Positions 1-64,000 of a stretch of DNA of 64,000 nucleotides are shown piece after piece (positions within the stretch are counted from its first letter, which is position 1; every line of letters starts with the position of its first letter). The position numbers were made by a program, and so were the translations under genes. The DNA is taken from contig NZ_JAQNDN010000024.1 of assembly GCF_028369095.1 (NCBI RefSeq), forward strand, positions 757,253-821,252, given 5' to 3'. The notes beneath the pieces are model-generated. The model was not told the origin of the DNA. It searched no databases and saw only the letters and a list, made by a program, of their open reading frames with translations. This stretch comes from Nannocystis radixulma. GTDB lineage: Bacteria > Myxococcota_A > Polyangia > Nannocystales > Nannocystaceae.

Positions 1-302
1 TAGTTCGGGGTGACCTCGAGCGCCTTGCGGGCCTGGAGGGCCTGGAACAGCAGGTTGATCGAGTTGGCGCTGATCTCACGGCCGGGGCACAGCGAGCCGC
101 CCCACTTGTAGTCGCGCTTCTGGCCCGTCTTCTCCTTGATCGTGACGGAGCCGTTGAACATGCCGTAGTTGTCGCTGCCGGGCTCGTGGAGGGTGACGGC
201 TTCGACGTTGCCGACGGTCCCGGCCGAGTCGGCGTAGGAGATGGCGGGGACGGCCACGGCGGTCAGCGCGGCGAACAGAGCGAGACGAATACGGTGCGAC
301 AT
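1..302 (-). CDS. Secreted protein, 5' portion; the gene continues beyond the window start
   Basis: Minus-strand ATG at 300-302. Translation begins MSHRIRLALFAALTAVAVPAISYADSAG…, a typical signal peptide, then a Gly/Ser-rich mature region. It is not in the ORF track because it is truncated by the window edge. Confidence 0.55.
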   Translation of the reverse strand, partial: MSHRIRLALFAALTAVAVPAISYADSAGTVGNVEAVTLHEPGSDNYGMFNGSVTIKEKTGQKRDYKWGGSLCPGREISANSINLLFQALQARKALEVTPN

Positions 303-400
303 GTTGCGGTTCTCCTGGGTCCGGCCCGGGGGGTGGGCACTCGGACTGCGGCCGGTAGAGTCCTATTTGCCAGTCCGACCTGCAACACCCAGTGAGCTAT

Positions 401-416
401 CGATCGCGCGCGATCG
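401..416. promoter_or_regulatory. Perfect 16-bp palindrome CGATCGCGCGCGATCG upstream of the secreted-protein gene; candidate operator
   Basis: Read directly from the sequence. It lies about 100 bp upstream of the minus-strand start at 302. Confidence 0.3.
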
Positions 417-515
417 CGTGCCCGCGGCGCGTGTGCGCCCGTCGGCGCGCGGTCGGCCTGGAGACACAGATGTCTCTCGGGATATGTCCGTAGAGACAGT
501 GTCCCGAAGGACAGG

Positions 516-1436
516 TCAACCGCGCTCGCGCAGGGCGCCGTGGATCTTGTCGAGCGTGTCGGCGAGGCGCGAGGCCGGGACGCTGACGCGGGTCGGCATG
601 CCGCCGCCGAGGCCGAGCAGGGCCACGAAATCGAGGCCGCTGTCGAAGCCGGCGGCGATGTTGACGGTCTGGCCGTCGACGACCACGGCCACGCGGGCGC
701 GCTCCTGGCCGAGCAGCAGCAGCTCGGTCTTGTCGAACGGGCGCTGGTTGGCGGGGACGCGCACGAGGGCGACGTCGTCCTCGACGACGTAGGCGCGGGC
801 CAGCGCCGCGGCCTCGGCCGCCATGGCGTCGAAGTCGGCCGCGGCGGCGGCGATCGCCTCCTGCTCGGGGCCGCGCGGCATGCCGGCGACCAGCCAGCGG
901 ACGATCTTGATCAGGAGGACGGTGTCCTCGTAGTGGGCGCGCAGGGCCCGGTCGACGAGCGCGCCGATCGGGCCGGGCTCGCCGATCCGGGTGTCGACGG
1001 CGCGGGCGTCGGCGTCGGCGCCGGGGTAGGGCTCGACGCCGCCGAGCAGCCACTTGGCGGCCGAGTAGAGGCCGTCGGTGTCGAAGTGGGCGACGATGGT
1101 GTCGATCGGACCTGTCTCTTCGACCATCTCGGGCGTGATGATCTCGGGGCAGGCGCCGTGCTCGGCCTTGGTGTGGAGGACGAACCGTCGATCGCCGCGG
1201 AACTGGGCGTGGCGCTCGTGATCGTGGTGGTCGACCCACCGCGCCAGGCGAGCGCCGAGGCCGGTGAGGAACTTGCCGGTGATCTTTTCGAAGCCGCTGC
1301 CGATGCCCTCGGCCGCGAAGGCGACGTCGAGCACGACCACGCGGCCGCGCAGGTTCGCCGGCTTGGGCAGGCGCCGCGGGCTGGCGAACACCAGGTCGAT
1401 CGCGGCGGCGTGAGCGGGGCCGGGCGTGGCGATCAA
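516..1436 (-). CDS. Hypothetical protein with a WVDHHDHERH metal-binding-like motif; possible phosphoesterase; start uncertain (TTG in the ORF track)
   Basis: 306-aa ORF with varied, non-repetitive composition. The opposite-strand ORF 540..1583 is low-complexity G/A/R-rich and was rejected. The start overlaps the stop of the TPR gene. Confidence 0.5.
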   Translation of the reverse strand: MIATPGPAHAAAIDLVFASPRRLPKPANLRGRVVVLDVAFAAEGIGSGFEKITGKFLTGLGARLARWVDHHDHERHAQFRGDRRFVLHTKAEHGACPEIITPEMVEETGPIDTIVAHFDTDGLYSAAKWLLGGVEPYPGADADARAVDTRIGEPGPIGALVDRALRAHYEDTVLLIKIVRWLVAGMPRGPEQEAIAAAAADFDAMAAEAAALARAYVVEDDVALVRVPANQRPFDKTELLLLGQERARVAVVVDGQTVNIAAGFDSGLDFVALLGLGGGMPTRVSVPASRLADTLDKIHGALRERG

Positions 1437-1729
1437 CCTTCCAGCGCGGCGCGGGCGGATTCGAGCTCGCCGAGCGCGTGCGCGTCACCGGCCGCGCGCG
1501 CGGCCTGCTCGCCCTGGTGGAGCACCTGCAGGGCGCCGTCGCGGTCGCCCGCCTCGACCAGGGTGTTGCCGGCCATCAGGTAGGCGGGCACGTACTCGGG
1601 GCTGCGGGCGATCAGTTCGCGGAATTCGCCGATCGCCTCGGCGAGCTGCCCGCGCCGTTTGAGCTCCATCGCCAGGCCGTAGCGCGGGAACGCCTCACCT
1701 GGCTTTTGGGCCACGAACTGTCGGAGCAT
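1433..1729 (-). CDS. Small TPR-repeat protein (98 aa)
   Basis: Internal ATG at 1727-1729 of ORF 1433..1990. MLRQFVAQKPGEAFPRYGLAMELKRRGQLAEAIGEFRELIARSPEYVPAYLMAGNTLVEAGD… reads as a TPR helix-turn-helix pattern. The upstream 87 aa of the ORF are Ser/Arg-rich junk. Confidence 0.6.
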   Translation of the reverse strand: MLRQFVAQKPGEAFPRYGLAMELKRRGQLAEAIGEFRELIARSPEYVPAYLMAGNTLVEAGDRDGALQVLHQGEQAARAAGDAHALGELESARAALEG

Positions 1730-1751
1730 CGCCAGGCGATCCACACGGACC

Positions 1752-2309
1752 TCAGGAGGCGGCCTGCTGGCGCATGCGCGGCTTGTAGGTCTGCTTGTGC
1801 TTCTCGATGTACTCGCCGGCGGGGCCGTCCTCGATCCCGAGCGCCTTGAGGACCTCGGGGGTCTGGTCGAACACCGGGGTGTCCTGCAGGTGGCCGACCA
1901 GCAGCAGGTAGCTGGCCACGTGCGCGGGCGGGTACTTCTTGAGCAGCTCGGCGACGCCCTCGCGCAGCTTCTCGGGCGTGTTGGTGACACAGAAGTCCTC
2001 GTCGGTCTCGCCCATGGTGTGCTTGACGCCGAGGAAATCGAGGTAGTCGATCAGCATCTGGCGGTTGTGGCGCATCAGCCACTCGAGCAGGAGCGCGAGC
2101 GCGAGGTTGTCGTTGCCGCGGCCCAGCTCCGCGTCGAAGCGCGTGCGCCAGGCGCGACGGCGGGCGGCCTGGGTGTACGCGGTGGAGGGGACGTTGGCGC
2201 TGCAGCCGCCGGCCTTGAGCACCTCGCGGACTTCCTTGCCCGAGAGCTTGTCGTAGTACGCGTCGATGTGGCCTTGGCCCAGGTGTTGACAGATCTCGAT
2301 CGGCTTCAC
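1752..2309 (-). CDS. Hypothetical protein (185 aa), probable GTG start
   Basis: C-terminal 185 aa of the long minus ORF 1752..5321 (VKPIEICQHLGQGHIDAYYDKLSGKEV…KHKQTYKPRMRQQAAS) have normal composition. The rest of that ORF is R/Q-rich antisense to the vWA gene. It diverges from the plus-strand gene that starts at 2424. Confidence 0.5.
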   Translation of the reverse strand: MKPIEICQHLGQGHIDAYYDKLSGKEVREVLKAGGCSANVPSTAYTQAARRRAWRTRFDAELGRGNDNLALALLLEWLMRHNRQMLIDYLDFLGVKHTMGETDEDFCVTNTPEKLREGVAELLKKYPPAHVASYLLLVGHLQDTPVFDQTPEVLKALGIEDGPAGEYIEKHKQTYKPRMRQQAAS

Positions 2310-2423
2310 AGCGCTTCCTTCGGTGGGCGGCACCCTAACCGCCCTGCCGCTTCCGCGCAACCCGGACGCGCCGGGAACGCCGTCTCGCAGCGGGCCGGCT
2401 TTTGCCGGGCGGCCCGGGGCGCT

Positions 2424-5306
2424 ATGGTTGCGGACCTCGCCGATGCGATCTTCCCCCGGCCCGCGCGCCCCGGTGCGCCCTTGACCCGCGCTGCACCCTC
2501 CGGGGCTCGCCCCTGGGCCCTGCTGTGGCTGGCCCTCGGCCTCGGCGCCGCGGCGGCGCTGCATCGCTTCGGTCCCGACGTTCCTGTCCTTTTGTTCACC
2601 CTGCCCGAGTGGCTGGAGGCCAGGCTGTCGGAGGCCGGCGACCGCACGCTGGTGCTGGCGCGCCCGAGCGTGCTGTGGCTCATGCCGGTCGCGCTGCTGC
2701 CGTTCCTCGTCGCGGTCGCGCGCCGCTCGCTGGTCGACCTGCCGGCCTGGCAGGTGGCGCTGCAGCTCGGCGCGCGCGTGCTGCTGCTGCTGGCGCTGGC
2801 GCTGGCGCTGGCCGCCCCGAGCCTGCAGGCGCCGCGGCGCGGCAAGACGGTGGTGGTGGCCGTCGACGTGTCGGCCAGCGTCGACGACGGTCAGCTGGCG
2901 GCGTTCACGGCGGTCGCCCGCGAGGTCGTCCGCCTGGTCCGCGGCGAGACGGGCGACCGCGACGACCGCACGCGCCTGCGCCTCGTGACCTACGCGAGCC
3001 GGGCGGCGGCGCTGCCTCTGTCCGAAGGGACAGATGAGGTGCAGCTGTCCCGAGAGCCAGGCGGTGGGCTGGCCAGCGATCACGCCGGGGCGCTGCGGCT
3101 GGCCGAGGCGCTGCTCGACCCCGACACCGAGGGCCGGGTGGTGCTGGTCAGCGACGGGGCCGCCAGCGTGGCCGAGCGCACCGACCTGATCGCGGCGGCC
3201 GAGGGCCTGCGCCGGCGCGGGATCACGCTGCACACCCGCACGGCCGCGCCGGCGGCCCGCGGCGACGTGCTGGTCGCCGGGGTCCACCTGCCGGGCGAGC
3301 TGCGGGTCGGGCAGACGTTCGACGCGGCGATCGACGTGTGGGCCTCCGAGCCGCGCACGCTCAAGCTGTTCGTCGACAAGGACGGGCAGCCGAACGCGCT
3401 GTCGCCGAGCGTCGAGGTGGCGCTGCGCGGCGGGCCGCAGCAGATCAAGGTGCCGGTCCGCGCCAACGCGCCGGGGCCGATCGTGATCGCGGCCCGCCTG
3501 GACGCGGCCGAGCTGGCGGCCGCCGACAACCGCAGCCTCGACAACGACCGCGCGGCGGCCGTCGGCGAGGTCCGCGGGCGGCCGCGCGTGCTCTTGGTCG
3601 GCGAGGGCGATCCGTCGGGCGCGCTGGCGCGGGCGCTGCGGGCCGACCACCTGCAGGTCGACGCCGAGGCGGCGTCGGCGATCCCGGGCGCGGCCGAGGG
3701 GCTGGCGTCGTACGACCTCGTGATCCTGTCGGACGTGCCGTCGCGCCACGTGTCGGGGGCGCAGCAGCAGGCGATCGCGAAGTGGGTCCAGGACGGCGGC
3801 GGCTTCGTGATGATCGGGGGCGAGAGCGCGTTCGGGGTCGGCGGCTGGGGCGGCAGCGTGATCGAGGACGTGCTGCCGGTCCGCTTCGAGGGCGAGCGCC
3901 AGCGCGAGCAGCCGACGCTGGCGCTGGTGCTGGTGATCGACAAGAGCGGGTCGATGTCGAGCGAGGACCGCCTCGACCTGGTCAAAGAGGCAGCTCGCTC
4001 GACGGCCTCGACGCTCGATCCCGGCGACGAGATCGGGGTGATCGCGTTCGACTCGCGCCCGGTCACGCTGGTGCGCCTGCAGCCGGCCGCCAACCGCATT
4101 CGGATCGCCGGCGACATCCGTCGGCTCAGCGCCGGCGGCGGGACGAATGCGCTGCCGGCCCTGCGCGAGGCGTACATGCAGCTCGCGGGCAGCAAGGCGC
4201 TGGTCAAGCACGTGATCCTGCTGTCCGACGGGCAGTCGCCGGAGACCGGGGTGTCGGCGCTCATCACCGACATGCGCGACGCCGACATCACGGTGTCGGC
4301 CGTCGGCGTCGGCGCGGGCGCGGGCAAGGACTTCCTGGCCCGCGTCGCCGAGCGCGGGCGCGGCCGCTACTACTTCAGCCAGGACGGGACCGATGTGCCG
4401 CGGATCTTCTCCCGCGAGACGCGCGAGGTGACCCGCAACGCGGTGGTCGAACGCGACCTGTTCGCGCGCGTGGCCAAGAGCGCCCAGGTGCTGCGCGGGA
4501 TCGATTTCGATCGCGCGCCCGGGCTCGGCGGGGTGATCCCGCTGAAGACCAAGCCGCTGGCGGAATTGCTGCTGCGCACGCACGTCGGCGATCCGCTGCT
4601 GGTCCGCGGCCGCCGCGGGCTCGGCCGCACGGTCGCGTTCGCGTCCGACGCCAAGCCGCGCTGGGCCCACCGCTGGATCGCCTGGGAGGGCTTCCCCAAG
4701 TTCTGGTCGCAGGTGGCCCGCGATGTGATGCGCCAGGGCGCCGCATCGCTCGGCGGGGCGTCGCTGCGGATCACGCCCGGCGCCGACGAGGGCAGCTTCC
4801 GCGCGGTCGTCGACCTCGACGCCAGCACCGGCTTCGTCAGCGACCTGCGCGGCGAGCTGCAGGTGATCGACCCGTCCCTTCCTGCTGGTACCGAAGGACA
4901 TACGACGAAGCTGACGACCCAGCTGACGGCGCCGGGCCGCTACGAGGCGACGGTGATCGGGGTGCGCGCGGGCCAGCGGCTGATCAAGGCGCAGATGTTC
5001 GACGACGGCCAGACACCGCCGCGGCTGGTGGCCGAGGCGACCGGCCAGGCGAGCGTGCCGTACCCGGCCGAGCTGGCGCCCGACCAACTCGGCGCCGACC
5101 CGGCCTGGCTGGCGACGCTGGCGCCCGAGGGCACGCACGCGGGGCCGATCGACGCGGTGGTGACGAGCCCCGGCGCGCCGCAAGGGACGCGCCAGCGCCC
5201 GGTCTGGCCCGAGGTGCTGTGGGCGCTGGCGCTGCCGCTGTTGATCCTCGACCTGCTGCTGCGCCGGGTGGCGTTCGGCCGGGCGCGCCGCGGCGAGATC
5301 GGGTGA
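2424..5306 (+). CDS. Large membrane protein with two von Willebrand factor A domains and a glutamine-amidotransferase-like domain (BatA-like N-terminus)
   Basis: Internal ATG at 2424 (MVADLADAIF…). Hydrophobic N-terminal helices; MIDAS motifs VVVAVDVSASV and LVLVIDKSGSM; the segment LVILSDVPSRHVSGAQQQAIAKWVQDGGGFVMIGGESAFG; a C-terminal transmembrane helix. Confidence 0.85.
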   Translation: MVADLADAIFPRPARPGAPLTRAAPSGARPWALLWLALGLGAAAALHRFGPDVPVLLFTLPEWLEARLSEAGDRTLVLARPSVLWLMPVALLPFLVAVARRSLVDLPAWQVALQLGARVLLLLALALALAAPSLQAPRRGKTVVVAVDVSASVDDGQLAAFTAVAREVVRLVRGETGDRDDRTRLRLVTYASRAAALPLSEGTDEVQLSREPGGGLASDHAGALRLAEALLDPDTEGRVVLVSDGAASVAERTDLIAAAEGLRRRGITLHTRTAAPAARGDVLVAGVHLPGELRVGQTFDAAIDVWASEPRTLKLFVDKDGQPNALSPSVEVALRGGPQQIKVPVRANAPGPIVIAARLDAAELAAADNRSLDNDRAAAVGEVRGRPRVLLVGEGDPSGALARALRADHLQVDAEAASAIPGAAEGLASYDLVILSDVPSRHVSGAQQQAIAKWVQDGGGFVMIGGESAFGVGGWGGSVIEDVLPVRFEGERQREQPTLALVLVIDKSGSMSSEDRLDLVKEAARSTASTLDPGDEIGVIAFDSRPVTLVRLQPAANRIRIAGDIRRLSAGGGTNALPALREAYMQLAGSKALVKHVILLSDGQSPETGVSALITDMRDADITVSAVGVGAGAGKDFLARVAERGRGRYYFSQDGTDVPRIFSRETREVTRNAVVERDLFARVAKSAQVLRGIDFDRAPGLGGVIPLKTKPLAELLLRTHVGDPLLVRGRRGLGRTVAFASDAKPRWAHRWIAWEGFPKFWSQVARDVMRQGAASLGGASLRITPGADEGSFRAVVDLDASTGFVSDLRGELQVIDPSLPAGTEGHTTKLTTQLTAPGRYEATVIGVRAGQRLIKAQMFDDGQTPPRLVAEATGQASVPYPAELAPDQLGADPAWLATLAPEGTHAGPIDAVVTSPGAPQGTRQRPVWPEVLWALALPLLILDLLLRRVAFGRARRGEIG

Positions 5307-5700
5307 GGCGGCGGCCGGCATCGGGCCGGTGAGTCATGGTCGATTGGGCATGTCGCAAGGGACAGGTAGTCTGGCGTTCGGCCGCGGCGAGATGTCGGGT
5401 GAGGCGCGGGCCGGCATCGGGCCGGTGAGCCATGCGTGAGGGAGCATGTCGAAAGGGACATGTCGTCGTGGCGTTTGAAGGGCCGGCGAGATGTCGGGTG
5501 AGGCGCGGGCTGGCAGGGGCCGGAGCTGGGCGAGGTGGAATGTGTGGCGTTCGGCCGGCGCGCCGCTGGAGACAGGGTGAGGCGGGGCCGGCAGGTGGCC
5601 GGGCTGAGGTCGAAGGAGAATGTCGCCATGGACATGCCGTAACAGTCATGTCTTTGTGGGCATGTGCTTGAGGGCATGTTTCAAGGGTCATGGTGAAAGC
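5288..5700. repeat. Tandem array of about four degenerate ~95-bp repeats that starts inside the last codons of the vWA gene; its AT-richer units also carry 14-bp-phased CATGTC motifs
   Basis: cgcggcgagatcgggtgaggcggcggccggcatcgggccggtgag spans the vWA stop. It recurs as cgcggcgagatgtcgggtgaggcgcgggccggcatcgggccggtgag at ~5381, again at ~5481 and again at ~5553. Each unit ends in a GGACATGTC-type segment. Confidence 0.7.
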
Positions 5701-5836
5701 CGGGCGTCGCGCCGCCCCGCGTGCGGGCGCGCTTCGGCGCTGGAGGGGTGGTCGCCAGCGACAGACCGACGTGACGGGCAGCACGGGGGAGGTTGCACCG
5801 CGGACGACGCCGCGCATCCCTGGAGGAGGGGGTACG

Positions 5837-6685
5837 ATGCAGCGGGCCGGCTCTCACTTCCGACACGATCGCGCCGCGGCGGCGCTGGCGGTGCTGCTCG
5901 GCTGCCACGCGGCCGAGTACGAGGGGATCGACGGGATGGCGCCGGAGCGAGCTTCGGAGTGCGTGGAGCCAGGCGCACGGTGGTTCAGCTTCACGGGCAC
6001 GCCGCAGGCGTTCGTGGTGCCGGAGTGCGTGACGACGCTGACGGTCGAGCTGTGGGGCGCGCAGGGCGGGCCGAGCCGCTGCGGCACCGACGACGAGCAC
6101 GGCCTGCCCGACGTGCAGGAGGACGGCGGACACGGAGGCCGATTGCGAGCTGTCCTTTCGGTCAGCCCCGGCGACATGGTGCTGGTGTACGTCGGCGGCC
6201 GCGGAGGCCTCGACGGCGCGCCCGGCTGGAACGGCGGCGGCAGCGGCGGGAGGTGGGGCGGCGGCGGCGGCGGAGCGTCGGACGTGCGCCTGAACGGCGC
6301 GAGCCTGGTCGACCGCGCGCTGGTGGTCGGGGGCGGCGGCGGCGGCGTGTGCGGCTATCCGGATCACGGAGCGGGCGGCCACGGCGGCGGGCTGGTCGGG
6401 GAGGACGGGGTAGTGGGCGACGTGAACTGGCGCGCAGGTGGCGGCGGACAGCCGCACGCGGGTGGCACGGGCGGAGCGGCGCCGGGTCAGCCCGGCGTGT
6501 TCGGGCTCGGCGGCGGAGCGGCCGGCTATCACGTGGCCGGAGGCGGCGGCGGCTGGTACGGCGGTGGCGGAGCCTTCGGGGCCGGCGGAGGCGGCGGTTC
6601 GTCGTACGTGGGCCCGGCCGGCAGCGAGGCGGAGCTCGAGATCGGGGCGCGCGACGGCGATGGTGTGGTGGTGATCAGCTGGTGA
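5837..6685 (+). CDS. Glycine-rich domain protein (PF12810-like), probable lipoprotein
   Basis: Internal ATG at 5837 (MQRAGSHFRHDRAAAALAVLLGCHAA…). Motif FSFTGTPQAFVVPECVTTLTVELWGAQGG followed by long GGGG runs, ending VVISW. Confidence 0.8.
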   Translation: MQRAGSHFRHDRAAAALAVLLGCHAAEYEGIDGMAPERASECVEPGARWFSFTGTPQAFVVPECVTTLTVELWGAQGGPSRCGTDDEHGLPDVQEDGGHGGRLRAVLSVSPGDMVLVYVGGRGGLDGAPGWNGGGSGGRWGGGGGGASDVRLNGASLVDRALVVGGGGGGVCGYPDHGAGGHGGGLVGEDGVVGDVNWRAGGGGQPHAGGTGGAAPGQPGVFGLGGGAAGYHVAGGGGGWYGGGGAFGAGGGGGSSYVGPAGSEAELEIGARDGDGVVVISW

Positions 6686-7200
6686 GCGCGCCGAACCGCG
6701 AGCGGACGATCGCGAGGCGAGCTCGAGAGCGAGACGCGCGGACGGTGTGGATGCAGAGCCGCGGAGCGGCGCGTCGCGAGGCACGGCTCTGAGACGCGGA
6801 TGGAGGCAGGCGACGGCGTCGGGGCGGTGCAGATCTGCCAGTGCGCGCGGCGTGATCCAGGTTCCCAGGTGAGCGGGTCGAATTGCGAGCGGGCGGTAGC
6901 GAGACGCGGAGCAGGCGAGGTCGCAGATCTGCTGGCAGTGAGCGCGATGGGATCGAGGCGCACAGGTGCGCGTGCCGAGATGCGAGCGGACGATAGGACG
7001 TCGTCGGGGCGGTGCAGAGCCAGGTTCCCAGGGAGTGCATCGCGACGCGGATGGAGATCTGCTGGCAGTGAGCGCGGTGTGATCGAGGTTCACAGGTGCG
7101 TGTACCGAGATGCGAGCGGACGGCAGCGGGACGCGGATGGAGATAGGTGACGTGGTCGATGGGGTGCAGATCTGCCAGTGAGCGCGGAGTCATCCAGGTC
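6665..7200. repeat. Degenerate ~100-130-bp tandem repeats, about four copies, seeded from the 3' end of glycine-rich gene 1
   Basis: The gene ends gtgatcagctggtgagcgcg. Copies of gcagatctgc(tgg)cagtg(a/c)gcgcgg…gatccaggt.cacaggtg.g occur at ~6829, 6923, 7052 and 7166. gagacgcggatggag recurs at 6791, 7044 and 7128. Confidence 0.65.
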
Positions 7201-7513
7201 CACAGGTGAGTGTGTCGTGGCCGGGCGGACGGCGGCGAGGTGCGAGGCGAAGGTCGGACTCGAGGTCGGTGCCGTGGACCGGCGAGGTGCAGCTTCGTGG
7301 TGGACCGCGACGACGTGCGGCCCCGTGGCGGCGGGGCCAAAAGCGGTGGCGAACGTCGTGCGGCGGCGAGTGGTGCCGTCTTGCGAGGATGTCTTTCGGA
7401 CATGTGCGAAGGGACATCCTCATGGAGAGCGGCGCGGCGCTGGTGATGCGGGACACAACGGGGTTTGCGTGCCTGCCTGCTGCGCATCATCCCTACAGGT
7501 CGCAGGGGGAACG

Positions 7514-8569
7514 ATGCCGATGGGACGCGAGGGCCGGTGGTGCACGTTGTCGGTGGTGTTGATGATCACCGCCGGCGGCTGCGACGAGGTCTCGGACACG
7601 TATCCCCCGCGGCCGGTGCCGGGCGCGCTCGCGGTCGCCGAGACGGGCGACGACGCCGAGGCAGACAAGGCGTCGGTGCGCGCGTGCGAGGCGGCCGCGC
7701 TCGACCTGTGCGGTTTGGAATGCGTCGACATCACGCTCGACGCGCGCCACTGCGGCGGCTGCGGCCGCGTCTGCGCCGGCACGTGCGCGGCGGGCTACTG
7801 CGAGGCGCCGTGCGAGCGCGGCCAGATCCGCTGCGACGGTCAATGTGTCGAGCGCACGCGCGTGACGCCCAGCGGCCGCGCCCGCGAGTTCGCGTTCACC
7901 GGCGCGCCGCAGACGTTCGTGGTGCCCGACTGCGTGTCGCGGATCACCATCGAGGCGTGGGGCGCCCAGGGCGGCGGCTCGCGCTGCTGCGACGGACCGG
8001 ATCAGGACGACGGCGGCCGCGGTGCTTACGTGCGCACCGAGCTCGAGGTCGAGCCGGGTGAGGCGCTTCAGATCGTGGTCGGCGGCCGCGGCGGGCTCGA
8101 GGGCGCGGCTGGTTCCAACGGCGGCGGCGTCGGAGGCGAGTTCGCGGGCGGCGGCGGCGGAGCCAGCGACGTGCGCCGCGGCGGGACGGAGCTCGACGAT
8201 CGGATCGTGGTCGCGGCGGGTGGCGGCGGCGGACAGTGCGGCTGCCCCGATCACGGCGAGGGCGGTCCGGGCGGTGTGTTCATCGGCGGCGCCGGCGTGG
8301 CGCTGTTGCCCGAGTGGCAGGCGGCGGGCGGCGGCACGCAGAGCGACGGCGGAACCGTGGGCTCCGAGCCGGGCGAGCCGGGCCTGTTCGGCAGCGGCGG
8401 CGGGGTCGGCCTGTACCACGTGGCAGGCGGGGGCGGCGGCTGGTTCGGCGGCGGCTCGGCCTACGCGGCAGGCGGAGGCGGCGGTTCGTCGTACCTCGGC
8501 GACGAGCCCGACAGCAGCGGGCTGCCCGGCGTGCGCGCGGGCGACGGAATGGTGACGATCCGCTGGTGA
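7514..8569 (+). CDS. Glycine-rich domain protein, paralogue of the 5837 gene, with a Cys-rich N-terminal region; lipoprotein
   Basis: Internal ATG at 7514 (MPMGREGRWCTLSVVLMITAGGCDE…). Motif FAFTGAPQTFVVPDCVSRITIEAWGAQGG followed by Gly runs, ending MVTIRW. Confidence 0.8.
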   Translation: MPMGREGRWCTLSVVLMITAGGCDEVSDTYPPRPVPGALAVAETGDDAEADKASVRACEAAALDLCGLECVDITLDARHCGGCGRVCAGTCAAGYCEAPCERGQIRCDGQCVERTRVTPSGRAREFAFTGAPQTFVVPDCVSRITIEAWGAQGGGSRCCDGPDQDDGGRGAYVRTELEVEPGEALQIVVGGRGGLEGAAGSNGGGVGGEFAGGGGGASDVRRGGTELDDRIVVAAGGGGGQCGCPDHGEGGPGGVFIGGAGVALLPEWQAAGGGTQSDGGTVGSEPGEPGLFGSGGGVGLYHVAGGGGGWFGGGSAYAAGGGGGSSYLGDEPDSSGLPGVRAGDGMVTIRW

Positions 8570-8624
8570 TCACGGCGCGTGGTCGTGTGTTTGTTCGCAC
8601 ATGACCGAAAAGACATCCACTCGA

Positions 8625-8675
8625 CCCGCCGGCCCGGCCTTCCCCCTCTGTCGCGGCCGGCGGGTTCCCTTTTCG
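8625..8675 (+). terminator. Candidate intrinsic terminator downstream of glycine-rich gene 2
   Basis: Stem cccgccggcc (8625-8634) pairs with ggccggcggg (8655-8664), followed by ttcccttttcg. Confidence 0.4.
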
Positions 8676-8703
8676 CGCGATCGTGGCATCCTCGGCGGTG
8701 CCC

Positions 8704-9585
8704 ATGCCCGCCCGCGAACGCACGATCGTCGCCGCCGACGGCACCCGCGTGTTCTACCGCCGCGAGGGCGAGGGGCCGGCGCTGCTGCTGTGCAACGGCA
8801 TCACGACGTCGCGGTTCTTCTGGACCCACCTGGCGCCGCGCTGGGCCCGGCGCTTCACGGTGATCACGTGGGACCTCAAGGGGCACGGCCGCAGCGAGCC
8901 GGCGCGCACGCGCGAGGGCGTCGAGATCCCGGCGCTGGCCGGCGACGCGCTGCAGATCCTCCACGCCGAGGGCCTGACCGACGCGGCGGTGATCGGCTTC
9001 TCGATGGGCTGCCAGGTCGCGCTCGAGGTCTATCGCGCGGCGCCGTCGCGGGTGCGCGGGCTGGTGCTGCTGCTCGGCCCCGCCGGCCGCGTGTTCGACA
9101 CGGCGCTCGGGCCGGTCGGGCCGATCCTGCACGGGCTCATCGCTCGCTTGCCGGTGTCCGGGTTCCGCCTGGCGTTCCGCGGGGCCCGCGGCGTGGTCGG
9201 GCTGCCGGGGAGTCGCCGCCTGGGACAGTTGCTGGGGCTCATCGGACCCGCGGCCACGCCGGCCGACGTGAAGCTGTACATCGAGCACTTCGTGCGCGAG
9301 CTCGATCCGGGCACGCTCGCGGCGATGGCGCTGGCGGCCCAGAGCCACGACGCCGCCGACCTGCTGCCGACGATCGCGGCGCCGACGCTGATCGTGGCCG
9401 GCGACCGCGACGTGTTCGCGCCGGCGCCCCGGGTCGGCCTGCCGCTGCACCGCGCGATCCCGGGCAGCCGCCTGCTTCGGCTGGAGGACGGGACGCACAC
9501 CAGCCTGTTCGAGCACCATGCGGCGATCGGTGCGGCGGTCGAGCGCTTCTGCGAGGGCCTCACCGCGCGCCGCGAGGTCGGGTAA
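8704..9585 (+). CDS. Alpha/beta-fold hydrolase
   Basis: Internal ATG at 8704. Translation has HGRSE, the nucleophile elbow GFSMGC and a C-terminal GDRD…H pattern. Confidence 0.8.
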   Translation: MPARERTIVAADGTRVFYRREGEGPALLLCNGITTSRFFWTHLAPRWARRFTVITWDLKGHGRSEPARTREGVEIPALAGDALQILHAEGLTDAAVIGFSMGCQVALEVYRAAPSRVRGLVLLLGPAGRVFDTALGPVGPILHGLIARLPVSGFRLAFRGARGVVGLPGSRRLGQLLGLIGPAATPADVKLYIEHFVRELDPGTLAAMALAAQSHDAADLLPTIAAPTLIVAGDRDVFAPAPRVGLPLHRAIPGSRLLRLEDGTHTSLFEHHAAIGAAVERFCEGLTARREVG

Positions 9586-9594
9586 AACGGCGGC

Positions 9595-10887
9595 ATGCGC
9601 CGCTTCGCCTCGCTTAGTCTCCTCCTCGCCGCCTGTAGTACCGCCGCCGCCGACTCCGACGCGACCTTGAGCGCCGGCCCCGGCACCGGCACGACCGAGA
9701 GCGGGACGACGACACCCCCCGACGAGCCGCCGCCCGGGACCAGCGAGGCGGCGCCGACGACCAGCGGCATCACGGGGGGCAGCACGAGTGCCGACAGCCT
9801 GGAGCCGACCGGGACGGGCACGGGCATGGGCGCGGAGCAGGACTACGACGTGCCCGGAGCGGCGCCGGTCGGCAACGCGACGTTCTCGGTGGTCGCGGGC
9901 GACCGCACGCTGCTGGTCGAGGCGTGGTACCCGGCGGACGCGTCGGCCGAGGCCGCGGCCGAGCAGGGCCACCCGATCGAGATGTTCGTGCCCGAGGGCG
10001 AACACCGCGAGGCGATGGTCGAGCTGCTGGCCAACCTGTCGGAGCAGGGCGAGGTCGGGGTGCGGCTGCAGACCCGCTCGGCGCGCGACGCCGCGTCGGC
10101 GGGCACCGGCCCGTACCCGCTGGTGATGTTCTCGCACTGCCACAACTGCGCCCGCTACTCGATGTTCACGATCGCCGAGCACCTCGCCAGCCACGGCTTC
10201 GTGGTCGTCGCGCCCGACCACGTCGGCAACACGCTGTTCGAGCCCGGCCCGGCCAACATGATCAGCGAGGACTTCCTGCAGGTCCGCGTGGCCGACCAGA
10301 TGGCGGTGCTCGACGCGGTGCTCGACGCCGGCAACTCGGCTGTCCCCGAGGCCATCCGCGGCTCGATCGACGCGACCCGCATCGGCGCGATGGGCCACAG
10401 CTTCGGCGCCGCCACGGCGGGTCGCCTGGCGCAGGAGGACGAGCGGATCCTCGCCGCCCTGCCGATCGCCGCGCCGGTCGAGAACCCGATCTTCTATGGC
10501 ACCAAGCTGGCGAACATCGTCGAGCCGCAGCTGTTCGTGCTGGCGGTCGAGGACAACAGCATCCAGAAGATCGGCAACAACCTCATCGAGTCGAACTTCA
10601 AGGCCGCGGCGACGCCGGCCTACCTGGTGCGCATGACGGACACCGGCCACTGGGGGCCGAGCGACATCTGCGGCCTGCGCGAGGAGTTCAACCCCGGCTG
10701 CGGGCCGGGCGTGCGCCAGTCCGACGGCAGCGAGTTCGTCTACCTCGAGCCGGTGCAGGCGCGGGCGATCGTGGCGGCCTACGCGGTCGCGTTCTTCGAC
10801 CACCACCTGCGCGGCAACGCCTCGGCGCTCGAGTTCCTGCAGACGGCGACGCCGCCCGAGGTGGTCGAGGTCGAGTCGCGGCTGTGA
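9595..10887 (+). CDS. Lipoprotein serine hydrolase of the platelet-activating-factor acetylhydrolase / lipase type
   Basis: Lipobox LLAACST, a Thr/Pro-rich linker, and the GHSFG nucleophile motif. Confidence 0.75.
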   Translation: MRRFASLSLLLAACSTAAADSDATLSAGPGTGTTESGTTTPPDEPPPGTSEAAPTTSGITGGSTSADSLEPTGTGTGMGAEQDYDVPGAAPVGNATFSVVAGDRTLLVEAWYPADASAEAAAEQGHPIEMFVPEGEHREAMVELLANLSEQGEVGVRLQTRSARDAASAGTGPYPLVMFSHCHNCARYSMFTIAEHLASHGFVVVAPDHVGNTLFEPGPANMISEDFLQVRVADQMAVLDAVLDAGNSAVPEAIRGSIDATRIGAMGHSFGAATAGRLAQEDERILAALPIAAPVENPIFYGTKLANIVEPQLFVLAVEDNSIQKIGNNLIESNFKAAATPAYLVRMTDTGHWGPSDICGLREEFNPGCGPGVRQSDGSEFVYLEPVQARAIVAAYAVAFFDHHLRGNASALEFLQTATPPEVVEVESRL

Positions 10888-10976
10888 GCGCCGCGCAGAA
10901 TTAACACCTGACTGGGTGTTGCCGGCCGCGCGGACGCAGGCTTGTCGGCCGGGCGGGCGCGGGCGACACTGGCGGC

Positions 10977-12035
10977 ATGGAGTTCGCGCGGCTGGCGGAG
11001 GCCCTCGGCGGCGAGACGATGGCGGTCGAGGCGGGCGGGCGCAGCGACCTGGCGCCGTTCGTGCTGCGCTTCGGGACAGGTCCCGAAGTACAGGTGTATC
11101 CCGAGCTGCTGGAGGGCGCCTGCGTCGGCGCGGTCTTCGTGGTCGCGCGGGCCGACGCGGCCGAGACGCCGCGGATCGTGCTGCGGGCCGAGGACGCGAT
11201 CGACCGCGGCGGCAAGGCGCTCGGGATCAACCGCGAGCTGCAGCTCGGCGACGCGGCGTTCGACGCGGCGGTCTACGTCGAGTCGGAGGCCCCCGACGCG
11301 CTCGTGGCCCAGGTGCTGGCGGCCCCGGCGGCCCGCTCGGCCGCGCAGGCGCTGGTGCGCGGGCCGGCAGGCGAGGTCCAGCTCGGCGAGGGCCGGGTGA
11401 CGGCGAAGCTGACGGCGGACCAGCTCGAGGCGCCCGCGGCCGCGACCGAGCTGCTGGCGTCGCTGCGGGCGCTGGCGGGGGCGATGGCTGTCCCGAAGGA
11501 CATGCCGACCCGCGCCGAGCTGGTGCGCCGGCGCCCCGTCGGCCACATCTTCGCCATCGCGTTCGCGTGGCTGGTCACGCTCGCGCTGGCAGTGGTGCTG
11601 CGCCCGCCGCAGGTGCTGGCGTGGCAGCCGGTGTTCGCGGGGATCGGGATCGGGGGACTGCTGTGGATGATCGTGTGCGGCGGGCTGGCCCTGGTCCTGC
11701 GCGGCGCGCCCGACTCGCTGCGCTGGCTGTCGATCTGCGCGGCGGCGTTCCTGCTGACGACGCCGTTCGCCGGGATGAAGCTGGCGCTGTACGCCAACGC
11801 TGCCCTCGACGCCGGGCCGGAGGAGGCGCTCCGCCTGCCGGTGCGGGTGGTCGACCGCGGGGAGACCCGGGTGGTCATCGAGGTCGAGGGGCTGGTGCTC
11901 GGGCAGTCACCGACGCGGCTGCATGTCCCGATGGACAGGGTCGTCGGGACATTGCCGGAAGAGCCGGTGATTCTGACGCTCACGACTCGCCCGGGCGCGC
12001 TCGGCTGGGCGTGGCTCGTCGATGTGCGGCGGTGA
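10977..12035 (+). CDS. Hypothetical integral membrane protein
   Basis: 352-aa ORF with several hydrophobic helices in its C-terminal half. Its antisense alternatives are R/G-rich. Confidence 0.5.
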   Translation: MEFARLAEALGGETMAVEAGGRSDLAPFVLRFGTGPEVQVYPELLEGACVGAVFVVARADAAETPRIVLRAEDAIDRGGKALGINRELQLGDAAFDAAVYVESEAPDALVAQVLAAPAARSAAQALVRGPAGEVQLGEGRVTAKLTADQLEAPAAATELLASLRALAGAMAVPKDMPTRAELVRRRPVGHIFAIAFAWLVTLALAVVLRPPQVLAWQPVFAGIGIGGLLWMIVCGGLALVLRGAPDSLRWLSICAAAFLLTTPFAGMKLALYANAALDAGPEEALRLPVRVVDRGETRVVIEVEGLVLGQSPTRLHVPMDRVVGTLPEEPVILTLTTRPGALGWAWLVDVRR

Positions 12036-12131
12036 GGAGATGCGCTCCCGGCGAGCGCGTCGAGCCATGAGGCACAGACCAGCCACCCACGCCGCGACGG
12101 CCTATTGCGTGTCCGGGCTCGGCTGCCTGGA

Positions 12132-13478
12132 TCACGCGGTTTCTTGCGCAGGCTCTTGGCCGGCTTCGCCGTCGATCGGCCGGCCCGGGCCGAACGGTTC
12201 GACGGCTCGCGAGACTCGCGGCTCGTCGACGTGGACCGGGCCGTGCACGCGGCGCAGCTCGGGGTCGATGTGCTCGCGCACGACGCGGAACAGCCCGTTG
12301 TCGAACGACTTGCCGCTGGCCGGCGCGACGTGCTCGATGCGCTCGCGCAGACCTCGAGCCTGCATGACCTCGGCGCGGTGGGCACAGAACGGGTTGTTGC
12401 CGGGGCGCCCGAGCAGCGGCTCGCTGGCGGCGGTGCAGCCGGCCATGCAGGTCTCGGCGTAGTAGCACTCGCGACAGTAGCCCCACAGATCGTCGAGGGT
12501 GCGCCGGCGGATGTAGCCGAGCTGGTAGCTGTCGTCCCAGATCTCGCGGATCGATCGCTCGCGCCAGTTACCGCCGACGTTGAGCGGGCCGCCGAGGCTG
12601 GGGCAGTTCTTGATCCCGCCGTCGCTGTCGATGCCGAGGGTGTTGACGCCCGCGCCGCAGCCGCGCCAGTGCGTGCGCAGGGCGGCGCGCAGGCGGGTCT
12701 CGAGCGGGCCGAAGTAGCCGAGGCTGTTGGCCGGCCAGAAGCGGATGCCGAGCGCGTTGCAGCGGTCGATCACCCGCTCGAGCGTGACGAACAGCTCGGG
12801 CACCATGTACGGCTGCAGGATGAGCTCGGGGTGATCGGCGGCGTTGCCGTGGGCGACGGTGAGCTGCAATTGCCAGGCGCGGATGCCCTCGGCGGCCAGC
12901 AGCTCGAGCAGGTCGAGGAGCTCGTGGCGGGTGCGCTGGTTGATCTGACAGTTGCTGGCGATCGGCAGGCCGGCTGCGCGGGCCCGCCGGAGGGTCGAGA
13001 AGGCGGCGCGCCAGCTGCCGGGGACGCCGCGCAGGCCGTCGTGGGTGGCCTCGAGGCCGTCGATCGAGACGGCGAGGCTGGACATGCCGGCGTCGATCAT
13101 CGCCGCGAGTCGATCGTCGTCGAGGTTGAGGCCGCCGGTGGTGATCATGCACTTCATGCCGGCCTCGCGGATGGCCCGCACGACGAGGATGAAGTCGTTG
13201 CGCAGGTAGGCCTCGCCGCCGATCAGCACGACCTCGCCGCAGCCGAGGTCCTTGAGCTCGGCGACGACGCGCAGGCACTCGTCGGTGTCGAGCTCGTGCG
13301 GCCGGCGCTGGCCGGCTCGCGGCCCGCAGTGGACGCACTTCTGATCGCAGGCGAGGGTGAGCTCCCAGATCGCCCAGGTGGGGTTGCCCCGCGGGGCGCC
13401 GGGGCGGCCGTAGCGGTCGGCGGCCTGCGGCAATCCGGCGACGACGGGCAGGCGACGGCGGGCGTCGGCGAGCTTCAT
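12132..13478 (-). CDS. Radical SAM / SPASM-domain peptide-modifying enzyme, paralogue 1
   Basis: CDQKCVHCG is a CxxxCxxC cluster. The C-terminal Cys-rich SPASM region reads GYCRECYYAETCMAGC…NPFC. It is about 70% identical to the 33450..34769 protein. Confidence 0.9.
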   Translation of the reverse strand: MKLADARRRLPVVAGLPQAADRYGRPGAPRGNPTWAIWELTLACDQKCVHCGPRAGQRRPHELDTDECLRVVAELKDLGCGEVVLIGGEAYLRNDFILVVRAIREAGMKCMITTGGLNLDDDRLAAMIDAGMSSLAVSIDGLEATHDGLRGVPGSWRAAFSTLRRARAAGLPIASNCQINQRTRHELLDLLELLAAEGIRAWQLQLTVAHGNAADHPELILQPYMVPELFVTLERVIDRCNALGIRFWPANSLGYFGPLETRLRAALRTHWRGCGAGVNTLGIDSDGGIKNCPSLGGPLNVGGNWRERSIREIWDDSYQLGYIRRRTLDDLWGYCRECYYAETCMAGCTAASEPLLGRPGNNPFCAHRAEVMQARGLRERIEHVAPASGKSFDNGLFRVVREHIDPELRRVHGPVHVDEPRVSRAVEPFGPGRPIDGEAGQEPAQETA

Positions 13479-13484
13479 GCGCGG

Positions 13485-13952
13485 TTACAGGGTCTCGCCG
13501 GTGGTGGTGGCCTCGGTGTCGCCCTCGGTCGCGGCCGGTGGCGCGCCGGCGGACTCGGTCTCGAGCGCGGCGGCGTAGGCGGTGGTGACGTTGAACGAGT
13601 CCATCGAGTCGCTGGCGGAGGCGCTGCCGTCGGTGGTGCTCGAGGACGTGGTGGTCGAGGTCGTGCTGGTCGTCGTCGACGTCGTGGTCGAGGTCGGCTG
13701 GTCGGTGACGGCGGTGGTGTTCTGCGTCGTCTGCCCGTCGGTGGTCTGCGCGGTCGAGGTCGGGACGGTGGTCGACTCGGTGTCGTCCGGCTTCTCGCTG
13801 CAGCTCGCGCTCATCAGGCCGAGCACCACGCCGAGGAAACGCAGGCTGCCGGGACCCTCGACGCGCCGCTGCTCGGCGCCGCAGAACGGACAGGCGGACT
13901 CGTCGCGCCGGATGGCGCGGGCACACGCGGGACAGTCGATGAGGAGCGGCAT
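13485..13952 (-). CDS. Small protein with an N-terminal CxxC-X15-CxxC module (zinc-ribbon-like), one transmembrane / lipobox helix and a Thr/Ser-rich low-complexity tail; partner of rSAM 1
   Basis: Internal ATG at 13950-13952 (MPLLIDCPACARAIRRDESACPFCGA…FLGVVLGLMSASCSEK… then TSTTTSTTTS…). It ends 7 bp before the rSAM start on the same strand. Confidence 0.7.
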   Translation of the reverse strand: MPLLIDCPACARAIRRDESACPFCGAEQRRVEGPGSLRFLGVVLGLMSASCSEKPDDTESTTVPTSTAQTTDGQTTQNTTAVTDQPTSTTTSTTTSTTSTTTSSSTTDGSASASDSMDSFNVTTAYAAALETESAGAPPAATEGDTEATTTGETL

Positions 13953-14044
13953 GCCAGAGCACCGTATCAGAACTCGCCGGCGCCGGCGCCGGGCAGATCC
14001 GCACCCGGCCCGGCGGTCGGGGCGAGGTGGGGTCGGCGAGCCGC

Positions 14045-14112
14045 GCGGGTGCGCCAAGGGACATGTCGAATCAGGCATGTCGTGAAAGACATGCTGGCGA
14101 GGGCATGTCTGT
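14045..14112. repeat. Array of 14-bp-phased CATGTC repeats upstream of the peptide-rSAM operon
   Basis: gggacatgtcgaatca ggcatgtcgtgaaa gacatgctggcgag ggcatgtctgttc gaccatgtcagcg. The region is AT-richer than its surroundings. Confidence 0.6.
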
Positions 14113-14121
14113 TCGACCATG

Positions 14122-15459
14122 TCAGCGCGAGCCCAGCAGGGCGCGGCGCAGCACGCTGGGGTGGAACAGGGCGCTGCTCGGGCGCAGCAGGTGCAGCACC
14201 TCCATCATGCGCAGCTGGACGTCGGGCGAGCGGGTGGCGGCGCTGAAGATCCGGTCGACCAGGCGGTGCATGACCTTGAGGCCAGGTGACGGTTTGCCGG
14301 TGGTCCCGGGCCAGCGCAGATCGTCGCCGACGGCGGTCATGAAGGCGGCCTGGTTGCCGGCGGCGAGGCGCTTCTGAAAGCGCAGGCCGGGCGGCTGGCC
14401 GGGGCGGGCGCGCAGCTCGGCGTCGAGGTGGGTCGAGGCGACGGCGGCGACGCTCATGCCCTGGCCGTAGACGGGGTTGAGGGCGCAGGCGGCGTCGCCG
14501 AGCACGACGAAGCCGTGCGGCCAGCGGCGCAGGCGCTCGTAGTGGCGCAGGCGGTTCTCGGTCCGGCGATAGCCGTGGATGCTGCTGCACGGGGTGGCGC
14601 CGGCCAGCGCGTCGCGCAGCGCCGGGGTCCGCAGGCCGCCCGCGAATTCGAGGAAGCCGGCCTCGTCGGTCGGCGGGAAGGCGCCGCCGTAGCCGACCAG
14701 CGTGACGATGTGACGCCCGCCCTCGACCGCGTACACGACCCCGCCGCGCGGGTTCTGGCCCGGCTTGCCCATGATGTAGAGGACCTTCCAGTCGGGCCGC
14801 GCGCGCAGCTCGTAGAGGCGGGTGACGTAGCCGAGCTGGGCGTCGATGACGGTCTCGGCGGGCTCGGGGTAGCCGAGCGCGGCCAACCAGGTCGGGGCCT
14901 TCGAGGCGCGGCCGCTGGCGTCGACGACCAGGTCGGCGCGCAGGTCGTCGGCCGCGAGCTCGGGCGCGCCGGCGCGGCGGTGGACCTGCACGCCGACGAT
15001 CCGGTCGCCCGTGGCCTGCAGACCGGTAACCTCGTAACCGGCGTGGATGCGCACGCGATCGTCGGCGACGAGGCGCGCGCGCACGTTCCACTCGAGCAAG
15101 CCACGGGTGCAGGCGCGCGAGCGCAACGGCGAGGGCCCGCGCGGCATGAGGCCGAACGGGGTGTGCCACTCGACGTCGGCCAGCCAGTCGTACTCGTGCG
15201 CCCCCGCGGCCGCGAGCGCGTCGCCGAGGCCGGGGAACTGCTCGCTCAGGATCTGCCAGCCGCGCGTCAGCAGGACGTGGACGTGGTGGCTCTGCGGGGC
15301 ACCGGCGCGCGGCTCCGGTCCGCCCGGCAAGAGGTCGCGGTCGAGGACGGTGACGCGCTCGTAGTGACGCGTGAGCACGCGAGCGGCGAGGAGGCCGGCG
15401 ATCCCGCCGCCGATCACGAGCGCGCGCCGATTCGCCGGCGCGGAGCCTGATGTGGGCAT
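14122..15459 (-). CDS. FAD-dependent monooxygenase / oxidoreductase
   Basis: Internal ATG at 15457-15459. VIGGGIAGLLAARVL is a GxGxxG dinucleotide-binding fold, and the family-typical GDAAH-like motif LGDAACALNPVYGQG is present. Confidence 0.8.
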   Translation of the reverse strand: MPTSGSAPANRRALVIGGGIAGLLAARVLTRHYERVTVLDRDLLPGGPEPRAGAPQSHHVHVLLTRGWQILSEQFPGLGDALAAAGAHEYDWLADVEWHTPFGLMPRGPSPLRSRACTRGLLEWNVRARLVADDRVRIHAGYEVTGLQATGDRIVGVQVHRRAGAPELAADDLRADLVVDASGRASKAPTWLAALGYPEPAETVIDAQLGYVTRLYELRARPDWKVLYIMGKPGQNPRGGVVYAVEGGRHIVTLVGYGGAFPPTDEAGFLEFAGGLRTPALRDALAGATPCSSIHGYRRTENRLRHYERLRRWPHGFVVLGDAACALNPVYGQGMSVAAVASTHLDAELRARPGQPPGLRFQKRLAAGNQAAFMTAVGDDLRWPGTTGKPSPGLKVMHRLVDRIFSAATRSPDVQLRMMEVLHLLRPSSALFHPSVLRRALLGSR

Positions 15460-15928
15460 GGCGCAGTGATACGACAGCGCGGCCACGGCCGGAAGCGGGC
15501 GTCCCCGAGTACGGGCGCGCGATCGCCCGCGCGGGCGGTGAAGGCTCCGTCTGTCTGAAGAGACAGGTGTGTGGTTCGCCGCCGGCGGCCGCGGCGGAGC
15601 GAGCGGCCGACGTCACAATCACGGCAGGCCCCGCCTGAGCGGGGTGACAGGATTGGCGATCGGGAAATGCCCACACCGGCGTATACGAGCTTCCGCACGG
15701 GCATTCGCCTTGACCGATCGAAGGGTGGCGTGTATCCCCGAATTCGATGCTCCGGCGCGCCACCACCGCGACCACCACTACCACCCATCCGGGTGGGGTC
15801 GGTCGCGTGCGCGTGCGCTGAGAGAGTCGTCCACGCCCTGCGAAACCCCGCCCGAGCCGGCGGAGTTTCGCGCGTCTCGGTGGCGTCGCTCCGTCCGGTC
15901 GGCCCTTTGCCCCCAGGAGTCCGCCGCC

Positions 15929-17149
15929 ATGAGTCACGACATCAGCCCCCATTCCGTCCTCGACGCCCACGACCACCGCGCCCTCGGGCCGCGCCTCGGC
16001 CTGTTCCACCTGCAGGAAGAGGCCCCGGCGATGGTGTTCTGGCACCCGAAAGGCCTGGTCCTCGTCCGCGCGCTCGAGGACGCGGCCCGCCGCCGCGCCG
16101 TCGCCGACGGCTACCACGAGGTGCGCACGCCGCAATTGTTGAGACAGCCGATCTGGGAGAAGAGCGGCCACTGGGAGCACTTCCGCCACGGAATGTTCGC
16201 ACTCGCCGACGAGGGCTGCGGCGCGGCGCTGAAGCCGGTCTCGTGCCCCGGCCACATCCAGATCGCCCAGCGCAGCGCGCTGTCGTACCGCGACCTGCCG
16301 CTGCGCGTGTGCGAGTTCGGCCTGTGCCACCGCGACGAGCCGAGCGGGACGCTGCACGGGCTGTTCCGCCTGCGACAGTTCACGCAGGACGACGGCCACG
16401 TGTTCTGCGCCGAGGACCAGATCGGGCCCGAGATCGTGCGATTTTGCCGCGGCGCCCGCCAGTTCTACGCGGCGTTCGGCTTCGCCGAGTTCGCGGTGGG
16501 CCTGTCGACGCGCCCGCCCGAGCGGGTCGGCGACGACGCGACGTGGGACCGCGCCGAGGCGCTGCTCGCCGCGGCGGCCCGCGACGCCGGCCTCGATTGC
16601 GCGGTGCAGCCGGGCGAGGGCGCGTTCTACGGGCCCAAGCTCGAGTTCTCGCTGCGCGACCGCCTCGGCCGCTCGTGGCAATGCGGGACGATCCAACTCG
16701 ACTTCAACCTGCCTTCGCGGTTCGACCTGCATTACATCGACGAGGCCGGCCAGCGCCGGCGCCCGGCGATGCTGCACCGCGCGATCTACGGCAGCGTCGA
16801 GCGCTTCCTGGCGATCGTGCTCGAGCACCACGCAGGGGCGCTGCCGGCCTGGCTGGCTCCGGTGCAGGTGGTGGTGGCGCCGGTGGCCCCGGCGCAGAAC
16901 GAGGCGGCGGCGGCGGCGGTCGCCGAATTGCGGGCGGCCGGGGTGCGCGTCGAGCTCGACGACCGCCGCGAGACGCTGGCCCGCCGGGTCGCCGAGGCCC
17001 ACGCGAACGGGGTGCCGATGTTCGCGGTGATCGGCGCCCGCGAGGCCGCCGGCGAGGCGCTGGCGCTGCGGATCCGCGAACAGCAGCAGGTGCTGCCGCG
17101 GGCCGAGGCGGTGGCGCAGATCGCCCGCGACTGCGCGCCGCCGGTGTGA
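15929..17149 (+). CDS. Threonyl-tRNA-synthetase-like protein with only the class II catalytic and anticodon-binding domains; it lacks the N-terminal TGS/editing domains
   Basis: Internal ATG at 15929 preceded by caggagt. Long collinear similarity to the ThrRS catalytic core: HRALGPRLGLFHLQEEAPAMVFWHPKG…KPVSCPGHIQIAQ…FTQDDGHVFC…LGEGAFYGPKLEF…WQCGTIQLDFNLP. Confidence 0.8.
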   Translation: MSHDISPHSVLDAHDHRALGPRLGLFHLQEEAPAMVFWHPKGLVLVRALEDAARRRAVADGYHEVRTPQLLRQPIWEKSGHWEHFRHGMFALADEGCGAALKPVSCPGHIQIAQRSALSYRDLPLRVCEFGLCHRDEPSGTLHGLFRLRQFTQDDGHVFCAEDQIGPEIVRFCRGARQFYAAFGFAEFAVGLSTRPPERVGDDATWDRAEALLAAAARDAGLDCAVQPGEGAFYGPKLEFSLRDRLGRSWQCGTIQLDFNLPSRFDLHYIDEAGQRRRPAMLHRAIYGSVERFLAIVLEHHAGALPAWLAPVQVVVAPVAPAQNEAAAAAVAELRAAGVRVELDDRRETLARRVAEAHANGVPMFAVIGAREAAGEALALRIREQQQVLPRAEAVAQIARDCAPPV

Positions 17150-17554
17150 CGAATGGCCGGCGGCTCGCGCGTGCGAGCCGCCGGCGATAATGCCACGAGA
17201 GTCCATGAGGACATGGCGATATCGACATGTTCTCATGGACATATTGAGCAATGCTCGCGCCGCGAGCATGGCTGCGTCGATGGAGAATGTCGCGAGCACG
17301 CAAGATCGTGCGCGGCGGCCCGCGGACACAGGAACTTCGCGACCGTGGTCGTTGCGAGGGAGATCGCCCGCCTTCTGCAAGCCGAGGCGGGGCGGCCGGC
17401 CCGCCCGCGGTCGACCGGGACGGGCGCGCGGGCGCCTGCTGGGGGGCCGTAGCCGCGGCAGTGGCTCCCGGCGATGCGCGAAAACGCTCTCTGCCGAGTA
17501 GGGGCTGTGCCACTCGTCGGCGGGACCACGGTGAGCGAAAGTCGGGCCTCCGGC

Positions 17555-18625
17555 ATGACCGCTCAAGCCCCCAAGCCCATCAGCGCGCTCGAAGCGCTGG
17601 AGCGCGCGCAGTGGATCGCGTTCGCTCCGTTCGTGTTCCAGGCGGCCCGCGTGCTGCGCGACCGCGGGATCCTCCTCGCCATCGAGCAGAGCAAGGACGG
17701 GCTGACGCTCGAGGAGGTGGCGGCCACGGCCGGGCTGCCGATCTACGGCACGCGGGTGGTGCTCGAGGCGGGGCTCGGGATCGGGCTGGTCGCCGAGGTC
17801 GAGGGCCGCTATCGCATCACCAAGACCGGCGTGTACGTGCAACACGACGCGATGACGCGCGCCAACTTCGACTTCACGCGCGACGTGAACTACCACGGGA
17901 TCGCGGCGCTCGACGCGGCGGTGGCCTCGGGCAAGCCCGAGGGGCTCAAGGTGTTCGGCGAGTGGGCCACGGTGTACGAGGGGCTCGCGCAATTGCCGGA
18001 GTCGGTGCGAAAGTCGTGGTTCGGCTTCGACCACTATTATTCGGACGGCGCATTCGGGGCCGCGCTGCCGCTGGTGTTCGCCGGCAAGCCGCGGCGCCTG
18101 CTCGACATCGGCGGCAACACCGGCAAGTGGGCGATCGCCTGCATGAAGCACGACCCGGACGTCGAGGTGACGCTGATGGACCTGCCGGGCCAGCTGCGCA
18201 ACGCGGAGCAGAACCTGCGCGAGGCGGGGCTGCTGGCGCGGGCCCGCTTCCTCGAGGCCGATCTGCTCGACGAGCGCACGGTGATCCCGGCCGAATTCGA
18301 CGCGATCTGGATGAGCCAGTTCCTCGACTGCTTCTCCGAGGCGGAGATCGTATCGATCCTGCGCCGCTGCGTGGCGGCCACCGGGCCCAATTGCAGGATC
18401 TACATCCTCGAGGCGTTCTGGGACCGCCAGCGCTTCGCGGCCGCCAGCTTCTGCCTGCAGATGACGTCGCTCTACTTCACGGCGGTCGCCAACGGCACCA
18501 GCCAGATGTACCGCTCGACGACGTTCCTCGCGTGCCTGCACGCGGCCGGTCTCGAGGTCGAGCGCGAGTACGACGACCTCGGGGTCAGCCACACGCTGCT
18601 GGTCTGCCGCCCGCGGCCGATGTGA
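17555..18625 (+). CDS. Class I SAM-dependent O-methyltransferase with an N-terminal dimerisation domain
   Basis: Internal ATG at 17555. LLDIGGNTGKW is methyltransferase motif I, within an overall plant/bacterial OMT-like architecture. Confidence 0.8.
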   Translation: MTAQAPKPISALEALERAQWIAFAPFVFQAARVLRDRGILLAIEQSKDGLTLEEVAATAGLPIYGTRVVLEAGLGIGLVAEVEGRYRITKTGVYVQHDAMTRANFDFTRDVNYHGIAALDAAVASGKPEGLKVFGEWATVYEGLAQLPESVRKSWFGFDHYYSDGAFGAALPLVFAGKPRRLLDIGGNTGKWAIACMKHDPDVEVTLMDLPGQLRNAEQNLREAGLLARARFLEADLLDERTVIPAEFDAIWMSQFLDCFSEAEIVSILRRCVAATGPNCRIYILEAFWDRQRFAAASFCLQMTSLYFTAVANGTSQMYRSTTFLACLHAAGLEVEREYDDLGVSHTLLVCRPRPM

Positions 18626-18720
18626 GCCGTGACGCGGCCCGCGGGTGCGGACGGGCAGGGGGAGTCGGAACGGCAACCACCGCGCCCGCGCGAGCAGCCA
18701 TCTCGTGGATCGGCGAGCGC

Positions 18721-20007
18721 CTACGATCCGCGCTTCGCCGCGGTCTTCTTCGCGGCCCCGACCTTCGCCGGCGAAGCCACTGCCTTCGCCGCGGTCTTCT
18801 TCCTGGCCGCAATCCGCGAAGCCACTGCCTTCGCCGCGGTCTTCTTCCCGACCGCAACCTTCGAGGCCGCCTTCTTCGCGGCCCCGACCTTCGCCGCCGA
18901 ACCAGCCGCCTTCTTCGCGGCACTGACCTTCGCAGCAGCCGTCTTCTTCGCCGTTGTCTTCACGCCGGCAACGACCTTCGCCTCGCCACCTCCGCCGGCC
19001 TGCGGCACGCGAACCAGCTGGAGCGCCGTGCCGCCGACCTGCGCCAGCACGCAGACCTCGCCCGCGACCAGCCCGTCGCGCAGCTCGAGCCCATCGTTCG
19101 TCGGCAGCTCGGCGCGCCGCGTCCCGTCCGCCAGATCGAACACCGCCAGCGCAGGGAAGTCGCCGCCGGCCGTGCCGGTCGACAGCGCCACGACGGCGTC
19201 GGCGGTGAGCAGCGGCGGCGCTTGCTGCGACACGACCCGCTTCGTGCGCCATCGCTGCGCCCCGGTCGCCAGCTCGAGCAGCGCCAGTTCGCCGAGCGTC
19301 GGCTCGAGCACCGCCACCACCTCCGCGTTCGCGCCGACGCAGATCAAGTGGTCCTTCCGCGCCCCCTTCATCGTGAAGCTCCACATCGGCTCACCGCTCG
19401 ACGGATCGAGCCGCGCCAGCTTGCCCCCGGTCCCGACCGCCAGCATCGCGTGACCCGTCACGACCACCAGTTGGTCGGTCTTCCACTTCAGCTTCCCTTC
19501 GCGCCCGAGCGCCACGAACACCCAGTCGACCAAGCACAGGAACCCCCCCGCGATCGCCCGCAGATCGCCGACCTGCTGGCGCTTGATCGGCGTCGTCTTG
19601 CGCTCCGTCGCCGCGTCGACGAGGACCAGCGACGTCGCGGGACCGAACCGCTCCGACGCCACCAGGAACGCGAACGTGCCCTCGCCGTAGGCCACCTCGC
19701 ACGTGTTCGCGGGGGCCGGCACGCGCCGCACCACTGCGCCGCTCGCCAGGTCGAGGAACACCAGCTCCTGCACGAACGGCGGATCGAGCGGGCTCCGCAA
19801 CACCACGGGCATGCCGTCGAAGACACCGACCAGCTTCGCCCCGTCCGCGACCTCGACCTCCCACAGCCGCTCCCCCGCCAGCGACGCCGCGGCGAACCTC
19901 TCGTGGTCGGTCTTCCAGTAGACCGCCTGCGCGTCGACGCAGCGCGCCTCGTGGAGGTCACAGGAGAACGTGGCGACCGTCTGCAGACCCGCGGCGCGCT
20001 TCGGCAT
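18721..20007 (-). CDS. Beta-propeller-like protein with a C-terminal histone H1-like AKKAA repeat tail
   Basis: Internal ATG at 20005-20007. The C-terminus is AKKTAAAKVSAAKKAAGSAAKVGAAKKAASKVAVGKKTAAKAVA…, encoded by DNA-level tandem repeats at ~18730-18960. Confidence 0.6.
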   Translation of the reverse strand: MPKRAAGLQTVATFSCDLHEARCVDAQAVYWKTDHERFAAASLAGERLWEVEVADGAKLVGVFDGMPVVLRSPLDPPFVQELVFLDLASGAVVRRVPAPANTCEVAYGEGTFAFLVASERFGPATSLVLVDAATERKTTPIKRQQVGDLRAIAGGFLCLVDWVFVALGREGKLKWKTDQLVVVTGHAMLAVGTGGKLARLDPSSGEPMWSFTMKGARKDHLICVGANAEVVAVLEPTLGELALLELATGAQRWRTKRVVSQQAPPLLTADAVVALSTGTAGGDFPALAVFDLADGTRRAELPTNDGLELRDGLVAGEVCVLAQVGGTALQLVRVPQAGGGGEAKVVAGVKTTAKKTAAAKVSAAKKAAGSAAKVGAAKKAASKVAVGKKTAAKAVASRIAARKKTAAKAVASPAKVGAAKKTAAKRGS

Positions 20008-20297
20008 GCGGCCGGACACTACCACGCACGCATCGCCGGCGAGGCGCTCACCCGGTCACCGCGCGCGGTAGCTCGCACTGCAGCAGGCGCTCGTCGGCCG
20101 CCTCACCACCTACATGCCAGGTCCCGGCACCGAGCTGCTTGGCCCCCCGTGGCCCATCCTCTGTACTGCGCAGCCGCGCGAGGCGGACGACATCGGCCTT
20201 GATCGCCGCGACGCAGCGCTTCGCGGTAGACGGCCCGGCAGGCAGTTCCGATCGCGGGCCGCGGTCCGAGGGGGCGGCCTCCGATAGGTTGTAGGCG

Positions 20298-21590
20298 ATG
20301 ATCGCCGCCTTGCTCGCGCTGCTTGCCGCGCCGACCGTGACGCCGGGCGAGGACGCGCACTATCACCTCGACAACGGGCTCGAGGTGATCCTCCTCCACG
20401 ATCGCCGGGCCCCGCTGGTCGCGGTGCGCCTGCGGATCCACGCCGGCAGCGTCGACGATCCGCGCGGGCGCAGCGGGCTGGCCCACGTGGTCGAACACAT
20501 GGCCCATGAAGGGTCGACCCACGTGCCCCGCGAGCAGCGCGAGATGCTCGAATACCTGCTGTCGGCCCACGCGAACAACGCGGAGACCGGGTTCTATGCG
20601 ACCGAGTATTACTACACGGCGCCGGCGCAGGCGACCGAGCACGTGCTGTGGATCGAGGCCGATCGCCTCGGCTTCGTGCGCAGCCAGCACGGGGCGGCGA
20701 CGCTCGACGCGGTGCGCCGGATCGTGATCAACGAGCGGCGCGAACGGGCCGAGCAGGACCCGTTCGCGCGGCTCGAGATCCAGGCGTTGTCGGCGTTGTT
20801 CCCGGCGGGCCACCCGTATCACGGGGCGGTGATCGGCAGCGCCGACGATCTCGCGGCCGCGAGGATCGCCGACGTCGACGCGTTCCTCGGCCGCTGGGTG
20901 CAGCCGGGCAACGCGACGCTGGTGCTGGTCGGCGACCTGCCGGCCGAGACGACGACGTGGATCGAGCGCCAATTCGGCGGATTGCCGGGCACGCCGCGAC
21001 CGCCCGCGCGCAAGGTGCCGCTCGTGAGGTCGACGCAGGAGCGGCGCGTGGCCGCCGAGCAGCCGATCGGCGCGGCCCCTGCCGTGCTCATGGCCTGGCC
21101 GTCGCCCGCGCTCGACGGCGACGGCGACGCGGCGGCCGACGTGCTCGCCGAGGCGCTCGAGCGCGGCGGCTTCGTCCGCCTGGCCCGCGCCGAGGCGCCG
21201 GCGCAGGTGGCCGAATTCTCGGCGACGCAGCGCAGCCTGCCGAACCAGTCGATCTTCTTCGTGCGGGTGATCGGCCGCGTGGACGCGACGCCGGAGGGGC
21301 TCGTCGCGGAGGTCGATCGCGTGCTGGCCCGCGTGGCCGCGGGGGGGCTCGACGAGCCTGCCCTGCGACCCGCTCGCCTGCGGATCGCGCGAGCGCACCG
21401 CAGCGCGAGCCAGGACCTGCAGGACCGCGCCGATCTGCTGGCGAGCGAGGCGGCGGCCGGCAAGCCGCTCGGGGGGTCGACCGATCGCGATGAATGGTCG
21501 GCAGTGACGCCGGAGGCGGTCGCCCGCCTCGTGCGCGAGGTGCTGCGACCCGAGGCGCGCGTGGCCGTGCTGGCGGAGGGCGAGCGATGA
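20298..21590 (+). CDS. M16-family zinc peptidase, active subunit
   Basis: HVVEHMAHEG is the inverted HxxEH zinc-binding motif. Confidence 0.85.
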   Translation: MIAALLALLAAPTVTPGEDAHYHLDNGLEVILLHDRRAPLVAVRLRIHAGSVDDPRGRSGLAHVVEHMAHEGSTHVPREQREMLEYLLSAHANNAETGFYATEYYYTAPAQATEHVLWIEADRLGFVRSQHGAATLDAVRRIVINERRERAEQDPFARLEIQALSALFPAGHPYHGAVIGSADDLAAARIADVDAFLGRWVQPGNATLVLVGDLPAETTTWIERQFGGLPGTPRPPARKVPLVRSTQERRVAAEQPIGAAPAVLMAWPSPALDGDGDAAADVLAEALERGGFVRLARAEAPAQVAEFSATQRSLPNQSIFFVRVIGRVDATPEGLVAEVDRVLARVAAGGLDEPALRPARLRIARAHRSASQDLQDRADLLASEAAAGKPLGGSTDRDEWSAVTPEAVARLVREVLRPEARVAVLAEGER

Positions 21591-21760
21591 GCGGGGCGCG
21601 GCCGACGATGAGCACGGTACTTGCCGCGAGTGACGACGTGCCCCGCGTCGAACTCGGCATGTCCTTCGGGACAGACAGGGCTGCATTTGCCGCGCCGGTG
21701 CGAGCGGCCTCGTGGTGCTCCGGCGAGAGCGCAGGGCCGTGGCAGCGGGCGCGTCGCATC

Positions 21761-23125
21761 GTGCCGCCGGCGGCGAGGGCCAAGATCGTGGGCGTCCTCG
21801 CGTGGCTCACGGCAATGGCCCTCGTCGTCGCGTGCGCCAGCAATCAGTCGTGGCGCTACACGCCGCCGGAGTTGCCCACGGAGGCGCCGCCGGTGGTCGC
21901 GCCGCGGGTCGAGCGGATCGGCGCAGGGCTGCTGCACGTGCGTCGCGCAGGCCCGACGGTGGCGATCGGGCTGGCCTTGCGGACATCTGGGGCGGTAAGC
22001 CCTTCGCTGGCGAGCTTCACCCTCGATCTGGTGGCCCGCGGGCCCGATCGCGCGGTCGAGGACGCGCTCGGCGAGTACGGCGGGGCGCTCACTGCCACGT
22101 GGCTCGGCGACGGGGCGCTGCTGCTGGCCGAGGTCGATGCGGCCGCGTGGGCGCCCGCGCTGGCGACGATCGCGTCGGCGGTGCGCCAGCCGGAATTCAC
22201 GCCGGCCGACGTCGAGGTGCTGCGGGACGAGCGACTGGCGGCGATCCAGCGCCGCGACGGCGATCCAGCGCGGCGTGGCCTGCACACGCTGGTGCGCCGC
22301 GTCGCGCCGAACCTCGACGCGCTCGGCGAGGCGCGCCCGACGGCGCGCTGGTCGATCGAACATGTCCGAATGTCGCATGCCCAATTGCTGCGCGAGGGCG
22401 AACCGACGCTGGTGATCGTCGGCGATCTGCCGCGAGCCGAGCTCGAGCGGGCCGTCGCCGGCCTCGGCGGATGGGGCGTCGCCGCGGCGGAATCGATGTC
22501 TCCGGCCGCGCCAGCGCAGGCCCGGAGCGAGGTGTTGGTGGTACCGCGGCCCGGGCTGGCGCAGACGGCCATCGCCGTCGGTCGCGCGGTCGAGGGCGCC
22601 GACGACCTCGCGCTCGAGCTGGCCGCGGCGGTGGTCGGCTCGGCGCTGCGCGAGGTGCTGCGGCGCGATCGCGGCGATACGTACGGAGTGTCGGTGACGC
22701 ACACGCCGGCGCGCGGTGGCGGCCTGCTGGCGATCGAGACCCAGGTCGAAGCGGCCGCCACCGGGGCGTCGCTGCGGGCGATGATCTCGCAGCTGAAGAC
22801 GGTGCAGGGCCGCTTCCTGACCGGCGACGTGCTGCGGCTGCTCGGCCGCGCGTTTCAGATCGAGCGCATGCTGAGCCACCAGCGCGTGGCCGACGTCGCC
22901 GCCGCGGTGGCGCAGCTCCACGTGTCGGGCCGGCCCGACGACGCTCTGGCGGCCGAGCTGCGCCGGCTCGGGGCGGTGCGCGACGACGACATCGAGCGCG
23001 CGCTGACGATGTGGTTCGAGCCCGCCGCGCTGCAGATCGTGCTGGTCGGCGATCCGGCGACGATCCGCGCCCAGGTCGAGCCGCTCGGCCTCGGTCCGCT
23101 GAAGATCGTGGATGACGGGTCCTGA
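21761..23125 (+). CDS. M16-family peptidase second subunit (probably non-catalytic), lipoprotein; start uncertain
   Basis: Same ORF as 21494..23125. A GTG at ~21761 gives an N-terminal lipoprotein signal, KIVGVLAWLTAMALVVACAS. The alternative ATG at 21587 overlaps the upstream stop (ATGA) but would place the signal peptide 60 aa into the protein. Confidence 0.6.
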   Translation: MPPAARAKIVGVLAWLTAMALVVACASNQSWRYTPPELPTEAPPVVAPRVERIGAGLLHVRRAGPTVAIGLALRTSGAVSPSLASFTLDLVARGPDRAVEDALGEYGGALTATWLGDGALLLAEVDAAAWAPALATIASAVRQPEFTPADVEVLRDERLAAIQRRDGDPARRGLHTLVRRVAPNLDALGEARPTARWSIEHVRMSHAQLLREGEPTLVIVGDLPRAELERAVAGLGGWGVAAAESMSPAAPAQARSEVLVVPRPGLAQTAIAVGRAVEGADDLALELAAAVVGSALREVLRRDRGDTYGVSVTHTPARGGGLLAIETQVEAAATGASLRAMISQLKTVQGRFLTGDVLRLLGRAFQIERMLSHQRVADVAAAVAQLHVSGRPDDALAAELRRLGAVRDDDIERALTMWFEPAALQIVLVGDPATIRAQVEPLGLGPLKIVDDGS

Positions 23126-23201
23126 AGGACATGTCCGGATGGACATCTGAGAACGCGGCCGGGCGGGAACAGGCGGCCCGACCGGCGCGTAGAGCCCGGC
23201 G

Positions 23202-24665
23202 ATGTGGATCGAAGTCGTCACGACGTACGGCCGCACGACGCTCGACGTGGTCCACCTGCGGCCTGCCCCGCGTCGCCGCGGTGGGCTGGCGCTGGGCCTC
23301 GGCGCGCTGGTGTGCGCGGGGGGGCTCGGGCTGTTCGTCAGCGAGGTGCGCCAGGACTGGTCCGGTCATGCCGTCGCGGTGGCGGCGGCGCAGCTGCGCG
23401 GCGAGGTGCGACCGCCCGCGCCCGGGCTCGGCACCGGGGGCCTCGGCGGGGCGCTGGCGCTGCTCGGTCTGGTGCCGCTGGTGGTCGGACTGTCGCGCCT
23501 GCGCGAACGCCCGTCGCAGCGGCTGCCCGGCCTGCCGCGCGCCGCGACGCCGCGCTTCGTCGCCGGCGCGACCGGTCCGTGGATGTTCACCGCGGCCGGC
23601 TGTCGGCGAGTGCCCACGAGCGGCTGCACGCTGGCGCACGGCCCGCTGACGCTGGCGATCCGCGCGGTCCCGGCGGAGACGACCACGTTCGCGCGCGGCG
23701 GCCTCGATCTGCCGCTGCGCTCGCTCGCGACCGCGGCGCTCGGGTTGGTCGGTTTCGCTGCTGTACTTTTGCACATGTCGCAAGAGGCATTGTCGATACG
23801 ACAGGTCGATCTGGAGCCCGACGAGGAGCGCTACGTCGGTCGGGTGGTGCGGGCGACGCTGCCGGCGCGCGAGCAGGTGGCGAGCTCCGGCGACGACGCG
23901 GATGTAGGCGGGATGTCCGGAGAGACAGGCGTGTCGGCGGGCCGGGCGGTGCGTCGGCCGCGGCTCGGCGGGCTGGCGCGAGGTCCGGCGAGCACGGTGC
24001 CGGCGCTGGGCCGCGGGCACGATCCGGCGCAGGCGGCCCGCAGCGCCGGGGTGCTCGGGCTGATGCAGGCGAGCGGGTTCGTCGGCGCCGGCGAGGCGTA
24101 CGCCGGGGCCGACGGCGACGCCGACGTGTGGGGCGGAGCAGGCGGCTCGCAGGTCGGCGAGATCGGCCTCGGCGGCCTCGGACTGGTCGGCACCGGGCGC
24201 GGCGGACCGCTGTCGGGCGAGGGGGTCGGCCTCGACGTGGTCGGCCTGATCGGCAAGGGCTGCGGCGGGTGTCGGGTCGAGCCGAATTCGTGGCAGTCGC
24301 GGTCGGGCGTGGCGTTCGGCGGCCGCGGCACGCGGGTGCCGACGGTGCGACCGGGCAGCGGCGAGGCCCAGGGCGCCCTCGACCGCGACATCATTCGCCG
24401 GATCGTCCGCGCGCACCTGGCCGAGGTCCGCCATTGCTACAACCAGACGCTGGCCCGCGATCCGGAGGCGAAGGGCCGGGTGGCCGTGCAGTTCGTGATC
24501 GGCGGCGCGGGCCAGGTGACCAGCGCCGCGGCGATCGACAGCGATGTCCGCGAACAGGCGCTGTCGGCCTGCGTCGCCCAGGCGGTGCGGCGGTGGAAGT
24601 TCCCGCGGGCCGAGGGGGCAGGCTCGACGGTGGTGACGTATCCGTTCGTGTTCACGCAGGCGTGA
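23202..24665 (+). CDS. Membrane protein with an AgmX/PglI-type (TonB-like) C-terminal domain
   Basis: The C-terminal block IIRRIVRAHLAEVRHCYNQTLARDPEAKGRVAVQFVIGGAGQVTSAAAIDSDV…WKFPRAEG matches the myxobacterial AgmX/PglI C-terminal pattern. The N-terminal half is hydrophobic and Gly-rich. Confidence 0.55.
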   Translation: MWIEVVTTYGRTTLDVVHLRPAPRRRGGLALGLGALVCAGGLGLFVSEVRQDWSGHAVAVAAAQLRGEVRPPAPGLGTGGLGGALALLGLVPLVVGLSRLRERPSQRLPGLPRAATPRFVAGATGPWMFTAAGCRRVPTSGCTLAHGPLTLAIRAVPAETTTFARGGLDLPLRSLATAALGLVGFAAVLLHMSQEALSIRQVDLEPDEERYVGRVVRATLPAREQVASSGDDADVGGMSGETGVSAGRAVRRPRLGGLARGPASTVPALGRGHDPAQAARSAGVLGLMQASGFVGAGEAYAGADGDADVWGGAGGSQVGEIGLGGLGLVGTGRGGPLSGEGVGLDVVGLIGKGCGGCRVEPNSWQSRSGVAFGGRGTRVPTVRPGSGEAQGALDRDIIRRIVRAHLAEVRHCYNQTLARDPEAKGRVAVQFVIGGAGQVTSAAAIDSDVREQALSACVAQAVRRWKFPRAEGAGSTVVTYPFVFTQA

Positions 24666-24742
24666 CGCGGGCGATCACGACCGTCGGGCGCCGGGATTTC
24701 GCGGCGCCCGGGCGAGCGCGTGAAGGATCCGTCGACGGCCGC

Positions 24743-26080
24743 TCACGACTTCGGCGGGAGCACGCGCAGGGCGATTCGGCGGTTCTGCGCGCGACCCTCC
24801 TCGGTGGTGTTGGCGGCGACCGGGTGCTGTTCGCCGTAGCCCTCGGTCTCGACGCGATCGCCGGCGATCCCGCGCGACACCAGCTCCTTCTTCACGTTGT
24901 CGGCGCGCTCCTGCGACAGCTTGAGGTTGGCGTTGGGGTCGCCGGTGTTGTCGGTGTAGCCGCCGATCTTGATGTGCACGTTCGGGTAGGCCTTGAGGAT
25001 CGCGGCCAGGTTCTCGAGCTGCTCGTGCGAGCCGGGGGCCAGCGTCTGCGCGTTGGTGTCGAACACCAGGCGGTCGAACTCGAACCACTCCTTGTCGTCG
25101 TACCTGGCGCTCTTGTTGCGCAAGAACCCCAGCAGCTTGGCCTCGACGCCGTTCTCGCGGAAGCGCAGCTCGCGGTTGACCTCGGCGACGTGGACCGCCT
25201 TGACCTCCGGCTCGGCCTTCGGCATCGGCTTGCTCACGGGCGCGGGAGCGGGCGTGGTGGTCGGGGTCGGCGTGGTGGCGGGGGCGGGTTTGTTGACCGG
25301 CGGGGGAGTGGCCGGAGGCGTGCGGGTGTTGACCGCCGCGGGCGTCTCGTAGCGCGTCACCGCGGTATCGACGGGCTTCTCGGCGCCGCGGCGGTTGTCG
25401 ATGAACCACCAGGCGAGCAGCGCCAGCGGCAGCAGGGCGAGGGGGATGGCCCACCAGGCCGGTCGCTTGGGCTCGACGACGGCGGGGTGCGAGAGGTGCG
25501 GCAGCGACGGGGTCGCCTCGCGGGCGACGTCGTAGATCTGCGCCCGGCCGATGAGGTTGGCCATCGTCGCCGGCACGGCGTTCATGATCTCGCTCTGGTT
25601 GCCGAGCAGCGCCTGGCCGAGCGAGCCGACCGTCAATCCGCCGCCGCGCACGAGGCCGCCGATCGCTCGCAGCATCAGCGGCGCGGCCAGACCCATCAGC
25701 GCCGCCGCGGCGGTGTTGCCGATGCCGGCGTGACGCGCGAGGCTGCCGACCACGTCGTCCGTCCGACCGCCGAACAGGCTCGACATCACGCGGCTGCCGA
25801 GGTCGCGCGCGCGGGTGGCCTCGGCCGCGCCGCTGAGCAGCCGGGCGGGGTCGTCGAGCGTCGAACTGCTCAGCGCGGGGTCCTGGACCATGTTGAAGAA
25901 CTCGCCGAGCGCCAGCGGATCCCTGGCCTTGTTGGCCAGACCGGCGAGCATGGCCGTACCCGCGGCCGCCAGACCCTTCGACGCCGCCGCGCTCGAGATC
26001 CCGAGGGCGGACGCGGCGCCGTTGACGATGCCGCCGGAGGTCAGCGCGTCGCGAACTGTGTCTGTCAGTGAGAACGTCAT
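24743..26080 (-). CDS. OmpA-family protein with an N-terminal DUF937-like domain
   Basis: Internal ATG at 26078-26080 (MTFSLTDTVRDAL…). A Pro/Thr linker is followed by a C-terminal OmpA peptidoglycan-binding domain (…IGGYTDNTGDPNANLKLSQERADNV…NRRIALRV). Confidence 0.75.
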   Translation of the reverse strand: MTFSLTDTVRDALTSGGIVNGAASALGISSAAASKGLAAAGTAMLAGLANKARDPLALGEFFNMVQDPALSSSTLDDPARLLSGAAEATRARDLGSRVMSSLFGGRTDDVVGSLARHAGIGNTAAAALMGLAAPLMLRAIGGLVRGGGLTVGSLGQALLGNQSEIMNAVPATMANLIGRAQIYDVAREATPSLPHLSHPAVVEPKRPAWWAIPLALLPLALLAWWFIDNRRGAEKPVDTAVTRYETPAAVNTRTPPATPPPVNKPAPATTPTPTTTPAPAPVSKPMPKAEPEVKAVHVAEVNRELRFRENGVEAKLLGFLRNKSARYDDKEWFEFDRLVFDTNAQTLAPGSHEQLENLAAILKAYPNVHIKIGGYTDNTGDPNANLKLSQERADNVKKELVSRGIAGDRVETEGYGEQHPVAANTTEEGRAQNRRIALRVLPPKS

Positions 26081-26321
26081 GATGGTTCCTTTCGAGTCGC
26101 GCAGAAGAGTAATCAGGTCGCGCGACGCGACAACCACGCCCCGCCGCCGTGCGCGGCGCCGCTGGATGCGCCGCGATCGCCGTGCGCCGGCGACGGCGAG
26201 GCGGTGGCGGCCTGCACCGGTCCGCCCGCGGCGCCTCGGCCCAATGGCCCGAAGGACATGTCTCAAAAGACTGATGGCTGGCGCTCGAGCCCGCTGCGCC
26301 CCCGTGTGACCCGGGCCGCGC

Positions 26322-28637
26322 TCACGAGGCCGCCGGCTCGCCGTCGAGGATCCGGCGGACCAGGCCGACGAGCGCCTCGCCGGTGAACGGCTTGGCGAGG
26401 AAGCTGGCGGTCGCGTCGAGCTCGGCGGCGGCCTGCATGGCGCGCTCGGGCGAGCCGCTCATGAACAGCACGCGCACGCCGGGGCAGCGCGAGGACACGC
26501 GGTGGGCCAGGCTGGCGCCGGTGGTCCACGGCATCACGAGGTCGGTGACGAGCAGGTCGATCGCGCCACCGTTGCGGTCGCACAGCAGCAGCGCCTCGGC
26601 CGCGTCGGCGGCCGTCAGCACGTGATAGCCGGCCGCCGCGAGCACGCGCAGCACGAGCCGCCGCACCTGCTCGCTGTCCTCGACCAGCAGGACGGTCTCG
26701 CCGCCCGGCGGCCGCAGCTGCGGCGCGGGCGCGACCGAGGGCCGCCGCGGCGCGACCTCCTCCTCGCGCGGGAAGTAGATCCGGAAGGTGGTACCGGCCC
26801 CGAGGTGACTGTCGACGACGATGGCGCCGCCGGCCTGGCGGACGATGCCGTACACGATCGACAGGCCCATGCCGGTGCCGAGCCCGGGCGGCTTGGTGGT
26901 GAAGAACGGCTCGAAGATCCGGGCCCGCGTGACCTCGTCCATGCCGCTGCCGTCGTCGCGCACGGTGAGCACGACGCGCGGACCGGGCGGCAGGTCGATG
27001 TGCACGCCGTCGTCGTCGCCGGCCTCGAGTCGGGCGGTGGCGATCACGACGCGACCGCCGGCGCGGGTGGCGTCGCGGGCGTTGATCACGAGGTTGACGA
27101 GGATCTGATCGAGCTGCCCGGGGCCCATCCGCACCGGACACGGCGCGCCGGCCAGCGAGCAGGTGAGGAGCCGATCCTCGCCGAGCAGGCGGACGAGCAT
27201 GCCGCGGAGCTCGCGGGTCTTGGCGCTGATGTCCATGATCTCGGGCGCGACGACGTCGCGGCGGCTGAAGCTCAGGAGCTGCTGCGTGAGCGCGGCGGCC
27301 CGCTCGCTGGCCTTGCGGATCTCCTCGAGGTCGGCGACCTCGCTGCCGCTCGCCCGGCTGGCGGCGACGCTCTGCTCGAGCATGCCGGTGTAACTGAGGA
27401 TCACGGTGAGGAGGTTGTTGAAGTCGTGGGCCACCCCGGCGGCCATGCGCCCGAGGACCTCCATCTTCTGCGCCTCTTGAAAGCGCCGCTCGAGGTGCCG
27501 CTCGCGGGTGACGTCGAGGACGTGGGCGAGCACGAGGTCGGGCGGGACGAAGCCGAGCGAGACGACGTAGATCGAGGGCAGGCCGCCGATGCCGGCGAGC
27601 TCGATCTCGCGGCGACTGGGGGCCTCGCTGCCGGCGCAGGTGCGCAACGCCTCGGCGAGGTCGGGGCGGTCGGGCAGCAGCTGGTCGAGGCTGCGACCGA
27701 TCCACCCCGGCACGCGGCCGTCGCTGAGCGTGAAGGCGGCGCGGTTGTGATCGACGAGCACGAAGCTGTCGCCGCGCTGTTGCCACACCACGGTGGCGAT
27801 CGGCAGGCGCTCGTAGAGATCGCGGGCGTGACGCTCGCTGGCCCGCAGCGCGTCGACGATGCGGGCCCGCTCGGCGAGCGCGCCGACCCGGCCGGCGACG
27901 ACGTGCAGCATCTCCTGCTCCTCGCGCAGGAAGTAGCGCTCGCGCGGGACGTCGCTGTCGACGATCCGGCACACCTCGACGACGCCGACGGCCCGGCCCT
28001 CGACGTTGATCGGCGCCGACTGGCTGCACGGGTCGGAGGCGAAGCGGGGCGAGGTGTAGAGGCGGTTGCCGAGCTGGATCCGCGCCGCGACCTCGGGCGG
28101 GTAGCTGTAGCCGCGCGGGATCCGGTCGGCGATCTGCCACAGCGCCTCGTCGAGCGTGGACTCGTCGCCGGCGATCGAGGAGACCTCGTAGAGCAGCTCG
28201 AGCTCCTTGAGCCGCTCGCGCACGTCGTGCTCGGCGCGGCGCAGCGGCGAGATGTCGGTGATGAAGCCCTCGAGCACGGCGCTCTTGCCCTCGCCGCGGA
28301 TGAGGCGGCCGCGCTCCCACACCTGCTTGGTGCGCCCGGCGCGGTCGCGGATCCGGTACTCGAGCGTGAACGACTGGCCGGCCGCGACCGCCGACTCGAC
28401 CGCGGCCTCGACCGCGCGGCGGTCCATCGGCACGATCAGCTCGGCGTAGGCCCGCCGTTCGCTCGCCAGCAATTCATCGGGGCGAAAGCCGGTGAGCTCG
28501 AGCGCGCCGGCGCTGACGTAGTCGAGCGTCCAGGCGCGGTCGGCCCGGCAGCGATAGACCATGCCTGGCAGGCTGTCGAGCAGCGCGGCGAAATCGTGCG
28601 CCGTGCATGCCTCTCCCTCGGACTCGGGCATATGCAC
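26322..28637 (-). CDS. Hybrid sensor histidine kinase with PAS/GAF sensors and a C-terminal receiver
   Basis: H-box HDFNNLL, an HATPase_c segment (DDGSGMD…GLGTGMGLSIV), and a receiver with LLVEDSE…DLLVTDLVMP. Confidence 0.9.
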   Translation of the reverse strand: MHMPESEGEACTAHDFAALLDSLPGMVYRCRADRAWTLDYVSAGALELTGFRPDELLASERRAYAELIVPMDRRAVEAAVESAVAAGQSFTLEYRIRDRAGRTKQVWERGRLIRGEGKSAVLEGFITDISPLRRAEHDVRERLKELELLYEVSSIAGDESTLDEALWQIADRIPRGYSYPPEVAARIQLGNRLYTSPRFASDPCSQSAPINVEGRAVGVVEVCRIVDSDVPRERYFLREEQEMLHVVAGRVGALAERARIVDALRASERHARDLYERLPIATVVWQQRGDSFVLVDHNRAAFTLSDGRVPGWIGRSLDQLLPDRPDLAEALRTCAGSEAPSRREIELAGIGGLPSIYVVSLGFVPPDLVLAHVLDVTRERHLERRFQEAQKMEVLGRMAAGVAHDFNNLLTVILSYTGMLEQSVAASRASGSEVADLEEIRKASERAAALTQQLLSFSRRDVVAPEIMDISAKTRELRGMLVRLLGEDRLLTCSLAGAPCPVRMGPGQLDQILVNLVINARDATRAGGRVVIATARLEAGDDDGVHIDLPPGPRVVLTVRDDGSGMDEVTRARIFEPFFTTKPPGLGTGMGLSIVYGIVRQAGGAIVVDSHLGAGTTFRIYFPREEEVAPRRPSVAPAPQLRPPGGETVLLVEDSEQVRRLVLRVLAAAGYHVLTAADAAEALLLCDRNGGAIDLLVTDLVMPWTTGASLAHRVSSRCPGVRVLFMSGSPERAMQAAAELDATASFLAKPFTGEALVGLVRRILDGEPAAS

Positions 28638-28937
28638 GTCAGCATAGCGGACGGGCCGCGTGCATTCCCATCTCGCGGCCAGTGACGAGGCTCGCGACGC
28701 GAGGGACGCCGTTTACGGCGCGGCGGGCGCGACACCGCGTCGAGGCGATGGACCCTTGGAACAGGCTGAGGCCGTCGATCCGCGCCCGCCGCCGGGCGCG
28801 GCGTCGGCAGCAGCAGACGAGCAAAGGACCGGGGTCGGGATCGATGCGCGGGGTCGTCCGACCCCGCTGGAGCGAGGCGTGGGGGTCAATGTCTCAAGGA
28901 ACATGTTCTCTTGAGCATGTCCTCGAAGACAGCACGT

Positions 28938-29960
<1,023 letters not shown>

Positions 29961-30014
29961 GGCCCGACTCTACCCCGCTTGCGTCGGCGCGAGCGACGGC
30001 CTACCGTCGCTGGC

Positions 30015-30644
30015 ATGGGCACCTGGGGCGACGGCCTGTACGACAACGACAGTGCGCTCGACCTGATCGGCGATCTCGTGGCGCTGCCGGGGACCGACGT
30101 CGATCCCGTCGAGCTGGTGGTGGGCATCGGCCTGGTGGCGTGGCTGGACCCGGTGCGGTTGAAGCTCGACAAGGACGGTCACGTGGCGGCGGCGCTCGAG
30201 CTCGGCGAGGCGCTGCCGGCCGACGCGCGCGAAGTGCTGGCCGCGCTGGCCGGCGATGTCAAGACGGCGCTCGGCAGGAGCTCGCGCAGCGAGGCCGCGT
30301 ACGCCGCGATCGGCGGCTACAACGACGGCCCGCGGTTCGACGCGCTGCTGCGCCTGCCGGGCGGCCAGAGGTTCATCGACGCGCTCGGCGAACAGGCCGC
30401 GGAGGTCCTCGACGGCATCGCCGGCGACGACCTCGATCTGTACGAGCTCGCGGGCGGCCTCGGGGCGCTCGGCATCGTCGTCGAGCTGGTCGACGCGGGT
30501 CTGTGGCGGCCCGCGCCCGCGCGCGTCGCCGCGTGGCGCGGGGCCTTCGCCCGCGCCGACGCGGCCACGAGCGAGGAGCGGGGCTTCTGGGACGACTACG
30601 TCGCGCGCGTGCGCCTCGGCTTCGAGCTCGTGGCGCGCGCGTGA
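30015..30644 (+). CDS. DUF4259 family protein
   Basis: Internal ATG at 30015. The N-terminus MGTWGDGLYDNDSALD matches the characteristic DUF4259 opening. Confidence 0.6.
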   Translation: MGTWGDGLYDNDSALDLIGDLVALPGTDVDPVELVVGIGLVAWLDPVRLKLDKDGHVAAALELGEALPADAREVLAALAGDVKTALGRSSRSEAAYAAIGGYNDGPRFDALLRLPGGQRFIDALGEQAAEVLDGIAGDDLDLYELAGGLGALGIVVELVDAGLWRPAPARVAAWRGAFARADAATSEERGFWDDYVARVRLGFELVARA

Positions 30645-30746
30645 GCGCGCCTGCGCGATAGCGACGCGCGGCCCCGGGGCTGCCTTCGCGGCGCGTCGGC
30701 TCGTATGCTCGGGGCCCGCGACGTCAGCCGTCGCGACAGGAGCCCC

Positions 30747-33254
30747 ATGAACGACCGAGGCCGTGAACGAGACCTTGTCCTCGCACCGAACGAGTTCGCC
30801 TTCATCCTGGACGAGACGAAGGGCAACATCAACGTCTACGTCGGGCCGCACAAGACGAGCCTCGCCAACACCGACGCGCCGGTGGTGTTCGACGCCGGCA
30901 GCAAGCGGTTCGAACGGCGCCAGCTCGACGGCGCGATCCAGGCGCTGTCGATCGCGCCCGAGGGCTGGTACCTGGTGCTGAAGAACCCGGCGACCGACAA
31001 GAGCCACCCGCGGACCGGCGCGCTCAACAACTTGCCGTCGCTCGACACCGGCCGCAAGGTCAACATCCCCGGGCCGGCCTCGTTCGCGCTGTGGCCCGGC
31101 CAGATGGTCAGGGTCATCCAGGGCCACCACCTGCGCTCCAATCAATACCTGCTGGTCCGCGTCTACGACGAGGAGGGCGCCAAGGCCAACTGGAAGAACG
31201 CGGTGCTGCGCATGCGGCCCGAGGCGGCGCCCGACGAGGCCGAGGCCGCGGCCAGGGTGGTGCGGCCGCCCGATCTGACGATGGGCACGCTGCTGATCAC
31301 CCGCGGCACCGAGGTCGCGTTCTACATCCCGCCGACGGGCGTCGAGGTGGTGCCCGACGTCGACGGCAACTACGTGCGCGAGGCGATCACGCTCGAGCGA
31401 CTCGAGTACTGCATCCTGCTCGACGAGAACGGCAACAAGCGCTACATCCAGGGCCCCGACGTGGTGTTTCCGCAGCCGACGGAGACCTTCGTGGCGATCC
31501 GCGGCGCCCGCAAGTTCCGCGCGCTCGAGCTCAACGAGAACACCGGCCTCTACATCAAGGTCATCGCGCCGTACGAGGAGAACGGGGTCCGCTACAAGGT
31601 CGGCGACGAGCTGTTCATCACCGGCAAGGACACGATGATCTACCTGCCGCGGCCGGAGCACGCGATCATCAAGTACGGCGATCAGGAGCGTCACTACGCG
31701 GTGGCGATCCCGGCCGGCGAGGCGCGCTACGTGCTCGACCGCAACAAGGGCACGATCACGCTCAAGCGCGGGCCGGCGATCTATCTCCCCGATCCGCGCA
31801 CGGAGCTGATCATCCGCCGCGTCCTCGATCCGAAGACCGTGTCGCTGTGGTTCCCCGGCAACCGCGAGGCGTACGACTACAACCGCCGCATGGCCCAGCA
31901 GAACGCGCCGCAGATCGCGGCGGAGTTCGCGGCGGTGGCGTCGGTGCCGGTGCAGTCGGCCCGGGCCTCGGCGGCGCCCAAGGCGGCCCCCGCGGCGGCT
32001 CCCGGCGGTCCGCCGCCGCCTCCGCCGCCGCCGCCGTCGGAGTTCGCCGGCGACGACTTCACGCGCAGCCAGACCTTCACTGGCCCGCGCACGATCGTGC
32101 TCGACACCCGCTACGAGGGCGCGGTCGCCATCGACGTGTGGACCGGCTACGCGGTGCTGGTGGTGTCGAAGACCGGCGAGCGCAAGGTCGTCGCCGGGCC
32201 GCACACGCACCTGCTCGAGTACGACGAGACGTTGCAGGTGCTCGAGCTGTCGACCGGCACGCCGAAGAGCGAGCAGAACCTGTACAAGACGGTGTACCTG
32301 CGGGTGCTCAACAACAAGGTGTCCGACCAGGTCGAGGTCGAGACCCGCGACCTGGTGCGCGTGCAGCTGCAGCTCAGCTACCGCGTCAACTTCGAGGGCG
32401 ACCCGAACAAGTGGTTCGAGGTCGAGAATTACGTCAAGTTCCTGACCGACCACCTGCGCTCGCTGATCCGCGCGGCGGTCAAGCGCCACGGCATCGAGCA
32501 GTTCTACGCCGACTCGGTGGCGATCCTGCGCGACGTGATCCTCGGGACGACGGGCGAGGACGGCAAGCGCCCCGGTCGTCGCTTCGAGGAGAACGGCATG
32601 CGCGTGTACGACGTCGAGGTCCTCGAGGTCACGATCGGCGACGAGGCGATCGCCGAGCTGCTGGTCCAGGCGCAGCACGCCGCGGTCCAGCAGACGCTGT
32701 CGCTGGCGGCCGAGCAGCGCCGGCTCGAGATGGTGCGCCAGACCGAGGGCGTGACGCAGCAGGTCGCCGAGGCCAAGTCGGCGACGCTGCAGCAGGCGAT
32801 CGCGCTGCGTACCCGCGAGGGCGAGCAGCAGCAGCGCTATCAGCTGGCCGAGCTGGCGGCCAAGCTCGACCTGCACGAGCGGCAACAGCAGGCGCTGCTG
32901 GCCGAGCAGGAGCGGGTGGGGGCGATCCACGGGGCCGACCTCGGCCGCCGTCAGGCCACGGCCCAGCTCGATCTGTCGATCCAGCAGCAGCAGCTCGACC
33001 AGCGCCTGCGCGAGCTGCAGGCCGAGGTCATGGCGGTGGTCGAGAAGGCGCGGGCGGTCTCGCCCGACCTCATCGCCGCGCTGCAGGCGTTCGGCGACCG
33101 GGCCCTGGCCGAGAAGATGGCGGAGTCGATGGCGCCGCTGGCGATCCTCGGCGGAGAGAGCGTGGCCGAGGTGCTCGGCCGCCTGCTCCGCGGCTCTCCG
33201 CTGGCGCGCCTGCTGCCGGCCGGCGAGGCGAAGACCGAGACACCGAAGTCGTGA
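30747..33254 (+). CDS. Major vault protein (MVP) homologue
   Basis: Internal ATG at 30747 preceded by gacaggagcc. The N-terminal MVP repeat units resemble FAFILDETKGNINVYVGPHKT, YLVLKN…, YIKVIAPYEENGVRYKVGDELFI and so on. These are followed by a shoulder-like region and a long coiled-coil-like tail (QQQLDQRLRELQAEV…). Confidence 0.8.
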   Translation: MNDRGRERDLVLAPNEFAFILDETKGNINVYVGPHKTSLANTDAPVVFDAGSKRFERRQLDGAIQALSIAPEGWYLVLKNPATDKSHPRTGALNNLPSLDTGRKVNIPGPASFALWPGQMVRVIQGHHLRSNQYLLVRVYDEEGAKANWKNAVLRMRPEAAPDEAEAAARVVRPPDLTMGTLLITRGTEVAFYIPPTGVEVVPDVDGNYVREAITLERLEYCILLDENGNKRYIQGPDVVFPQPTETFVAIRGARKFRALELNENTGLYIKVIAPYEENGVRYKVGDELFITGKDTMIYLPRPEHAIIKYGDQERHYAVAIPAGEARYVLDRNKGTITLKRGPAIYLPDPRTELIIRRVLDPKTVSLWFPGNREAYDYNRRMAQQNAPQIAAEFAAVASVPVQSARASAAPKAAPAAAPGGPPPPPPPPPSEFAGDDFTRSQTFTGPRTIVLDTRYEGAVAIDVWTGYAVLVVSKTGERKVVAGPHTHLLEYDETLQVLELSTGTPKSEQNLYKTVYLRVLNNKVSDQVEVETRDLVRVQLQLSYRVNFEGDPNKWFEVENYVKFLTDHLRSLIRAAVKRHGIEQFYADSVAILRDVILGTTGEDGKRPGRRFEENGMRVYDVEVLEVTIGDEAIAELLVQAQHAAVQQTLSLAAEQRRLEMVRQTEGVTQQVAEAKSATLQQAIALRTREGEQQQRYQLAELAAKLDLHERQQQALLAEQERVGAIHGADLGRRQATAQLDLSIQQQQLDQRLRELQAEVMAVVEKARAVSPDLIAALQAFGDRALAEKMAESMAPLAILGGESVAEVLGRLLRGSPLARLLPAGEAKTETPKS

Positions 33255-33420
33255 GGCCTGGGCCGCGCGTCCGCGCGACGGCGCGGGCGGGCTGGCCATC
33301 GTGACAGTGCGAGCCCGGCGGCGATGTGGGGGCTCGCCGCCACCGATGGCGCGACCGGGACAGCGAAGTCGTGAGGCTTCATCCTCGCGTCCGCGCGCCC
33401 TGGGATCGGCGTGCGGGCGC
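33241..33420. repeat. The 3' end of the MVP gene, including its stop codon, is duplicated ~122 bp downstream
   Basis: accgaagtcgtgaggcctgggccgcgcgtccgcgcg at the MVP stop matches gcgaagtcgtgaggcttcatcctcgcgtccgcgcg at ~33364. Confidence 0.6.
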
Positions 33421-33449
33421 CGGCCGCATCGGCGTGTTAGGCTGCGCGC

Positions 33450-34769
33450 ATGAGCTTAAGTGATGTGCGTCGTCGTCTGCCCGTGGTGGCCTCGCTGCCC
33501 GCACCCGACAACCGGTGGATGACGAACCCGGCCCGACGCGAGGCCAAGGCGCCGCGCTGGGCGGTGTGGGAGCTGACCCTCGCGTGTGACCAGCACTGCG
33601 CCCATTGCGGCCCGCGAGCAGGCCAGCGGCGGCCCAACGAGCTCACGACCGAGGAGTGCCTGCAGGTGGTGCGCGAGCTGAAGGAGCTCGGCTGCGGCGA
33701 GGTGGTGCTGATCGGCGGCGAGGCCTATCTGCGCAACGACTTCATCCTGATCATCCGCGCCATCCGCGAGGCCGGGATGGCGTGCACGATGACGACCGGC
33801 GGCCTCAACCTCAACGAGGAGCGGGCCGCGGCGATGATCGAGGCCGGGATCGGCAGCGTGACGTTCTCGATCGACGGCCTGCAGGCCACGCACGATCGCC
33901 TGCGCGGGGTGCCGGGCAGCTGGGAGCGCGCGTTCGCGGCGATGCGGCGGATCCGCGATGCCGGCGGCCGGATCGCCAGCAACACCCAGATCAACGCGCT
34001 GACCCGCACCGAGCTGCTGCCGCTGTTCGAGCTGCTGGCCGACGAGGGCATCCATTCGTGGCAGCTGCAGATCACGGTGCCGCACGGCAACGCGGCCGAC
34101 CACCCGGAGATCCTGCTGCAGCCGCACATGTTCCTCGACATCTTCAAGACGCTCGAGCAAGTGCTCGACCGCTGCGAAGCCCGCGGAGTGCGGCTGTGGC
34201 CGGGCAACAACCTCGGCTACTTCGGCCCGCTCGAGCGGCGCATGCGGAACTCCCAGCGCAAGCACTGGCGCGGCTGCACGGCCGGGGTGTCGGTGATGGG
34301 CATCGAGAGCGACGGCTCGATCAAGAACTGCCCGAGCCTCGGCGGCGGCAACAACATCGGCGGCAACTGGCGCGTGCACGGGGTCAAGAAGGTGTGGGAA
34401 GAGTCGTATCAGCTCGGCTACATCCGCGCGCGCACGGTCGACGACCTGTGGGGCTATTGCCGCGAATGCTACTACGCCGAGACTTGCATGGCCGGCTGCA
34501 CGGCCGCGGCCGAGCCGCTGCTCGGGCGCCCGGGCAACAATCCCTTCTGCCACCACCGGGCACTGATGATGGATCGGGCAGGACTGCGCGAGCGCATCGA
34601 GCAGATCCGCGGGGCGGGCGGGCAGCCGTTCGACAACGGGCTGTTCCGGGTGATCCGCGAACACGCCGATCCGGCGCTGCGGGAGCTGCACGGGCCGGTC
34701 GCGGTCGAGGAGCCGCGGGTGTCGCGGGCCGAGGAGCCTTTCGGGGCGGGGCGGACGCTCGTGCTCTGA
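33450..34769 (+). CDS. Radical SAM / SPASM-domain peptide-modifying enzyme, paralogue 2
   Basis: CDQHCAHCG cluster and a SPASM C-terminus. It is collinear with the 12132..13478 protein along its whole length. Confidence 0.9.
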   Translation: MSLSDVRRRLPVVASLPAPDNRWMTNPARREAKAPRWAVWELTLACDQHCAHCGPRAGQRRPNELTTEECLQVVRELKELGCGEVVLIGGEAYLRNDFILIIRAIREAGMACTMTTGGLNLNEERAAAMIEAGIGSVTFSIDGLQATHDRLRGVPGSWERAFAAMRRIRDAGGRIASNTQINALTRTELLPLFELLADEGIHSWQLQITVPHGNAADHPEILLQPHMFLDIFKTLEQVLDRCEARGVRLWPGNNLGYFGPLERRMRNSQRKHWRGCTAGVSVMGIESDGSIKNCPSLGGGNNIGGNWRVHGVKKVWEESYQLGYIRARTVDDLWGYCRECYYAETCMAGCTAAAEPLLGRPGNNPFCHHRALMMDRAGLRERIEQIRGAGGQPFDNGLFRVIREHADPALRELHGPVAVEEPRVSRAEEPFGAGRTLVL

Positions 34770-34794
34770 TTGGTTCGGCGCGGGGCCGGGTGTG

Positions 34795-35070
34795 GCGCTT
34801 CGCGAATTGCCGACTGCGCCTCGCGGGGGGTCCGGGGAAGGGTCGGCGACGAGTTCAGCGTCTGGATGGACGCTCGTTCCTCGCGCCCATCCTGCCTCGT
34901 ATTCGTCGCCGACCCTTCCCCGGACCCCTGGCACGGCTGCAGCCGTGAGAGGCCGACGCGGCGTCGTCGGCTTCGATGGAGGATGTCCTGAGGGACAGGT
35001 CATGAGCGCCTGTTCGACGGCCAGGGCTGGCCGCCGAACAGACGCATTCTCGGGTCATTCACGCCGCGTC
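34795..35070. repeat. Copy A of a ~200-bp repeat (inverted copy B at 41065-41246); it carries an extra ~97-bp palindromic insertion
   Basis: 34795-34838 aligns with the reverse complement of 41202-41246, and 34935-35070 aligns with the reverse complement of 41065-41200. Identity is about 85%. Confidence 0.75.
34828..34927. other. Perfect 24-bp inverted repeat forming a hairpin with a ~52-nt loop, between the convergent rSAM 2 and partner genes; candidate bidirectional terminator or MITE-like insertion
   Basis: gggtccggggaagggtcggcgacg at 34828-34851 pairs exactly with cgtcgccgacccttccccggaccc at 34904-34927. Copy B contains only one arm. Confidence 0.6.
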
Positions 35071-35229
35071 ATTCCCAGGCGGGGACGCTCGCGCGGGGAG
35101 CCGCATCGACGCAGGTCGACGGGCATGCCGAGACGGGCATTATAGACAATAATATGATGTGTCCGTCAGGACAGGTCCGGACAGACATGCGGGCCGCGAG
35201 GGCGTTCGCGGCGGATCAGGGGCGCGAGC

Positions 35230-35823
35230 TCAACCGCCGGTGGTGCCGGTGCTGGTGGTCTCACCGGTGGTGCCGGTGCTCGTGCTGGTGCTCTCGGGGC
35301 CGCCGGTGCCGGTGGTCGTCCAGCCCTCGTCGGGGCCGGCGTAGGTCGAGGCGTCCGTGGTACTCCAGTTCGTCGTGGTCGTGGTGGTGGAGGGGCCGGC
35401 CGTGGTGGTCGTGGTGGTGTCCCAGTCGGTGGTCCACCCCTCGTCGGGACCGGCGTAGGTGGAGCCGTCGCCCGAGGGATTCGGCGGATCGACGGTCGTG
35501 TCGCCGACGGTGTTCTCGCCGCCAGAGGTGGTGGTGAGGGGGCCGTTGGAGGTCGAGGTGTCGCCGGAGGTCGAGGTGTCGCCGGCGGTCTCGGAGTCGG
35601 CCGCGGCCTCGGTGCCGGACTCGCTCGGATCGGTGGTCGCCGTGTCGCCGGGTTCCTTGTCGAGCTGGCAGGCGGCACCCATCACACCGAGGCTCGCGCT
35701 CAGGGCGATTGCCGTCCACGAGGGGCTGAACGTGTGACGCTGAGTGTGACCGCAGAACGGGCAACTGGCGTCGGACGCTCGGAATAGACAGGCGCACTCA
35801 GGGCAATCGATAAGAGAAGACAT
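35230..35823 (-). CDS. Paralogue of the 13485..13952 protein: an N-terminal CxxC…CxxC module, a transmembrane/lipobox helix, and a Thr/Ser/Gly-rich tail with DEGWTT repeats
   Basis: Internal ATG at 35821-35823 (MSSLIDCPECACLFRASDASCPFCGH…TAIALSASLGVMGAACQLDK… then TSTSGDTSTS… and STYAGPDEGWTT twice). Confidence 0.7.
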   Translation of the reverse strand: MSSLIDCPECACLFRASDASCPFCGHTQRHTFSPSWTAIALSASLGVMGAACQLDKEPGDTATTDPSESGTEAAADSETAGDTSTSGDTSTSNGPLTTTSGGENTVGDTTVDPPNPSGDGSTYAGPDEGWTTDWDTTTTTTAGPSTTTTTTNWSTTDASTYAGPDEGWTTTGTGGPESTSTSTGTTGETTSTGTTGG

Positions 35824-35895
35824 GGGCGGACCATAGCAGACACGGCCCGCCGGTGACCAGAAAAACAGCCGGTCCGCGGGCGGACCCGCCGTGCG

Positions 35896-38340
35896 GTGGG
35901 ATACACTCGCGCGGTGTCTTTCGCGCTCGCGCTGGCGCTCGTGCTGTTGTCGGCGAGCCTTGTCGGGCTGGTGGCGCTGCACCGTGAAGCGCTGCGGCGG
36001 GCGCTGCTGCGTGCGGTCGACCCGAGACCGCTGGCGCTGTTCCGGATCGCGTTCGGTTGTTGTCTGCTGGCGACAACGGTCGAGATCGCGCCGCTGCTCG
36101 ACTATCTATTCTCCGACGAGGGCCTGCTGCCGCGTGCCGTGGTGCCGGAGCTCATGGGGCGCGGGGCGACGGTCGGCTTCGGCGACGGCGTGCGCGAGCC
36201 CGCGGGCCCGCGCGACCTGGCGGCGCTGGTCGAGTTCGTGATCAGCGGGCGCTGGTCGCCGCTTTACTTCGGGGACAGCCCGACGGCGGTGCGGCTGCAT
36301 TTCGCGGGGCTGGTGGTCGCGGCACTCGGGCTGACGCTGGGCTGGCGCACCCGCGTCAGCACGATCCTCTGCTGGCTGCTGTACGCCGGGCTGCTGCGCC
36401 GCGGCGACGCCCACTGGGGCGGCGAGCAGGTGTTCTGCGCGTTCCTGTTCCTGCTGATGTGGTCGCGCTGCGGGGCGGCGTTCAGCGTCGACAACTGGCG
36501 GCGCTGCCGGGCTCTGCGACGACGTGGCTTTTTGAGCATGTCCTCGGGACCAGGCGCCGGGGCGGGCCTGGCTCCGTCGCCGGCGGCGCCGCGGGGGCTG
36601 GCAGCGATCTACCGCCGGATCCCCGCGTGGCCGCAGGCGCTGATCGCCGCCCAGCTGGCGCTGTGCTACGCCGTCAACGGCTGGGCCAAGTCGGGCCCGA
36701 CGTGGCGCTCGGGCGACGCGCTGCTGCTGGTGTTGTCGCGCGACACATATGTCCGTTGGGACATGTCCGCGGCGATCGCCGCGGTCGGGCCGTGGCCGCT
36801 GCGCCTGGCCAGCTGGGGCGTGGAATGGTGGGAGCGGCTGTTCCCGCTGGTGCTGGTCGGGCTGGCGCTGCGGGCCGTGGCGCGCAGCGGAGCGCCGGCG
36901 CTGCAGGGGGCCGCGAGCGCGGGGGCGCGGCTGTGTTGGGCCGGGATCGCGGTGGCGGCGGGGCTGGCCGTGGCTGTCCCTCAGGACCTGGTGGAAAAGT
37001 CAGGTGATCCCGGCGGCTTCGAGCGCGCGGCGACGCTGGCGGTGCTGGCGGCGATCACCGCGGCGGTGGCGATCGCGGGGCCGCGGGCGGCGGCGGTGGG
37101 TCGGCGCCTGGCCGCGGGACCGCTGGCGCCGCGCTGGTGGCTGGGGTTCGGGGCGCTGTTCCACCTCGCCAACCACGCGCTGCTGGCCGTGGGAGCGTTC
37201 GCGCCGGCGACGCTGGCGGCTTATCTGGTGTGCGGGGCGGGTCCGTGGGCGATTGCGATGTTGCAGCGAGCGCTGGGCGGGCTGGCACGCCTGGGCTTAC
37301 CTGTCCCCGAGCACCTGCGCCGAGAGACAGCCATCGCGGCGGAGGATCCGTCGCTGCCGCACCTGCACCGCGACGCGGCGGCGCTGCCGGGGTGGGCGAT
37401 CGCGGCCGCCGGCGGGGTGGTGCTGGCGGGCGGACTGGTGGGGCTGGCCGCGGGCGCCGGGCCGCGGGCGTGGCACGCGGCCTGGCTGGCCGCAGGGACA
37501 GGTCTGACGATCGTCGGCTGGAGGGTCGCGCGGCGCCGTCGCAGCGAGACGACGGCGCTGGTCGAGCCGTGGGCGCACGGTCCGGCGGGTCGCCTGGCGG
37601 CCGGGGGGCTCGTGGCGTACCACGTGGTCGCGCTGCTGGTGTGGCAGCTGCCGGCGTGGTCGAGCCTGCCGTGGCGCGGGCCCGTGCGGGCGCTGGTCGG
37701 GCCGTGGATCGAGCTCAGCTACACCAGCCAGGTGTGGTCGATGTTCGCGCCCAATCCCCCGCGCGATCAGATGCTGGTGCGGACGACGGTGGTCGACGCG
37801 GCCGGGGTCCGCCACCGCTTCGGTGAGGGGCCGCAGCGCGCGGACGATCTGCCGCTGCCGCATCCGTGGCACGATCGCTGGCGCAAGATCGGCGACAATC
37901 TGCTCGGGCAGCGCGAGCGCATGTCGCTGTGGCACGTGCGCTACCTGTGCCGCCGCTGGGCGCTCGAGCACGCGGGCGAGCCGGCCCGCGAGGCGCGGCT
38001 CGAGGGGCTGCGCGCGCCGTTCGCTCCGCCCGGCAGCGAGCGCCAGGAGCACTTCGCGGCGCACGTCGAGACGCGGGTGCTGGCGCAGCTGAACTGCGCG
38101 GAGGAGCCGTTCGCCCAGCTGGCCCCCGAGGTGCGCGCGCGCCACGGGCTGCCGCCCGCGCCGCCCGGATCGCTGCGCTTCGCGTGGGCGCCGGAGCGGG
38201 CGGCGACGTGGGCCGAACGACGCACGCGTCGCGATCCGTTGGCGCCCTTGTGGCCGCTGGCGGCGCTGGGGCTGCTGGCGGCGCTGGCGAGGTGGGCGCG
38301 CGAGGATCGGCGGGGACGTGCACCGGCGGGTGATTCGTAG
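35896..38340 (+). CDS. HTTM (vitamin-K-dependent gamma-carboxylase-like) domain polytopic membrane protein with a C-terminal DUF5819/SdpB-like region
   Basis: N-terminal HTTM pattern (LALFRIAFGCCLL…), many transmembrane helices, and the C-terminal block VWSMFAPNPPRDQMLVRTTVVDAAG…WRKIGDNL. Confidence 0.65.
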   Translation: MGYTRAVSFALALALVLLSASLVGLVALHREALRRALLRAVDPRPLALFRIAFGCCLLATTVEIAPLLDYLFSDEGLLPRAVVPELMGRGATVGFGDGVREPAGPRDLAALVEFVISGRWSPLYFGDSPTAVRLHFAGLVVAALGLTLGWRTRVSTILCWLLYAGLLRRGDAHWGGEQVFCAFLFLLMWSRCGAAFSVDNWRRCRALRRRGFLSMSSGPGAGAGLAPSPAAPRGLAAIYRRIPAWPQALIAAQLALCYAVNGWAKSGPTWRSGDALLLVLSRDTYVRWDMSAAIAAVGPWPLRLASWGVEWWERLFPLVLVGLALRAVARSGAPALQGAASAGARLCWAGIAVAAGLAVAVPQDLVEKSGDPGGFERAATLAVLAAITAAVAIAGPRAAAVGRRLAAGPLAPRWWLGFGALFHLANHALLAVGAFAPATLAAYLVCGAGPWAIAMLQRALGGLARLGLPVPEHLRRETAIAAEDPSLPHLHRDAAALPGWAIAAAGGVVLAGGLVGLAAGAGPRAWHAAWLAAGTGLTIVGWRVARRRRSETTALVEPWAHGPAGRLAAGGLVAYHVVALLVWQLPAWSSLPWRGPVRALVGPWIELSYTSQVWSMFAPNPPRDQMLVRTTVVDAAGVRHRFGEGPQRADDLPLPHPWHDRWRKIGDNLLGQRERMSLWHVRYLCRRWALEHAGEPAREARLEGLRAPFAPPGSERQEHFAAHVETRVLAQLNCAEEPFAQLAPEVRARHGLPPAPPGSLRFAWAPERAATWAERRTRRDPLAPLWPLAALGLLAALARWAREDRRGRAPAGDS

Positions 38341-38480
38341 GACATGTCGCTACGGACAGGAGTCGCAGCGCGGCCGGGCGCGGAGGGCGCAGAATATGTG
38401 CCTGAATGGACATGTTCATATATTCATGGCTTGTGGCAATCTGGATAAGACATGACCCAATGGACATGTGAATATGTTCA
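38340..38480. repeat. AT-rich array of 14-bp-phased GGACATGT repeats upstream of the ParA-like/TPR gene
   Basis: gacatgtcgctacggacagg … ctgaatggacatgttcatat attcatggcttgtg … gacatgacccaat ggacatgtgaatat gttcatgtccgaat ggacactcccgaag. Confidence 0.6.
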
Positions 38481-38623
38481 TGTCCGAATGGACACTCCCG
38501 AAGAGACGGTCGGACTCGTTGCAGCCAGGCAGACCCGCGGGGCGCGACGGGTGAAACCGCACGCCGACGGGGGCACGGGCGGCGTGCGGCGCGGGGCGCA
38601 CGCGGGTAGAAGGGGTCGCAGGC

Positions 38624-40360
38624 ATGCAGGCGGCGCCGTTCATCACGTTCTGGTCGGCTCACGGCGGCGTGGGTCGGACGCTGGCAGTGCTGGGCGTCGG
38701 GCGCGTGCTGGCGGCGCGTGGGCTGCGGGTGTTGCTCGTCGACGCCGATCTCGAGGCGCCGGGACTGTCGCGGCTGGTCGGCGGCGACGGCGACGGCCTC
38801 GTGGAGCTGATGACGGCGGGGGTGCCGGAAGCCGCGGCGATGGCAGGGTGCTGTGCGACGATCGCGGGGACGCTGCGGGTGCTGCGGGCGGGCCGGCTCG
38901 ACGCAGCGTACTGGGATCGCCTGGACGCGTGGCCGCAGGGCGAACGCGCGGCGGCGTTGCACGAGCTGCGGCGCCGGATCGACACTGCCGAGATCGCTGA
39001 CGTGGTGCTGGTCGACGGCCCGCCGGGGCTGTCGCGGGCGACGGAGCGGGTGGTGCGGGCGCTCGCCGATCGCGTGGTGGTGTTGACGGCGATCAATCAG
39101 CAGCAGGTCGCGGGCACGGCCGAGCTGCTGCGCCGCTGCCGCGCGGCGGAGCTGCCGGCGCGGGTGGTGTACGGCCCGCTGCCGCTCGGCGAGGACGAGC
39201 TGACGGCGGCGCGCGAGGAGGCGGCGCGCGTGGCGTTCGCGGACGAGGCGCTCGCGCTGTCGGGGCCGATCCCGCAGCACCCGCGGCTGGCGCTTCACGA
39301 ACAGGCGAGCGAGCGCGGGCCGGTGCACGCGGCCCACGTGGCGCTGGCGCGCGAGCTGCTGGTCGACGCGGGGTTCGAGGTGCGGGCGCTCCTCCGCGGC
39401 GTCGAGGCGGCGATCGAGGCACAGGCGTGGGCCCGCGCGCTGGCGCTATTGCGGGTGGCGATCGTCATCGAGCCGACGGGGGCGTCGCTGGGGTCGTTGT
39501 TCCCGCGGTTGCGCGAACACATGACGCCGGCTGCCGCGAGCGACCCGTTGTTCGCGTTGCTCGCGGAGGCGCTGCCGGTCGACTCACCGCGGCTGGCCAG
39601 CTTCGCCACCGCGCTGCATTCGGCCGGCAACCCGCTGGCGCGCCGTTTTTATGAGAAGTTCCTGGCCGACGCGCCGGACCACGCGGACATGCTCGGCAAC
39701 TTCGCGGCGTTCCTGAGCGACGTGTGCGGCGAGCACGACCTCGCCGAGGCGTACTACGAGCAGGCGCTGGCGGCCGCACCGGACGACGCCGATCACCTCG
39801 GCAACTTCGCCAACTTCCAGGCGCTGGTCCGCGGCGATCGGGCGCGGGCCGATGCCTGCTACCAGGCGACGATCGCGGCCGCGCCGGACGATGCGCATCA
39901 CCTCGGCAACTACGCCAACTTCCGCGTTGCGACGTTCGCCGACGTCGCCGGCGCCGAGGCGCTGTACCGCCGCGCGCTGGCGGCCGATCCGGAGGACGCC
40001 AACTTGCTCGGCAACTTCGCCAGGTTGCTGTTCGCGGAGGGACGCGGCGCGGAGGGGCGCGAGCTGCTGGCGCGGGCGCTGGAATTGTCGGAGGCCGGGT
40101 CGCCGCTGCGCTGCGAGCTGTGCTTCTACGCGTACGCGCACGCGCCCGAGGTCGTGCCCGACGCGCTGGCGCAGCTGCGCGAGATGCTGGCGAGCGGGGT
40201 GCGCTCTCCCGGCTGGGAGCTGGTAGCGAACGTGGCCCGGGTCCGCCTGGACGGCCACGCGGAGCCGGAGTTGCTGGCAACACTGGCCCGCGTGATCGCG
40301 GACGAGGCTCCGCTGGCGGCGCTCGACGCCTTCGTGGCGTGGGTGCGGTCGAGCGAGTGA
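38624..40360 (+). CDS. Fusion of a degenerate ParA/MinD-like P-loop domain to TPR repeats
   Basis: FWSAHGGVGRTLAVLGVGRVLAARGLRVLLVDADLEAPGL resembles a deviant Walker A in which Arg replaces the usual Lys. The C-terminal half has repeated DADHLGNFANF…Y…AL units, read as TPR repeats. Confidence 0.6.
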   Translation: MQAAPFITFWSAHGGVGRTLAVLGVGRVLAARGLRVLLVDADLEAPGLSRLVGGDGDGLVELMTAGVPEAAAMAGCCATIAGTLRVLRAGRLDAAYWDRLDAWPQGERAAALHELRRRIDTAEIADVVLVDGPPGLSRATERVVRALADRVVVLTAINQQQVAGTAELLRRCRAAELPARVVYGPLPLGEDELTAAREEAARVAFADEALALSGPIPQHPRLALHEQASERGPVHAAHVALARELLVDAGFEVRALLRGVEAAIEAQAWARALALLRVAIVIEPTGASLGSLFPRLREHMTPAAASDPLFALLAEALPVDSPRLASFATALHSAGNPLARRFYEKFLADAPDHADMLGNFAAFLSDVCGEHDLAEAYYEQALAAAPDDADHLGNFANFQALVRGDRARADACYQATIAAAPDDAHHLGNYANFRVATFADVAGAEALYRRALAADPEDANLLGNFARLLFAEGRGAEGRELLARALELSEAGSPLRCELCFYAYAHAPEVVPDALAQLREMLASGVRSPGWELVANVARVRLDGHAEPELLATLARVIADEAPLAALDAFVAWVRSSE

Positions 40361-40497
40361 CGTCGCGGAGGGGGCGGCGGGACGAGCCGCGGTGAGATGT
40401 CCGATGCGACAGGTCGCCGGGCAGCCGCTTCTGCGGGGTGCCCAAGGCATTTTCCGCCGAGGTGCCGTCGTGTCCGTGGGCCTCGTTCGCCCGTGAG

Positions 40498-40920
40498 TCA
40501 CAAGTAGGCGGTGATGGCGGGCGGCTGGTCCTGGCGGTCGCGCTTGCCGTCCTCGTAGATGACCGGGGCCGCCGCGAGTTCCTCTTCCGTGATGTCGTCG
40601 AGGCAGGCGACGTTGACGGCCCAGAAGTGGCCGCCCATCTCCTTCTCGAGGTAGCCGCGCGAGAACACGTGCGCGCCGCACGAGCCGCAGAAGTAGTGGT
40701 TGATGTCGCCGGGCGGCCAGTGCAGGGGGGTCGGCTGGTAGTCCTTCATCGCCTCGGCGCCTGCGGTCGTGCGCACGGCGTCGTAGGGGACGAGCGCCTT
40801 GCGATAGCCGAGCTTCCAGCAGAAGCTGCAGTTGCACTTGCGAATGCCGGCGGCCAGATCGATGTCGGCCTCGAAGCGGATCGTGCCGCAGTGACAGCTG
40901 CCGCGGTAAGTGTGTGGCAT
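40498..40920 (-). CDS. GFA (glutathione-dependent formaldehyde-activating) / CENP-V family protein
   Basis: Internal ATG at 40918-40920. Cys pattern GSCHCG…CNCSFCWK…CGSCGAHVF. Confidence 0.8.
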   Translation of the reverse strand: MPHTYRGSCHCGTIRFEADIDLAAGIRKCNCSFCWKLGYRKALVPYDAVRTTAGAEAMKDYQPTPLHWPPGDINHYFCGSCGAHVFSRGYLEKEMGGHFWAVNVACLDDITEEELAAAPVIYEDGKRDRQDQPPAITAYL

Positions 40921-41064
40921 GGGTCCGGGTCTCCGGACGCGAGCATGGGCGAGGACACGCCCCCGCGCCAGCGCGAACCCGTGAATGGTCATGGCCTGTT
41001 TGAAAAGGCATGTCTTGAAGTTCATGTCGATGAATGCGCCTGGCAAGCGGCCGCCGCCGGAGAT

Positions 41065-41246
41065 GACACGCCGTCATGACCTGAGAAAGCGTCTGGTCGG
41101 CGGCCAGCCCTGGCCGTCGACCAGGCGCTGGCAACCTGCTCCAAAGGACATCCTCCATCGGAGTCGAGGACGGCGTGTCGGCCTCTCACGGCTGCAGCCT
41201 TCCCCGGACCCCCCGCGAGGCGCAGTCGGCAATTCGCGAAGCGAGC
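41065..41246. repeat. Copy B (inverted) of the ~200-bp repeat
   Basis: Reverse-complement alignment to 34795-35070; see copy A. Confidence 0.75.
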
Positions 41247-41300
41247 CGCTCCCAGCACTCGCGCTGGAAGCGGCCCGCGTAAGATTCGCGCCAAGCGAAA

Positions 41301-42719
41301 TCAGGCCAGGAGCTCGGCGTACTCGCCCGGCTCGAGTCCAGCCCGCCCGAACTGCGTGATCGGCCCGCCGTTGTCGGTGCAGCCGACCGCGTTGAGCAGC
41401 GTGATGAGCAGCCGATTGTGCGGGTGCGACTGGACCCAGGGGTCCTGCCCGTTGATGAGGTCGATGTAGTGCCCCTGCTTGAGGTACCCGCCCGCGCCGC
41501 CGGCGATGATGATCGGAAGATCGAGGTACGAGTGGGCCTTGCCGTCGGACAGCTCGTTGAACCACACCACCGCCGAGTTATCGAGCACCGTCCCGTCGCC
41601 CTCGCTGTAGCCCGAGAGGCGGTCGAGCAGGTGCTTGAACTGCTCCGCGTGCCAGCGATCGATCTGGGCGATCATGTCGAGGTATCCGGCCACCTCCTCG
41701 CCCGAGTCGTCGTCCTTGGTGTTGCCGTGCGACAGCTTGTGGTGGTTGAACTCGTGGTTCATCCCGTCCCACTTGTAGATCGGTCCGCCCGAGCCGGAGG
41801 CGAACTGGATCGAGCCGGCGCTGGTGGCTCCGCAGGCGATCGCCATGGCGAGGATGTCGAGCTGCATCTGGCCGATCGTCTTGAACTGCCAGTCCTCGAG
41901 CACGCTGTTGGGGTCGATGGCCTCGATCTCGCCCGCCCGCGCGGGGTCGAGGGCGCACTCGATGAGGCCGTTGCCGATCATGTCGACCTCGAGGTCGCGG
42001 ATCGAGTCGGCGTGCATCTCGAGCTTGGTGAGGTCGGCCTGGCTGAGGTTCTTGGCCTTGAGCGCCTTGAACTCCTCCTCGACGAGGTCGAGCACGCTCT
42101 GGCGGCGCGCGGCGATCTGCATCTTCACGGCCTCGTCGAGGCCGCCCAGGCCCATGAGGTCCTGGTAGGTCAGCCACGGGTTGCCCTCGGGCGTGACCGG
42201 CGTGTTGGCGCCGGCGTACGAGATGTGGCCGAGCCAGTTGGTGTGACGCCAGCCGACCGAGAGGGTCATCGCCGGGGCGCCGTCCTTGTTGAGCTGGCCG
42301 GCGGCGAATTGGTCGATCGAGATCCCGCGCGAATAGAGCGTGTCGGGGTGCAGCGCCTCGGCGGTGAGCTTGTGGCCCATGCCCTTGGCGTGGTCGTCAC
42401 CCGGGGTATCGGCGTCCTGGCCCCAGCCCTTGGGCACCATGTGCATGCCGCGAGGGATCAGCAGCTTGCCGGCGTAGTCGGCCACCGGCTCGAGACCGGT
42501 GCCCATCAGCGAGGCCGCCGACAGCGGGCCGGGCGCGGCCGGGAAGAAGGTCTCCATGTTGACGCCGTTGCACATGAAGAACACGACGAGCCGCTTGCCG
42601 CCCGGCTCGGCGGCGCGGGCCGTCTTGATGAAGCGGCGCCAGTTCAGCGACTCGAGGAAGGGCAGCGCGACCGCGACTCCGCACGCGCCTCGCAGGAAGT
42701 TCCGCCGTCTCATGGTCAT
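41301..42719 (-). CDS. DUF1552 family protein with a twin-arginine signal
   Basis: Internal ATG at 42717-42719 (MTMRRRNFLRGACGVAVALP…). The stop/start overlaps the upstream DUF1592 gene as ATGA. Confidence 0.8.
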   Translation of the reverse strand: MTMRRRNFLRGACGVAVALPFLESLNWRRFIKTARAAEPGGKRLVVFFMCNGVNMETFFPAAPGPLSAASLMGTGLEPVADYAGKLLIPRGMHMVPKGWGQDADTPGDDHAKGMGHKLTAEALHPDTLYSRGISIDQFAAGQLNKDGAPAMTLSVGWRHTNWLGHISYAGANTPVTPEGNPWLTYQDLMGLGGLDEAVKMQIAARRQSVLDLVEEEFKALKAKNLSQADLTKLEMHADSIRDLEVDMIGNGLIECALDPARAGEIEAIDPNSVLEDWQFKTIGQMQLDILAMAIACGATSAGSIQFASGSGGPIYKWDGMNHEFNHHKLSHGNTKDDDSGEEVAGYLDMIAQIDRWHAEQFKHLLDRLSGYSEGDGTVLDNSAVVWFNELSDGKAHSYLDLPIIIAGGAGGYLKQGHYIDLINGQDPWVQSHPHNRLLITLLNAVGCTDNGGPITQFGRAGLEPGEYAELLA

Positions 42720-44488
42720 CACTCCTCCACCGCGCGGAAGCGGAAGGTACGGGTCAGCGTGAGGGACACCAGCAGCTCCTTGATGTTGTAGCCCGAGGCG
42801 GCCAGCTCGGCGTCGAGGGCGTCGATCGTGCAGCGATCGATGGGCGCGACGTCGCGGCCGTAGCCGTAGCGGAACCAGTTGGTGAGGTAGCAGCGGGTGC
42901 CGTTCTCCGACTCGGCGATCTGATTGACCATGTCGACGGCGTCGGTGAACGAGAACACCCAGGCGCCCGACACGGCCTCGCCGCTGGCGTCGACGGGGGC
43001 GCCGTTGTCGAGGTCGCGCCACTTGCCGAGCGCGTCGTAGTGCTCGAAGGCGAAGCCGGGCGGGTTGATGATGCTCTTGTGGCAGCCGGCGCAGTACGGG
43101 TCGAGCTGGGTGTGGGCCTCGACCTGATCGCGGGTGGTGACGATGTCGTCGCCCGGCGGCGGCAGGTTGGGATCGATGCCGCCGGGCGGCGGCGGTGGCG
43201 GAGTGCAGAGGATCTGCTTCTGCACGAAGGCGCCGCGGAAGATCGGCGAGGACGAGCTCTGGTAGGCGTGGGTGGCGAGGAAGCTCGGCTGGGTGAGCAG
43301 GCCGGCGCGCTTCTGCGGGTCGAGGGCGGCCTCGGTGAACTCGGCGCCGAACTGGCCCTGCACGCCGTAGAGCGCCGCGAGCTCGGCGTTGACGAAGGTG
43401 ACGGGCGCGGTGAGCAGCGCGGCGTAGTCGCCCTCGAGCTCGAACACGACGTGGCGCACGAACTGCTGCGTCTCCTCGCGCATGGCGTCGGCGAGGGCGC
43501 CGTTGAACTCGGGGTAGAGGTCGCTGTTCTTCTGCAGGTTGTCGACCTTGTCGAGCTCGAGCCACTGGCGGTGGAAGTCGGCCACCGGCGCCTCGGCCTT
43601 GGGACTGTCGAGCAGGCGCCGCGCCTGGGCCTCGAGGCCGGCGGGTGTGTCGAGCTCGCCGGCCTCGGCGGCGGCGAGCAGGACGTCGTCGGGCATGCTG
43701 CCCCACAGCAGGTAGGACAGGCGCGAGGCGACCTCGTAGCCGCTCAGCGCGATGACCTCGCCGCTCGGGGCGTCGCTGAGCTCGACGCGGTAGAGGAAGT
43801 GACCCGACTGCAGCATGGCCTCGATGATGAAGCGGATGCCCTGCTCGAACGGGGTGCCCTCGGGATAGAGGCCCTGACCCTGGGTGAAGAGGCCGGCGTA
43901 GGTGGTCTGCTCGGCAGCGGTGAGCGGGCGCCGGAAGGCGCGGCGGCCGAACTCGGCGACGAACTGGGCGGCGCACTGCGAGCCGTCGCCCTCGGGCTGA
44001 CAGGGCAAGAGCCCGGCGAGGACGTCGGGCGCGACAGCCTCGCCGGCGAGGCGCTCGGCGGCGCGGCGATAGTCGCGGCCGAGTCGATCCTTGACGACCA
44101 TCTGCACGGCGTTGTTGTCGAAGCCGGCGACGGCAGGATCGGCGAGGAACTCGGCCGAGGGCTTGGGGTCGAAGCTCTTCTTGAAAAGGTCGGCGACGGT
44201 GAGGTCGTACTGCTGGTGCGTGAGCCGCACGAGCCGCGGCATCGGCCCCGGCTGCGGGCCGTCGTCGCACGAGACCGGGGCCGGACCCTCGGTCGGATCG
44301 GCGCTGGTGTCGGTGCCGCCACCCTCGGTCGGAGTGGTGCCCGCGGTGCCCTCGGTCGCGCCGGACCCATCGGTGTCGCCCGCGGTCGCGCCGGCCTCGT
44401 CGTTCCCGCCGCCGCCTCCGCCGCAGCCGATGATCGGCGCGGCCAGGACCAGCGCGGCCAGGGTTGTCGGTAGTGATCGTGACACCAC
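42719..44488 (-). CDS. DUF1592/DUF1588/DUF1585-type lipoprotein with a CxxCH haem-binding-like motif (planctomycete-cytochrome-like)
   Basis: Lipobox LAAPIIGCGG, a Gly/Thr linker, and YCAGCHKSI. It sits directly upstream of the DUF1552 gene. Confidence 0.8.
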   Translation of the reverse strand: MVSRSLPTTLAALVLAAPIIGCGGGGGGNDEAGATAGDTDGSGATEGTAGTTPTEGGGTDTSADPTEGPAPVSCDDGPQPGPMPRLVRLTHQQYDLTVADLFKKSFDPKPSAEFLADPAVAGFDNNAVQMVVKDRLGRDYRRAAERLAGEAVAPDVLAGLLPCQPEGDGSQCAAQFVAEFGRRAFRRPLTAAEQTTYAGLFTQGQGLYPEGTPFEQGIRFIIEAMLQSGHFLYRVELSDAPSGEVIALSGYEVASRLSYLLWGSMPDDVLLAAAEAGELDTPAGLEAQARRLLDSPKAEAPVADFHRQWLELDKVDNLQKNSDLYPEFNGALADAMREETQQFVRHVVFELEGDYAALLTAPVTFVNAELAALYGVQGQFGAEFTEAALDPQKRAGLLTQPSFLATHAYQSSSSPIFRGAFVQKQILCTPPPPPPGGIDPNLPPPGDDIVTTRDQVEAHTQLDPYCAGCHKSIINPPGFAFEHYDALGKWRDLDNGAPVDASGEAVSGAWVFSFTDAVDMVNQIAESENGTRCYLTNWFRYGYGRDVAPIDRCTIDALDAELAASGYNIKELLVSLTLTRTFRFRAVEE

Positions 44489-44618
44489 GTCGCCTCCTCG
44501 GAAGCCACGGTAGAGGCCGGCCCGAGGGCCTGCAACGCGGAATCGGCGGGGGCGAGGAACCCCGCGTGGGCGAGCGCCCGAGAGCGGCTCGCGGCTCCGA
44601 ACGCGCTATGGTGCGCGC

Positions 44619-45029
44619 ATGGCCGAACGAGAGGTGACGAAGACGGACGCCGAGTGGCGAGCGACGCTGACCCCGGAGCAGTACCGCGTGCTGCGACAGG
44701 CCGGGACCGAGCGGGCCTTCACCGGCGCGTACTGGGATCAGAAGGCGCCCGGCCGCTACCTGTGTGCCGGCTGCGGGGCGCTGCTGTTCGACGCGGGGAC
44801 GAAGTTCGACTCCGGCTGCGGCTGGCCGAGCTTCTTCGACGCGGTCGATCGCTCGGCGATCGAGGAGCGCGTCGACACCAGCCACGGGATGCGCAGGATC
44901 GAGGTCCTGTGTCGCCGCTGCGGCGGACACCTGGGGCACGTGTTCCCCGATGGTCCGCAGCCGACACGTCTGCGTTACTGCATCAACTCCGCGAGCCTCG
45001 ACTTCGCGCAGGAAGGCGAGACGAAGTAG
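44619..45029 (+). CDS. msrB: Peptide-methionine (R)-S-oxide reductase
   Basis: [25 protein letters not shown] and [17 protein letters not shown] match the MsrB zinc and catalytic motifs. Confidence 0.9.
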
Positions 45030-45130
45030 GCGATCCCGAATCGCAAGCCGAGCTCGTTCGGCTCGACGGTGTTCTCGTCATGCATGAGTGATCACGGCCT
45101 CATCGCCGGGCCTCGCCGTCGAGGCACGCC

Positions 45131-45673
45131 TCACTCGCGGCGGACGTCGGCGAGTCGGACCCTGAGGGCGTCCCAGCTCGGGGGCTCGGTGGCGGTGGAC
45201 TCGGTCCAGTGGGTGGTCTCCCATCCGCTGGTGTACTTCAGGCCGTTCTTGATCGCGGCGCTATGGACCTCGCCGAACACGAACTTCTTCCGCGCGGCCT
45301 CGTCGCGCCAGAGGGTCACGGTCCGCGCGCTTCTGCAGGCCTCGGAGTAGGCGAAGCTGGCCCCGAGAAGGCCGTCGTGGGTGAAGACATCCATCATCGG
45401 CGGGGCGTTGTGACTGACGACGGCGTCCCGGTTTTCGGGAGTGTGCCAGCCCGCAGTGGTGGCGACGATGTGTGGCACGGGCAGGGGGGCGAGGAGAGCG
45501 CCGTTGTCGTCGAAGGCGGGGCCCATGAAGGGGAGCAACTCGAGGTCGTGCTCGTCGCAGGCCGCGAGTTCGGCGACGCTCGGCTCCTCGGCGTTGGTGG
45601 TCGTGCTGTCGCTGTCCTGGGACCCGCAGGCGACGAGGAGCGAGAGCGTGGAGAGGATGGCTCGGTGGGGCAT
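45131..45673 (-). CDS. Hypothetical lipoprotein
   Basis: Internal ATG at 45671-45673. Signal MPHRAILSTLSLLVACGS. Confidence 0.55.
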   Translation of the reverse strand: MPHRAILSTLSLLVACGSQDSDSTTTNAEEPSVAELAACDEHDLELLPFMGPAFDDNGALLAPLPVPHIVATTAGWHTPENRDAVVSHNAPPMMDVFTHDGLLGASFAYSEACRSARTVTLWRDEAARKKFVFGEVHSAAIKNGLKYTSGWETTHWTESTATEPPSWDALRVRLADVRRE

Positions 45674-45757
45674 CGCGGATCCAACACCGCGAGGGTCGCC
45701 AAGTGTCACCCGGTGAATGCCGCGACCGGGTCATTTCGACCCTTCCCGATCGCGGCA

Positions 45758-46357
45758 CTAGTCCGACAGCCAGTGGCTGCGGAAGCGGGAGCCGTCCCAG
45801 TAGACGAGGGCGCTCGAGGACTCGAGCTTCATCATGACGATGCCGTCGCCCTTGAGCGCCGGGGCCTTGCCGCCGGGGCCGGCGGGGACCGAGGTGCCGC
45901 GGTCGTGGACGTACCAGGCGTCGCGCGCGGGCAGGGTGAGGCCCGCCTTGGGATCGTCGTCGAGCCAGACCGCCGGGCGATTGCCGCCGCGCAGGACCAC
46001 GAGCCGCGGCAGCGCGCCGCCGCCGAGCTTGGGCACGACGCTGACGAGGTAGTCGGGCGCGGCGTCGCCGTCGAAATCGCCGCGCAGGTAGAAGGGGTTG
46101 ATGCCGCGATCGATGGCGTGGTCGCCCCAGATCTTGGCAGCGGCGCCCCGCTCGAGCAGCTCGGGCGGGGTGTTGGCCTCGGCCAGGCGATCGGCCAGCG
46201 TGGCGTCCTCGGCGGCGGGCGGCGGCGGTGGCGGGGTCGGCGTCGACGCCGGCTCGGCCTTCGCCGGCGCTGGCGCAGGCGGGGGCGTCGCCGCGGGCGC
46301 GGTGCAGGCGAGGAGGCCGAGGCCGAGGGTGACGAGGAGGTCGATGCGGGCGCTCAT
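45758..46357 (-). CDS. Hypothetical lipoprotein with a Pro-rich linker
   Basis: Internal ATG at 46355-46357. MSARIDLLVTLGLGLLACTAP followed by a PPPAPAPA linker. Confidence 0.55.
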   Translation of the reverse strand: MSARIDLLVTLGLGLLACTAPAATPPPAPAPAKAEPASTPTPPPPPPAAEDATLADRLAEANTPPELLERGAAAKIWGDHAIDRGINPFYLRGDFDGDAAPDYLVSVVPKLGGGALPRLVVLRGGNRPAVWLDDDPKAGLTLPARDAWYVHDRGTSVPAGPGGKAPALKGDGIVMMKLESSSALVYWDGSRFRSHWLSD

Positions 46358-46559
46358 GACGACGGGACGAGGAAATCGCGACAACGGCTTGGGCCGGCTG
46401 CCCATTCCCTCGCGCGCTCGGGATAGCACGCAGCTGCCTCACGCGCGGTCGCGCGGGCCGTCGCCCGCGCATACGCGGGTCCGCGCCGGCGTCCGGGCCG
46501 ACCGCGCGGACCGCGGCGGGCGGGCTCGGCCGTGCAGGTCGCGGCGGGCGCTGCGCGTG

Positions 46560-46870
46560 GCGCGAAGGACATGTCCGGAGGGACATGGCGCGAGCGAGGG
46601 GAGGTGATGTCCGGAAGGATGGAGGGGATCCGTGTGTGCGAGCGAAAGGTGATGTGCGGAGGGGCAGAGGGGTCGCGTGCGTCGGGAGGCCGGCCGAAGG
46701 GCGGTGCGCGCGAAGAATGCGCATTTGGATGTGGCGTCAAGGGAATGTCTGATACGACATGCTCTCCGAGACATGCCCGATCCGGGATGTCTCGACGAGA
46801 TGGGCATCTGGACATGTCGCCGAGGGAATGTCCGCCACGACATGCTCTCTGTGACATGCCCGATCCGGCA
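46560..46870. repeat. Two blocks of 14/15-bp-phased CATGTC repeats; the second block is itself a duplicated ~60-bp unit
   Basis: gcgaaggacatgtccggagggacatggcg at ~46563. gggaatgtctgatacgacatgctctccgagacatgcccgatccgggatgtctcgacgag at ~46740 is repeated as gggaatgtccgccacgacatgctctctgtgacatgcccgatccggcatgtctcgaggg at ~46810. Confidence 0.65.
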
Positions 46871-46881
46871 TGTCTCGAGGG

Positions 46882-47895
46882 TCATGGTGCGGGCGAGAAG
46901 ACGGGGCCGGGAGCGGGGCCGAGCGGCGTGGCCATCGACGGCGTCGCGGGCTCCTGCGGCGGCGGATCGAGCGGCAGCGGCTTCTCGGCGGAGGTGCCGA
47001 GCTCGGACTCGGCGGTCACGTCCTCGAGCGCGATGGGGGCGTCGTAGGGGCGGAAGCGGGTCTTGCCGGCGCGGCGGGCGTTGAGGCGGTCGAGCTCGGC
47101 CTCGGTGTAGGCCTGCGGCGAGCCGTACGGGGCGACCTGGCGGACGAAGGCCTCGATCTTGGCGCGAGCGGTGCGGGCGACCTCGAGGCGCATGGCGTCG
47201 ATCTCGGTGCGACGGGCGGTGGTGGCGTCCTCGCACTCCTCCCAGCGCTCGAAGATCCGGCGCTTGCGCTCGGCCAGCGGCAACTTGGTGTCGCGCCACA
47301 CCTCGAGCAGCTGGCCACCGAGGTCGGCGAGCTCGCTGTGGAGGCGCTGCTTGTACCAGGCGTTGGCGAGGCGGAACCGCAGCTGCTCGGTGGCCAGCAG
47401 GAAGGCCTGCTTGGCGCTCTTGTGGCGGTCCTTGCGACGGCCGTCGGCGAGCCCGCCGAAGCGGCCGCCGATGCCGGCGAGGATCGGCGCCGGGCCGAAG
47501 CCGCGCACCGGCCACAGGCGATCGTGGATGACGCCCATCCAGATCGGCGCGTGACGCTCGGGCTCGGGCTCCCGGAAACGCTGGCGCCACAGATCGAGGC
47601 CGAAGAAATTGATGTCCGCGGTGCCGCCGTGATCGCGGAACTCGACCGAACCGTCGGGGTAGATGATCGCGGTGAAGCCGTGGCCGCGGTGCTTCAGCCG
47701 ACCACCGCCGTCGGGCTCGAGGTCGACCGAAGGACGCACCGTCGCCGCGGCGGCTGCGGGGGCTTTGCCCGCTGCCGGCACAGCGCGCGGCGCCGGTGCG
47801 GCTGCAGCGTCGGGCGCGACCGCGAGGCCCAGCGCGATCGCCCAGGCCACGCGAGCGCGGGCGAGGCGAGGCGAGGGCGAGGGACGCAGGCGCAT
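46882..47895 (-). CDS. Hypothetical secreted protein
   Basis: 337-aa ORF with an N-terminal signal peptide and varied composition. The antisense ORF is Gly/Arg-rich. Confidence 0.5.
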   Translation of the reverse strand: MRLRPSPSPRLARARVAWAIALGLAVAPDAAAAPAPRAVPAAGKAPAAAAATVRPSVDLEPDGGGRLKHRGHGFTAIIYPDGSVEFRDHGGTADINFFGLDLWRQRFREPEPERHAPIWMGVIHDRLWPVRGFGPAPILAGIGGRFGGLADGRRKDRHKSAKQAFLLATEQLRFRLANAWYKQRLHSELADLGGQLLEVWRDTKLPLAERKRRIFERWEECEDATTARRTEIDAMRLEVARTARAKIEAFVRQVAPYGSPQAYTEAELDRLNARRAGKTRFRPYDAPIALEDVTAESELGTSAEKPLPLDPPPQEPATPSMATPLGPAPGPVFSPAP

Positions 47896-48201
47896 GGATG
47901 GTCTCGGGACAACACGGCGGGCAGGGCCGGCATTTCCGCGGTCGCCGCCGCCTGGCTGATGGCTCCCAGTTCAACGCCGATGCTGACGGCTGTAAAGCGG
48001 CGCGGGTGTCGCGGCCCGAGCGGGCGGCGAGCGGGGGGCGGGGTCGGGCTGGGCGCTCGCGCAGGACCGGCCACGTCTTTCGTCAGGACGGTGCGCTCGC
48101 CGACCTCCGACCTGGAGCCCCATGGGGGGCGGCTTCCGGGGTCGGCGCGGTGTTTTTCGCGCTCCGCAATTTTCGCGGCCGGACCGGCGACTCCGGGATC
48201 G

Positions 48202-48654
48202 ATGCCGAAGGACGCGAGCGTGGGTGTCGGACGCGTCGGAACCCGCGGGGCGGTGACCTGGGCTCTCGCGCTCGCGTGCGCCTCGCCACCGAGACCTGCG
48301 CAGGCGCAGCCGCCAGCGCCCGGGGTGGTCACGCCGGCCGGAGAGCTTCAGGCCTGGCGGGCCAAGCGGCGCAGCTTGCAGCTCGTGACGGGACTCTCGG
48401 GAGGGTTCATGGCGGCGAGCTTCGTCACCGGCGCGAGCATGCTCGCCTGGCTGTTCTGGCCGCGAGCCACCGACTGCCTCGACTGCGACAACGACGGGTT
48501 CGGGGAGGCCTGGACGGCGATCGTGATGCTGCCGACCGCGGCGCTGCTGGCGATCCCGACCGGGATCTTCGGCGCGCGGCTGCGGCGTCACGAGCGGGCG
48601 CGCCCGAGCGCCCGCATCCGGCCGGCACCCGGAGGGTTGAAGATCCAATTTTGA
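48202..48654 (+). CDS. Hypothetical small membrane protein
   Basis: Internal ATG at ~48202. A signal-like N-terminus followed by two hydrophobic helices. Confidence 0.35.
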   Translation: MPKDASVGVGRVGTRGAVTWALALACASPPRPAQAQPPAPGVVTPAGELQAWRAKRRSLQLVTGLSGGFMAASFVTGASMLAWLFWPRATDCLDCDNDGFGEAWTAIVMLPTAALLAIPTGIFGARLRRHERARPSARIRPAPGGLKIQF

Positions 48655-48757
48655 GACATGTTCTCGTAGACATGGTCAAATGGCCATGTCCATGAGAACA
48701 TGTCTATCGATACAGCTGCGGCTCGGCCCGCGGTACGACTCGCGCGCCGCGCCTCGC

Positions 48758-49858
48758 TCACGCTGCGCGCGACCACAGCGCCGCGTCGAGCTCGGCGCAT
48801 AGCCGCGTGGCCACCGCGGCCGAGGGCACGCCGAGCCGCTGCAGCGCCGGCACCTCGAGTCGCTGCAGCGACGCGTCCAGCTCCGCGATCGCCGCCTGTC
48901 GCGCGGCTGCGACCTCGGCTCTGCCGGCGACATCGAGCTGTCCCATGAGCCAGGCGTCGATCGCCCACGCCAGTTCGGCGTGACGCGCCTCGTCGGCGGC
49001 GATCTCGGCGTACATGCTGCGCATCGCAGGCTCGGCGGCGAAGCGGGCCTGATGGGCCGCCGACAGCGCCGCCCAGGTCTCGCGCACGCAGCCCTCGACC
49101 GCGTTCTCGACGGCGATCGCCAGCAGATCGCGCTCGGCCACCGCGACGTAGGCCGGCGGCGTGACCTCGGCGCCGCGAGCCCGCGCGGCGTCGGCGACGA
49201 CCTGGGCGTGGCGGACCTCGTCCGCGGCGGCGGCATCGATGCGCGCCAGCAGCTCGGCCGGCGCGCCAAGGTCTGCCAGCTCCTGCGCGAGCGCCTGGAA
49301 CGCGTGAACCGAGGCCGCCTCGTCGTGAGCCGCGCGCGCCAGCCAGGCCGCGGCCGCTTCGGCGTCGCCCCCGTGCCCCCGCGACGCCACGCTCGCGTGC
49401 CGCCGGCCCTCGCAGTAGGCCAGGTAGACGCACGTGACCGTCACCTTGTTGGCGACCTTGACGACATCGCACGATTTCAGAGATTCGTGCTGTTCGCCCG
49501 CAGGCTGGCAGACGACCTCGCAGGTCTCCTCGTCGGAGAGCACGACGCCGCCCGTCGTGCTCGCGTCCGTCGTGCTCGCGTCCGTCGTGCTCGCGTCCGT
49601 CGTGCTCGCGCCCGTCGTGCTCGCGTCCGTCGTCCCCTCGGAGGTGGTCGGCCCGGCGGTCGTGTCACCGCCGAGGACCGGCATGCCGCCATGCTGAAAC
49701 TCCGCGTATTCCTCGGGTGTCATCTCGATCTTGTCCTCGTAGGTCGTCGGGCATTCACCGCGCGGGGGATAGCAGCCGGACAGCAAGACCGAGAACAGCG
49801 CCGCCAGTGACACATCGAGTCTATTGAAAGAAGAAGAGATAAGCGGATTCGAACTCAT
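48758..49858 (-). CDS. Lipoprotein with a ferritin-like (di-iron-type EARHAE) C-terminal domain and an (ASTTD)n repeat linker
   Basis: Internal ATG at 49856-49858 (MSSNPLISSSFNRLDVSLAALFSVLLSGCYPP). Five 15-bp tandem repeats at ~49550-49630 encode TDAST units. The C-terminal domain has paired E…H helices. Confidence 0.6.
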   Translation of the reverse strand: MSSNPLISSSFNRLDVSLAALFSVLLSGCYPPRGECPTTYEDKIEMTPEEYAEFQHGGMPVLGGDTTAGPTTSEGTTDASTTGASTTDASTTDASTTDASTTGGVVLSDEETCEVVCQPAGEQHESLKSCDVVKVANKVTVTCVYLAYCEGRRHASVASRGHGGDAEAAAAWLARAAHDEAASVHAFQALAQELADLGAPAELLARIDAAAADEVRHAQVVADAARARGAEVTPPAYVAVAERDLLAIAVENAVEGCVRETWAALSAAHQARFAAEPAMRSMYAEIAADEARHAELAWAIDAWLMGQLDVAGRAEVAAARQAAIAELDASLQRLEVPALQRLGVPSAAVATRLCAELDAALWSRAA

Positions 49859-50178
49859 GCCGCCGAGGCTAGCAGGCCGCTCCCTGCACGCCAAGCCGCC
49901 CCTGCACGCCGCGCTCAGTCGCCGCGGTGCCGCGCTGAATTTGCCGCTGAGCATTGCTGCGCGCCGGTCGAGACACGGCACAGCCGCAGGCGGTAGGTCT
50001 CATGCACGTCGAGGGCGCTCCGGAAATCGGTCGGCCTGACCTCGGGGACAGGTTGATTTCTCGTGGTGCTGGGGACGCAGCGGGAGGACTGGACCTGGCG
50101 CGCAGGCGGCGGGCCGATCCGACCCTCGTCCGCCCGCTCGACAATCGCCACAGGCCCCGCGCCCGCGAGTGCACGATG

Positions 50179-51288
50179 TCAGTCGCGCTGCCCGCGGGTG
50201 CGTGGATCTTTGTAATAGGCCCGCAGCGACCGGTGGTCGGCCCTGCGCGCGCGGTTGCGGGCCGCGGTCTCGCGGTCGCGGGTCAGCGACGCGAGCTCGG
50301 CGACCAGCTTGCGGTAGCTGTCGAGGCGCTCCAGCTCGATCACCCCGGACGCCGCGGCAGCCTGGACCGCGCAGCCGGGCTCGTGCGCGTGGGTGCAGTC
50401 GCGGAAGCGGCAGCCCTCGGCGACCGCGGCGATGTCGGCGAACGCCTCCGGCACGCTCTCGTCGGCGTTCCACAGCCCGAGCTCGCGCATGCCCGGCGTA
50501 TCGATGACGAGGCCGCCGCGCGGCAGCACCAGCAGCTCGCGGTGGGTCGTCGTGTGGCGGCCCTTGCCGTCGTCGCGCAGGCTGCCGGTGCTGAGCCGCT
50601 CCTCGCCGAGCCAGCGGTTGATGAGCGTGCTCTTGCCGACGCCCGACGCGCCGATCAGCGCGGTCGTCTGCGGGCGGGCGACATAGGCGTCGAGCTCGTC
50701 GAGGCCCTGGCCGCTGACGCTCGACAGCACGTGGACCGGGACGGCGCGGCCGCCGGCGACCTTGTCGAGCAGCGGACGGATGGCCGAAAGGACAGGTTCT
50801 GCACTTTCGACCAGGTCGGCCTTGGTCAGCGCCAGCACCGGCGCGGCGCCGCTGGCCAGGGTGATCGCCAGGTAGCGCTCGAGCCGGCGCAGGTTGGGCG
50901 GCTGGTCGAGCGGGTGGACGATGAAGACGGCGTCGACGTCGGCGGCGACGATCTGCGGGGCGGCGGCGCGGCCGGCGGCGCGGCGGGTCAGGACGGTCTT
51001 GCGCGGCAGCACGGCGTGGATCGTCGCGGTGCCGGCGGCGGCGTGGACGTCGAGCGCGACCCAGTCGCCGACGGCGGGCTTGAGCATCGCGTCCTTCGCG
51101 GCGGCCTTGCGCAGCTTGCCGGCCAGATCGCCGCGCAGCTCGCCGGCGGCGGCGAGGACGATGTAGCCGCCGCGGTGCTCGGCGGCGACGCGGCCGGGCA
51201 GGTTGCCGTCGCCGCGGTGGGCCGCCCAGGCGCTCGCCGCGTGTTCGTCCCAGCCGAGGCGCGCCAGCGGATCTGGCGCTTCGGTCAT
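50179..51288 (-). CDS. rsgA: Ribosome small-subunit-dependent GTPase A
   Basis: Internal ATG at 51286-51288. GASGVGKSTLIN is the P-loop, and the C-terminal zinc motif reads CRFRDCTHAHEPGC. The gene order is circularly permuted, as is typical of RsgA. Confidence 0.85.
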   Translation of the reverse strand: MTEAPDPLARLGWDEHAASAWAAHRGDGNLPGRVAAEHRGGYIVLAAAGELRGDLAGKLRKAAAKDAMLKPAVGDWVALDVHAAAGTATIHAVLPRKTVLTRRAAGRAAAPQIVAADVDAVFIVHPLDQPPNLRRLERYLAITLASGAAPVLALTKADLVESAEPVLSAIRPLLDKVAGGRAVPVHVLSSVSGQGLDELDAYVARPQTTALIGASGVGKSTLINRWLGEERLSTGSLRDDGKGRHTTTHRELLVLPRGGLVIDTPGMRELGLWNADESVPEAFADIAAVAEGCRFRDCTHAHEPGCAVQAAAASGVIELERLDSYRKLVAELASLTRDRETAARNRARRADHRSLRAYYKDPRTRGQRD

Positions 51289-52772
51289 GTCTTTTTGCCC
51301 ATGTTGATGATGACCTTCTTCGACCCGGTATGGATCACCGGGCGCGGATCGGCGAACTTGCGCACGCAGGCGACGCCGTCGCCGAACGGGCCCGCGCCCT
51401 CGTAGATCGGCTCGATGACGACGCGGCCGGCGCGATCGATGTAGCCCCACTTGTGGTCGATGCGGACGGCGGCGAGGCCCTCGCTGAAGCTCTGGGCCAG
51501 GTCGAAGCGCGGCTCGATGACGATGCGGCCCTCGCGGTCGATGAAGCCGGTCTTGGCGCCGACGCCGACCGGGGCCAGACCCTCGGCGAAGTTGCCGGCG
51601 CGGAGGAAGCGGAAGTCGACCGCGGCGGTGCCGCTGGTGTCGCAGTAGCCGTACTGGCCGCTGTCGCCGACGGCGGCGAGGCCGTCGTGGAAGTCGCCGG
51701 CGTCGGTGAAGCGCGGCTCGATGGCCCACGCGCCGGTGACGTCGATGAAGCCGAACAGGTCGTCCTGCTGCACGCAGGCGAGGCCCTCGCAGAACTCGCC
51801 GGCGTAGTCGAAGCCGGCGGGGACGACGACTTGGCCGGTGCGGTCGATGTAGCCCCAGGCGGGCACGCCGATCCGCGACAGCGCGCGGAACGGGGCCCGG
51901 CCGGCGGTGAAGCGGCCGAGCTGCGAGGCCTGCGGCGGGGCCGGCACGAACGTACCGTTGCGATCGCAGTAGCCGGTCTGGTCGCCGAGCTGCACGCACG
52001 CGAGGCCGTCGGAGAAGCTGGCGGCGGCGGCGTAGGCGGCGGGGATGGCGAGCGCGCCGTGGACGTCGATGAAGCCCCAGCCGCCCTCGAGCCGCACGGC
52101 GGCGAGGCCCTCGCTGAAGCCGAGCGTGAGCGCGTAGGTCGGGGCGATGACGACCTCGCCGGTGGCGCGGACGAAGCCGAAGCGGTCGCCGTCGCGGAAC
52201 GGCAGCAGGCCGCTCGCGTGCGGCAGGGCGAACCGCAGGGCCGAGGCCGCGAGCACGGCGCCGCGCGGGTCGATCAGCTGGAAGGTGCCGGGCTCGCCGT
52301 GCGGGTTGACGTAGGGGAAGTCGATGTTGCGCAGCAGGGCGCCCATCAGCGCGTCTGGCGATTCGGACAGGTCGGCGCCCGACTCGACGCGGCTGGCGAC
52401 GCGGTCGAGCAGGGCCACGACCTCCTTCATGCCGGTCGGCGCGTCGCCGAGGTAGGTGCCGAACTCGTGGCCGAGGCGCAGGGTGCAGCGCGACTTCTTC
52501 TTCGGGCCCTCGAGCACCTCGATCTCGTGCTGGTAGTCGGCCATCGCGTCGCCGTGCAGGCCGGTCGCCGCCTTGAAGCCGTACTGCGCCAGGCGGCCGA
52601 GGATGTCGCCGTACACCTCGGGCGGCAGCTGCACCTCGCACTGCCGACCTTGCGAGCTCCACGTCGCGCGCCCGTCGGGGTCGAGCGTCAGCGTGTCGAC
52701 CTCGCTCGAGTGGCGGGAGCCGACGCGATAGACGATCTGGGTCGCACGGCTGAGGGTGCCGGTGGCGTTCAT
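51285..52772 (-). CDS. WG-repeat (KWG/PF14903-like) beta-propeller-like protein
   Basis: About ten repeats of the form F.EGLA.V…G.WGYIDR.G..VI.P. Confidence 0.75.
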   Translation of the reverse strand: MNATGTLSRATQIVYRVGSRHSSEVDTLTLDPDGRATWSSQGRQCEVQLPPEVYGDILGRLAQYGFKAATGLHGDAMADYQHEIEVLEGPKKKSRCTLRLGHEFGTYLGDAPTGMKEVVALLDRVASRVESGADLSESPDALMGALLRNIDFPYVNPHGEPGTFQLIDPRGAVLAASALRFALPHASGLLPFRDGDRFGFVRATGEVVIAPTYALTLGFSEGLAAVRLEGGWGFIDVHGALAIPAAYAAAASFSDGLACVQLGDQTGYCDRNGTFVPAPPQASQLGRFTAGRAPFRALSRIGVPAWGYIDRTGQVVVPAGFDYAGEFCEGLACVQQDDLFGFIDVTGAWAIEPRFTDAGDFHDGLAAVGDSGQYGYCDTSGTAAVDFRFLRAGNFAEGLAPVGVGAKTGFIDREGRIVIEPRFDLAQSFSEGLAAVRIDHKWGYIDRAGRVVIEPIYEGAGPFGDGVACVRKFADPRPVIHTGSKKVIINMGKKT

Positions 52773-52865
52773 TCGGGGGGACCTCGGGGGGCCCGACTAT
52801 AGCGCGCCGCTATTGTCGCGGGAGGCGGGGCGACGCCCGCCGCGACCCGCCGCCGCCGCGCGCGC

Positions 52866-53525
52866 TCACGAACCGGTCGCGGCCGGGCCGGCGTCGCCGT
52901 CGTCGCGGTCGAGGGCGCGACGGATGCTGGCGGCCCAGCCTTCGAGGTCGGTGAGCGTGGCCTGAAGCTCGGCCGGCGAACGGGCCAACTCGGCGAGGCG
53001 GGCCCGCAGCTGCTCTTTGCCGAGGCGCAGCCGGCCGCGCACGGTGCCCTCGGGGACGCTCAGCAGCTCGCTGATCTCGCGCCCCGACAGGCCCTCGAAG
53101 ATGTTGAGCTCGAGCACGATTTGCTGGTCGAGCGGGATCTCTCGCAGCGCCAGCACCAGCAATTGGGCCTCGCGCCGGCGCATCACGATCGAGCTCATCG
53201 ACGACGGCGACAGGTCCTTGGCGCACAGCGCCCCGAAGTCGAGCGCCTCGCCCTGGCGCTTGTGCTTGGTGCGGATGTAGAGCCGCAGCACGTTGAGCGC
53301 GATGGCGAAGACGAACCGCTTGAAGCTGGTCTCGCCGCGGAAGCCGTCCTTCGCCTTGGTGCACTCGAGGAAGGTCTGACTGACGAGGTCGGCCGCGTCG
53401 TGCTCGCTCGAGACCTTGTTGCGGAAGAAGCGGGCGATGGCGCCGAAGTGTCGCTTCACCAGCCGCTCTCCTGCGCCGCGATCGCCGCGACGCCAGGCCG
53501 AGAGCAGTTCCCAATCGGGGTCCAT
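52866..53525 (-). CDS. ECF-type RNA polymerase sigma-70 family factor
   Basis: A region-2-like segment and a region-4 helix-turn-helix (GLSGREISELLSVPEGTVRGRL). Confidence 0.8.
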   Translation of the reverse strand: MDPDWELLSAWRRGDRGAGERLVKRHFGAIARFFRNKVSSEHDAADLVSQTFLECTKAKDGFRGETSFKRFVFAIALNVLRLYIRTKHKRQGEALDFGALCAKDLSPSSMSSIVMRRREAQLLVLALREIPLDQQIVLELNIFEGLSGREISELLSVPEGTVRGRLRLGKEQLRARLAELARSPAELQATLTDLEGWAASIRRALDRDDGDAGPAATGS

Positions 53526-53598
53526 GGCGTCCTCGATCTTACATCGATCGCGGCGCCCGCGGGGCCGCGTCGCCTGTTATCTTCAGCGCGATCCGACG

Positions 53599-56500
53599 AT
53601 GTCGACGCCGCCCCACACGCCGCCCGACACACCGTCCGCCCGCGGCGCAGGTGCGGGCACGTGGGCCGACGTCGACGTCCATCGTCTCCACGCACGCGTC
53701 ATGGGCCGACTGTTCGGCGAGCCGGCGGCGCCGACCACCATCGGTCGTTTTCGCGTCGAGCGGCGGCTCGGGGCGGGGGCCATGGGCGTCGTGTATGCGG
53801 CCGTCGACGCCCAACTCGGCCGCCGCGTGGCGATCAAGTTGCTGCACCCGCACCTCCAGGGCGACGAGCAGGGTCGCGCCCGTCTGTTGCGTGAGGCCCG
53901 GGCGATGGCCCGCCTCGAGCACGAGCACGTGGCGCGGATCTACGAGGTCGGCGCGTGGGGCGACCAGGTCTACATCGCCATGGAATTGATCGAGGGCGTG
54001 ACCCTCGAGGCCTGGCTGCGCGAGCGCCCGCGGCCGTGGCACACGGTGCTCATGGTGTACCTGCAGGCCGGACGGGCGCTGGCCGCGGCTCACCACGCGG
54101 GCCTGCTCCACCGCGACTTCAAGCCCGAGAACGTGCTCGTCGACAACCGCGGCCGCGCCCGCGTCCTCGACTTCGGCCTCACCTGCGCCCTCGATGCCGG
54201 CGAGAGCCTCGACGACGAGCTCGAGCCGCTGACGCGCACCGGCAGCATCCTCGGCACGCCCGCCTACATGGCGCCCGAGCAGCAGCGTTACGGCGCCGCC
54301 GAGCCGCGCTCCGATCAGTTCAGCTTTTGCGTGGCGCTGTTCGAGGGGCTGTTCGGACTGCGCCCGTTCGGCTCGGTTCCGCGCTTCGGGCAGGTCGAGA
54401 TCGCACCCATTCCGCGCGAAAGTCGCGTGCCTCCGCGCATCCGCCGCGCGATCGCCCGCGGCCTGTCCGAAAAGCCCGACGCCCGCTGGCCGACGATGGA
54501 CGACCTGTTGGCTGCTCTCCAGCCGCCGCGGCGGTTCGCCCGCGAGCCCGGAGCGGGTCGCGCGCGGACGGTCCTGATCGCCGGCGGAGCGGCCGCGGCC
54601 GCGGCCGGGCTGGTCGCGCTCGGGGTGAGCCTGGCCCAGCCCGAGGCAGGCCCGGTCACTTCGGGCGAGGCGCCGCCGGCGAGCGTGGGCGAGGTCGTCC
54701 CGTTCGCCGCCGACGAGCTCGCGGCCGAGCGCGCGGCGGCCGAACGCCACGCCCAGGCGCTGCGGGTCCGCGACGCCGCGTTCTCGTTGTTGCCGCGCGA
54801 CCCGACGACCGCAGCGCTGCTGCTGCGCGAGCTCGACGACCCCGGAGCGCTGGCGCAGCGGGTGCTGGCCGAGCCGATCAGCGCGGCGATCCTGCGCGGT
54901 CACGAGGGGCCGGTGCTGACGGTGCGCTGGGTCGAGGCGCCAGCCGCGGGCGGAGCTGTCCCCGGGGACAGGCAGGGTCCGGACGGCGGCGCGACCGCCG
55001 ATGCCGGCGCGGCTGTCCCTTCAGACAGGTCCGCGGGGGGCGAAGGCGCACCTGTCCCTTCGGACAGCTCCGGGTCGGGCGGCGCCGCGCCTGTCCCTCT
55101 GGACAGCTATGCGATCGAGACCATCGACGCCGCCGGCGGGCTGCGCCGGTTCGCCACCAGCGGCGGTCCGGCGAGCACGTCCGCCCGCGCCCCCGCGTTC
55201 GACCCGCGGCGCGGCCCCGCCGGCGAGCAGCTGCGGACCGACGCGCGCGGGCAGGTCTCGCTCGAGGCGGGCGGGCGCGTCGTCGCCATGCGCGGCGTCA
55301 GCGGCCCGCTCGCCGCCGTCGCCTGGAGCCCGGACGGAGCCCAGGTGGCGGCAGCCGGGCCGCGCGGCGAGGTGTGGCTGGTGGCCGACGGCCGCGCGCT
55401 GGCGATCGGCAACCGCGGCGCGGCCGTCAGCGCGCTCGCGTGGGACCGCTCCGGCCGCCAGCTGGCAATCGGCCGCGACGACGGCGGCGTCGACGTCTGG
55501 CGCGTCGACGGCCGCGCGCGCCGGGTGTTCTCGGTGGTCGGCGACGGCGGCGTGACGAGTCTGGCTTTCGGGACAGGTTGGCTCGCCAGCGGCAGCGACG
55601 ACGGCAGCGCGCGGGTGTGGCGGCTCGGCGGCGCGGCACGGCCGTACGTGCTGCGCGGGCACACCGGCCCGGTGCGGGCGCTGGCGTTCGCGCCGACCGG
55701 CGTCCGCCTGGTCAGCGGCAGCGACGACGGCAGCGCGCGGGTCTGGCGGCTCACGCCGGCGGCCCTGCGCGAGCACGACGTCGGCGCGGCGGTGCACGCG
55801 GTCGCGTGGAGCCCCGACGGCACCAGGCTGGCGGCGGCAGGGACCCGCAGCGTGTGGTTGCTGCCGGTCGACGGCGGGCCGGTGCGCCGCCGCGACCACG
55901 CCGGCACCGCGCTCGCGCTGGCCTGGCGCCCCGACGGCCAGGAGCTGGCGATCACCGACGATTCCGGCGCGATCACCTGGCTGCCCGTCGGCGAGGGCGC
56001 CACCCGGCGCGCGGCCGTCGATCGCCGGTCCGTGCCCGCGCTCGCGTGGGACCCTCGCACCAGCCGCCTGGCCGCCGGCGGCAGCGACGGCAGCTTTTTC
56101 ATCTGGCCTCCAGGACATGTCTCGGAGAACATGCCCGAGCCGACCCGCGCCGCCCAGGGCCGGGGGCCGATCACCGCGCTGGCGTGGTCGCCGGTCGACG
56201 AGCGCCTGGCGGCCGTGACCGCGACCGGCTTCGTGCTGGTGCGCGTCGAGCAGACCGTGTTCATCGAGCTGGGCCAGCCGCTGCGCGCGCTGGCCTGGAG
56301 CCCCGCCGGCGACGCGCTCGCGGTCGCGGGCGAGGGCAGGGCGCTGGTGCGGATCGCCGCGGCCACCGGGGTGCGCAGCGAGGTCGGACGCGCCGGCGCG
56401 CCGCTCGACAGCGTCGCCTGGGATCCGCAGGGCACGTGGATCGCCGCCGGTGCGGCCGACGGCGAGCTCCACTTCTGGTCGCTGCAGGGCGACGACGGCC

Positions 56501-56760
56501 CCGAGGTGCTCGCGGGTCACGGCGCCGGCGTGCACGCGCTCGCCTTCGACGCGCGCGGCGACCGCCTGGCCTCGGCCGGCGCCGACGGCCGCGTCGTCGT
56601 CTGGCCGCGCCTGAACGCCGATCTGCGCGCGCGCCTCGTCGCGGCCACGCAGGCCTGTCTGCAGCCCGCGGAGCGCCGGCGCCACCTCGGCGAATCGCAG
56701 GAGACCGCCGACGCGCGGGCCGCCGCGTGCGAACGATCGTTTGGTAATGCGAATTACTAA
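53599..56760 (+). CDS. Ser/Thr protein kinase fused to WD40 beta-propeller repeats
   Basis: Internal ATG at 53599. Kinase motifs LGAGAMGVVY, AIK, HRDFKPENVL, DFG and APE. At least ten WD-like repeats follow (…GSDDGSARVWRL…). Confidence 0.9.
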   Translation: MSTPPHTPPDTPSARGAGAGTWADVDVHRLHARVMGRLFGEPAAPTTIGRFRVERRLGAGAMGVVYAAVDAQLGRRVAIKLLHPHLQGDEQGRARLLREARAMARLEHEHVARIYEVGAWGDQVYIAMELIEGVTLEAWLRERPRPWHTVLMVYLQAGRALAAAHHAGLLHRDFKPENVLVDNRGRARVLDFGLTCALDAGESLDDELEPLTRTGSILGTPAYMAPEQQRYGAAEPRSDQFSFCVALFEGLFGLRPFGSVPRFGQVEIAPIPRESRVPPRIRRAIARGLSEKPDARWPTMDDLLAALQPPRRFAREPGAGRARTVLIAGGAAAAAAGLVALGVSLAQPEAGPVTSGEAPPASVGEVVPFAADELAAERAAAERHAQALRVRDAAFSLLPRDPTTAALLLRELDDPGALAQRVLAEPISAAILRGHEGPVLTVRWVEAPAAGGAVPGDRQGPDGGATADAGAAVPSDRSAGGEGAPVPSDSSGSGGAAPVPLDSYAIETIDAAGGLRRFATSGGPASTSARAPAFDPRRGPAGEQLRTDARGQVSLEAGGRVVAMRGVSGPLAAVAWSPDGAQVAAAGPRGEVWLVADGRALAIGNRGAAVSALAWDRSGRQLAIGRDDGGVDVWRVDGRARRVFSVVGDGGVTSLAFGTGWLASGSDDGSARVWRLGGAARPYVLRGHTGPVRALAFAPTGVRLVSGSDDGSARVWRLTPAALREHDVGAAVHAVAWSPDGTRLAAAGTRSVWLLPVDGGPVRRRDHAGTALALAWRPDGQELAITDDSGAITWLPVGEGATRRAAVDRRSVPALAWDPRTSRLAAGGSDGSFFIWPPGHVSENMPEPTRAAQGRGPITALAWSPVDERLAAVTATGFVLVRVEQTVFIELGQPLRALAWSPAGDALAVAGEGRALVRIAAATGVRSEVGRAGAPLDSVAWDPQGTWIAAGAADGELHFWSLQGDDGPEVLAGHGAGVHALAFDARGDRLASAGADGRVVVWPRLNADLRARLVAATQACLQPAERRRHLGESQETADARAAACERSFGNANY

Positions 56761-57061
56761 ATGATCGAATGCGCCGTCACGGAACGGTGAATGTGCACAC
56801 TCGATCGCGGCGCGGGCGCCGGCCCCCAGCGCTCGCGACCGACCGGCGCAGCCCCGCTCCCCGGTCGTGAACAGGCCGCCATACCCTCGTGACACGGGAT
56901 TCGCGAATTTTCGGCGAACCGTAGTGATCGATCGGGCGAGCCCCGTTACTCGAGATGCGGGTCGGGGTTCCACGGTTCGCCGCGGTGTTCCCGCCCATGC
57001 GCCACGGAGGGTGCTCTGCCAGGGAGGCTGTCTTTTAGGCCAGGATGGCCAATCCTATTTC

Positions 57062-57122
57062 TCGCGGTCCGACACGGCCGTCGCCAGCCTTGCATGTGCA
57101 TGCAAGGCCGGCCTGTCGGACA
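57062..57122. promoter_or_regulatory. Composite ~60-bp palindrome upstream of the 57170 gene
   Basis: Core CCTTGCATG-TG-CATGCAAGG is flanked by gtccgacacggcc … ggcctgtcggac. Confidence 0.4.
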
Positions 57123-57169
57123 GCATTCGTCGCCGCCGGGCGGGTGCCCGCGGCCTTCAAGGAGAGCGC

Positions 57170-58168
57170 ATGTCGACAGTACGATCGCAGGGGCGCCGTT
57201 CGCTCCTGGTGGTGGGGATCGCATTGTCCCTGGCTGTTCCGGCCCCCGCATGGGCCGCGCAGCCAGGGGAGTCCACGACTGAATGGAAGACCGATTCGGC
57301 CAAGCCGGCCGCCGACGACGACATCGTCCTCGACGACTCGCCCGAGCCGAGCAACAACAACAAGAAGAAGAGCGGCAAGAAGAAGGCCGCTCCCAAGCCG
57401 CAGCCGCGCGAGGCCGTGATCAGCGCCCAGGTCGAGAAGGCCGAGGCCGAGCGCGCGCCGCTGCAGGACCAGGCGCAGAAGCTGTCCGACGCCGGTAACC
57501 TCGAGGGTGCCGTCGGCCTGCTCGCCGGTGGGGCCGAGGCCCTGCGCGACCCGGTGCTGCACCTCGCGGCCGCCGACGCGCGGCAGAAGCTCGCGCGCAA
57601 GCGCAGCGCCGACCAGGCCAAGGCCGAGTGGGAGGCCAGCCTGCGCCACATCGACCGCGCCGACGCCCTGCTGGCGGCCAGCAGCGGCGGCGCCCTCGAC
57701 GGCATCCGCGTCAGCCCCGACGACGTCGAGACGATGCACGCCTGGAGCACCGAGCTGCGCGCCGCGGCCGACGGGGCCTTGCCCGACCTCGTGCGCCGCA
57801 CCAATCCGGTGCGCCGCAACGCCCGCGGCGAGCTGATCGCCGGCTCGATCTTCCTCGCTGGCGGCCTCGCGGGCCTCGGCGTCATGGCCGGCGGCATCTA
57901 TCTCAGCCGCTCCGCCGACCGCGAGCTGCCCAAGGCGGGCGACAACCCCATGTACCTCGAGCCGCTCGAGGCGCAGAAGAAGAAGGGCGACACCATGACC
58001 GCCGCCGGCGCGGTCGCGGGTGTCCTCGGCGTCGCGCTCGGCGTCACCCTGGTCGCTCTCGGCGCGACCGACTTCAAGAAGGCGAAAATGGAGCAGCTGT
58101 CGCGCGTCTCCGTCGCCCCGACCTTCGCCCCGACGTACGGGGGCCTGTCCCTGTCTGCACGCTTCTGA
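57170..58168 (+). CDS. Hypothetical secreted / membrane-anchored protein
   Basis: Internal ATG at 57170 after aaggagag. Signal peptide RRSLLVVGIALSLAVPAPAWA and a C-terminal hydrophobic segment. Confidence 0.6.
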   Translation: MSTVRSQGRRSLLVVGIALSLAVPAPAWAAQPGESTTEWKTDSAKPAADDDIVLDDSPEPSNNNKKKSGKKKAAPKPQPREAVISAQVEKAEAERAPLQDQAQKLSDAGNLEGAVGLLAGGAEALRDPVLHLAAADARQKLARKRSADQAKAEWEASLRHIDRADALLAASSGGALDGIRVSPDDVETMHAWSTELRAAADGALPDLVRRTNPVRRNARGELIAGSIFLAGGLAGLGVMAGGIYLSRSADRELPKAGDNPMYLEPLEAQKKKGDTMTAAGAVAGVLGVALGVTLVALGATDFKKAKMEQLSRVSVAPTFAPTYGGLSLSARF

Positions 58169-58259
58169 CCTGGCCCGAGGGCCGCGATCGTCGCCCCGGC
58201 CCGGGCCCCGCGATCCCCACCTGTCCTACGGGCCATCTCTTCCAGGAGCACCTTCGACC

Positions 58260-60110
58260 ATGTCTCAACGTTCATCCTACTCCACGATCCCGCTCGTCAC
58301 TGCCGCTGCGCTGGCTCTGCTGGCCGGCGGCGCCTGCAAGACCGTCGTCCTTCCGGGTGACAGCGGCGGCGGCGGCGAGACCGAGAGCACCGACGGGCCC
58401 GGGCCGGGCACCGACGGCGTCGGCACCACCGACAGCGCCACCGGCGGCGAGCAGCCGGGCGACGCCAACTGTGGCGAGCTGTCGGCCAAGACGCTCGACA
58501 TCCTCGACGTCAACTGCTCGAAGTGTCACGGGCCCGACAGCGCCGCGCTCGGCAGCATCAACTACATCACCAACCTCGACGCGCTGATCTCGAACGGCAA
58601 GGTCGTCCCCGGCGAGCCCAACAACTCGGCGCTCTACCGCCGCATGAGCGCCGAGATGGCCCCGATGCCGCCCGAGAGCGAGACCCAGCGCCCGAGCGAG
58701 GACGACATCCGCGCGGTCGAGCAGTGGATCGGCGAGTGCGCCGGCGTCACCGGCTGCGCCGAGAACCCGTGGATGACGCGCACGCAGGTCATCGACCTGA
58801 TCCGCAACGACCTCCTGAACACCCAGGAGATCTCGGCCGACGCGCGGCCCTTCATCCGCTACTTCAGCCTGGTGCACCTCTACAACTACGGCTGGTGTAA
58901 GGAGGAGATCGACATCTACCGCCACGCGCTGTCGAAGCTGGCCAACAGCCTGTCGAACGAGATCAAGGTCGTGGCGCCGGTGCCGATCGATGCGGACCAG
59001 CTGATCTTCCGCATCGACATCCGCGACTACGACTGGGATGCCCCCGGCCAGGTGCTCGACACCGAGACGGGCACGTTCAGCGAGCAGTTCAAGGACACCT
59101 GGGAGCTCATCGCGGCCAAGGACCCGTACGCGATCGAGTTCATCGGCGACAGCGCCGAGGACGTGAAGCAGGCCACGGGCACCAAGTTCTTCCTGCTGCA
59201 AGCCGACGCGTTCGTCGAGGTCGCCGCCCAGCCGCCGCTCTACCACGACGTCCTGCGGATCCCGCTGACCCGCCAGGAGCTCGAGGCCAGCTTCGGCATC
59301 GACGTCGACTTCAACATCCAGGAGGAGATCGACACCAACCCGAACCGGGTCGCGCGCGCCGCGTTCCACGAGTCGGGCGTGTCCGAGAACCACCGCGTGA
59401 TCGAGCGCCACGACTTCCCCAACGCCAGCAACCGCGTCTACTGGATCAGCTACGACTTCATCAGCAACGCCGGCGAAGCCAACGTGTTCGTCGACCCGTT
59501 CGACTTCCTCGAGGCCGGCAGCGAGATCATCTACAGCCTGCCGAACGGCCTCCAGGGCTACATGATCGTCGACAACAGCGGCCGCCGCATCGACGACGCG
59601 CCGATCCAGATCGTGCAGGACAAGAACGCGCCTGACGGCGTGGTCCGCAACGGCAAGTCGTGCATGGGCTGCCACAACGTCGGCATGATCAACAAGGAAG
59701 ACGACCTGCGCTGGGAGGTCGACCAGAACCTCGGCGAGGGCGACTTCGACGACGTCGAGCTCGACGCCATCCGCGCCCTCTACCCGCAGCGCGACGACTA
59801 CAACATCCTGCTCCAGCTCGACGCCGACCGCTTCAACCTCGCCGTCAAGGCCGCCGGCGTGCCGCTCGGCGGCAACAAGGAGCCGATCGTCACGGTGTTC
59901 AACGCCTTCGACGAGGACGTCGAGATCCGCCGCGCCGCCGCCGAGCTGTGGACCACCGAGTCGACGCTCCGCGAGAAGCTCGGTCAGCTCAGCCCCGACC
60001 TCGACGACCTCGGCAAGAGCCAGACCGGCGTCCGCCGCGACGTGTTCACGGCCGCCTACGCCGACGCGATCTGCCAGCTCAAGGTCGGCAAGACCAAGGC
60101 CTGCGAGTAA
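58260..60110 (+). CDS. Lipoprotein with two CxxCH motifs (putative dihaem c-type cytochrome)
   Basis: Internal ATG at 58260 after aggagca. Lipobox LLAGGACK, plus CSKCHG and CMGCHN. Confidence 0.7.
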   Translation: MSQRSSYSTIPLVTAAALALLAGGACKTVVLPGDSGGGGETESTDGPGPGTDGVGTTDSATGGEQPGDANCGELSAKTLDILDVNCSKCHGPDSAALGSINYITNLDALISNGKVVPGEPNNSALYRRMSAEMAPMPPESETQRPSEDDIRAVEQWIGECAGVTGCAENPWMTRTQVIDLIRNDLLNTQEISADARPFIRYFSLVHLYNYGWCKEEIDIYRHALSKLANSLSNEIKVVAPVPIDADQLIFRIDIRDYDWDAPGQVLDTETGTFSEQFKDTWELIAAKDPYAIEFIGDSAEDVKQATGTKFFLLQADAFVEVAAQPPLYHDVLRIPLTRQELEASFGIDVDFNIQEEIDTNPNRVARAAFHESGVSENHRVIERHDFPNASNRVYWISYDFISNAGEANVFVDPFDFLEAGSEIIYSLPNGLQGYMIVDNSGRRIDDAPIQIVQDKNAPDGVVRNGKSCMGCHNVGMINKEDDLRWEVDQNLGEGDFDDVELDAIRALYPQRDDYNILLQLDADRFNLAVKAAGVPLGGNKEPIVTVFNAFDEDVEIRRAAAELWTTESTLREKLGQLSPDLDDLGKSQTGVRRDVFTAAYADAICQLKVGKTKACE

Positions 60111-60328
60111 GATCCTCACCCACCACGAAGACCGCCCGGGCAGATCTGGCGACCTGCCCGGGCGGTTGCCTGTCTGCTCCTCGACATGTCCGAAAGGACA
60201 GCTGAGGGCGCCGCCGCGAGGCGGGCCGGCGGGCCGTCGTTCGCGCCGGCGCGCCGGCAGGGGCGAGGGCGCTCGCGCGCGAGGTCGCGCTCGCCGGGCG
60301 AGACGGAGGTCGTGTACCGTGCTCAGCG

Positions 60329-63214
60329 GTGGGTGCCCCCTCGCCCGACGACACGCGCACCGGGCCCTCCGGTGTGGACCTGCTCGCGACCACCGACGGG
60401 CGCTCCCCGGCGCTCGACGTGACCGCCCGGGCCCGCCCGAGCGCGATCGAGGAGACGGCTCTGGCCCCGCCTGACCGCAAGGACAGCGTCACGGCCCAGC
60501 AGACCTCGGGCATCAGTGTGCGCGGCGCCGCGGCTGCGCTCGACGACTCGCTGGCGATCCGTCAGTCGCGCCGGATCGGCCGCTACGCGATCCTCAGCGA
60601 ACTCGGGGAGGGCGGCATGGGCGTCGTGCTGTCCGGCTACGACGAGGTGCTCGAGCGGCGCGTGGCGATCAAGCTCGTGCGCTCGCACCACCGCAACGAC
60701 GAGCGCCTGCAGGCGCGATTGTTGCGCGAGGCGCAGGCGCTGGCCCGCCTGTCGCACCCCAACGTGGTCCAGGTCTACGAGGCCGGCACGATCGGCGACG
60801 AGCTTTTCATCGCCATGGAGTTCGTCCGCGGCGTCACGCTGTCGGCCTGGCTCGACGACCGCGAGCGCAGCCCGCAGGACATCCTCACCGTGTTCGCCGA
60901 GGCCGGTCGCGGTCTGGCAGCGGCCCACCGCGTCGGCCTCACCCACCGCGACTTCAAGCCCGGCAACGTCCTCGTCGACCTCGAGGGCCGCGTCCGCGTG
61001 GTCGACTTCGGCCTGGCCGCGCTCGCCGAGCAGGCCGAGCGGTCCGAGGACGGCGAACTCGGCGGCGCGGCGCTCGAGCGCACCGCCTTCGTCGCCGGCA
61101 CGCCGGCGTACATGGCCCCGGAGCAATGGCTCGGAGGACAGGTCGACGCCCGCACCGATCAGTTCAGCTTCTGCGTCGCGCTGTGGGAGGCGCTGTGGGG
61201 CGTGCGGCCGTTCGCCGGCGAGACCGTCGACGAGCTGCGCGAACAGGTCCTGGTCGCCGATCTGCCCGAGCGCGGGCAGGTCGGCCCGCGCGTACCGCCG
61301 CGGCTGTACCGGGCGCTGTCCCGCGGCCTCGCGCGCGCCCCCGATGCGCGCTACTCGAGCATGGACGCGCTGCTGGCCGACCTCGCCGGGCCGCAGGTGC
61401 GAGCCCGCCACGCCGTGGTCGGCCTCGGCCTCGCCGTCGTGGTCGGCCTCGCCGCGGCCGCCTACAGCCTGCACGAGCCCGATCGCTGTGGCGGCGGCGA
61501 GGCCCGGCTGATCGGCGTGTGGGACCCGGCCCGCCGCGACGCCGCCGCCGACGCCTTCGAGGCCGCCGACGTCGACTTCGCCGACGAGGCGTGGACGCAG
61601 GTGGCCGCGCGCCTCGACGCTCGCGCCGACGCGATCGCGACCATGCACCGCGAGGCCTGCGAGGCCCACGCCCGCGGCGAGCAGTCGGAGCGCCTGCTCG
61701 ACCGCCGCATGGCCTGTCTTTCAAGACATGTCCATGAGGTCAAGGCGGTCACCGACCTGCTGGTCGCCGCCGACGCCGGCGTGGTCGAGCGGGCGGTCGA
61801 CGCCGTCACCGCGCTGCCGCCGGTCGAGCGCTGCGCCGACCTCCCGGTCCTGCAGGCCGAGCTGCCGCCGCCCGACGATCCCAACACCGCGCTCGCCGTC
61901 GACGCGGTGCGCCGCCAGCTCGCCAACGTCGCCGCGCTCGAGCACACCGGCCGCTACGAGGCCGGCCTGCTCGCCGCCGAGGCGGCCGTCGCCGCCGCCG
62001 AGGCCGCCGCCTACAGCCCGGTGGTCGCCGAGGCCCTGCTCGCGCGCGGGCGCCTGCTCGCGCTGGTGCACCGCGACGGCGAGGCCCACGTCAGCCTGAT
62101 GTCGGCCTTCACCACCGCCACCGCGAGCCACGAGGATGCGGTCGCCCGCGACGCCGCGGCCGCCCTGGTCGAGGCCCTCAACAGCCTCGGTCGCCTCGAT
62201 CACGCCGAGGTCTGGCTGCAGATCGCCACCGCCGCCCAGAGCCGCGCGCCCGACGACATCTCCGCCGCTTTCCTCGACTTCGCCCGCAGCAAGCTGCTGT
62301 GGTCGCTCGGGCGCTACGCCGAGTCCGAGGTCGCCATCGAGCGCAGCGTCGCCGCCTACGACGCCCTCCACGGCGCCGACAACCCCGACACCGCGCGCGC
62401 CCGCCAGTGGTTCGGCACCGCGCTGTGGGCCCGCCAGGAGTTCGCCCGCTCGCAAGCTGTCCTTCCGGACAGCCGCACCCGCCTCGAGCGGCTCTACGGC
62501 CCCGACCACCCCGAGGTCGCCGCCGCCCTGCGCTACGAGGGCAGCCTCTACTTCGTCCTCACCGACTTCGACGCCGCCCTGGCGACCTGGCGCCGCGGCC
62601 TCGACATCATCCGCCGCGCTCACGGCGAGGACGATCCGCTGGTGGTCGTGTTCCAGGGCAACATCGCCGCCGCGCTGGCCCGCAGCGGCCGCCCGGTCGA
62701 CGCCGTCGCCGCGTTCGAGGCGGTGGTGCGCTCGCTCGAGCGCCGCCTCGGCCCCGACCACATCGAGCTGTGCTCCCAGCTCGACAACCTCGGCGAGTCG
62801 TACCTCGGCGCCGGCCAGCTCGACCGCGCGCGCGAGGTGATCGACCGCTCGCTGGCGATCCGCCGCCGCGTGCTGGGCGAGAGCCACGCCGAGGTCGCGC
62901 GCTCGCTGCTCGGCCTCGGCGAGTGGGGCATCCGCGCCGGCGACCTCGCCACCGCGATCCCGGCGTTCGAGCGGGCCCTGGCGATCCGCGCCGGCACCGA
63001 CGTCCACGCCCTCCTGCGCGGCCGCGCCGAGTACGGCCTGGCCCGCGCGCTGTGGCTGTCCGACCGCGACCGCCCGCGCGCTCGCGTCGTCCTCGACCAG
63101 GCCGTCGCCACCTTCACGGCCCTGGGCCTCGCCGGCTCGATCGACCTCGCCGAGGCCGTCGCCTGGCGCGCCGCGCACGTGGAGGGCGCCGACGCCGTGG
63201 CGTCGCAGAAGTGA
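60329..63214 (+). CDS. Ser/Thr protein kinase with a long C-terminal TPR/helical repeat region
   Basis: [24 protein letters not shown] and APE. The C-terminal half has a periodic helical-repeat composition. The start at the 60329 GTG is uncertain. Confidence 0.85.
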
Positions 63215-63329
63215 GGCCCGCACATAAAACACCGACGAAGCGGCGCCAGAGATGCCTGAAAGGACATGTCGTGCGGCGCATGTCGGAGGCTGGCGGGCCC
63301 GAGGAGCTGCGCCCGCGGCGAGGCTCTCC

Positions 63330-63400
63330 GGGGCATGTCCGAATGGGAATGTCTCATCGAGCATGTCTCATTGGGCATGTCGTCACGGGCATGTCCTGAG
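63330..63400. repeat. Five perfect-phase 14-bp GGGCATGTC repeats upstream of the SDR gene
   Basis: gggcatgtccgaat gggaatgtctcatc gagcatgtctcatt gggcatgtcgtcac gggcatgtcctgag. Confidence 0.7.
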
Positions 63401-63478
63401 ATCCATCTCGCCGGCGTCCGGAGCGGACGGCCGAGGTCCCGCTGGCGCGCCGCCGCCGGCCGCGCTACCTTCGCCGCC

Positions 63479-64000
63479 ATGCGTCACGTCATCGTCTTCG
63501 GGGCCACCTCCGCGATCGCCGCCGAGGTGTGCGTGCGCTGGGCCGCCCGCGGCGATCGGCTCCACCTGGTCGGCCGCGATCCCGACAAGCTCGCGGCCGT
63601 GGCCGCCCGCTGCCGCGGCGCCGAGGTCACCACGGCCAGCGGCGAATTCACCGACCTCGCCCGCGCCGAGGCGCTCGCGCGCGAGGGCATCGCGGCGCTC
63701 GAGGGCCGCGTCGACCTCGTGTTCGTGGCCCACGGCGACCTCGGCGACCAGCAACGGAGCGAGCACGACGTCGCCGAGGCCGCGCGGATCGTGCAAGCCA
63801 ACTTCGTCTCGGTGCTGGCGCTGCTGATCCCGCTGGCCGACGCGCTCGAGCGCCAGCGCAGCGGCACGATCGCCGTCATCACCTCGGTCGCCGGCGAGCG
63901 CGGCCGCCCGCGCAACTACACCTACGGGGCCGCCAAGGGCGCGCTCCACGTGTACCTGCAGGGCCTGCGCAGCCGGCTGTGGCCGGCCGGCGTCACCGTC
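63479..64000 (+). CDS. Short-chain dehydrogenase/reductase, 5' portion; the gene continues beyond the window end
   Basis: ATG at 63479. VIVFGATSAIAAEV is a TGxxxGxG-like cofactor site, and Y…K lies in the …NYTYGAAKGAL region. Confidence 0.7.
   Translation, partial: MRHVIVFGATSAIAAEVCVRWAARGDRLHLVGRDPDKLAAVAARCRGAEVTTASGEFTDLARAEALAREGIAALEGRVDLVFVAHGDLGDQQRSEHDVAEAARIVQANFVSVLALLIPLADALERQRSGTIAVITSVAGERGRPRNYTYGAAKGALHVYLQGLRSRLWPAGVTV

Follow-up and report, generated by a model that had tools for sequence, protein, structure and literature searches.

Arrays of a phased 14-bp palindrome in Nannocystis radixulma look like an undescribed relative of REP elements and not like promoter switches

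Introduction

The spacers of a 64,000-nucleotide stretch of DNA from Nannocystis radixulma (GCF_028369095.1, NZ_JAQNDN010000024.1:757253-821252; the whole stretch is referred to here as the window) carry a CATG-containing repeat with a period of 14 bp, which raises the question of what class of element this is and whether it belongs to the beginning or to the end of the genes concerned. To our knowledge, classical U-tract terminators are largely absent from very GC-rich bacteria such as the myxobacteria, and the formation of gene ends in these organisms is poorly understood. An array family that is abundant, sequence-defined, strictly phased and located at stop codons would thus make it possible to test, in concrete terms, how 3' ends are formed or genes insulated. 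Additionally, Nannocystis genomes are mined for natural products, for which operon boundaries matter, and the motif can improve the annotation of gene ends in these genomes.

Results

Significance of the 14-bp period

The distances between CATG tetranucleotides in the window fall on 14 bp (n = 30), 28 bp (n = 15), 42 bp (n = 8) and 56 bp (n = 5), with neighbouring distances occurring 0–2 times. The exact 14-bp pairs are concentrated in the 10.9 kb of non-coding DNA (28 of the 30), as compared to one pair in 53 kb of coding DNA. Dinucleotide shuffling of the spacers generated 0.2 ± 0.4 such pairs (maximum 3, n = 500), and a null preserving the CATG count of each spacer generated 1.0 (maximum 6, n = 2000), versus the 28 observed. 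The phasing is thereby confirmed as the distinct signal that a preliminary description of this DNA had claimed; that description was also correct in that the repeat is enriched between genes (as checked within the window), is not coding and matches the site of no described regulator. A position-weight-matrix chain detector identified 24 arrays in the window and none in the reversed sequence, while units with at most one mismatch numbered 60 versus five in the reversed-sequence control, 42 of the 60 being situated inside the non-coding 17% of the window. The consensus TGYCC-N4-GGRCA was matched 16 times (0.3 expected) and a relaxed form of it 40 times (4.4 expected); Tandem Repeats Finder returned just two short 14-bp rows in the window.

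The features of the window are listed in Table 1. The arrays were counted to hold 2–6 units, rather than the 4–9 initially estimated, and instead of most spacers they occupy about half, with a unit in 21 of 44 non-coding segments. All 19 locations that had been listed contain at least two phased units, apart from 15545, 26250 and 40385, which represent single units or degenerate doublets. The units in the kinase-WD40 gene look like intragenic copies, since the 39-bp repeat is situated in its linker.

Table 1. Units and arrays of the 14-bp repeat, in coordinates of the window (fold z, z-score of the folding energy).
Position	Strand	Feature	Context
464–515		Array, 4 degenerate units	Has TGTCCGTAGAGACA, TGTCCCGAAGGACA; abuts stop codon (516–518) of minus-strand gene 516–1436
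5330–5467		Two short arrays (5330–5399, 5426–5467)	In 96-bp tandem duplication; begin 24 nt past stop of plus-strand gene ending at 5306
5614–5697		Array, 6 units	Tandem (+/+) spacer shared with 5330–5467; RNA fold z = -1.6 sense, -0.5 antisense
7382–7423		Array, 2–3 units	Exception: close to gene start (ATG possibly at 7421); retained in L113 (1411) and N. punicea L120 (892)
14050–14126		Array, 5 units	Overlaps stop codon (14122–14124) of minus-strand FAD-oxidoreductase gene; fold z = -3.7, -3.5
15552–15565		Single weak unit TGTCTGAAGAGACA	Sole listed site in divergent-looking spacer
17200–17248		Array, 3 units	58 nt past ThrS stop (17149); downstream of GC-rich hairpin; absent at orthologous place in L113
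21655–21680		One full unit TGTCCTTCGGGACA and half-unit flanks	65 nt past stop at 21590
23118–23152		Array, 2–3 units	Starts on stop codon (23123–23125) of second M16 peptidase gene; orthologous arrays of 5 units in L113 and N. punicea
26245–26275		One unit and a half unit	47 nt past stop (26322) of minus-strand histidine kinase gene
28883–28931		Array, 3 units	14 nt past stop (28938) of minus-strand dehydrogenase gene
34977–35004		Unit TGTCCTGAGGGACA and flanks	Convergent spacer; within left arm of long inverted repeat
35126–35194		Array, 3–4 units	Convergent spacer; 36 nt past stop of minus-strand ORF 35230–35685
38341–38501		Units 38341–38364, then arrays 38399–38433 and 38446–38501	Begin one base past stop of plus-strand gene ending at 38340; fold z = -3.1
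40391–40418		Degenerate doublet	Convergent spacer; 31 nt past stop at 40360
40990–41031		Array, 3 units	Tandem (-/-) spacer
46565–46592		Doublet AAGGACATGTCCGG AGGGACATGGCGCG	
46725–46891		Two arrays (5 and 6 units)	Internal duplication of ~83 bp; last unit overlaps stop codon (46882–46884) of upstream minus-strand gene; fold z = -2.3
48652–48707		Array, 4 units	Convergent spacer; starts on stop codon 48652–48654; fold z = -6.3, -6.0
55008–55108	+	Three single units TGTCCCTTCAGACA, TGTCCCTTCGGACA, TGTCCCTCTGGACA	One per copy of 39-bp tandem repeat; linker of kinase-WD40 gene
60183–60206		Unit TGTCCGAAAGGACA, CATG junction at left	73 nt past stop at 60110; downstream of GC-rich hairpin
63246–63412		Arrays of 3 (63246–63287) and 6 units (63329–63412)	From 32 nt past stop at 63214; fold z = -2.4 sense, +0.7 antisense

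Structure of the repeat unit

The repeat unit is a 14-bp palindrome, TGYCC-nWWn-GGRCA, composed of two 5-bp arms and a 4-nt centre which is AT-rich, otherwise free and not complementary. The loop between the arms measures 4 nt in 96 of 104 units, the gap between neighbouring units is 0 in 79 of 99 cases, and the CATG spacing within arrays is 14 bp in 197 instances as opposed to 13 bp in four and 15 bp in five. Since the units abut without a gap, the junctions all read GGRCA/TGYCC, and this junction accounts for the CATG as well as for the strict period of 14 bp; CATG is a mere junction between abutting units, and the unit is better read as TGYCC-N4-GGRCA. The slot beside an array retains the inner half GGnCA only, after which the flanks decay to background. 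The palindrome GGACATGTCC pointed out in the preliminary description is real, but the array ends and the covariation (see below) place the relevant dyad in the spacer and not on CATG.

GCATGC cores are depleted within arrays and not in coding DNA (ratio 0.99), and the orientation of units is without sense bias. Neither terminal inverted repeats beyond the arms nor target-site duplications were found at the units, and a GTAG or CGTC tag is absent from the unit and flank logos. The loops of adjacent units bear no extra likeness to one another (identity of 0.27 versus 0.28 for random pairs), and a MITE or tandem microsatellite (VNTR) was rejected on the basis of this value and because the units are not near-identical. 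As the copies have just 10 arm bases in common and unrelated loops, the family is not MITE-like; of the dispersed MITE/REP-like family previously suggested, the REP-like part is in keeping with position, palindromy and clustering.

Arrays and stop codons

Spacers were counted by type in 35 Nannocystis loci, with omission of the spacers by which the loci had been selected, and separately in the window. In the loci, arrays were present in 11 of 22 convergent, 13 of 82 tandem and 1 of 40 divergent spacers, and in the window in 1 of 7, 8 of 26 and 0 of 8, respectively. One of about 49 divergent (i.e. promoter-only) spacers carries an array, while about half of the sampled convergent spacers of the genus are occupied. 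At least one unit is present in 45 of 58 convergent spacers, the unit-free ones being mostly shorter than 100 bp. In tandem spacers, the beginning of the array is separated from the stop codon upstream by a median of 19 nt and from the start codon downstream by 194 nt, and three-genome views display arrays directly behind TGA or TAG. Approximately 15 of the 19 listed arrays begin 0–75 nt past the preceding stop codon and not, as had been proposed, just upstream of a gene start. The main interpretation of the preliminary description, i.e. cooperative binding of a nucleoid protein or global regulator upstream of genes, fails because of this position, being contradicted by the near-absence of arrays from divergent spacers and their frequency in convergent ones. 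The array at 7382–7423 adjoins a gene start and as such runs counter to a location at gene ends.

A scan for the U-tract terminator consensus (20 kb) identified nine sites where 4.7 were expected, which is near chance, and none of these were at arrays; the only canonical sites in a spacer are those just past the stop at 8569. No T-run was observed after the array hairpins.

Complementarity between neighbouring units

A single unit is a 14-nt palindrome with 5-bp arms, and adjacent units together form palindromes of 24–28 nt. At the variable arm positions, adjacent units were complementary in 112 of 239 cases as compared to 92.6 expected (p = 0.003), and in a second count in 147 cases versus 126.5 (p = 0.0006), while controls in which one unit was skipped displayed no excess. 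An independent count of 150 doublets identified changes on both sides in 163 cells (118.5 ± 15.4 in the null), a value reached in 0 of 500 shuffles, and a perfect doublet was formed by 6.3% of adjacent pairs (1.9% in the null). The covariation is modest, with 74.6% of the stem cells in doublets paired and about 25% unpaired.

The z-scores for folding of the arrays range from -1.6 to -6.3, and on both strands the array at 48652–48707 folds in its entirety into one hairpin whose stem measures ~24 bp. In sense-oriented stems, G.U and A.C mismatches are equally frequent (34 versus 29 and 58 versus 62), i.e. there is no asymmetry of the RNA type. Similarly, no significant difference in folding energy was seen between the sense and the antisense strand (25 versus 16 arrays, p = 0.18), and loops that mirror each other within an array lack complementarity (0.31 versus 0.28). 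Hairpins alone need neither an exact 4-nt loop nor an exact zero gap, and hairpin stability leaves the depletion of GCATGC within arrays unexplained.

Conservation in Nannocystis and its relatives

The same arrays are present in other Nannocystis genomes, which bears out conservation of the family in relatives of the source organism. Dense arrays are a feature of the genus Nannocystis, while more distant relatives possess doublets or single units only; the arm sequence is preserved from Nannocystis to relatives with a ThrS identity of 72%. Genome-scan matches outside Nannocystis are plain microsatellites of a different appearance. Between species, the CATG is conserved, the loops diverge and the unit number changes fast. 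Over 70 bp, the orthologous arrays L049 and L074 have diverged by 14 substitutions without any indel, all 20 CATG positions being unchanged, and the CATG of orthologous arrays is under purifying selection.

Unit number and the presence of an array vary even among genomes that are 85–88% identical in coding DNA. Behind the ThrS gene, three units are present in the window, none in the related locus L113 and dispersed units in N. punicea, while behind a PAF-AH-like gene the window has none, L113 six and N. punicea two. The place of the array at 14050–14126 is occupied by 5–6 units in L113 and by two in N. punicea, and the units differ. Where the window is without an array that is present in its relatives, a different hairpin is located behind the stop codon instead.

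Discussion

The arrays look like an undescribed relative of REP elements, and no description of such a 14-bp array family was found in the literature. With a probability that we place at roughly 0.55, they are lineage-specific REP/BIME-like extragenic palindromes which act at gene 3' ends, either as an insulator or through terminating or stabilising hairpins. They would act where transcription ends, because they begin at or just past the stop codon in a genome without U-tract terminators. In the transcribed or unwound state, stems of 7–12 bp closed by 4-nt loops would form between neighbouring units, or the array may fold back along its full length, and the resulting structures could represent terminators or attenuators, or barriers against 3' exonucleases. 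These structures would read alike on both strands, so that either of two convergent genes could make use of them. Beyond the mere capacity for pairing, the sequence of the arms has been retained in different genera, and the geometry leaves little freedom; a sequence-specific protein partner is hence probable. Taken together, arms that are conserved, loops that are free and a spacing that is rigid suggest a putative sequence-specific partner which could be purified; candidates would be an enzyme similar to RAYT (REP-associated tyrosine transposase) by which the units are spread, or a host factor with affinity for them. No RAYT-like gene or transposase-like domain was found among the window proteins, nor was a candidate array-binding protein.

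REPs of the GTAG and CGTC superfamilies, whose hosts include Escherichia coli, Pseudomonas and Stenotrophomonas, are located mainly behind coding regions, in spacers flanked by convergent or unidirectional ORFs, and are rare between divergent ORFs (Di Nocera et al. 2013, PMC3733652). An excess of G.T pairing has been cited as evidence that REPs function as RNA (PMC3733652), and this excess is not seen in the Nannocystis arrays. REP/BIME elements and the arrays are alike in being short, extragenic, many-copy palindromes situated mainly downstream of coding regions, in their clustering with inversely oriented neighbours and the possibility of larger folds, and in their occasional intragenic copies and variable copy number between related strains. 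Conversely, the Nannocystis unit measures 14 bp (5-bp arms) as opposed to the 20–40 bp of the imperfect REP stem-loop palindrome, and lacks the GTAG/CGTC tag found at one end of REPs. Zero-gap abutment, the exact 14-bp period and the CATG junction likewise set the arrays apart, as do copies with common arms and unrelated loops. A RAYT (Y1 transposase) gene flanked by the repeats, which accompanies REPs in the genome, was not found among the window proteins. With the arrays, the range of REP-like elements would come to include a unit that is far smaller and has an unusual tandem architecture without gaps. Intrinsic (including bidirectional) terminators similarly form hairpins directly past stops and are symmetric in convergent spacers; however, the arrays have no U-tract, their stem sequence is maintained at hundreds of sites and in more than one genus, and their phase is strict. 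In Neisseria, the DNA uptake sequence (DUS) is a short conserved motif found in inverted pairs downstream of genes, and dRS3/NIME arrays consist of small palindromes with variable segments between them; the layout is akin to that described here, while motif, scale and organisms differ and no sign of a role in DNA uptake or phage integration was seen for the Nannocystis arrays.

A serious rival to the REP/BIME-like reading, though a tentative one, is that the arrays constitute a lattice of protein sites in double-stranded DNA at the ends of genes, with one dimer of a sequence-specific protein on each 14-bp palindrome. Abutting sites would allow the dimers to touch and polymerise, and the filament would block the passage of transcription, insulate neighbouring genes or serve as a topological element between them. 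The rigid geometry of loop, gap and CATG spacing argues for this, as do the full strand symmetry (G.U equal to A.C, no sense bias in unit orientation), an AT-rich and non-complementary centre like that of many operators, the arms kept at 72% ThrS identity, the depletion of GCATGC cores inside arrays only, and the unrelated loops, which imply that units are not copies of each other. The unit may resemble ATGT-N8-ACAT, the PadR-type operator. However, independent recognition of half-sites predicts no complementary covariation of neighbouring arms, including positions past the junction; furthermore, some arrays are near-perfect long hairpins with their spacers included (48652–48707), and no candidate protein was found. 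As 14 bp corresponds to a 120-degree step, three units equal four helical turns. It is rather unlikely that a dedicated, sequence-specific Nannocystis protein polymerises on abutted 14-bp palindromes past stops and thereby stops or insulates transcription or manages supercoiling, but if it does, termination or insulation by a protein lattice would replace U-tract terminators in a genome of ~73% GC, and the filament would have its structural signature in the exact step of 14 bp (four helical turns for every three units).

It is improbable that the arrays are a purely selfish mobile repeat (RAYT-driven or MITE-like) without host function, accumulating where insertions are tolerated. The shifts in unit number and array presence among closely similar genomes fit such an origin, as do the REP-typical preference for convergent and tandem spacers (PMC3733652), the intragenic copies at 55008–55108 and the location of units within larger duplications of 83–96 bp. 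Against this, the dissimilarity of adjacent loops gives no sign of copy-and-paste or recent slippage, the units are without terminal inverted repeats beyond the arms or target-site duplications, the CATG of orthologous arrays is under purifying selection, and no transposase is encoded within the window. This explanation overlaps with the REP/BIME-like reading, because REPs are often selfish and co-opted at once.

Cooperative operator arrays, through which a master regulator or nucleoid protein would control the downstream gene from its promoter, are very improbable in view of the single array in about 49 divergent spacers versus about half of the convergent, promoter-free ones and the proximity to the upstream stop rather than the downstream start, even though the arrays are intergenic, in tandem spacers also lie upstream of the next gene, at 7382–7423 adjoin a likely start codon in an arrangement conserved in three genomes, and consist of palindromic, phased units reminiscent of tandem MetJ or omega-repressor boxes. 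The metboxes of MetJ and the heptads of the omega repressor (both ribbon-helix-helix proteins) are likewise abutted short units of fixed period that cooperatively bind one dimer per unit; these operators reside in promoters, whereas the Nannocystis arrays avoid promoter-only spacers.

Phasing and geometry of the repeat unit

In the window (GC content approximately 73%), CATG tetramers were found at distances of 14 bp in 30 cases, 28 bp in 15, 42 bp in eight and 56 bp in five, with adjacent distances occurring 0–2 times. When a Viterbi model based on codon usage was applied to divide the window into 10.9 kb of non-coding and 53 kb of coding DNA, 28 of the 30 pairs at 14 bp were located in the non-coding portion and one pair in the coding portion, an intergenic over coding enrichment that thus holds within the window. 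Dinucleotide shuffles of the spacers yielded 0.2 such pairs (maximum 3, n=500) and a null preserving the CATG count of each spacer yielded 1.0 (maximum 6, n=2000), as compared to 28 observed, and the 14-bp phasing put forward in the preliminary description therefore survives both. Additionally, a position-weight-matrix chain detector identified 24 arrays in the window and none in its reversed sequence. Phased units were present at all 19 locations listed in that description, although the arrays hold 2–6 units rather than 4–9, and approximately half of the spacers, rather than most, carry a unit.

The slot adjoining the last CATG unit of an array retains the inner half GGnCA only, followed by decay, and does so symmetrically at both array sides; the unit is thus the 14-bp palindrome TGYCC-N4-GGRCA, CATG being the junction between successive units. 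The CATG-centred palindrome GGRCATGYCC was rejected as the unit both on account of these terminal half units and because its within-unit pairs are depleted in complementarity (107 versus 139.4 expected). The strict form TGYCC-N4-GGRCA occurs 16 times (0.3 expected) and the relaxed form TGYC-N6-GRCA 40 times (4.4 expected). Across loci from Nannocystis genomes the geometry is rigid, with an arm-to-arm distance of 4 nt in 96/104 cases, zero gap between successive units in 79/99, and CATG distances of 14 bp in 197 cases, 13 bp in four and 15 bp in five. The 4-nt centres are approximately 70% A+T at their two middle positions, and neither a strand bias nor a favoured tetraloop was found in them. 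As the centres of adjacent units are unrelated (identity 0.27 versus a null of 0.28), recent slippage was rejected as the origin of the arrays.

Arrays are located at gene 3' ends

In the 35 Nannocystis loci, with the exclusion of the spacers through which each locus was fetched, arrays were present in 11/22 convergent, 13/82 tandem and 1/40 divergent spacers; the corresponding window counts were 1/7, 8/26 and 0/8. Most window arrays start 0–75 nt past a stop codon, and six overlap one (at 516, 14122, 23125, 38340, 46882 and 48654). In tandem spacers the array start lies at a median of 19 nt past the upstream stop and 194 nt ahead of the next start. The arrays therefore belong to gene ends and not to promoters, and the placement just upstream of gene starts that had been described does not hold, apart from a single array at 7382–7423, which adjoins a gene start and is kept in three genomes. 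Spacer position is the decisive result in locating the arrays at gene 3' ends. Canonical U-tract terminators occur at close to the frequency expected by chance, and at gene ends where the window lacks an array that its relatives carry, another hairpin is seen after the stop codon. GC-rich hairpins (Table) found in array-less spacers or ahead of arrays suggest that several 3' hairpin types are used interchangeably.

Distribution, selection and turnover

The window encodes proteins of myxobacterial appearance (major vault protein, Ser/Thr kinases, DUF1552/DUF1592). When one genome from each species was scanned with four CATG cores at 14-bp phase as the query, all matches listed with non-identical units were from Nannocystis (N. 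pusilla, N. exedens, N. bainbridge, N. punicea, N. sp. RBIL2 and one metagenome-assembled genome), the remaining matches among those listed being plain 7-bp or 14-bp microsatellites. The threonyl-tRNA synthetase (ThrS) of the window is 93% identical to a cluster with N. punicea, which is syntenic with the window at 6–29 kb, and 90% identical to a cluster with N. exedens and N. pusilla; as these are all Nannocystis, the notion of two independent array-bearing lineages was withdrawn. Relatives at 79–82% ThrS identity carry few doublets only, while those at 72–76% carry single units only, of the form CCTGTCC-N4-GGACAGG, two of which are immediately 3' of the ThrS stop codon. No units were found in a 21-kb Sorangium sample. 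Conservation in related genomes is thus evident in that other Nannocystis hold arrays, and the family thins with distance from this genus.

An orthologous array of N. pusilla and N. sp. RBIL2 differs by 14 substitutions in 70 bp, none of which affects the 20 CATG positions, and by no indels. Between the window, the related locus L113 and N. punicea, arrays remain at the same gene ends while differing in unit number and sequence, and some arrays of one genome are missing from another. The 96-bp tandem repeat of the window carries 14-bp units, indicating that arrays can be amplified within larger blocks, and the 39-bp repeat has the appearance of the element copied in frame inside a gene.

Features of the window and of loci from relatives
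Locus	Position	Feature	Details
Window	5287-5523	96-bp tandem repeat	2.5 copies, 84% identity; 14-bp units inside
N. pusilla L006	3480-3760	Similar to 5287-5523	Repeats of ~92 bp
N. punicea L120	11600-12040	Similar to 5287-5523	85-bp repeats, TGTCCTTCGGGACA in each
Window	55008-55108	39-bp (13-codon) tandem repeat	2.6 copies, each with one TGTCCnnnnGGACA-type unit; kinase-WD40 linker of gene 53701-56760
Window	11489-11502	Perfect unit TGTCCCGAAGGACA	Coding part of unannotated gene 10977-12035; base-for-base identical in N. punicea (L120 5183)
Window	11924-11937	Perfect unit TGTCCCGATGGACA	3' edge of the same gene, 435 bp from the preceding unit; base-for-base identical in N. punicea (L120 5618)
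Window	10897-10920, 17155-17190, 60135-60165	GC-rich hairpins without T-tract	Right after stops, in spacers without array or ahead of one; e.g. AACACCtgactgGGTGTT, GGCCGGCGGCTCGCgcgtGCGAGCCGCCGGC
L114 (relative, 79% ThrS identity)	4100-4133	Whole 34-bp convergent spacer	Two copies of perfect 14-mer palindrome GGGGACATGTCCCC
Window	48652-48707	Four-unit array, convergent spacer	Hairpin on both strands, stem ~24 bp
Window	34796-35058 and 41076-41243	Long inverted repeat bounding ~6-kb segment	Arm pairs: 132 nt at 85% complementarity, 46 nt at 100%; segment holds unknown ORF, HTTM-domain gene, ParA/TPR gene, GFA gene
Window	34818-34937	Local 35-nt hairpin in left arm of inverted repeat	Source of chance-level mir-H1 match, both strands
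Window	6686-7513	830-bp spacer full of ~97-bp repeats	GATCTGCCAGTGAGCGCG...CCAGGT.CACAGGTG; outside the 14-bp family; orthologous L113 spacer ~190 bp only
Window	49552-49633	15-bp tandem repeat CCGTCGTGCTCGCGT	5.5 copies, 97% identity; minus-strand ORF 48758-49813
Window	30705-33254	849-aa protein	Major vault protein shoulder domain, vault repeat, SPFH domain
Window	12132-13478 and 33450-34769	Two paralogous radical SAM (SPASM) genes	Both matched by one N. punicea gene (L120 6145-7332), 87% and 79% nucleotide identity

Pairing between units

Variable arm positions of adjacent units were complementary in 112 of 239 cases (92.6 expected) and, in a second count, in 147 (126.5 expected), while controls skipping one unit were flat. 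An independent count on 150 doublets identified 163 cells altered on both sides (118.5 ± 15.4 expected, with 0/500 shuffles reaching 163), and perfect doublets were three times commoner than in the null. Furthermore, arrays fold better than their own shuffles (z −1.6 to −6.3). Centres at mirror positions within arrays were not complementary in general, and whole-array hairpins were thus rejected as the general structure, only some arrays, such as that at 48652–48707, folding back fully.

An RNA-specific signature was rejected, since sense-oriented stems showed no difference in frequency between G.U and A.C mismatches, the folding energies of the arrays did not differ significantly between sense and antisense, and no sense/antisense bias was found in loop tetramers or purine content. 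Approximately one quarter of stem cells are unpaired. Additionally, GCATGC cores are depleted inside arrays and not in coding DNA, so hairpin stability cannot account for this depletion; restriction-site avoidance was rejected as its cause on the same grounds. The unpaired stem cells, the strand-symmetric mismatches and energies, and the GCATGC depletion count against a purely RNA role.

Nature of the family

Position, palindromy, clustering of inverse neighbours, intragenic copies and fast change in copy number all match published REP behaviour (PMC3733652), and on the basis of this match the arrays may be read as REP/BIME-like elements that act at the 3' ends of genes. Of the dispersed REP/MITE-like family suggested in the preliminary description, it is the REP-like part that is retained, on position, palindromy and clustering. 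The likeliest action would be that of hairpins, on either strand, which serve in terminating or attenuating transcription or in protecting 3' ends. The family falls outside both described REP superfamilies, GTAG and CGTC, because it lacks the tag, and it also departs from usual REPs in having a unit of 14 bp, phased without gaps, and loops that bear no relation to one another.

A lattice of protein bound to double-stranded DNA at the ends of genes is a serious rival, favoured by the rigid geometry of the units, by their symmetry between strands and by an arm sequence that is conserved from one genus to another, whereas the complementarity of adjacent units and match to REPs are the grounds for the REP/BIME-like reading. 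The same three properties make a sequence-specific partner likely under either the hairpin or the lattice model. A possible likeness to ATGT-N8-ACAT, taken to be the PadR operator, serves as a lead only. Promoter operators for a regulator are disfavoured by the arrays being at gene ends, in 1/40 divergent versus 11/22 convergent spacers.

Rfam yielded no family match to the arrays, neither at gathering thresholds nor with a cut-off of E ≤ 1, its sole match in the window being mir-H1 at 34825–34930, where both strands of a GC-rich hairpin are matched. Literature searches with the raw motif string returned p53 papers only, and those on Nannocystis or myxobacterial repeats, palindromes and REPs returned no description of the 14-bp family.

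Other features of the window

The segment of approximately 6 kb bounded by the long inverted repeat (34796–41243) could be invertible or mobile. The 849-aa protein, for which a look-up returned no exact record, is a homologue of the major vault protein, a rarity in bacteria.

Follow-up and report, generated by a model that had tools for sequence, protein, structure and literature searches.

The uptake sequences of Pasteurellaceae (USS) and Neisseriaceae (DUS) occur about once per kb in genus- or family-specific 'dialects', are found inside genes in certain favored frames, dictating the peptides encoded there, and form inverted pairs past genes. The REP, BIME and REPIN elements of Enterobacteria and Pseudomonas are mobilized by RAYT tyrosine transposases (PMC3116915, PMC3337134), the palindromic word HIP1 (GCGATCGC) of cyanobacteria is over-represented beyond codon-aware expectation (PMC5861425, PMC4390886), and the Rickettsia palindromic elements (RPE) are in-frame palindromic repeats in unrelated genes, to which they add peptide segments at tolerant sites (PMC10969869). 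Here we analyzed a 64-kb stretch of DNA from Nannocystis radixulma (the window) together with loci of related genomes and found a palindrome, with the consensus [C/A]TGTC[C/T]-N4-[G/A]GACA[T/G] and the preferred flanks R-S-M...K-G-Y, that is probably a DNA-level, REP- or HIP1-like iterated element of one genus, the mechanism being the part that we infer.

The exact form CTGTCC-N4-GGACAG occurs five times in the window (3018-3033, 54956-54971, 55052-55067, 55091-55106 and 62457-62472) against an expectation of 0.00, and 18 times at one mismatch or fewer against 0.21 (the one-mismatch copies being 11488-11503, 11923-11938, 55013-55028 and 10 others); none of 100 dinucleotide shuffles of the window reached these counts. 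The same was true of 1000 synonymous-codon shuffles that kept protein sequence and codon usage fixed, in which the window's coding sequences (CDS) were expected to hold 0.05 exact palindromes and hold 5. An earlier note on this DNA had reported such genic palindromes, and they are indeed real and above codon-usage expectation, with 13 at one mismatch or fewer against 0.92 expected and a shuffle maximum of 4; a frequency no higher than codon usage predicts, which that note had named as the outcome that would speak against it, is not what we found (27 at two mismatches or fewer, 6.0 expected). In total the core motif has 45 sites in the 64 kb where 1.6 are expected, and the overall density of approximately 0.6-0.7 per kb, that is, roughly one per 1-2 kb, implies by extrapolation thousands of sites per genome. 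Strong codon bias and high GC content inflate many oligomers, but chance or a codon-usage artefact of this 73% GC genome has next to no likelihood as the cause, and we rejected it because no shuffle reached the counts, the spacer is strict (N4 in 18 of 19 matches when spacers of 2-8 were scanned, the others giving practically none) and the sampled loci of equally GC-rich relatives are free of the motif. In the profile of 188 oriented sites the 5' flank reads G-R-S-M and the 3' flank K-G-T-C, the hairpin base has no tetranucleotide of the GTAG type, and the surroundings of the units have no longer MITE-like consensus in common, the sharing ending at the unit of about 16-22 bp.

The motif was present in every Nannocystis locus sampled and had no match in the sampled loci of Enhygromyxa, Plesiocystis, Pseudenhygromyxa and Polyangium. 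Its density was 1.4-3.8 sites per 10 kb in loci of Nannocystis isolates and Nannocystaceae MAGs, and 0.5 per 10 kb in the sole low-density Nannocystis MAG locus (L009), in a sample of which much is orthologous and stems from one chromosomal neighborhood. Nucleotide identity within the genus is 81-93%, which makes site conservation at that depth uninformative. Among the approximately 200 called genes of the sampled loci none matched Y1_Tnp, and no RAYT/Y1 transposase or binding protein was identified there.

Genic copies and the intergenic motif are one element, as the note had proposed; the former sit outside Pfam domains and use the rare codons GCT, CCT, AGG and TCT. Frame 1 is preferred among 82 CDS sites (59 sites; frame 0 has 16 and frame 2 has 7) and yields the peptide x-V-[P/L/R]-x-D-[S/R/M]; other copies read L-S-x-G-T. 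The note had each copy encode (A)VPxD(S/R), which is correct for the membrane-protein sites at 11488 and 11923 and for four kinase copies but fails at 3018 and 62457; its sites exist, with positions off by 3-18 nt (for example, 3036 for 3018 and 62462 for 62457). The exact palindrome CTGTCCgaagGGACAG (3018..3033) of the vWA-domain gene (approximately 2481-5306) is read in frame 0 as P-L-S-E-G-T-D, and the orthologous place is exact in N. pusilla (L001, 2343) and has one mismatch in three further loci (L004, L005 and L006). In the glycine-rich (ALK_LTK_GRD) gene, the one-mismatch copy CTGTCCtttcGGTCAG (6150..6165) corresponds in N. pusilla to TGACCtttcGGTCA, where a change in the opposite arm restores pairing. 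Two copies lie in frame 1 of the membrane-protein gene (10977-12035). At the former, CTGTCCcgaaGGACAT (11488..11503, A-V-P-K-D-M), Ala is encoded by the rare GCT (2.2% of Ala codons) in 8 of 8 sequences, namely the window and seven Nannocystis-clade loci with protein identities as low as 51-54%, and Polyangium homologues have ALPAPSARP in place of the peptide and no palindrome. At the latter, ATGTCCcgatGGACAG (11923..11938, H-V-P-M-D-R), orthologues retain AGG, a rare codon for Arg (2.1%); the site takes the perfect form CTGTCC...GGACAG in N. punicea and is missing from a MAG (L007) that nevertheless shows no length change there. A third membrane-protein site, placed by the note at about 11061, did not hold up, since gggacaggtccc (11073-11084) is built differently, from 5-bp arms around a 2-nt spacer, and its translation is G-T-G-P. 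The HTTM-domain gene carries ATGTCCgttgGGACAT followed at once by GTCC (that is, GGACATGTCC; 36749..36764) and weaker copies at 36974-36989 and 37486-37501. The STK-TPR gene (60329-63214) has a one-mismatch copy in its N-terminal region ahead of the kinase domain (60471..60486), perfect at the same place in N. bainbridge; a core copy TGTCCatgaGGTCA preceded by TGTCTttcaAGACA (61728..61743) between the kinase and TPR domains by their Pfam limits; and, just ahead of the TPR repeats, the exact palindrome CTGTCCttccGGACAG (62457..62472, frame 1, A-V-L-P-D-S), which N. exedens and N. bainbridge share without change.

The most striking case, also in the note's judgment, is the Ser/Thr kinase-WD40 gene (53599-56760), with four copies within 54956-55107. 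These plus-strand units (54956, 55013, 55052 and 55091) are spaced by 57, 39 and 39 bp, are all in frame 1 and encode AVPGDR, AVPSDR, PVPSDS and PVPLDS. The stretch had been described as a linker, yet it is not conserved as a linker would be. It is inserted in frame (54940..55110) and hypervariable: it is present in 8 Nannocystis sequences, ranges from 3 units (N. pusilla) to approximately 10 (N. exedens) and is missing from the more distant orthologues, at 52-58% identity. Across species the arms of the units are intact, the loops vary and the spacers are unrelated, and codon periodicity is lost inside the insertion. Local duplication or slippage may produce arrays of this kind.

It could be argued that V-P-x-D(S/R) is itself a functional short peptide, such as one used for docking or cleavage, that recurs in signaling and membrane proteins, and the DNA symmetry a side effect. 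The preference for frame 1, the conservation of AVPKDMP in the membrane-protein family within the Nannocystis clade, and the location of the copies outside Pfam domains are in line with this. However, flanking rare codons (NCT before V and AGN after D) are kept though the peptide needs none, frame-0, frame-2 and intergenic copies encode other peptides or nothing, homologues outside the clade lack the peptide, and nearby orthologues lack the kinase insertion. The window has 10 VPxD peptides where 4.4 are expected, 6-7 of them encoded by the motif, and the motif-free sister genera show no enrichment, with 5 against 6.6 expected, none of them motif-encoded; VPxD outside the motif is at or below expectation in Nannocystis. 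VPxD is not what is maintained because its excess consists of motif-encoded copies and is confined to Nannocystis. The peptide reading is therefore largely refuted, and we regard it as extremely improbable: the upkeep of the motif takes place at the nucleotide level, and VPxD is what the motif yields when read in the frame best tolerated in proteins.

The gene context of the motif was counted over the 147 sites of seven loci with database gene calls. CDS hold 73 of these sites, in frame (0.52 per kb), and intergenic DNA is 6-12 times denser in the motif than genes: convergent regions reach 6.4 sites per kb (9 of 16 regions with the motif) and tandem regions 3.4 per kb, with 33 of 43 sites in the stop-proximal half. 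Only 2 of 20 divergent regions carry it, and one divergent region (L033/L034) has 7-8 units. Sites cluster 0-90 nt past stop codons, many lying directly at the stop ahead of any other hairpin, and arrays with an exact period of 14 bp as well as doublets spaced by 33 nt occur. Two abutting units (484..514) start 2 nt past the stop of the minus-strand gene 516-1436, and another two (23117..23146) overlap the stop codon of gene 21815-23125. The cluster past the vWA gene (5287..5680), where six other genomes also have a motif cluster in this intergenic region, comprises tandem repeats of 96 bp that each contain one degenerate unit (5350, 5446) and a 14-bp-period stretch (5620-5680), and an array of CATGTC/GACATG with the same period (14059..14125) fills the gap between the convergent genes 13582-14085 (plus strand) and 14122-15486 (minus strand). 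A doublet with the complementary loops atga and tcat (17199..17242) lies 50 nt past a stop, just after a separate 13-bp GC-rich hairpin. Directly past the HTTM gene stop (38340..38495) the unit GGACATGTCGctacGGACAG precedes an AT-rich segment that contains three half-units (GGACATGT) as well as TGTCCgaatGGACA. Downstream of the minus-strand gene 46882-47895 are two 14-bp-period arrays of about 3 and 10 units (46567..46880), and an array plus doublet (48654..48710) stands about 50 nt past the stop of the minus-strand gene 48758-49981, its long hairpin adjoining a GC-rich one. The unit GACATGTCCgaaaGGACAG (60182..60201) lies 76 nt past the stop at 60110 and about 15 nt beyond a 14-bp GC-rich hairpin (60130-60168); in the alignment this hairpin is conserved and the unit is kept in four species, with the doubly changed CTGTCTgaaaAGACAT in N. 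bainbridge. Past the STK-TPR stop (63214), one unit and five tandem 14-bp units of GGGCATGTCC-NNNN occupy 63262..63400.

As the note had supposed, the units are capable of forming hairpins. A single unit folds as DNA with -4 to -5.6 kcal/mol, and the doublet 17199-17242, folded alone as DNA, forms one 17-bp hairpin of -16.5 kcal/mol (z = -6.5); the RNA fold of 17145-17265, which includes the GC-rich hairpin, also has z = -6.5. Against shuffles, the arrays at 46567..46880 gave z = -3.8 and the array and doublet at 48654..48710 gave z = -5.5, and arrays and doublets adjoin distinct GC-rich hairpins of 13-14 bp. The stem, of 5-7 bp with A/T pairs and with no T-run after it, is not that of an intrinsic terminator. 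The paired variant TGTCT-N4-AGACA was observed 14 times, where independent half-sites would give 1.4, and two compensatory changes between orthologues were seen; most one-sided mismatches are uncompensated. Since single mismatches show no bias toward G-U wobble pairs, the case for selection on pairing depends chiefly on a single stem position, and the paired changes could equally stem from subfamilies that descend from distinct master copies. The polarity of the loops follows GC skew, being just about 2 standard errors above the skew of neutral sites, and lends weak support to a single-strand, replication-linked mechanism.

These features can also be read in terms of the DNA duplex or of RNA. 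Under the former reading, which we think unlikely, the element would be a word recognized in double-stranded form, in the manner of HIP1 and uptake sequences, the 16-bp palindrome being read by a putative dimeric DNA-binding protein (nucleoid-associated, serving uptake or self-recognition, or partnering an orphan methyltransferase), with the hairpin incidental and selection or copying drive keeping the word frequent wherever it is tolerated. The fixed 4-bp spacer sets TGTC and GACA one helical turn apart, as in winged-helix dimers. Known operator patterns are ATGT-N8-ACAT for the PadR type and CTGT-N8-ACAG for the LexA type, and the geometry [A/C]TGT-N8-ACA[T/G] fits both of these patterns. 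An ordinary transcription-factor operator would be found in promoters at tens per genome, which agrees neither with the scarcity of the motif in divergent regions nor with the thousands of sites that its density implies. The density of the motif resembles that of HIP1 and uptake sequences, the sequence and not pairing alone is conserved (mismatches mostly uncompensated, without wobble bias), and substitution-born genic copies are kept with rare codons, as reported for HIP1 (PMC5861425). What a plain binding word would not lead us to expect is the joint change of the inner stem pair on both sides (14 against 1.4), the strong bias toward 3' flanks, arrays of units abutting with a 14-bp period, and doublets whose loops are complementary. 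Under the RNA reading, the transcribed palindrome would be a small stem-loop that, in coding sequence as well as in intercistronic stretches and 3' UTRs, serves 3'-end protection, aids termination or offers a site to an RNA-binding protein; this would account for the sites 0-90 nt past stops, many directly at the stop ahead of other hairpins, and for a motif that convergent regions carry and divergent ones hardly ever do. E. coli REPs act as RNA-level 3' elements, the loops are often GAAA, GCAA or UUCG-like, and some changes are compensatory. We nevertheless hold this to be quite unlikely: there was no Rfam family match, the sense-strand loops are unpolarized (21 purine-rich, 18 pyrimidine-rich), G-U wobble is not preferred, a single unit is weak (5-6 bp) and has no U-tract after it, and at several places the motif comes after a conserved and much stronger GC-rich hairpin, which makes the better candidate for a terminator.

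The REP- or HIP1-like reading, which we consider the probable one, would have a small hairpin- or cruciform-forming DNA element that behaves like REP/BIME and is recognized by a putative sequence-specific protein. Such an element would multiply or persist where it is least harmful, past stops and between convergent genes, and would be tolerated inside proteins in loops and linkers when its length is a multiple of three. Some genic copies may have been born by substitution rather than insertion and then kept over deep divergence, and because substitution-born copies are kept, selection or copying bias would favor the word itself, as for HIP1 and uptake sequences. Candidate roles are 3'-end insulation or mRNA protection, DNA topology and nucleoid structure. 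The likeness to REPs is weakened because classical REPs shun CDS and about half of the copies here are genic, because some copies arose without length change, because the GTAG signature is absent and no longer MITE-like consensus was found, and because one divergent region carries 7-8 units. More tentatively, the element may be a genus-specific word of thousands of copies, upheld by selection or copying drive and possibly served by a putative dedicated reader protein, that forces rare codons and peptides and expands in frame into hypervariable kinase loops; this is a possibility to which we give rather less than even credence. It would then be the myxobacterial counterpart of HIP1 and uptake sequences with a foldable, REP-like architecture, read for example in replication, in the control of DNA topology at gene ends or in self-DNA recognition.

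That a nucleotide-level signal and not protein function sets some amino-acid stretches and rare-codon choices in Nannocystis genomes is relevant to annotation, to codon-based inference and to the reading of 'conserved peptides' in myxobacterial proteins. The variable in-frame arrays of the Ser/Thr kinase offer a ready strain-typing marker and possibly a source of protein diversity. To the few short-word cases (REP, HIP1, USS/DUS and RPE) the element adds a high-GC, large-genome lineage at about one copy per 1-2 kb, and its combination of features otherwise split among those systems could help to part 'selfish spread' from 'selected function'.

Like REP, BIME and REPIN elements, of which REPs reach hundreds to thousands of copies, the Nannocystis units are short, lineage-specific imperfect palindromes that lie 3' of genes and between convergent genes, are scarce in promoters, occur as singles, clusters and inverted doublets with longer folds, and show paired stem changes. 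Unlike REPs they are shorter (16-22 bp with a 5-7-bp stem), have no GTAG-type flank, keep an exact 14-bp period in arrays and are about half genic, in frame and in some cases conserved with rare codons. With HIP1 the element shares an over-representation, inside genes as well as between them, that a codon-aware null model does not explain. HIP1 is conserved between orthologues, hence maintained and not merely replenished, and the same may hold for the Nannocystis word, whose rare codons are kept at two sites among orthologues of 51-54% identity. HIP1 is a contiguous 8-mer tied to two orphan methyltransferases and with no reported 3'-flank bias, whereas in Nannocystis the word is a palindrome with an interruption (6-N4-6), foldable, array-forming and 6-12 times denser in intergenic DNA. 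The uptake sequences have a comparable density, a preferred genic frame with imposed peptides, and doublets past genes; they are, however, asymmetric words read by the uptake machinery, and the Nannocystis element is intrinsically palindromic with a fixed spacer. The kinase insertion resembles RPE in adding residues in frame to its host protein, but RPE are about 100-150 bp long with a conserved encoded peptide, and the Nannocystis unit is of about 16 bp, has no longer consensus and in several genic copies arose by substitution instead of insertion.

The interrupted palindrome CTGTCC-N4-GGACAG occurs exactly at 3018, 54956, 55052, 55091 and 62457, and a pattern scan of the window found 13 further copies with one mismatch, among them those at 11488, 11923 and 55013. 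Because dinucleotide-preserving shuffles yield 0.00 exact copies and 0.21 at one mismatch, the excess is very large; moreover, when spacers of 2 to 8 bases were scanned, the spacer was exactly four bases long in 18 of 19 matches. The palindrome is thus a defined element and does not merely reflect a sequence generally prone to inverted repeats. The earlier note had allowed that its frequency might simply follow codon usage for Val-Pro-x-Asp. When synonymous codons were permuted 1000 times, with protein sequences and per-gene codon usage held fixed, coding sequences contained 5 exact copies against 0.05 expected, 13 at one mismatch against 0.92 (shuffle maximum 4) and 27 at two mismatches against 6.0, placing the palindrome above that expectation. 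Both kinds of shuffle therefore contradict the reading of the palindrome as a product of chance. The palindromes that had been pointed out are present, although their coordinates were a few bases off. The 14-bp core TGTCC-N4-GGACA, with one mismatch allowed, is found 45 times in the window (1.6 expected), and the core amounts to 135 copies in ~235 kb of Nannocystis sequence, from which several thousand copies per 11-13-Mb Nannocystis genome can be extrapolated.

Within genes the palindrome falls mainly in two frames. Frame 1 (xCT GTC CNN NNG GAC AGx) gives x-V-[P/L/R/H/Q]-x-D-[S/R], and in the window it produces VPxD at 11488 (AVPKDM), at 11923 (HVPMDR) and in four copies in a kinase gene, while frame 0 (CTG TCC NNN NGG ACA) gives L-S-x-G-T. 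The claim that each copy encodes VPxD is incorrect, since site 62457 reads AVLPDS and gggacaggtccc (11073-11084), a different arrangement from the palindrome, translates as GTGP; site 3018 gives LSEGT. Over six loci, 59 genic sites lie in frame 1, with frames 0 and 2 holding 16 and 7, and in none of the seven frame-2 sites is the Cys codon kept. This frame bias is real, and it looks like a filter on the peptides that proteins tolerate. The ATG of cATGTCC was also considered as a start codon (21659, 60186) and was ruled out by frame and by the gene starts of orthologues.

Were V-P-x-D itself a peptide motif, the codons spelling it would be of little account. The palindromes are, however, composed of exactly the codons that are rare in these loci (GCT 2.2% of Ala, CCT 3.4% of Pro, AGG 2.1% of Arg, TCT 1.2% of Ser), and these are kept: at 11488 (ATG GCT GTC CCG AAG GAC ATG) GCT persists in 8 of 8 Nannocystis-clade sequences, down to 51-54% protein identity, and at 11923 the AGG codon is kept in orthologues. 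Polyangium homologues, from motif-free genomes, carry ALPAPSARP at 11488 with the palindrome absent, and the copy arose there by substitution, because there is no length change relative to them. Counts of the peptide also contradict a peptide motif: the window has 10 V-P-x-D against 4.4 expected from composition (6-7 motif-encoded), other Nannocystis loci 10 against 5.5 (9 motif-encoded), and sister genera 5 against 6.6 (none motif-encoded), so the peptide excess is a by-product of the DNA word. Conservation of genic sites within the genus is uninformative at a background identity of 81-93%. What is maintained in the genic copies appears to be the nucleotide sequence, and VPxD is the palindrome's translation in frame 1.

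The four copies reported in the Ser/Thr kinase gene were confirmed at 54956-55106, between the kinase domain and the Pfam-detected propeller and after a WD40-like RGHEGPVLTVRW strand. Orthologues in seven Nannocystis genomes carry 3 to ~10 units of the form AV[P/L/R]xD[R/M]S, frequently with REVVLAS as the spacer; the N. pusilla orthologue, 93% identical, has three units against four in the window, and in orthologues at 52-58% identity the insert is wholly absent. In every species the CTGTCC...GGACAG arms of the DNA are intact, the loops differ and the spacers are unrelated. The unit spacings (39 and 57 bp) are multiples of three, and codon periodicity is lost inside the stretch. Here the repeat has expanded in frame, a kind of event comparable to the Rickettsia palindromic elements (PMC10969869).

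The distribution of the motif across region types was surveyed in seven loci, on the basis of the gene annotations that accompany them. Coding sequence holds 0.52 motifs per kb, convergent intergenic regions 6.4 per kb (9 of 16 regions positive) and tandem ones 3.4 per kb (24 of 62), whereas only 2 of 20 divergent regions are positive, and these two are one orthologous 0.8-kb spacer. Of the 43 sites in tandem spacers, 33 fall within the half proximal to the upstream stop codon, and on both strands the motif clusters 0-90 nt past stop codons. This distribution excludes a role as promoter or operator, and promoter-element and sigma-54/EBP ideas were discarded because the motif lies between convergent genes and is nearly absent between divergent ones. 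The distribution is REP-like, matching classical REP/BIME placement. The motif does not itself serve as the terminator: at several positions, stop codon and motif are separated by a far stronger hairpin, GC-rich and with a stem of 13-14 bp, and downstream of 60110 both this hairpin and the motif are conserved in a four-species alignment.

Hairpins of this kind follow stop codons within a few nucleotides at 17155-17185 and 60130-60168, the latter being unchanged across the four Nannocystis species of alignment A2, and they are likely true intrinsic terminators, though without a clear U-tract. The exception to the 3'-flank rule is the divergent spacer of N. punicea (locus L033, 9233-10000) and N. 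exedens (locus L034, 9185-10000; the second region in each), which has 7-8 units with doublets at 33 nt spacing upstream of a paralogous STK-WD40 gene that holds 8 genic copies of its own.

Aligned sites give the consensus R-S-M-TGTC[C/T]-NNRR-[G/A]GACA-K-G-Y. In spacers, abutting units form arrays of exact 14-bp period (GGACATGTCC-NNNN; 14059-14125, 46750-46880, 63331-63400), doublets with complementary loops make one long hairpin each (17199-17242, 48654-48710; fold z = -5.5 to -6.5), and units also occur within longer tandem repeats, of 96 bp at 5287-5523 and of 85 bp in N. punicea. The 96-bp repeat, with 2.5 copies at 84% matches, is found in the spacer that separates the vWA gene from a glycine-rich gene, each copy holding one degenerate unit, and six other genomes have a motif cluster in the equivalent spacer. 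The sequences surrounding the units were searched for an extended, MITE-like consensus, and none is shared; an Rfam gathering scan of the whole window matched no family.

The sequence of the palindrome itself is clearly constrained. One rival reading takes it for a recognition word in duplex DNA, with no role for folding. A single unit forms as DNA a modest hairpin (-4 to -5.6 kcal/mol), and single mismatches show no wobble-pair preference and are mostly uncompensated. The doubly changed form TGTCT-N4-AGACA is found 14 times against 1.4 expected under independent half-site variation, ~11 of the 14 being independent loci, and there are two orthologous compensations (CTGTCCgaaaGGACAT versus CTGTCTgaaaAGACAT; TGTCCtttcGGTCA versus TGACCtttcGGTCA); such paired changes favour pairing, or copying from variant masters. 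Another rival takes the motif for a transcribed 3'-end stem-loop. Loop polarity does not track transcription direction (21:18) and is mild evidence against a strand-specific RNA role. The purine content of the loops tracks local GC skew, with purine-rich to pyrimidine-rich loops at 38:10 under positive and 15:22 under negative skew (non-orthologous loci; Fisher p = 3e-4). Polarity by replication strand at first looked strong (35:18 versus 5:20), but at neutral sites the replication-associated skew already amounts to 0.10-0.19, compared with 0.28 in loops, so that the loops exceed it by only about two standard errors. We have therefore downgraded polarity to weak evidence and made no use of it for the mechanism; it hints weakly at a single-strand step linked to replication.

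Most of the window has positive GC skew, the cumulative curve peaking near 56 kb. Two N. punicea loci separated by ~1 Mb (L003 and L033) have opposite skews, as do N. exedens loci across the contig ends (L005/L028 versus L034); together with this curve, they place the window near a terminus-type skew switch. At third codon positions, the coding strand also contributes strongly to the skew (about -0.11 to -0.16).

Other features were observed in the window. A large inverted repeat (34796-35058 / 41076-41243), complementary at 100% over 46 nt and at 85% over 132 nt, flanks a ~6-kb segment with HTTM-domain, ParA/TPR and GFA-like genes; this segment may be invertible or mobile. Short AT-rich islands at 35130-35160 (attatagacaataatatgatg) and 38395-38480 (aatatgtgcctgaatggacatgttcatatattcatgg), in a genome of 73% GC, adjoin motif units, are located upstream of genes and may be promoter regions. 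The long spacer 6680-7160 is rich in other repeats (for example, gatctgctggcagtgagcgcg and ggttcccaggtgagc) unrelated to the palindrome, and a near-perfect 15-bp tandem repeat (CCGTCGTGCTCGCGT, 49552-49633; 5.5 copies, 97% matches) lies within or adjoining the minus-strand gene 48758-49981.

The window shares synteny with N. pusilla, N. punicea, N. exedens and N. bainbridge, and its membrane protein (10977-12035) is 94% identical to an N. pusilla protein; an exact-protein lookup of one window gene returned no record. With one mismatch allowed, most Nannocystis loci and one Nannocystaceae MAG contain the 16-mer 1.4-3.8 times per 10 kb, and a lower-GC Nannocystis MAG (L009) contains it 0.5 times. 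The 16-mer is absent from ~20-kb loci of similar GC content in Polyangium species and other Myxococcota, and from the sampled loci of Enhygromyxa salina, Plesiocystis pacifica and Pseudenhygromyxa; in Plesiocystis and Pseudenhygromyxa, a supposedly related motif whose spacer is 2 bases long was dismissed as one-mismatch coding noise. A metagenome scan with CATGTCC-N4-GGACATG returned mostly chance matches in unrelated organisms and only ~10 usable Nannocystis-like contigs. Among the sampled loci, this highly iterated DNA palindrome is limited to the Nannocystis clade.

Taking these results together, we infer that the palindrome probably functions as a small DNA element that can fold and is read by a sequence-specific protein; the element would accumulate where it is harmless and form arrays by local amplification, with selection or a copying bias acting on the word itself, as has been argued for HIP1 (PMC5861425). 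Our confidence in this mechanism as a whole is moderate, because a large part of the sampled loci are orthologues drawn from a single chromosomal neighbourhood near a GC-skew switch. Pfam detected no DNA-binding or transposase domain in the hypothetical genes adjoining the largest arrays, and in the searchable literature we found no description of this motif or of a Nannocystis or myxobacterial repeat, REP or RAYT. The palindrome is best placed as a new variant in the REP/HIP family of iterated palindromes, one with an unusual combination of a 3'-flank, array-forming habit and frequent in-frame genic copies built of rare codons.

Follow-up and report, generated by a model that had tools for sequence, protein, structure and literature searches.

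What is a radical-SAM (rSAM)/SPASM enzyme doing beside a small cysteine-containing protein with a signal helix, and why does this pair occur twice within one stretch of the Nannocystis radixulma genome? The stretch analyzed here, referred to as the window, comprises 64,000 nucleotides. A preliminary description of it had proposed a two-gene cassette in which the enzyme crosslinks cysteines of a membrane-anchored substrate. Both genes of this cassette 1, encoding a 155-aa protein (hereafter the partner) and the rSAM enzyme, are present, with the correction that they lie on the minus strand, and a 6-nt spacer separates the stop codon of partner 1 from the ATG of enzyme 1. The anatomy given for the partner was found as well. 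Its four Cys, in two CxxC pairs, are residues 7, 10, 21, and 24; hydrophobic residues follow that close with LMSASC (Cys51), and the tail is rich in Thr and Ser. The layout reads as a zinc ribbon, a signal helix with a lipobox-like Cys and a disordered Thr/Ser/Asp tail. The proposed start of partner 1 is supported by third-position GC, which falls from 0.96 in the ORF to 0.70 in the in-frame extension upstream.

Scans for promoter and terminator consensus sequences around cassette 1 gave no matches. The CATGTC array noted upstream of partner 1 is indeed phased at 14 bp, and its presumed link to the cassette did not hold: GACATG occurs 77 times in the window where 23 are expected, and similar arrays were found in at least eight further intergenic regions. 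As an intergenic element spread over the whole genome, the array was rejected as an operator specific to the cassette. The paralogous pair at 33450–35823 also exists, about 20 kb away from cassette 1 (Table 1). Here, the two genes are convergent with 460 bp between the partner and rSAM stop codons, and the pair is therefore not an operon. No small peptide ORF was found in this gap, which holds only non-coding-like ORFs; it also contains a long inverted repeat. Partner 2 shares 42% identity with partner 1 across the N-terminal 64 residues, its sole Tyr residues are Tyr123 and Tyr161, and the arrangement around enzyme 2 has orthologous counterparts in further Nannocystis genomes, those of N. pusilla and N. 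punicea among them.

Table 1. Positions of the two rSAM/partner cassettes and their sequence features within the 64,000-nt window.
Feature	Position	Strand	Details
rSAM/SPASM enzyme 1	12132..13478	minus	448 aa; putative splicease-like sister family; Pfam Radical_SAM + SPASM
SPASM region, enzyme 1	12384..12659	minus	residues 274-365; seven Cys, among them CRECYYAETCMAGC
CX3CX2C radical-SAM cluster motif, enzyme 1	13326..13349	minus	CDQKCVHC, residues 44-51
Partner 1 gene	13485..13952	minus	155 aa, MPLLIDCPAC...CPFCG; partner-family HMM E=1.8e-21
Tyr motif, partner 1	13560..13583	minus	TAYAAALE with Tyr126, sole Tyr of partner 1; family motif, predicted modification site
h-region + lipobox-like LMSAS-C51, partner 1	13800..13847	minus	residues 36-51
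Cys4 zinc ribbon, partner 1	13881..13934	minus	CPAC-x10-CPFC, residues 7-24
GACATG/CATGTC hexamer array	14060..14123	.	14-bp phasing, upstream of partner 1
rSAM/SPASM enzyme 2	33450..34769	plus	439 aa; shares 70% identity with enzyme 1
Partner 2 gene	35230..35823	minus	197 aa, convergent with enzyme 2; partner-family HMM E=1.3e-18
Tyr motif 2, partner 2	35326..35349	minus	STYAGPDE, Tyr161
Tyr motif 1, partner 2	35440..35463	minus	STYAGPDE, Tyr123
Lipobox-like VMGAA-C52, partner 2	35668..35685	minus	GAA-C, atypical at -3
Zinc ribbon, partner 2	35752..35805	minus	CPEC-x10-CPFC

The first hints to the function of the enzymes came from their family placement. Besides Pfam Radical_SAM (83–89 bits) and SPASM (25.7 bits for enzyme 1), they match two NCBIfam models along most of their own length and of the profiles, with E-values of 1e-116 to 1e-129, followed by the next family at 1e-40. 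Enzymes 1 and 2 score 409 and 413 bits on TIGR03913 (positions 17–392 of 477) and 387 and 431 bits on TIGR04103 (positions 5–387 of 412), and the cut-offs of 592 (591.75) and 725 bits, respectively, are not reached. True members of the two families achieve 1055 bits (TIGR03913, positions 1–477) and 853 bits (TIGR04103) on their own models and 414–439 bits on each other's. The window enzymes, at 387–431 bits, are therefore about as distant from both as these are from one another, and as judged from the profiles they constitute a third sister family beside TIGR04103 and TIGR03913. Sequence identity amounts to 42% with a TIGR04103 member from Nostoc and to 45–48% with TIGR03913 enzymes, which are also nearest in a neighbor-joining tree; the sequences compared are PGAP-annotated plasmid members of both families. 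Tyramine excision at X-Y-G sites has been described for PlpX, a member of IPR026482 (PMC11002830, PMC11414181).

Enzyme families with other chemistries reach at most 155 bits, compared to about 400 bits for the two Y-G-associated families. The third-best NCBIfam match is TIGR04133, with 137–155 bits against a cut-off of 425. Neither of the clades with unrelated substrates named in the preliminary description, anSME and PqqE, is where the enzymes fall: the PqqE model gives 80–83 bits (cut-off 381) and the anSME model TIGR03942 lies outside their best 25 matches. Rather than refuting the pairing, what is known of the chemistry in the closest clade redirects the original hypothesis. In a search of solved structures, only generic SPASM enzymes (SkfB, PqqE) and no splicease were among the matches, the closest being SkfB (E=2e-20) over the core only.

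Further hints came from the tails of the partner proteins. At least one Tyr is present in the tails of 89 out of 91 family members, with Tyr accounting for 1.8% of tail residues. It is followed by Gly (49%) or Ala (37%) at +1, by Gly, Val, or Ala at +2 (77%) and by Pro at +3 (62%), and nearly all tail Tyr lie within x-Y-[G/A]-[G/V/A]-P. As a sequence, this motif is similar to the X-Y-G site at which spliceotides are spliced. Gly follows 119 of the 128 tail Tyr in Polyangia-like loci, and ahead of the Tyr stands L, A, P, R, or M, comparable to MYG and LYG of the Plp system, and the Y-G-x-P pattern mirrors the splice tags LYGLP and, in Nostoc, LYGLPP. A Nostoc TIGR04103 gene adjoins a Nif11 precursor ending in ...IALYGLPPELF, and TIGR03913 genes adjoin DUF1843/DUF1842 proteins bearing P/M-Y-G-V sites. 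For one of these DUF1843/DUF1842 proteins a structure has been solved, with no function assigned. Among the 73 Y-[G/A] sites of Nannocystaceae, 41 continue with Gly and 32 with Ala, and all three sites in the window are of the form X-Y-A (TAYAA once and STYAGP twice), not the canonical Y-G. In sister lineages, whose enzymes are similar, the site switches from TYGG to TYAG or back, which points to Gly and Ala being exchangeable within a single type of site.

We consider it on balance probable that these cassettes combine a splicease-type rSAM enzyme with a pre-prolipoprotein-like substrate, of which tail Tyr residues would be modified, probably by excision of tyramine, and a ribbon leader would be lost on export. 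The substrate would be synthesized with its zinc ribbon in the cytoplasm, directly ahead of a Sec/lipoprotein-type signal helix, and the ribbon could be the “leader” by which the enzyme docks or is activated, and may in addition delay export. Prior to export, the enzyme would act in the cytoplasm on the x-Y-[G/A]-[G/V/A]-P sites, i.e., the predicted Tyr126 of partner 1 as well as Tyr123 and Tyr161 of partner 2, with removal of a tyramine unit as the likeliest reaction by homology. The tail would be exported, the conserved Cys lipidated, and signal peptidase II would cut off zinc ribbon and signal helix together. The expected product is an acidic, Thr/Ser-rich protein with modified sites that is tethered to the envelope or surface. 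[quoted passage not shown]

The alternative that survives best keeps the same enzyme and substrate and assigns them another reaction at or near the tail Tyr, e.g., a C-C or C-O crosslink, an epimerization, a hydroxylation or another backbone rearrangement. With scores under the cut-off for TIGR04103 and TIGR03913 alike, the enzymes may catalyze another radical reaction. Moreover, the Y-A form of the window sites, like the 32 Ala sites of the Nannocystis lineage, speaks against the tyramine reading; the evidence considered here includes no case of a splicease using Ala at +1. Other SPASM enzymes also perform different chemistry on Tyr, as described for PqqE (Glu-Tyr) or MftC (PMC10114670). On the other hand, the enzymes' scores set them far closer to the Y-G-associated families than to any family of different chemistry, Y-G-x-P parallels known splice tags, and the alternation of TYGG and TYAG among sister lineages argues for a common site type. 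A reaction other than tyramine excision is thus, in our view, rather unlikely.

The preferred assignment of the partner as substrate draws on the conservation of the pair. Of 84 related Myxococcota loci, 72 have a gene of the partner's architecture next to the one for the rSAM enzyme; these loci represent related genomes and paralogues and not independent events. Paired loci span Nannocystaceae, Polyangiaceae, Sandaracinaceae, Labilithrix, and Myxococcaceae MAGs, and the identity of their rSAM proteins to the window enzyme ranges from 47% up to 90%, the latter for enzyme 1 and a Nannocystis punicea locus. The distance to the rSAM gene is at most 1.5 kb for 89 of 97 partner genes and exceeds 2.5 kb for only three. 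In the reverse direction, four of five partner genes examined are adjoined by an rSAM gene, and the one case without is on a 3.6-kb contig. A DNA-pattern scan for CPFCGA returned 120 loci, of which only four held a full-architecture partner, two of them on contigs below 2 kb and two with less than 0.8 kb on one side, which renders them uninformative for reverse co-occurrence. A word-index homology search with the partner N-terminus gave no matches, and exhaustive HMMER searches were needed to find relatives; at the scale of species-representative genomes, at least 595 enzyme relatives and 262 partner clusters were counted. As anticipated in the preliminary description, the repeated pairing is meaningful: throughout Myxococcota, members of the partner family are found together with this clade of rSAM enzymes, and both genes form a conserved functional module that is not paired by chance.

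Partner genes frequently occur in two to four tandem copies with variable tails, as is typical of RiPP precursors. A different view would be that the partner is an accessory, regulatory or membrane-recruiting protein and that the true rSAM substrate is encoded elsewhere. It could draw on the ribbon being part of the enzyme protein in TIGR03913, on seven full-length loci with complete flanks that have no partner nearby, and on the opposite orientation of the partner in cassette 2 and in 28 of the 97 cases. Apart from the partner, however, the rSAM neighborhoods contain no second conserved gene, including any conserved protease, transporter or PlpY-like gene, and it is the multi-copy, variable tails that keep a single short motif corresponding to the site type of the nearest characterized enzymes. 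We therefore deem an accessory role very improbable.

The partners match no family of Pfam or NCBIfam, and for their N-terminal ribbon Pfam gives only sub-threshold matches to generic zinc-ribbon families. AlphaFold2 models residues 1–30 of partner 1 with a pLDDT of about 90, a helix at residues 35–50 and the remainder as disordered. The family lipobox features Leu at –3 in 37%, Ala at –2 in 54% and Ala, Gly, or Ser at –1 in 98% of the sequences ahead of the Cys, with the reservation that the search pattern itself partly imposed positions –1 and –2, and one to five Lys/Arg precede the helix. These family statistics are compatible with a lipoprotein signal. Both window lipoboxes are atypical at –3 (SAS-C in partner 1, GAA-C in partner 2), and signals of this type do not usually have an n-region that reaches about 35 aa and includes a folded domain. 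Some family members end in a MYXO-CTERM sorting signal. That the partner is an exported protein targeted to the membrane, and not a short peptide of the classical leader-core kind, is a supported part of the preliminary description.

The initially proposed chemistry fared less well. According to that proposal, the rSAM/SPASM enzyme would crosslink or otherwise modify the four N-terminal Cys of a membrane-anchored protein, for example by sacti- or ranthi-type thioethers. Cys-derived thioethers are indeed often made by SPASM enzymes, the four Cys are invariant in the partner alignments, and with the helix as an uncleaved anchor only the N-terminal domain would stay in the cytoplasm. CxxC-x10-CPxCG is, however, a standard zinc ribbon with a confidently predicted fold, and an equivalent ribbon belongs to the enzyme itself in TIGR03913, where the C-terminal CxxC-x10-CPHCG matches the N-terminal partner profile with 23–26 bits. 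As the two ribbons appear to be of a generic kind, this similarity was not accepted as proof of common ancestry. Likewise, the thioether maturase models remain far below their cut-offs with 72–75 bits for SkfB (cut-off 300) and 87–92 bits for StsB (cut-off 625), and the PapB model was not among the best 25 NCBIfam matches. Cysteine crosslinking would also leave the Tyr motif and the hypervariable multi-copy tails unexplained, and we give it very little credence. Finally, a merely coincidental adjacency, stemming from a region duplicated in one genome and suggested by paralogous cassettes only about 20 kb apart, can be considered refuted, as the pair is kept in several myxobacterial families in varied orientations down to 47% rSAM identity and the partner N-terminus profile matches just the two partner ORFs in the window.

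How would a splicease-type reading of the cassettes relate to known systems? With the PlpX/PcpX/RhaX-type spliceases of TIGR04103, they share an rSAM/SPASM enzyme matching most of the profile, an adjacent putative substrate gene, often in several copies, and, at family level, a short Tyr-centered X-Y-G(-x-P) element beside which nothing is conserved in the region presumed to be modified. As in binary spliceotide systems, no separate PlpY protein is found (PMC11414181). In contrast to spliceotide precursors, the window partners possess no Nif11 or NHLP leader and instead a zinc ribbon plus lipoprotein-type signal peptide; the part to be modified is a predicted disordered, exported tail of 100–150 aa, which carries MYXO-CTERM in some members; a dedicated protease or transporter is missing; and the site is Y-A in the lineage of the window. 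The native product of a spliceotide pathway has so far escaped detection (PMC9811515). The secondary literature lists no splicease types beyond I and II. These types were reportedly classified by Scott et al. in Chem in 2022, and the present clade may already be among the 939 systems predicted there. To our knowledge, tyramine splicing has so far been characterized on short leader-dependent peptides, and the cassettes suggest a membrane-anchored kind of substrate as the novelty, for a known chemistry.

The systems of TIGR03913, the GDL motif peptide-associated maturases, have the CxxC-x10-CPxCG ribbon in common with the cassettes, placed at the enzyme C-terminus there and at the partner N-terminus here, and the window enzymes end without a C-terminal zinc-ribbon extension. 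The proteins paired with them are cytoplasmic, belong to DUF1843/DUF1842 and bear a GDL motif, with the DUF1843 annotation and the motif present at Burkholderia and Azospirillum loci, unlike the window partners without Pfam match; in the accessible literature, no publication on TIGR03913 chemistry was found. A comparable logic is known from anSME, a cytoplasmic rSAM/SPASM enzyme that acts on Sec-exported sulfatases before export, i.e., on an unfolded signal-peptide protein in the cytoplasm, as proposed here for the partners. The two enzymes belong to unrelated clades, anSME has a different site (C/S-x-P-x-R) and a different chemistry (formylglycine), and the substrate there is a folded enzyme instead of a disordered tail. 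That an rSAM/SPASM enzyme can go together with a lipoprotein has a precedent in TIGR04133 (“rSAM_w_lipo”), a family described from Bacteroidota alongside a small lipoprotein; the window enzymes are far under its cut-off.

If the proposed reading is true, splicease-like chemistry would gain a physiological setting in the cell-envelope proteins of predatory, protease-secreting bacteria, and the cassettes would represent a natural case in which modification in the manner of RiPPs is tied to general secretion and lipoprotein processing. They would likewise offer a ready-made test of how a zinc ribbon recruits or activates the enzyme. For the unannotated partner family this provides a testable role, which by extension could also apply to the DUF1843/DUF1842 proteins.

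Both cassettes proposed in the preliminary description are present in the window (G+C content 72.9%), and they are paralogous, with 70% identity between the radical SAM (rSAM)/SPASM enzymes and 42% identity between partners 1 and 2 across the N-terminal 64 residues. A six-frame scan located the CxxC…CxxC/transmembrane architecture at only two places in the window, namely in these two partners. Partner 1, starting with MPLLIDCPACARAIRRDESACPFCG, ends 6 nt ahead of enzyme 1, and its proposed start is supported by a GC3 of 0.96 in the ORF vs. 0.70 in the in-frame extension upstream. Cassette 2 is not an operon, since its two genes are convergent, with stop codons 460 bp apart; between them lies an inverted repeat (35-nt arms, 89% complementary, 50-nt loop), possibly a terminator acting in both directions or else a repeat element. 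Within the species-representative genome set, the closest relative of the window is Nannocystis punicea FL3, whose chromosome carries a locus with 90% identity to enzyme 1 and, about 19 kb apart from it, a second, cassette-2-like locus.

Coordinates of the features discussed, in the window or in loci of other genomes and plasmids
Feature	Position	Strand	Description
Partner 1	13485-13952	-	155-aa ORF
Enzyme 1	12132-13478	-	448-aa rSAM/SPASM gene
Enzyme 2	33450-34769	+	rSAM gene
Partner 2	35230-35823	-	
Inverted repeat	34818-34852 / 34903-34937		between enzyme 2 and partner 2
Vault-protein gene	30705-33254	+	849 aa
HTTM-domain protein	35896-38340	+	814 aa
GACATG/CATGTC arrays	5437-5473, 14052-14132, 38401-38493, 46560-46883, 48647-48713, 63255-63404; also 17210-17229, 41009-41028		
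Tandem repeat	5287-5523		96-bp unit
L002, Plesiocystis pacifica	5562-6344		260-aa predicted lipoprotein
L085, Burkholderia pseudomallei plasmid	560-2125		DUF1843 and/or DUF1842-DUF1843 protein(s)
L085	2204-3679		TIGR03913 enzyme
L087, Azospirillum plasmid	2293-2748		DUF1843 and/or DUF1842-DUF1843 protein(s)
L087	2893-4443		TIGR03913 enzyme
L082, Allosphingosinicella MAG	~7240-7435		ribbon-helix module

The CATGTC array described upstream of cassette 1 is indeed phased at 14 bp (hexamers at 14060-14123), but it is not specific to this cassette: the window contains 77 copies of GACATG vs. 23 expected (3x over-represented), and no fewer than eight further intergenic regions bear similar arrays, which share a recurring layout of two direct and two inverted hexamers at a 14/16/14-bp spacing. 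An operator role for cassette 1 was therefore rejected, and the element looks like a genome-wide regulator-binding site or dispersed repeat. The CATGTC motif is also included in a non-coding tandem repeat (2.5 copies, 84% match).

An enzyme-alignment scan of one genome per species yielded at least 595 enzyme relatives, of which the best 80 were inspected together with four earlier loci. Using a profile independently built from partner N-termini, a partner ORF was found in 72 of the 84 loci, a count that includes paralogues and related species and does not reflect independent events; five of the 12 partner-negative loci are truncated beside the enzyme gene. Of the 97 partners, 89 begin no more than 1.5 kb from the enzyme gene and three are located over 2.5 kb away; 69 are encoded on the strand of the enzyme gene and 28 on the other. 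In the reverse direct look-up, an rSAM gene adjoined four of five partner genes. The loci, with enzyme identities to the window from 90% down to 47%, originate from Nannocystis, Plesiocystis, Enhygromyxa and Paraliomyxa as well as from Polyangiaceae, Sandaracinaceae, Labilithrix and Myxococcaceae MAGs. Among the Polyangia-like loci, partners directly follow the enzyme gene, often as two to four tandem copies. Seven of these loci (L062, L067, L071, L072, L075, L080, and L084) combine two adjoining rSAM paralogues with 2–4 tandem partners, which suggests local module expansion.

The neighbourhood census revealed no further widely conserved gene and no protease, transporter or PlpY-like gene; Ser/Thr kinases occurred at 11 loci. 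An HTTM-domain membrane protein is encoded divergently from partner 2, with a homologue near the pair in 8 of the 84 loci. HTTM is the family of the vitamin-K-dependent gamma-carboxylase, and a second, extracytoplasmic modification of the partner tails is conceivable because of their high Asp and Glu content. The gene immediately upstream of enzyme 2 codes for a major-vault-protein homologue (MVP_shoulder, 105 bits; Vault_3; Band_7), which is unusual for a bacterium; the same arrangement recurs in N. pusilla and at three further Nannocystis loci. In P. pacifica, the rSAM and partner genes are separated by the gene for a predicted lipoprotein that combines a WCGPC motif of thioredoxin type with an acidic repeat tail.

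Both window enzymes carry a CX3CX2C motif and seven SPASM cysteines and align with most of two NCBIfam models, TIGR03913 (positions 17-392 of 477; 409 and 413 bits at a cut-off of 592) and TIGR04103 (positions 5-387 of 412). On TIGR04103 (“nif11-class peptide radical SAM maturase 3”), the model on which InterPro entry IPR026482 is built, scores were 387 and 431 bits at a cut-off of 725, while the next-best family reached 137–155 bits and the PqqE, SkfB and StsB profiles 72–92 bits. For calibration, PGAP-annotated plasmid members of TIGR04103 and TIGR03913 (GDL motif peptide-associated maturases) were used: a true TIGR03913 enzyme reached 439 bits against TIGR04103, and a genuine member of the latter 414 bits against TIGR03913. 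Judged by these cross-scores, the window enzymes are a third family, separated from each of the two by about the distance between them. In a rough neighbour-joining tree, TIGR03913 fell between the Nannocystaceae clade, including both window enzymes, and the Polyangia-like clade. PlpX, the founding tyramine splicease, has been assigned to IPR026482 (PMC11002830).

The partners match no Pfam or NCBIfam model, and in public records their relatives go by “hypothetical” or “zinc-ribbon domain-containing.” Searched exhaustively with both N-termini, HMMER retrieved 262 cluster representatives, most of them 80–300 aa long and sharing a common layout. This starts with an N-terminal ribbon, CxxC-x(9-12)-CP[F/H]C[G/A], with four invariant cysteines, for which AlphaFold2 predicted two short strands (pLDDT ~90 at residues 1–30) and Pfam gave generic, sub-threshold zinc-ribbon matches only. 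A short linker with 1–5 Lys/Arg is followed by a hydrophobic signal helix with a lipobox-like end (-3 L 37%, -2 A 54%, -1 A/G/S 98%, Cys, then G/S), its Cys lying 25–39 residues past the ribbon. Next comes a tail of predicted disorder, with 18% T, 15% G, 13% S, 11% D, 9% A and 8% P. Its export would fit, since some partners terminate in a MYXO-CTERM sorting signal (P0140, P0152, P0163, and P0177; 18–22 bits vs. a cut-off of 20) or in a Cys-rich extracellular domain beyond the Tyr-motif tail (P0145, P0147, P0179, and P0181).

Within the tail, conservation is limited to a tyrosine motif. At least one Tyr is present in the tail of 89 of 91 members, although Tyr accounts for 1.8% of tail residues, and it is followed by G (49%) or A (37%) at +1, G/V/A (77%) at +2 and P (62%) at +3. 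In the window, all Tyr of the partners lie within the motif (TAYAAALE in partner 1, STYAGPDE twice in partner 2). Polyangia-like partners contain 2–5 sites per copy, with Gly after 119 of 128 tail Tyr and mainly L (44), A (17), P (12), R (11) or M (9) before it; these are canonical X-Y-G sites, with Leu and Met preceding Tyr as in Plp substrates. Nannocystaceae partners feature G (41) or A (32) after Tyr, and those with TYGG or TYAG are matched with closely related enzymes.

The Tyr motif resembles splice sites, and the partner would be the substrate of the enzyme, which could act in the cytoplasm on Tyr sites of the not-yet-exported tail, probably by tyramine excision. Main weaknesses are the Y-A sites of the window's lineage and enzyme scores below both curated cut-offs, and another radical reaction at the same Tyr site is a possible, if rather unlikely, option. 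A role of the partner as accessory instead of substrate and modification of the zinc-ribbon cysteines, as favored in the preliminary description, both appear improbable; coincidental adjacency is refuted by the co-occurrence data and deserves hardly any credence. For a modification prior to export, anaerobic sulfatase maturases offer a precedent, being cytoplasmic rSAM/SPASM enzymes that modify a Sec substrate before export. The ribbon could dock or activate the enzyme and may delay export. Subsequently, the Cys would be lipidated and signal peptidase II would take off residues 1–50, which could explain why the loci contain no dedicated leader protease or exporter; this lipoprotein step is, however, weakened by atypical -3 residues in both window lipoboxes.

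Neither the enzyme superfamily nor its chemistry is new. A survey by Scott et al. (Chem, 2022) reportedly comprises 27 characterised systems and 939 predicted ones, obtained via Y-G enrichment beside SPASM enzymes, and may already list window-type enzymes as a predicted type. The partner family, its “leader” of ribbon plus lipoprotein signal and an exported disordered substrate were absent from the literature and family libraries searched.

In the sister families, the loci inspected are in line with X-Y-G sites: a Nostoc TIGR04103 gene is preceded by a Nif11 precursor ending in …GSIALYGLPPELF, and Burkholderia and Azospirillum TIGR03913 genes by DUF1843/DUF1842 proteins with TPYGVAI, AMYGVAI or PMYGVGL, then the GDL motif. 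The DUF1843 and DUF1842-DUF1843 proteins of the L085 and L087 plasmid loci are likely splicease-type substrates, since an x-Y-G-V site directly precedes the GDL motif; one of them, Q63NT7, has a solved DUF1842 structure and no assigned function (PMC10994174). The TIGR03913 enzymes themselves end in KLKMCRNCDGYVHAGEQTCPHCGG or LTLCRACNQYIWPHETECPHCGA, scoring 23–26 bits on the partner N-terminal profile, and at L085 and L087 this end comprises a zinc ribbon, then a helix. The ribbon forms part of the 477-position model, whose full length is covered by a true member, and the C-terminal extension is absent from both window enzymes. At L082, the ribbon-helix module directly follows the enzyme as a separate small ORF or frameshifted end. 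A ribbon of this kind thus resides on the enzyme in TIGR03913 but on the partner in the window family, which suggests that it may act jointly with the enzyme, the similarity being generic to zinc ribbons and a lead rather than proof. Such cooperation would fit with binary splicease systems, in which binding by a leader element activates the enzyme and this leader can also be fused to the enzyme C-terminus (PMC11414181).
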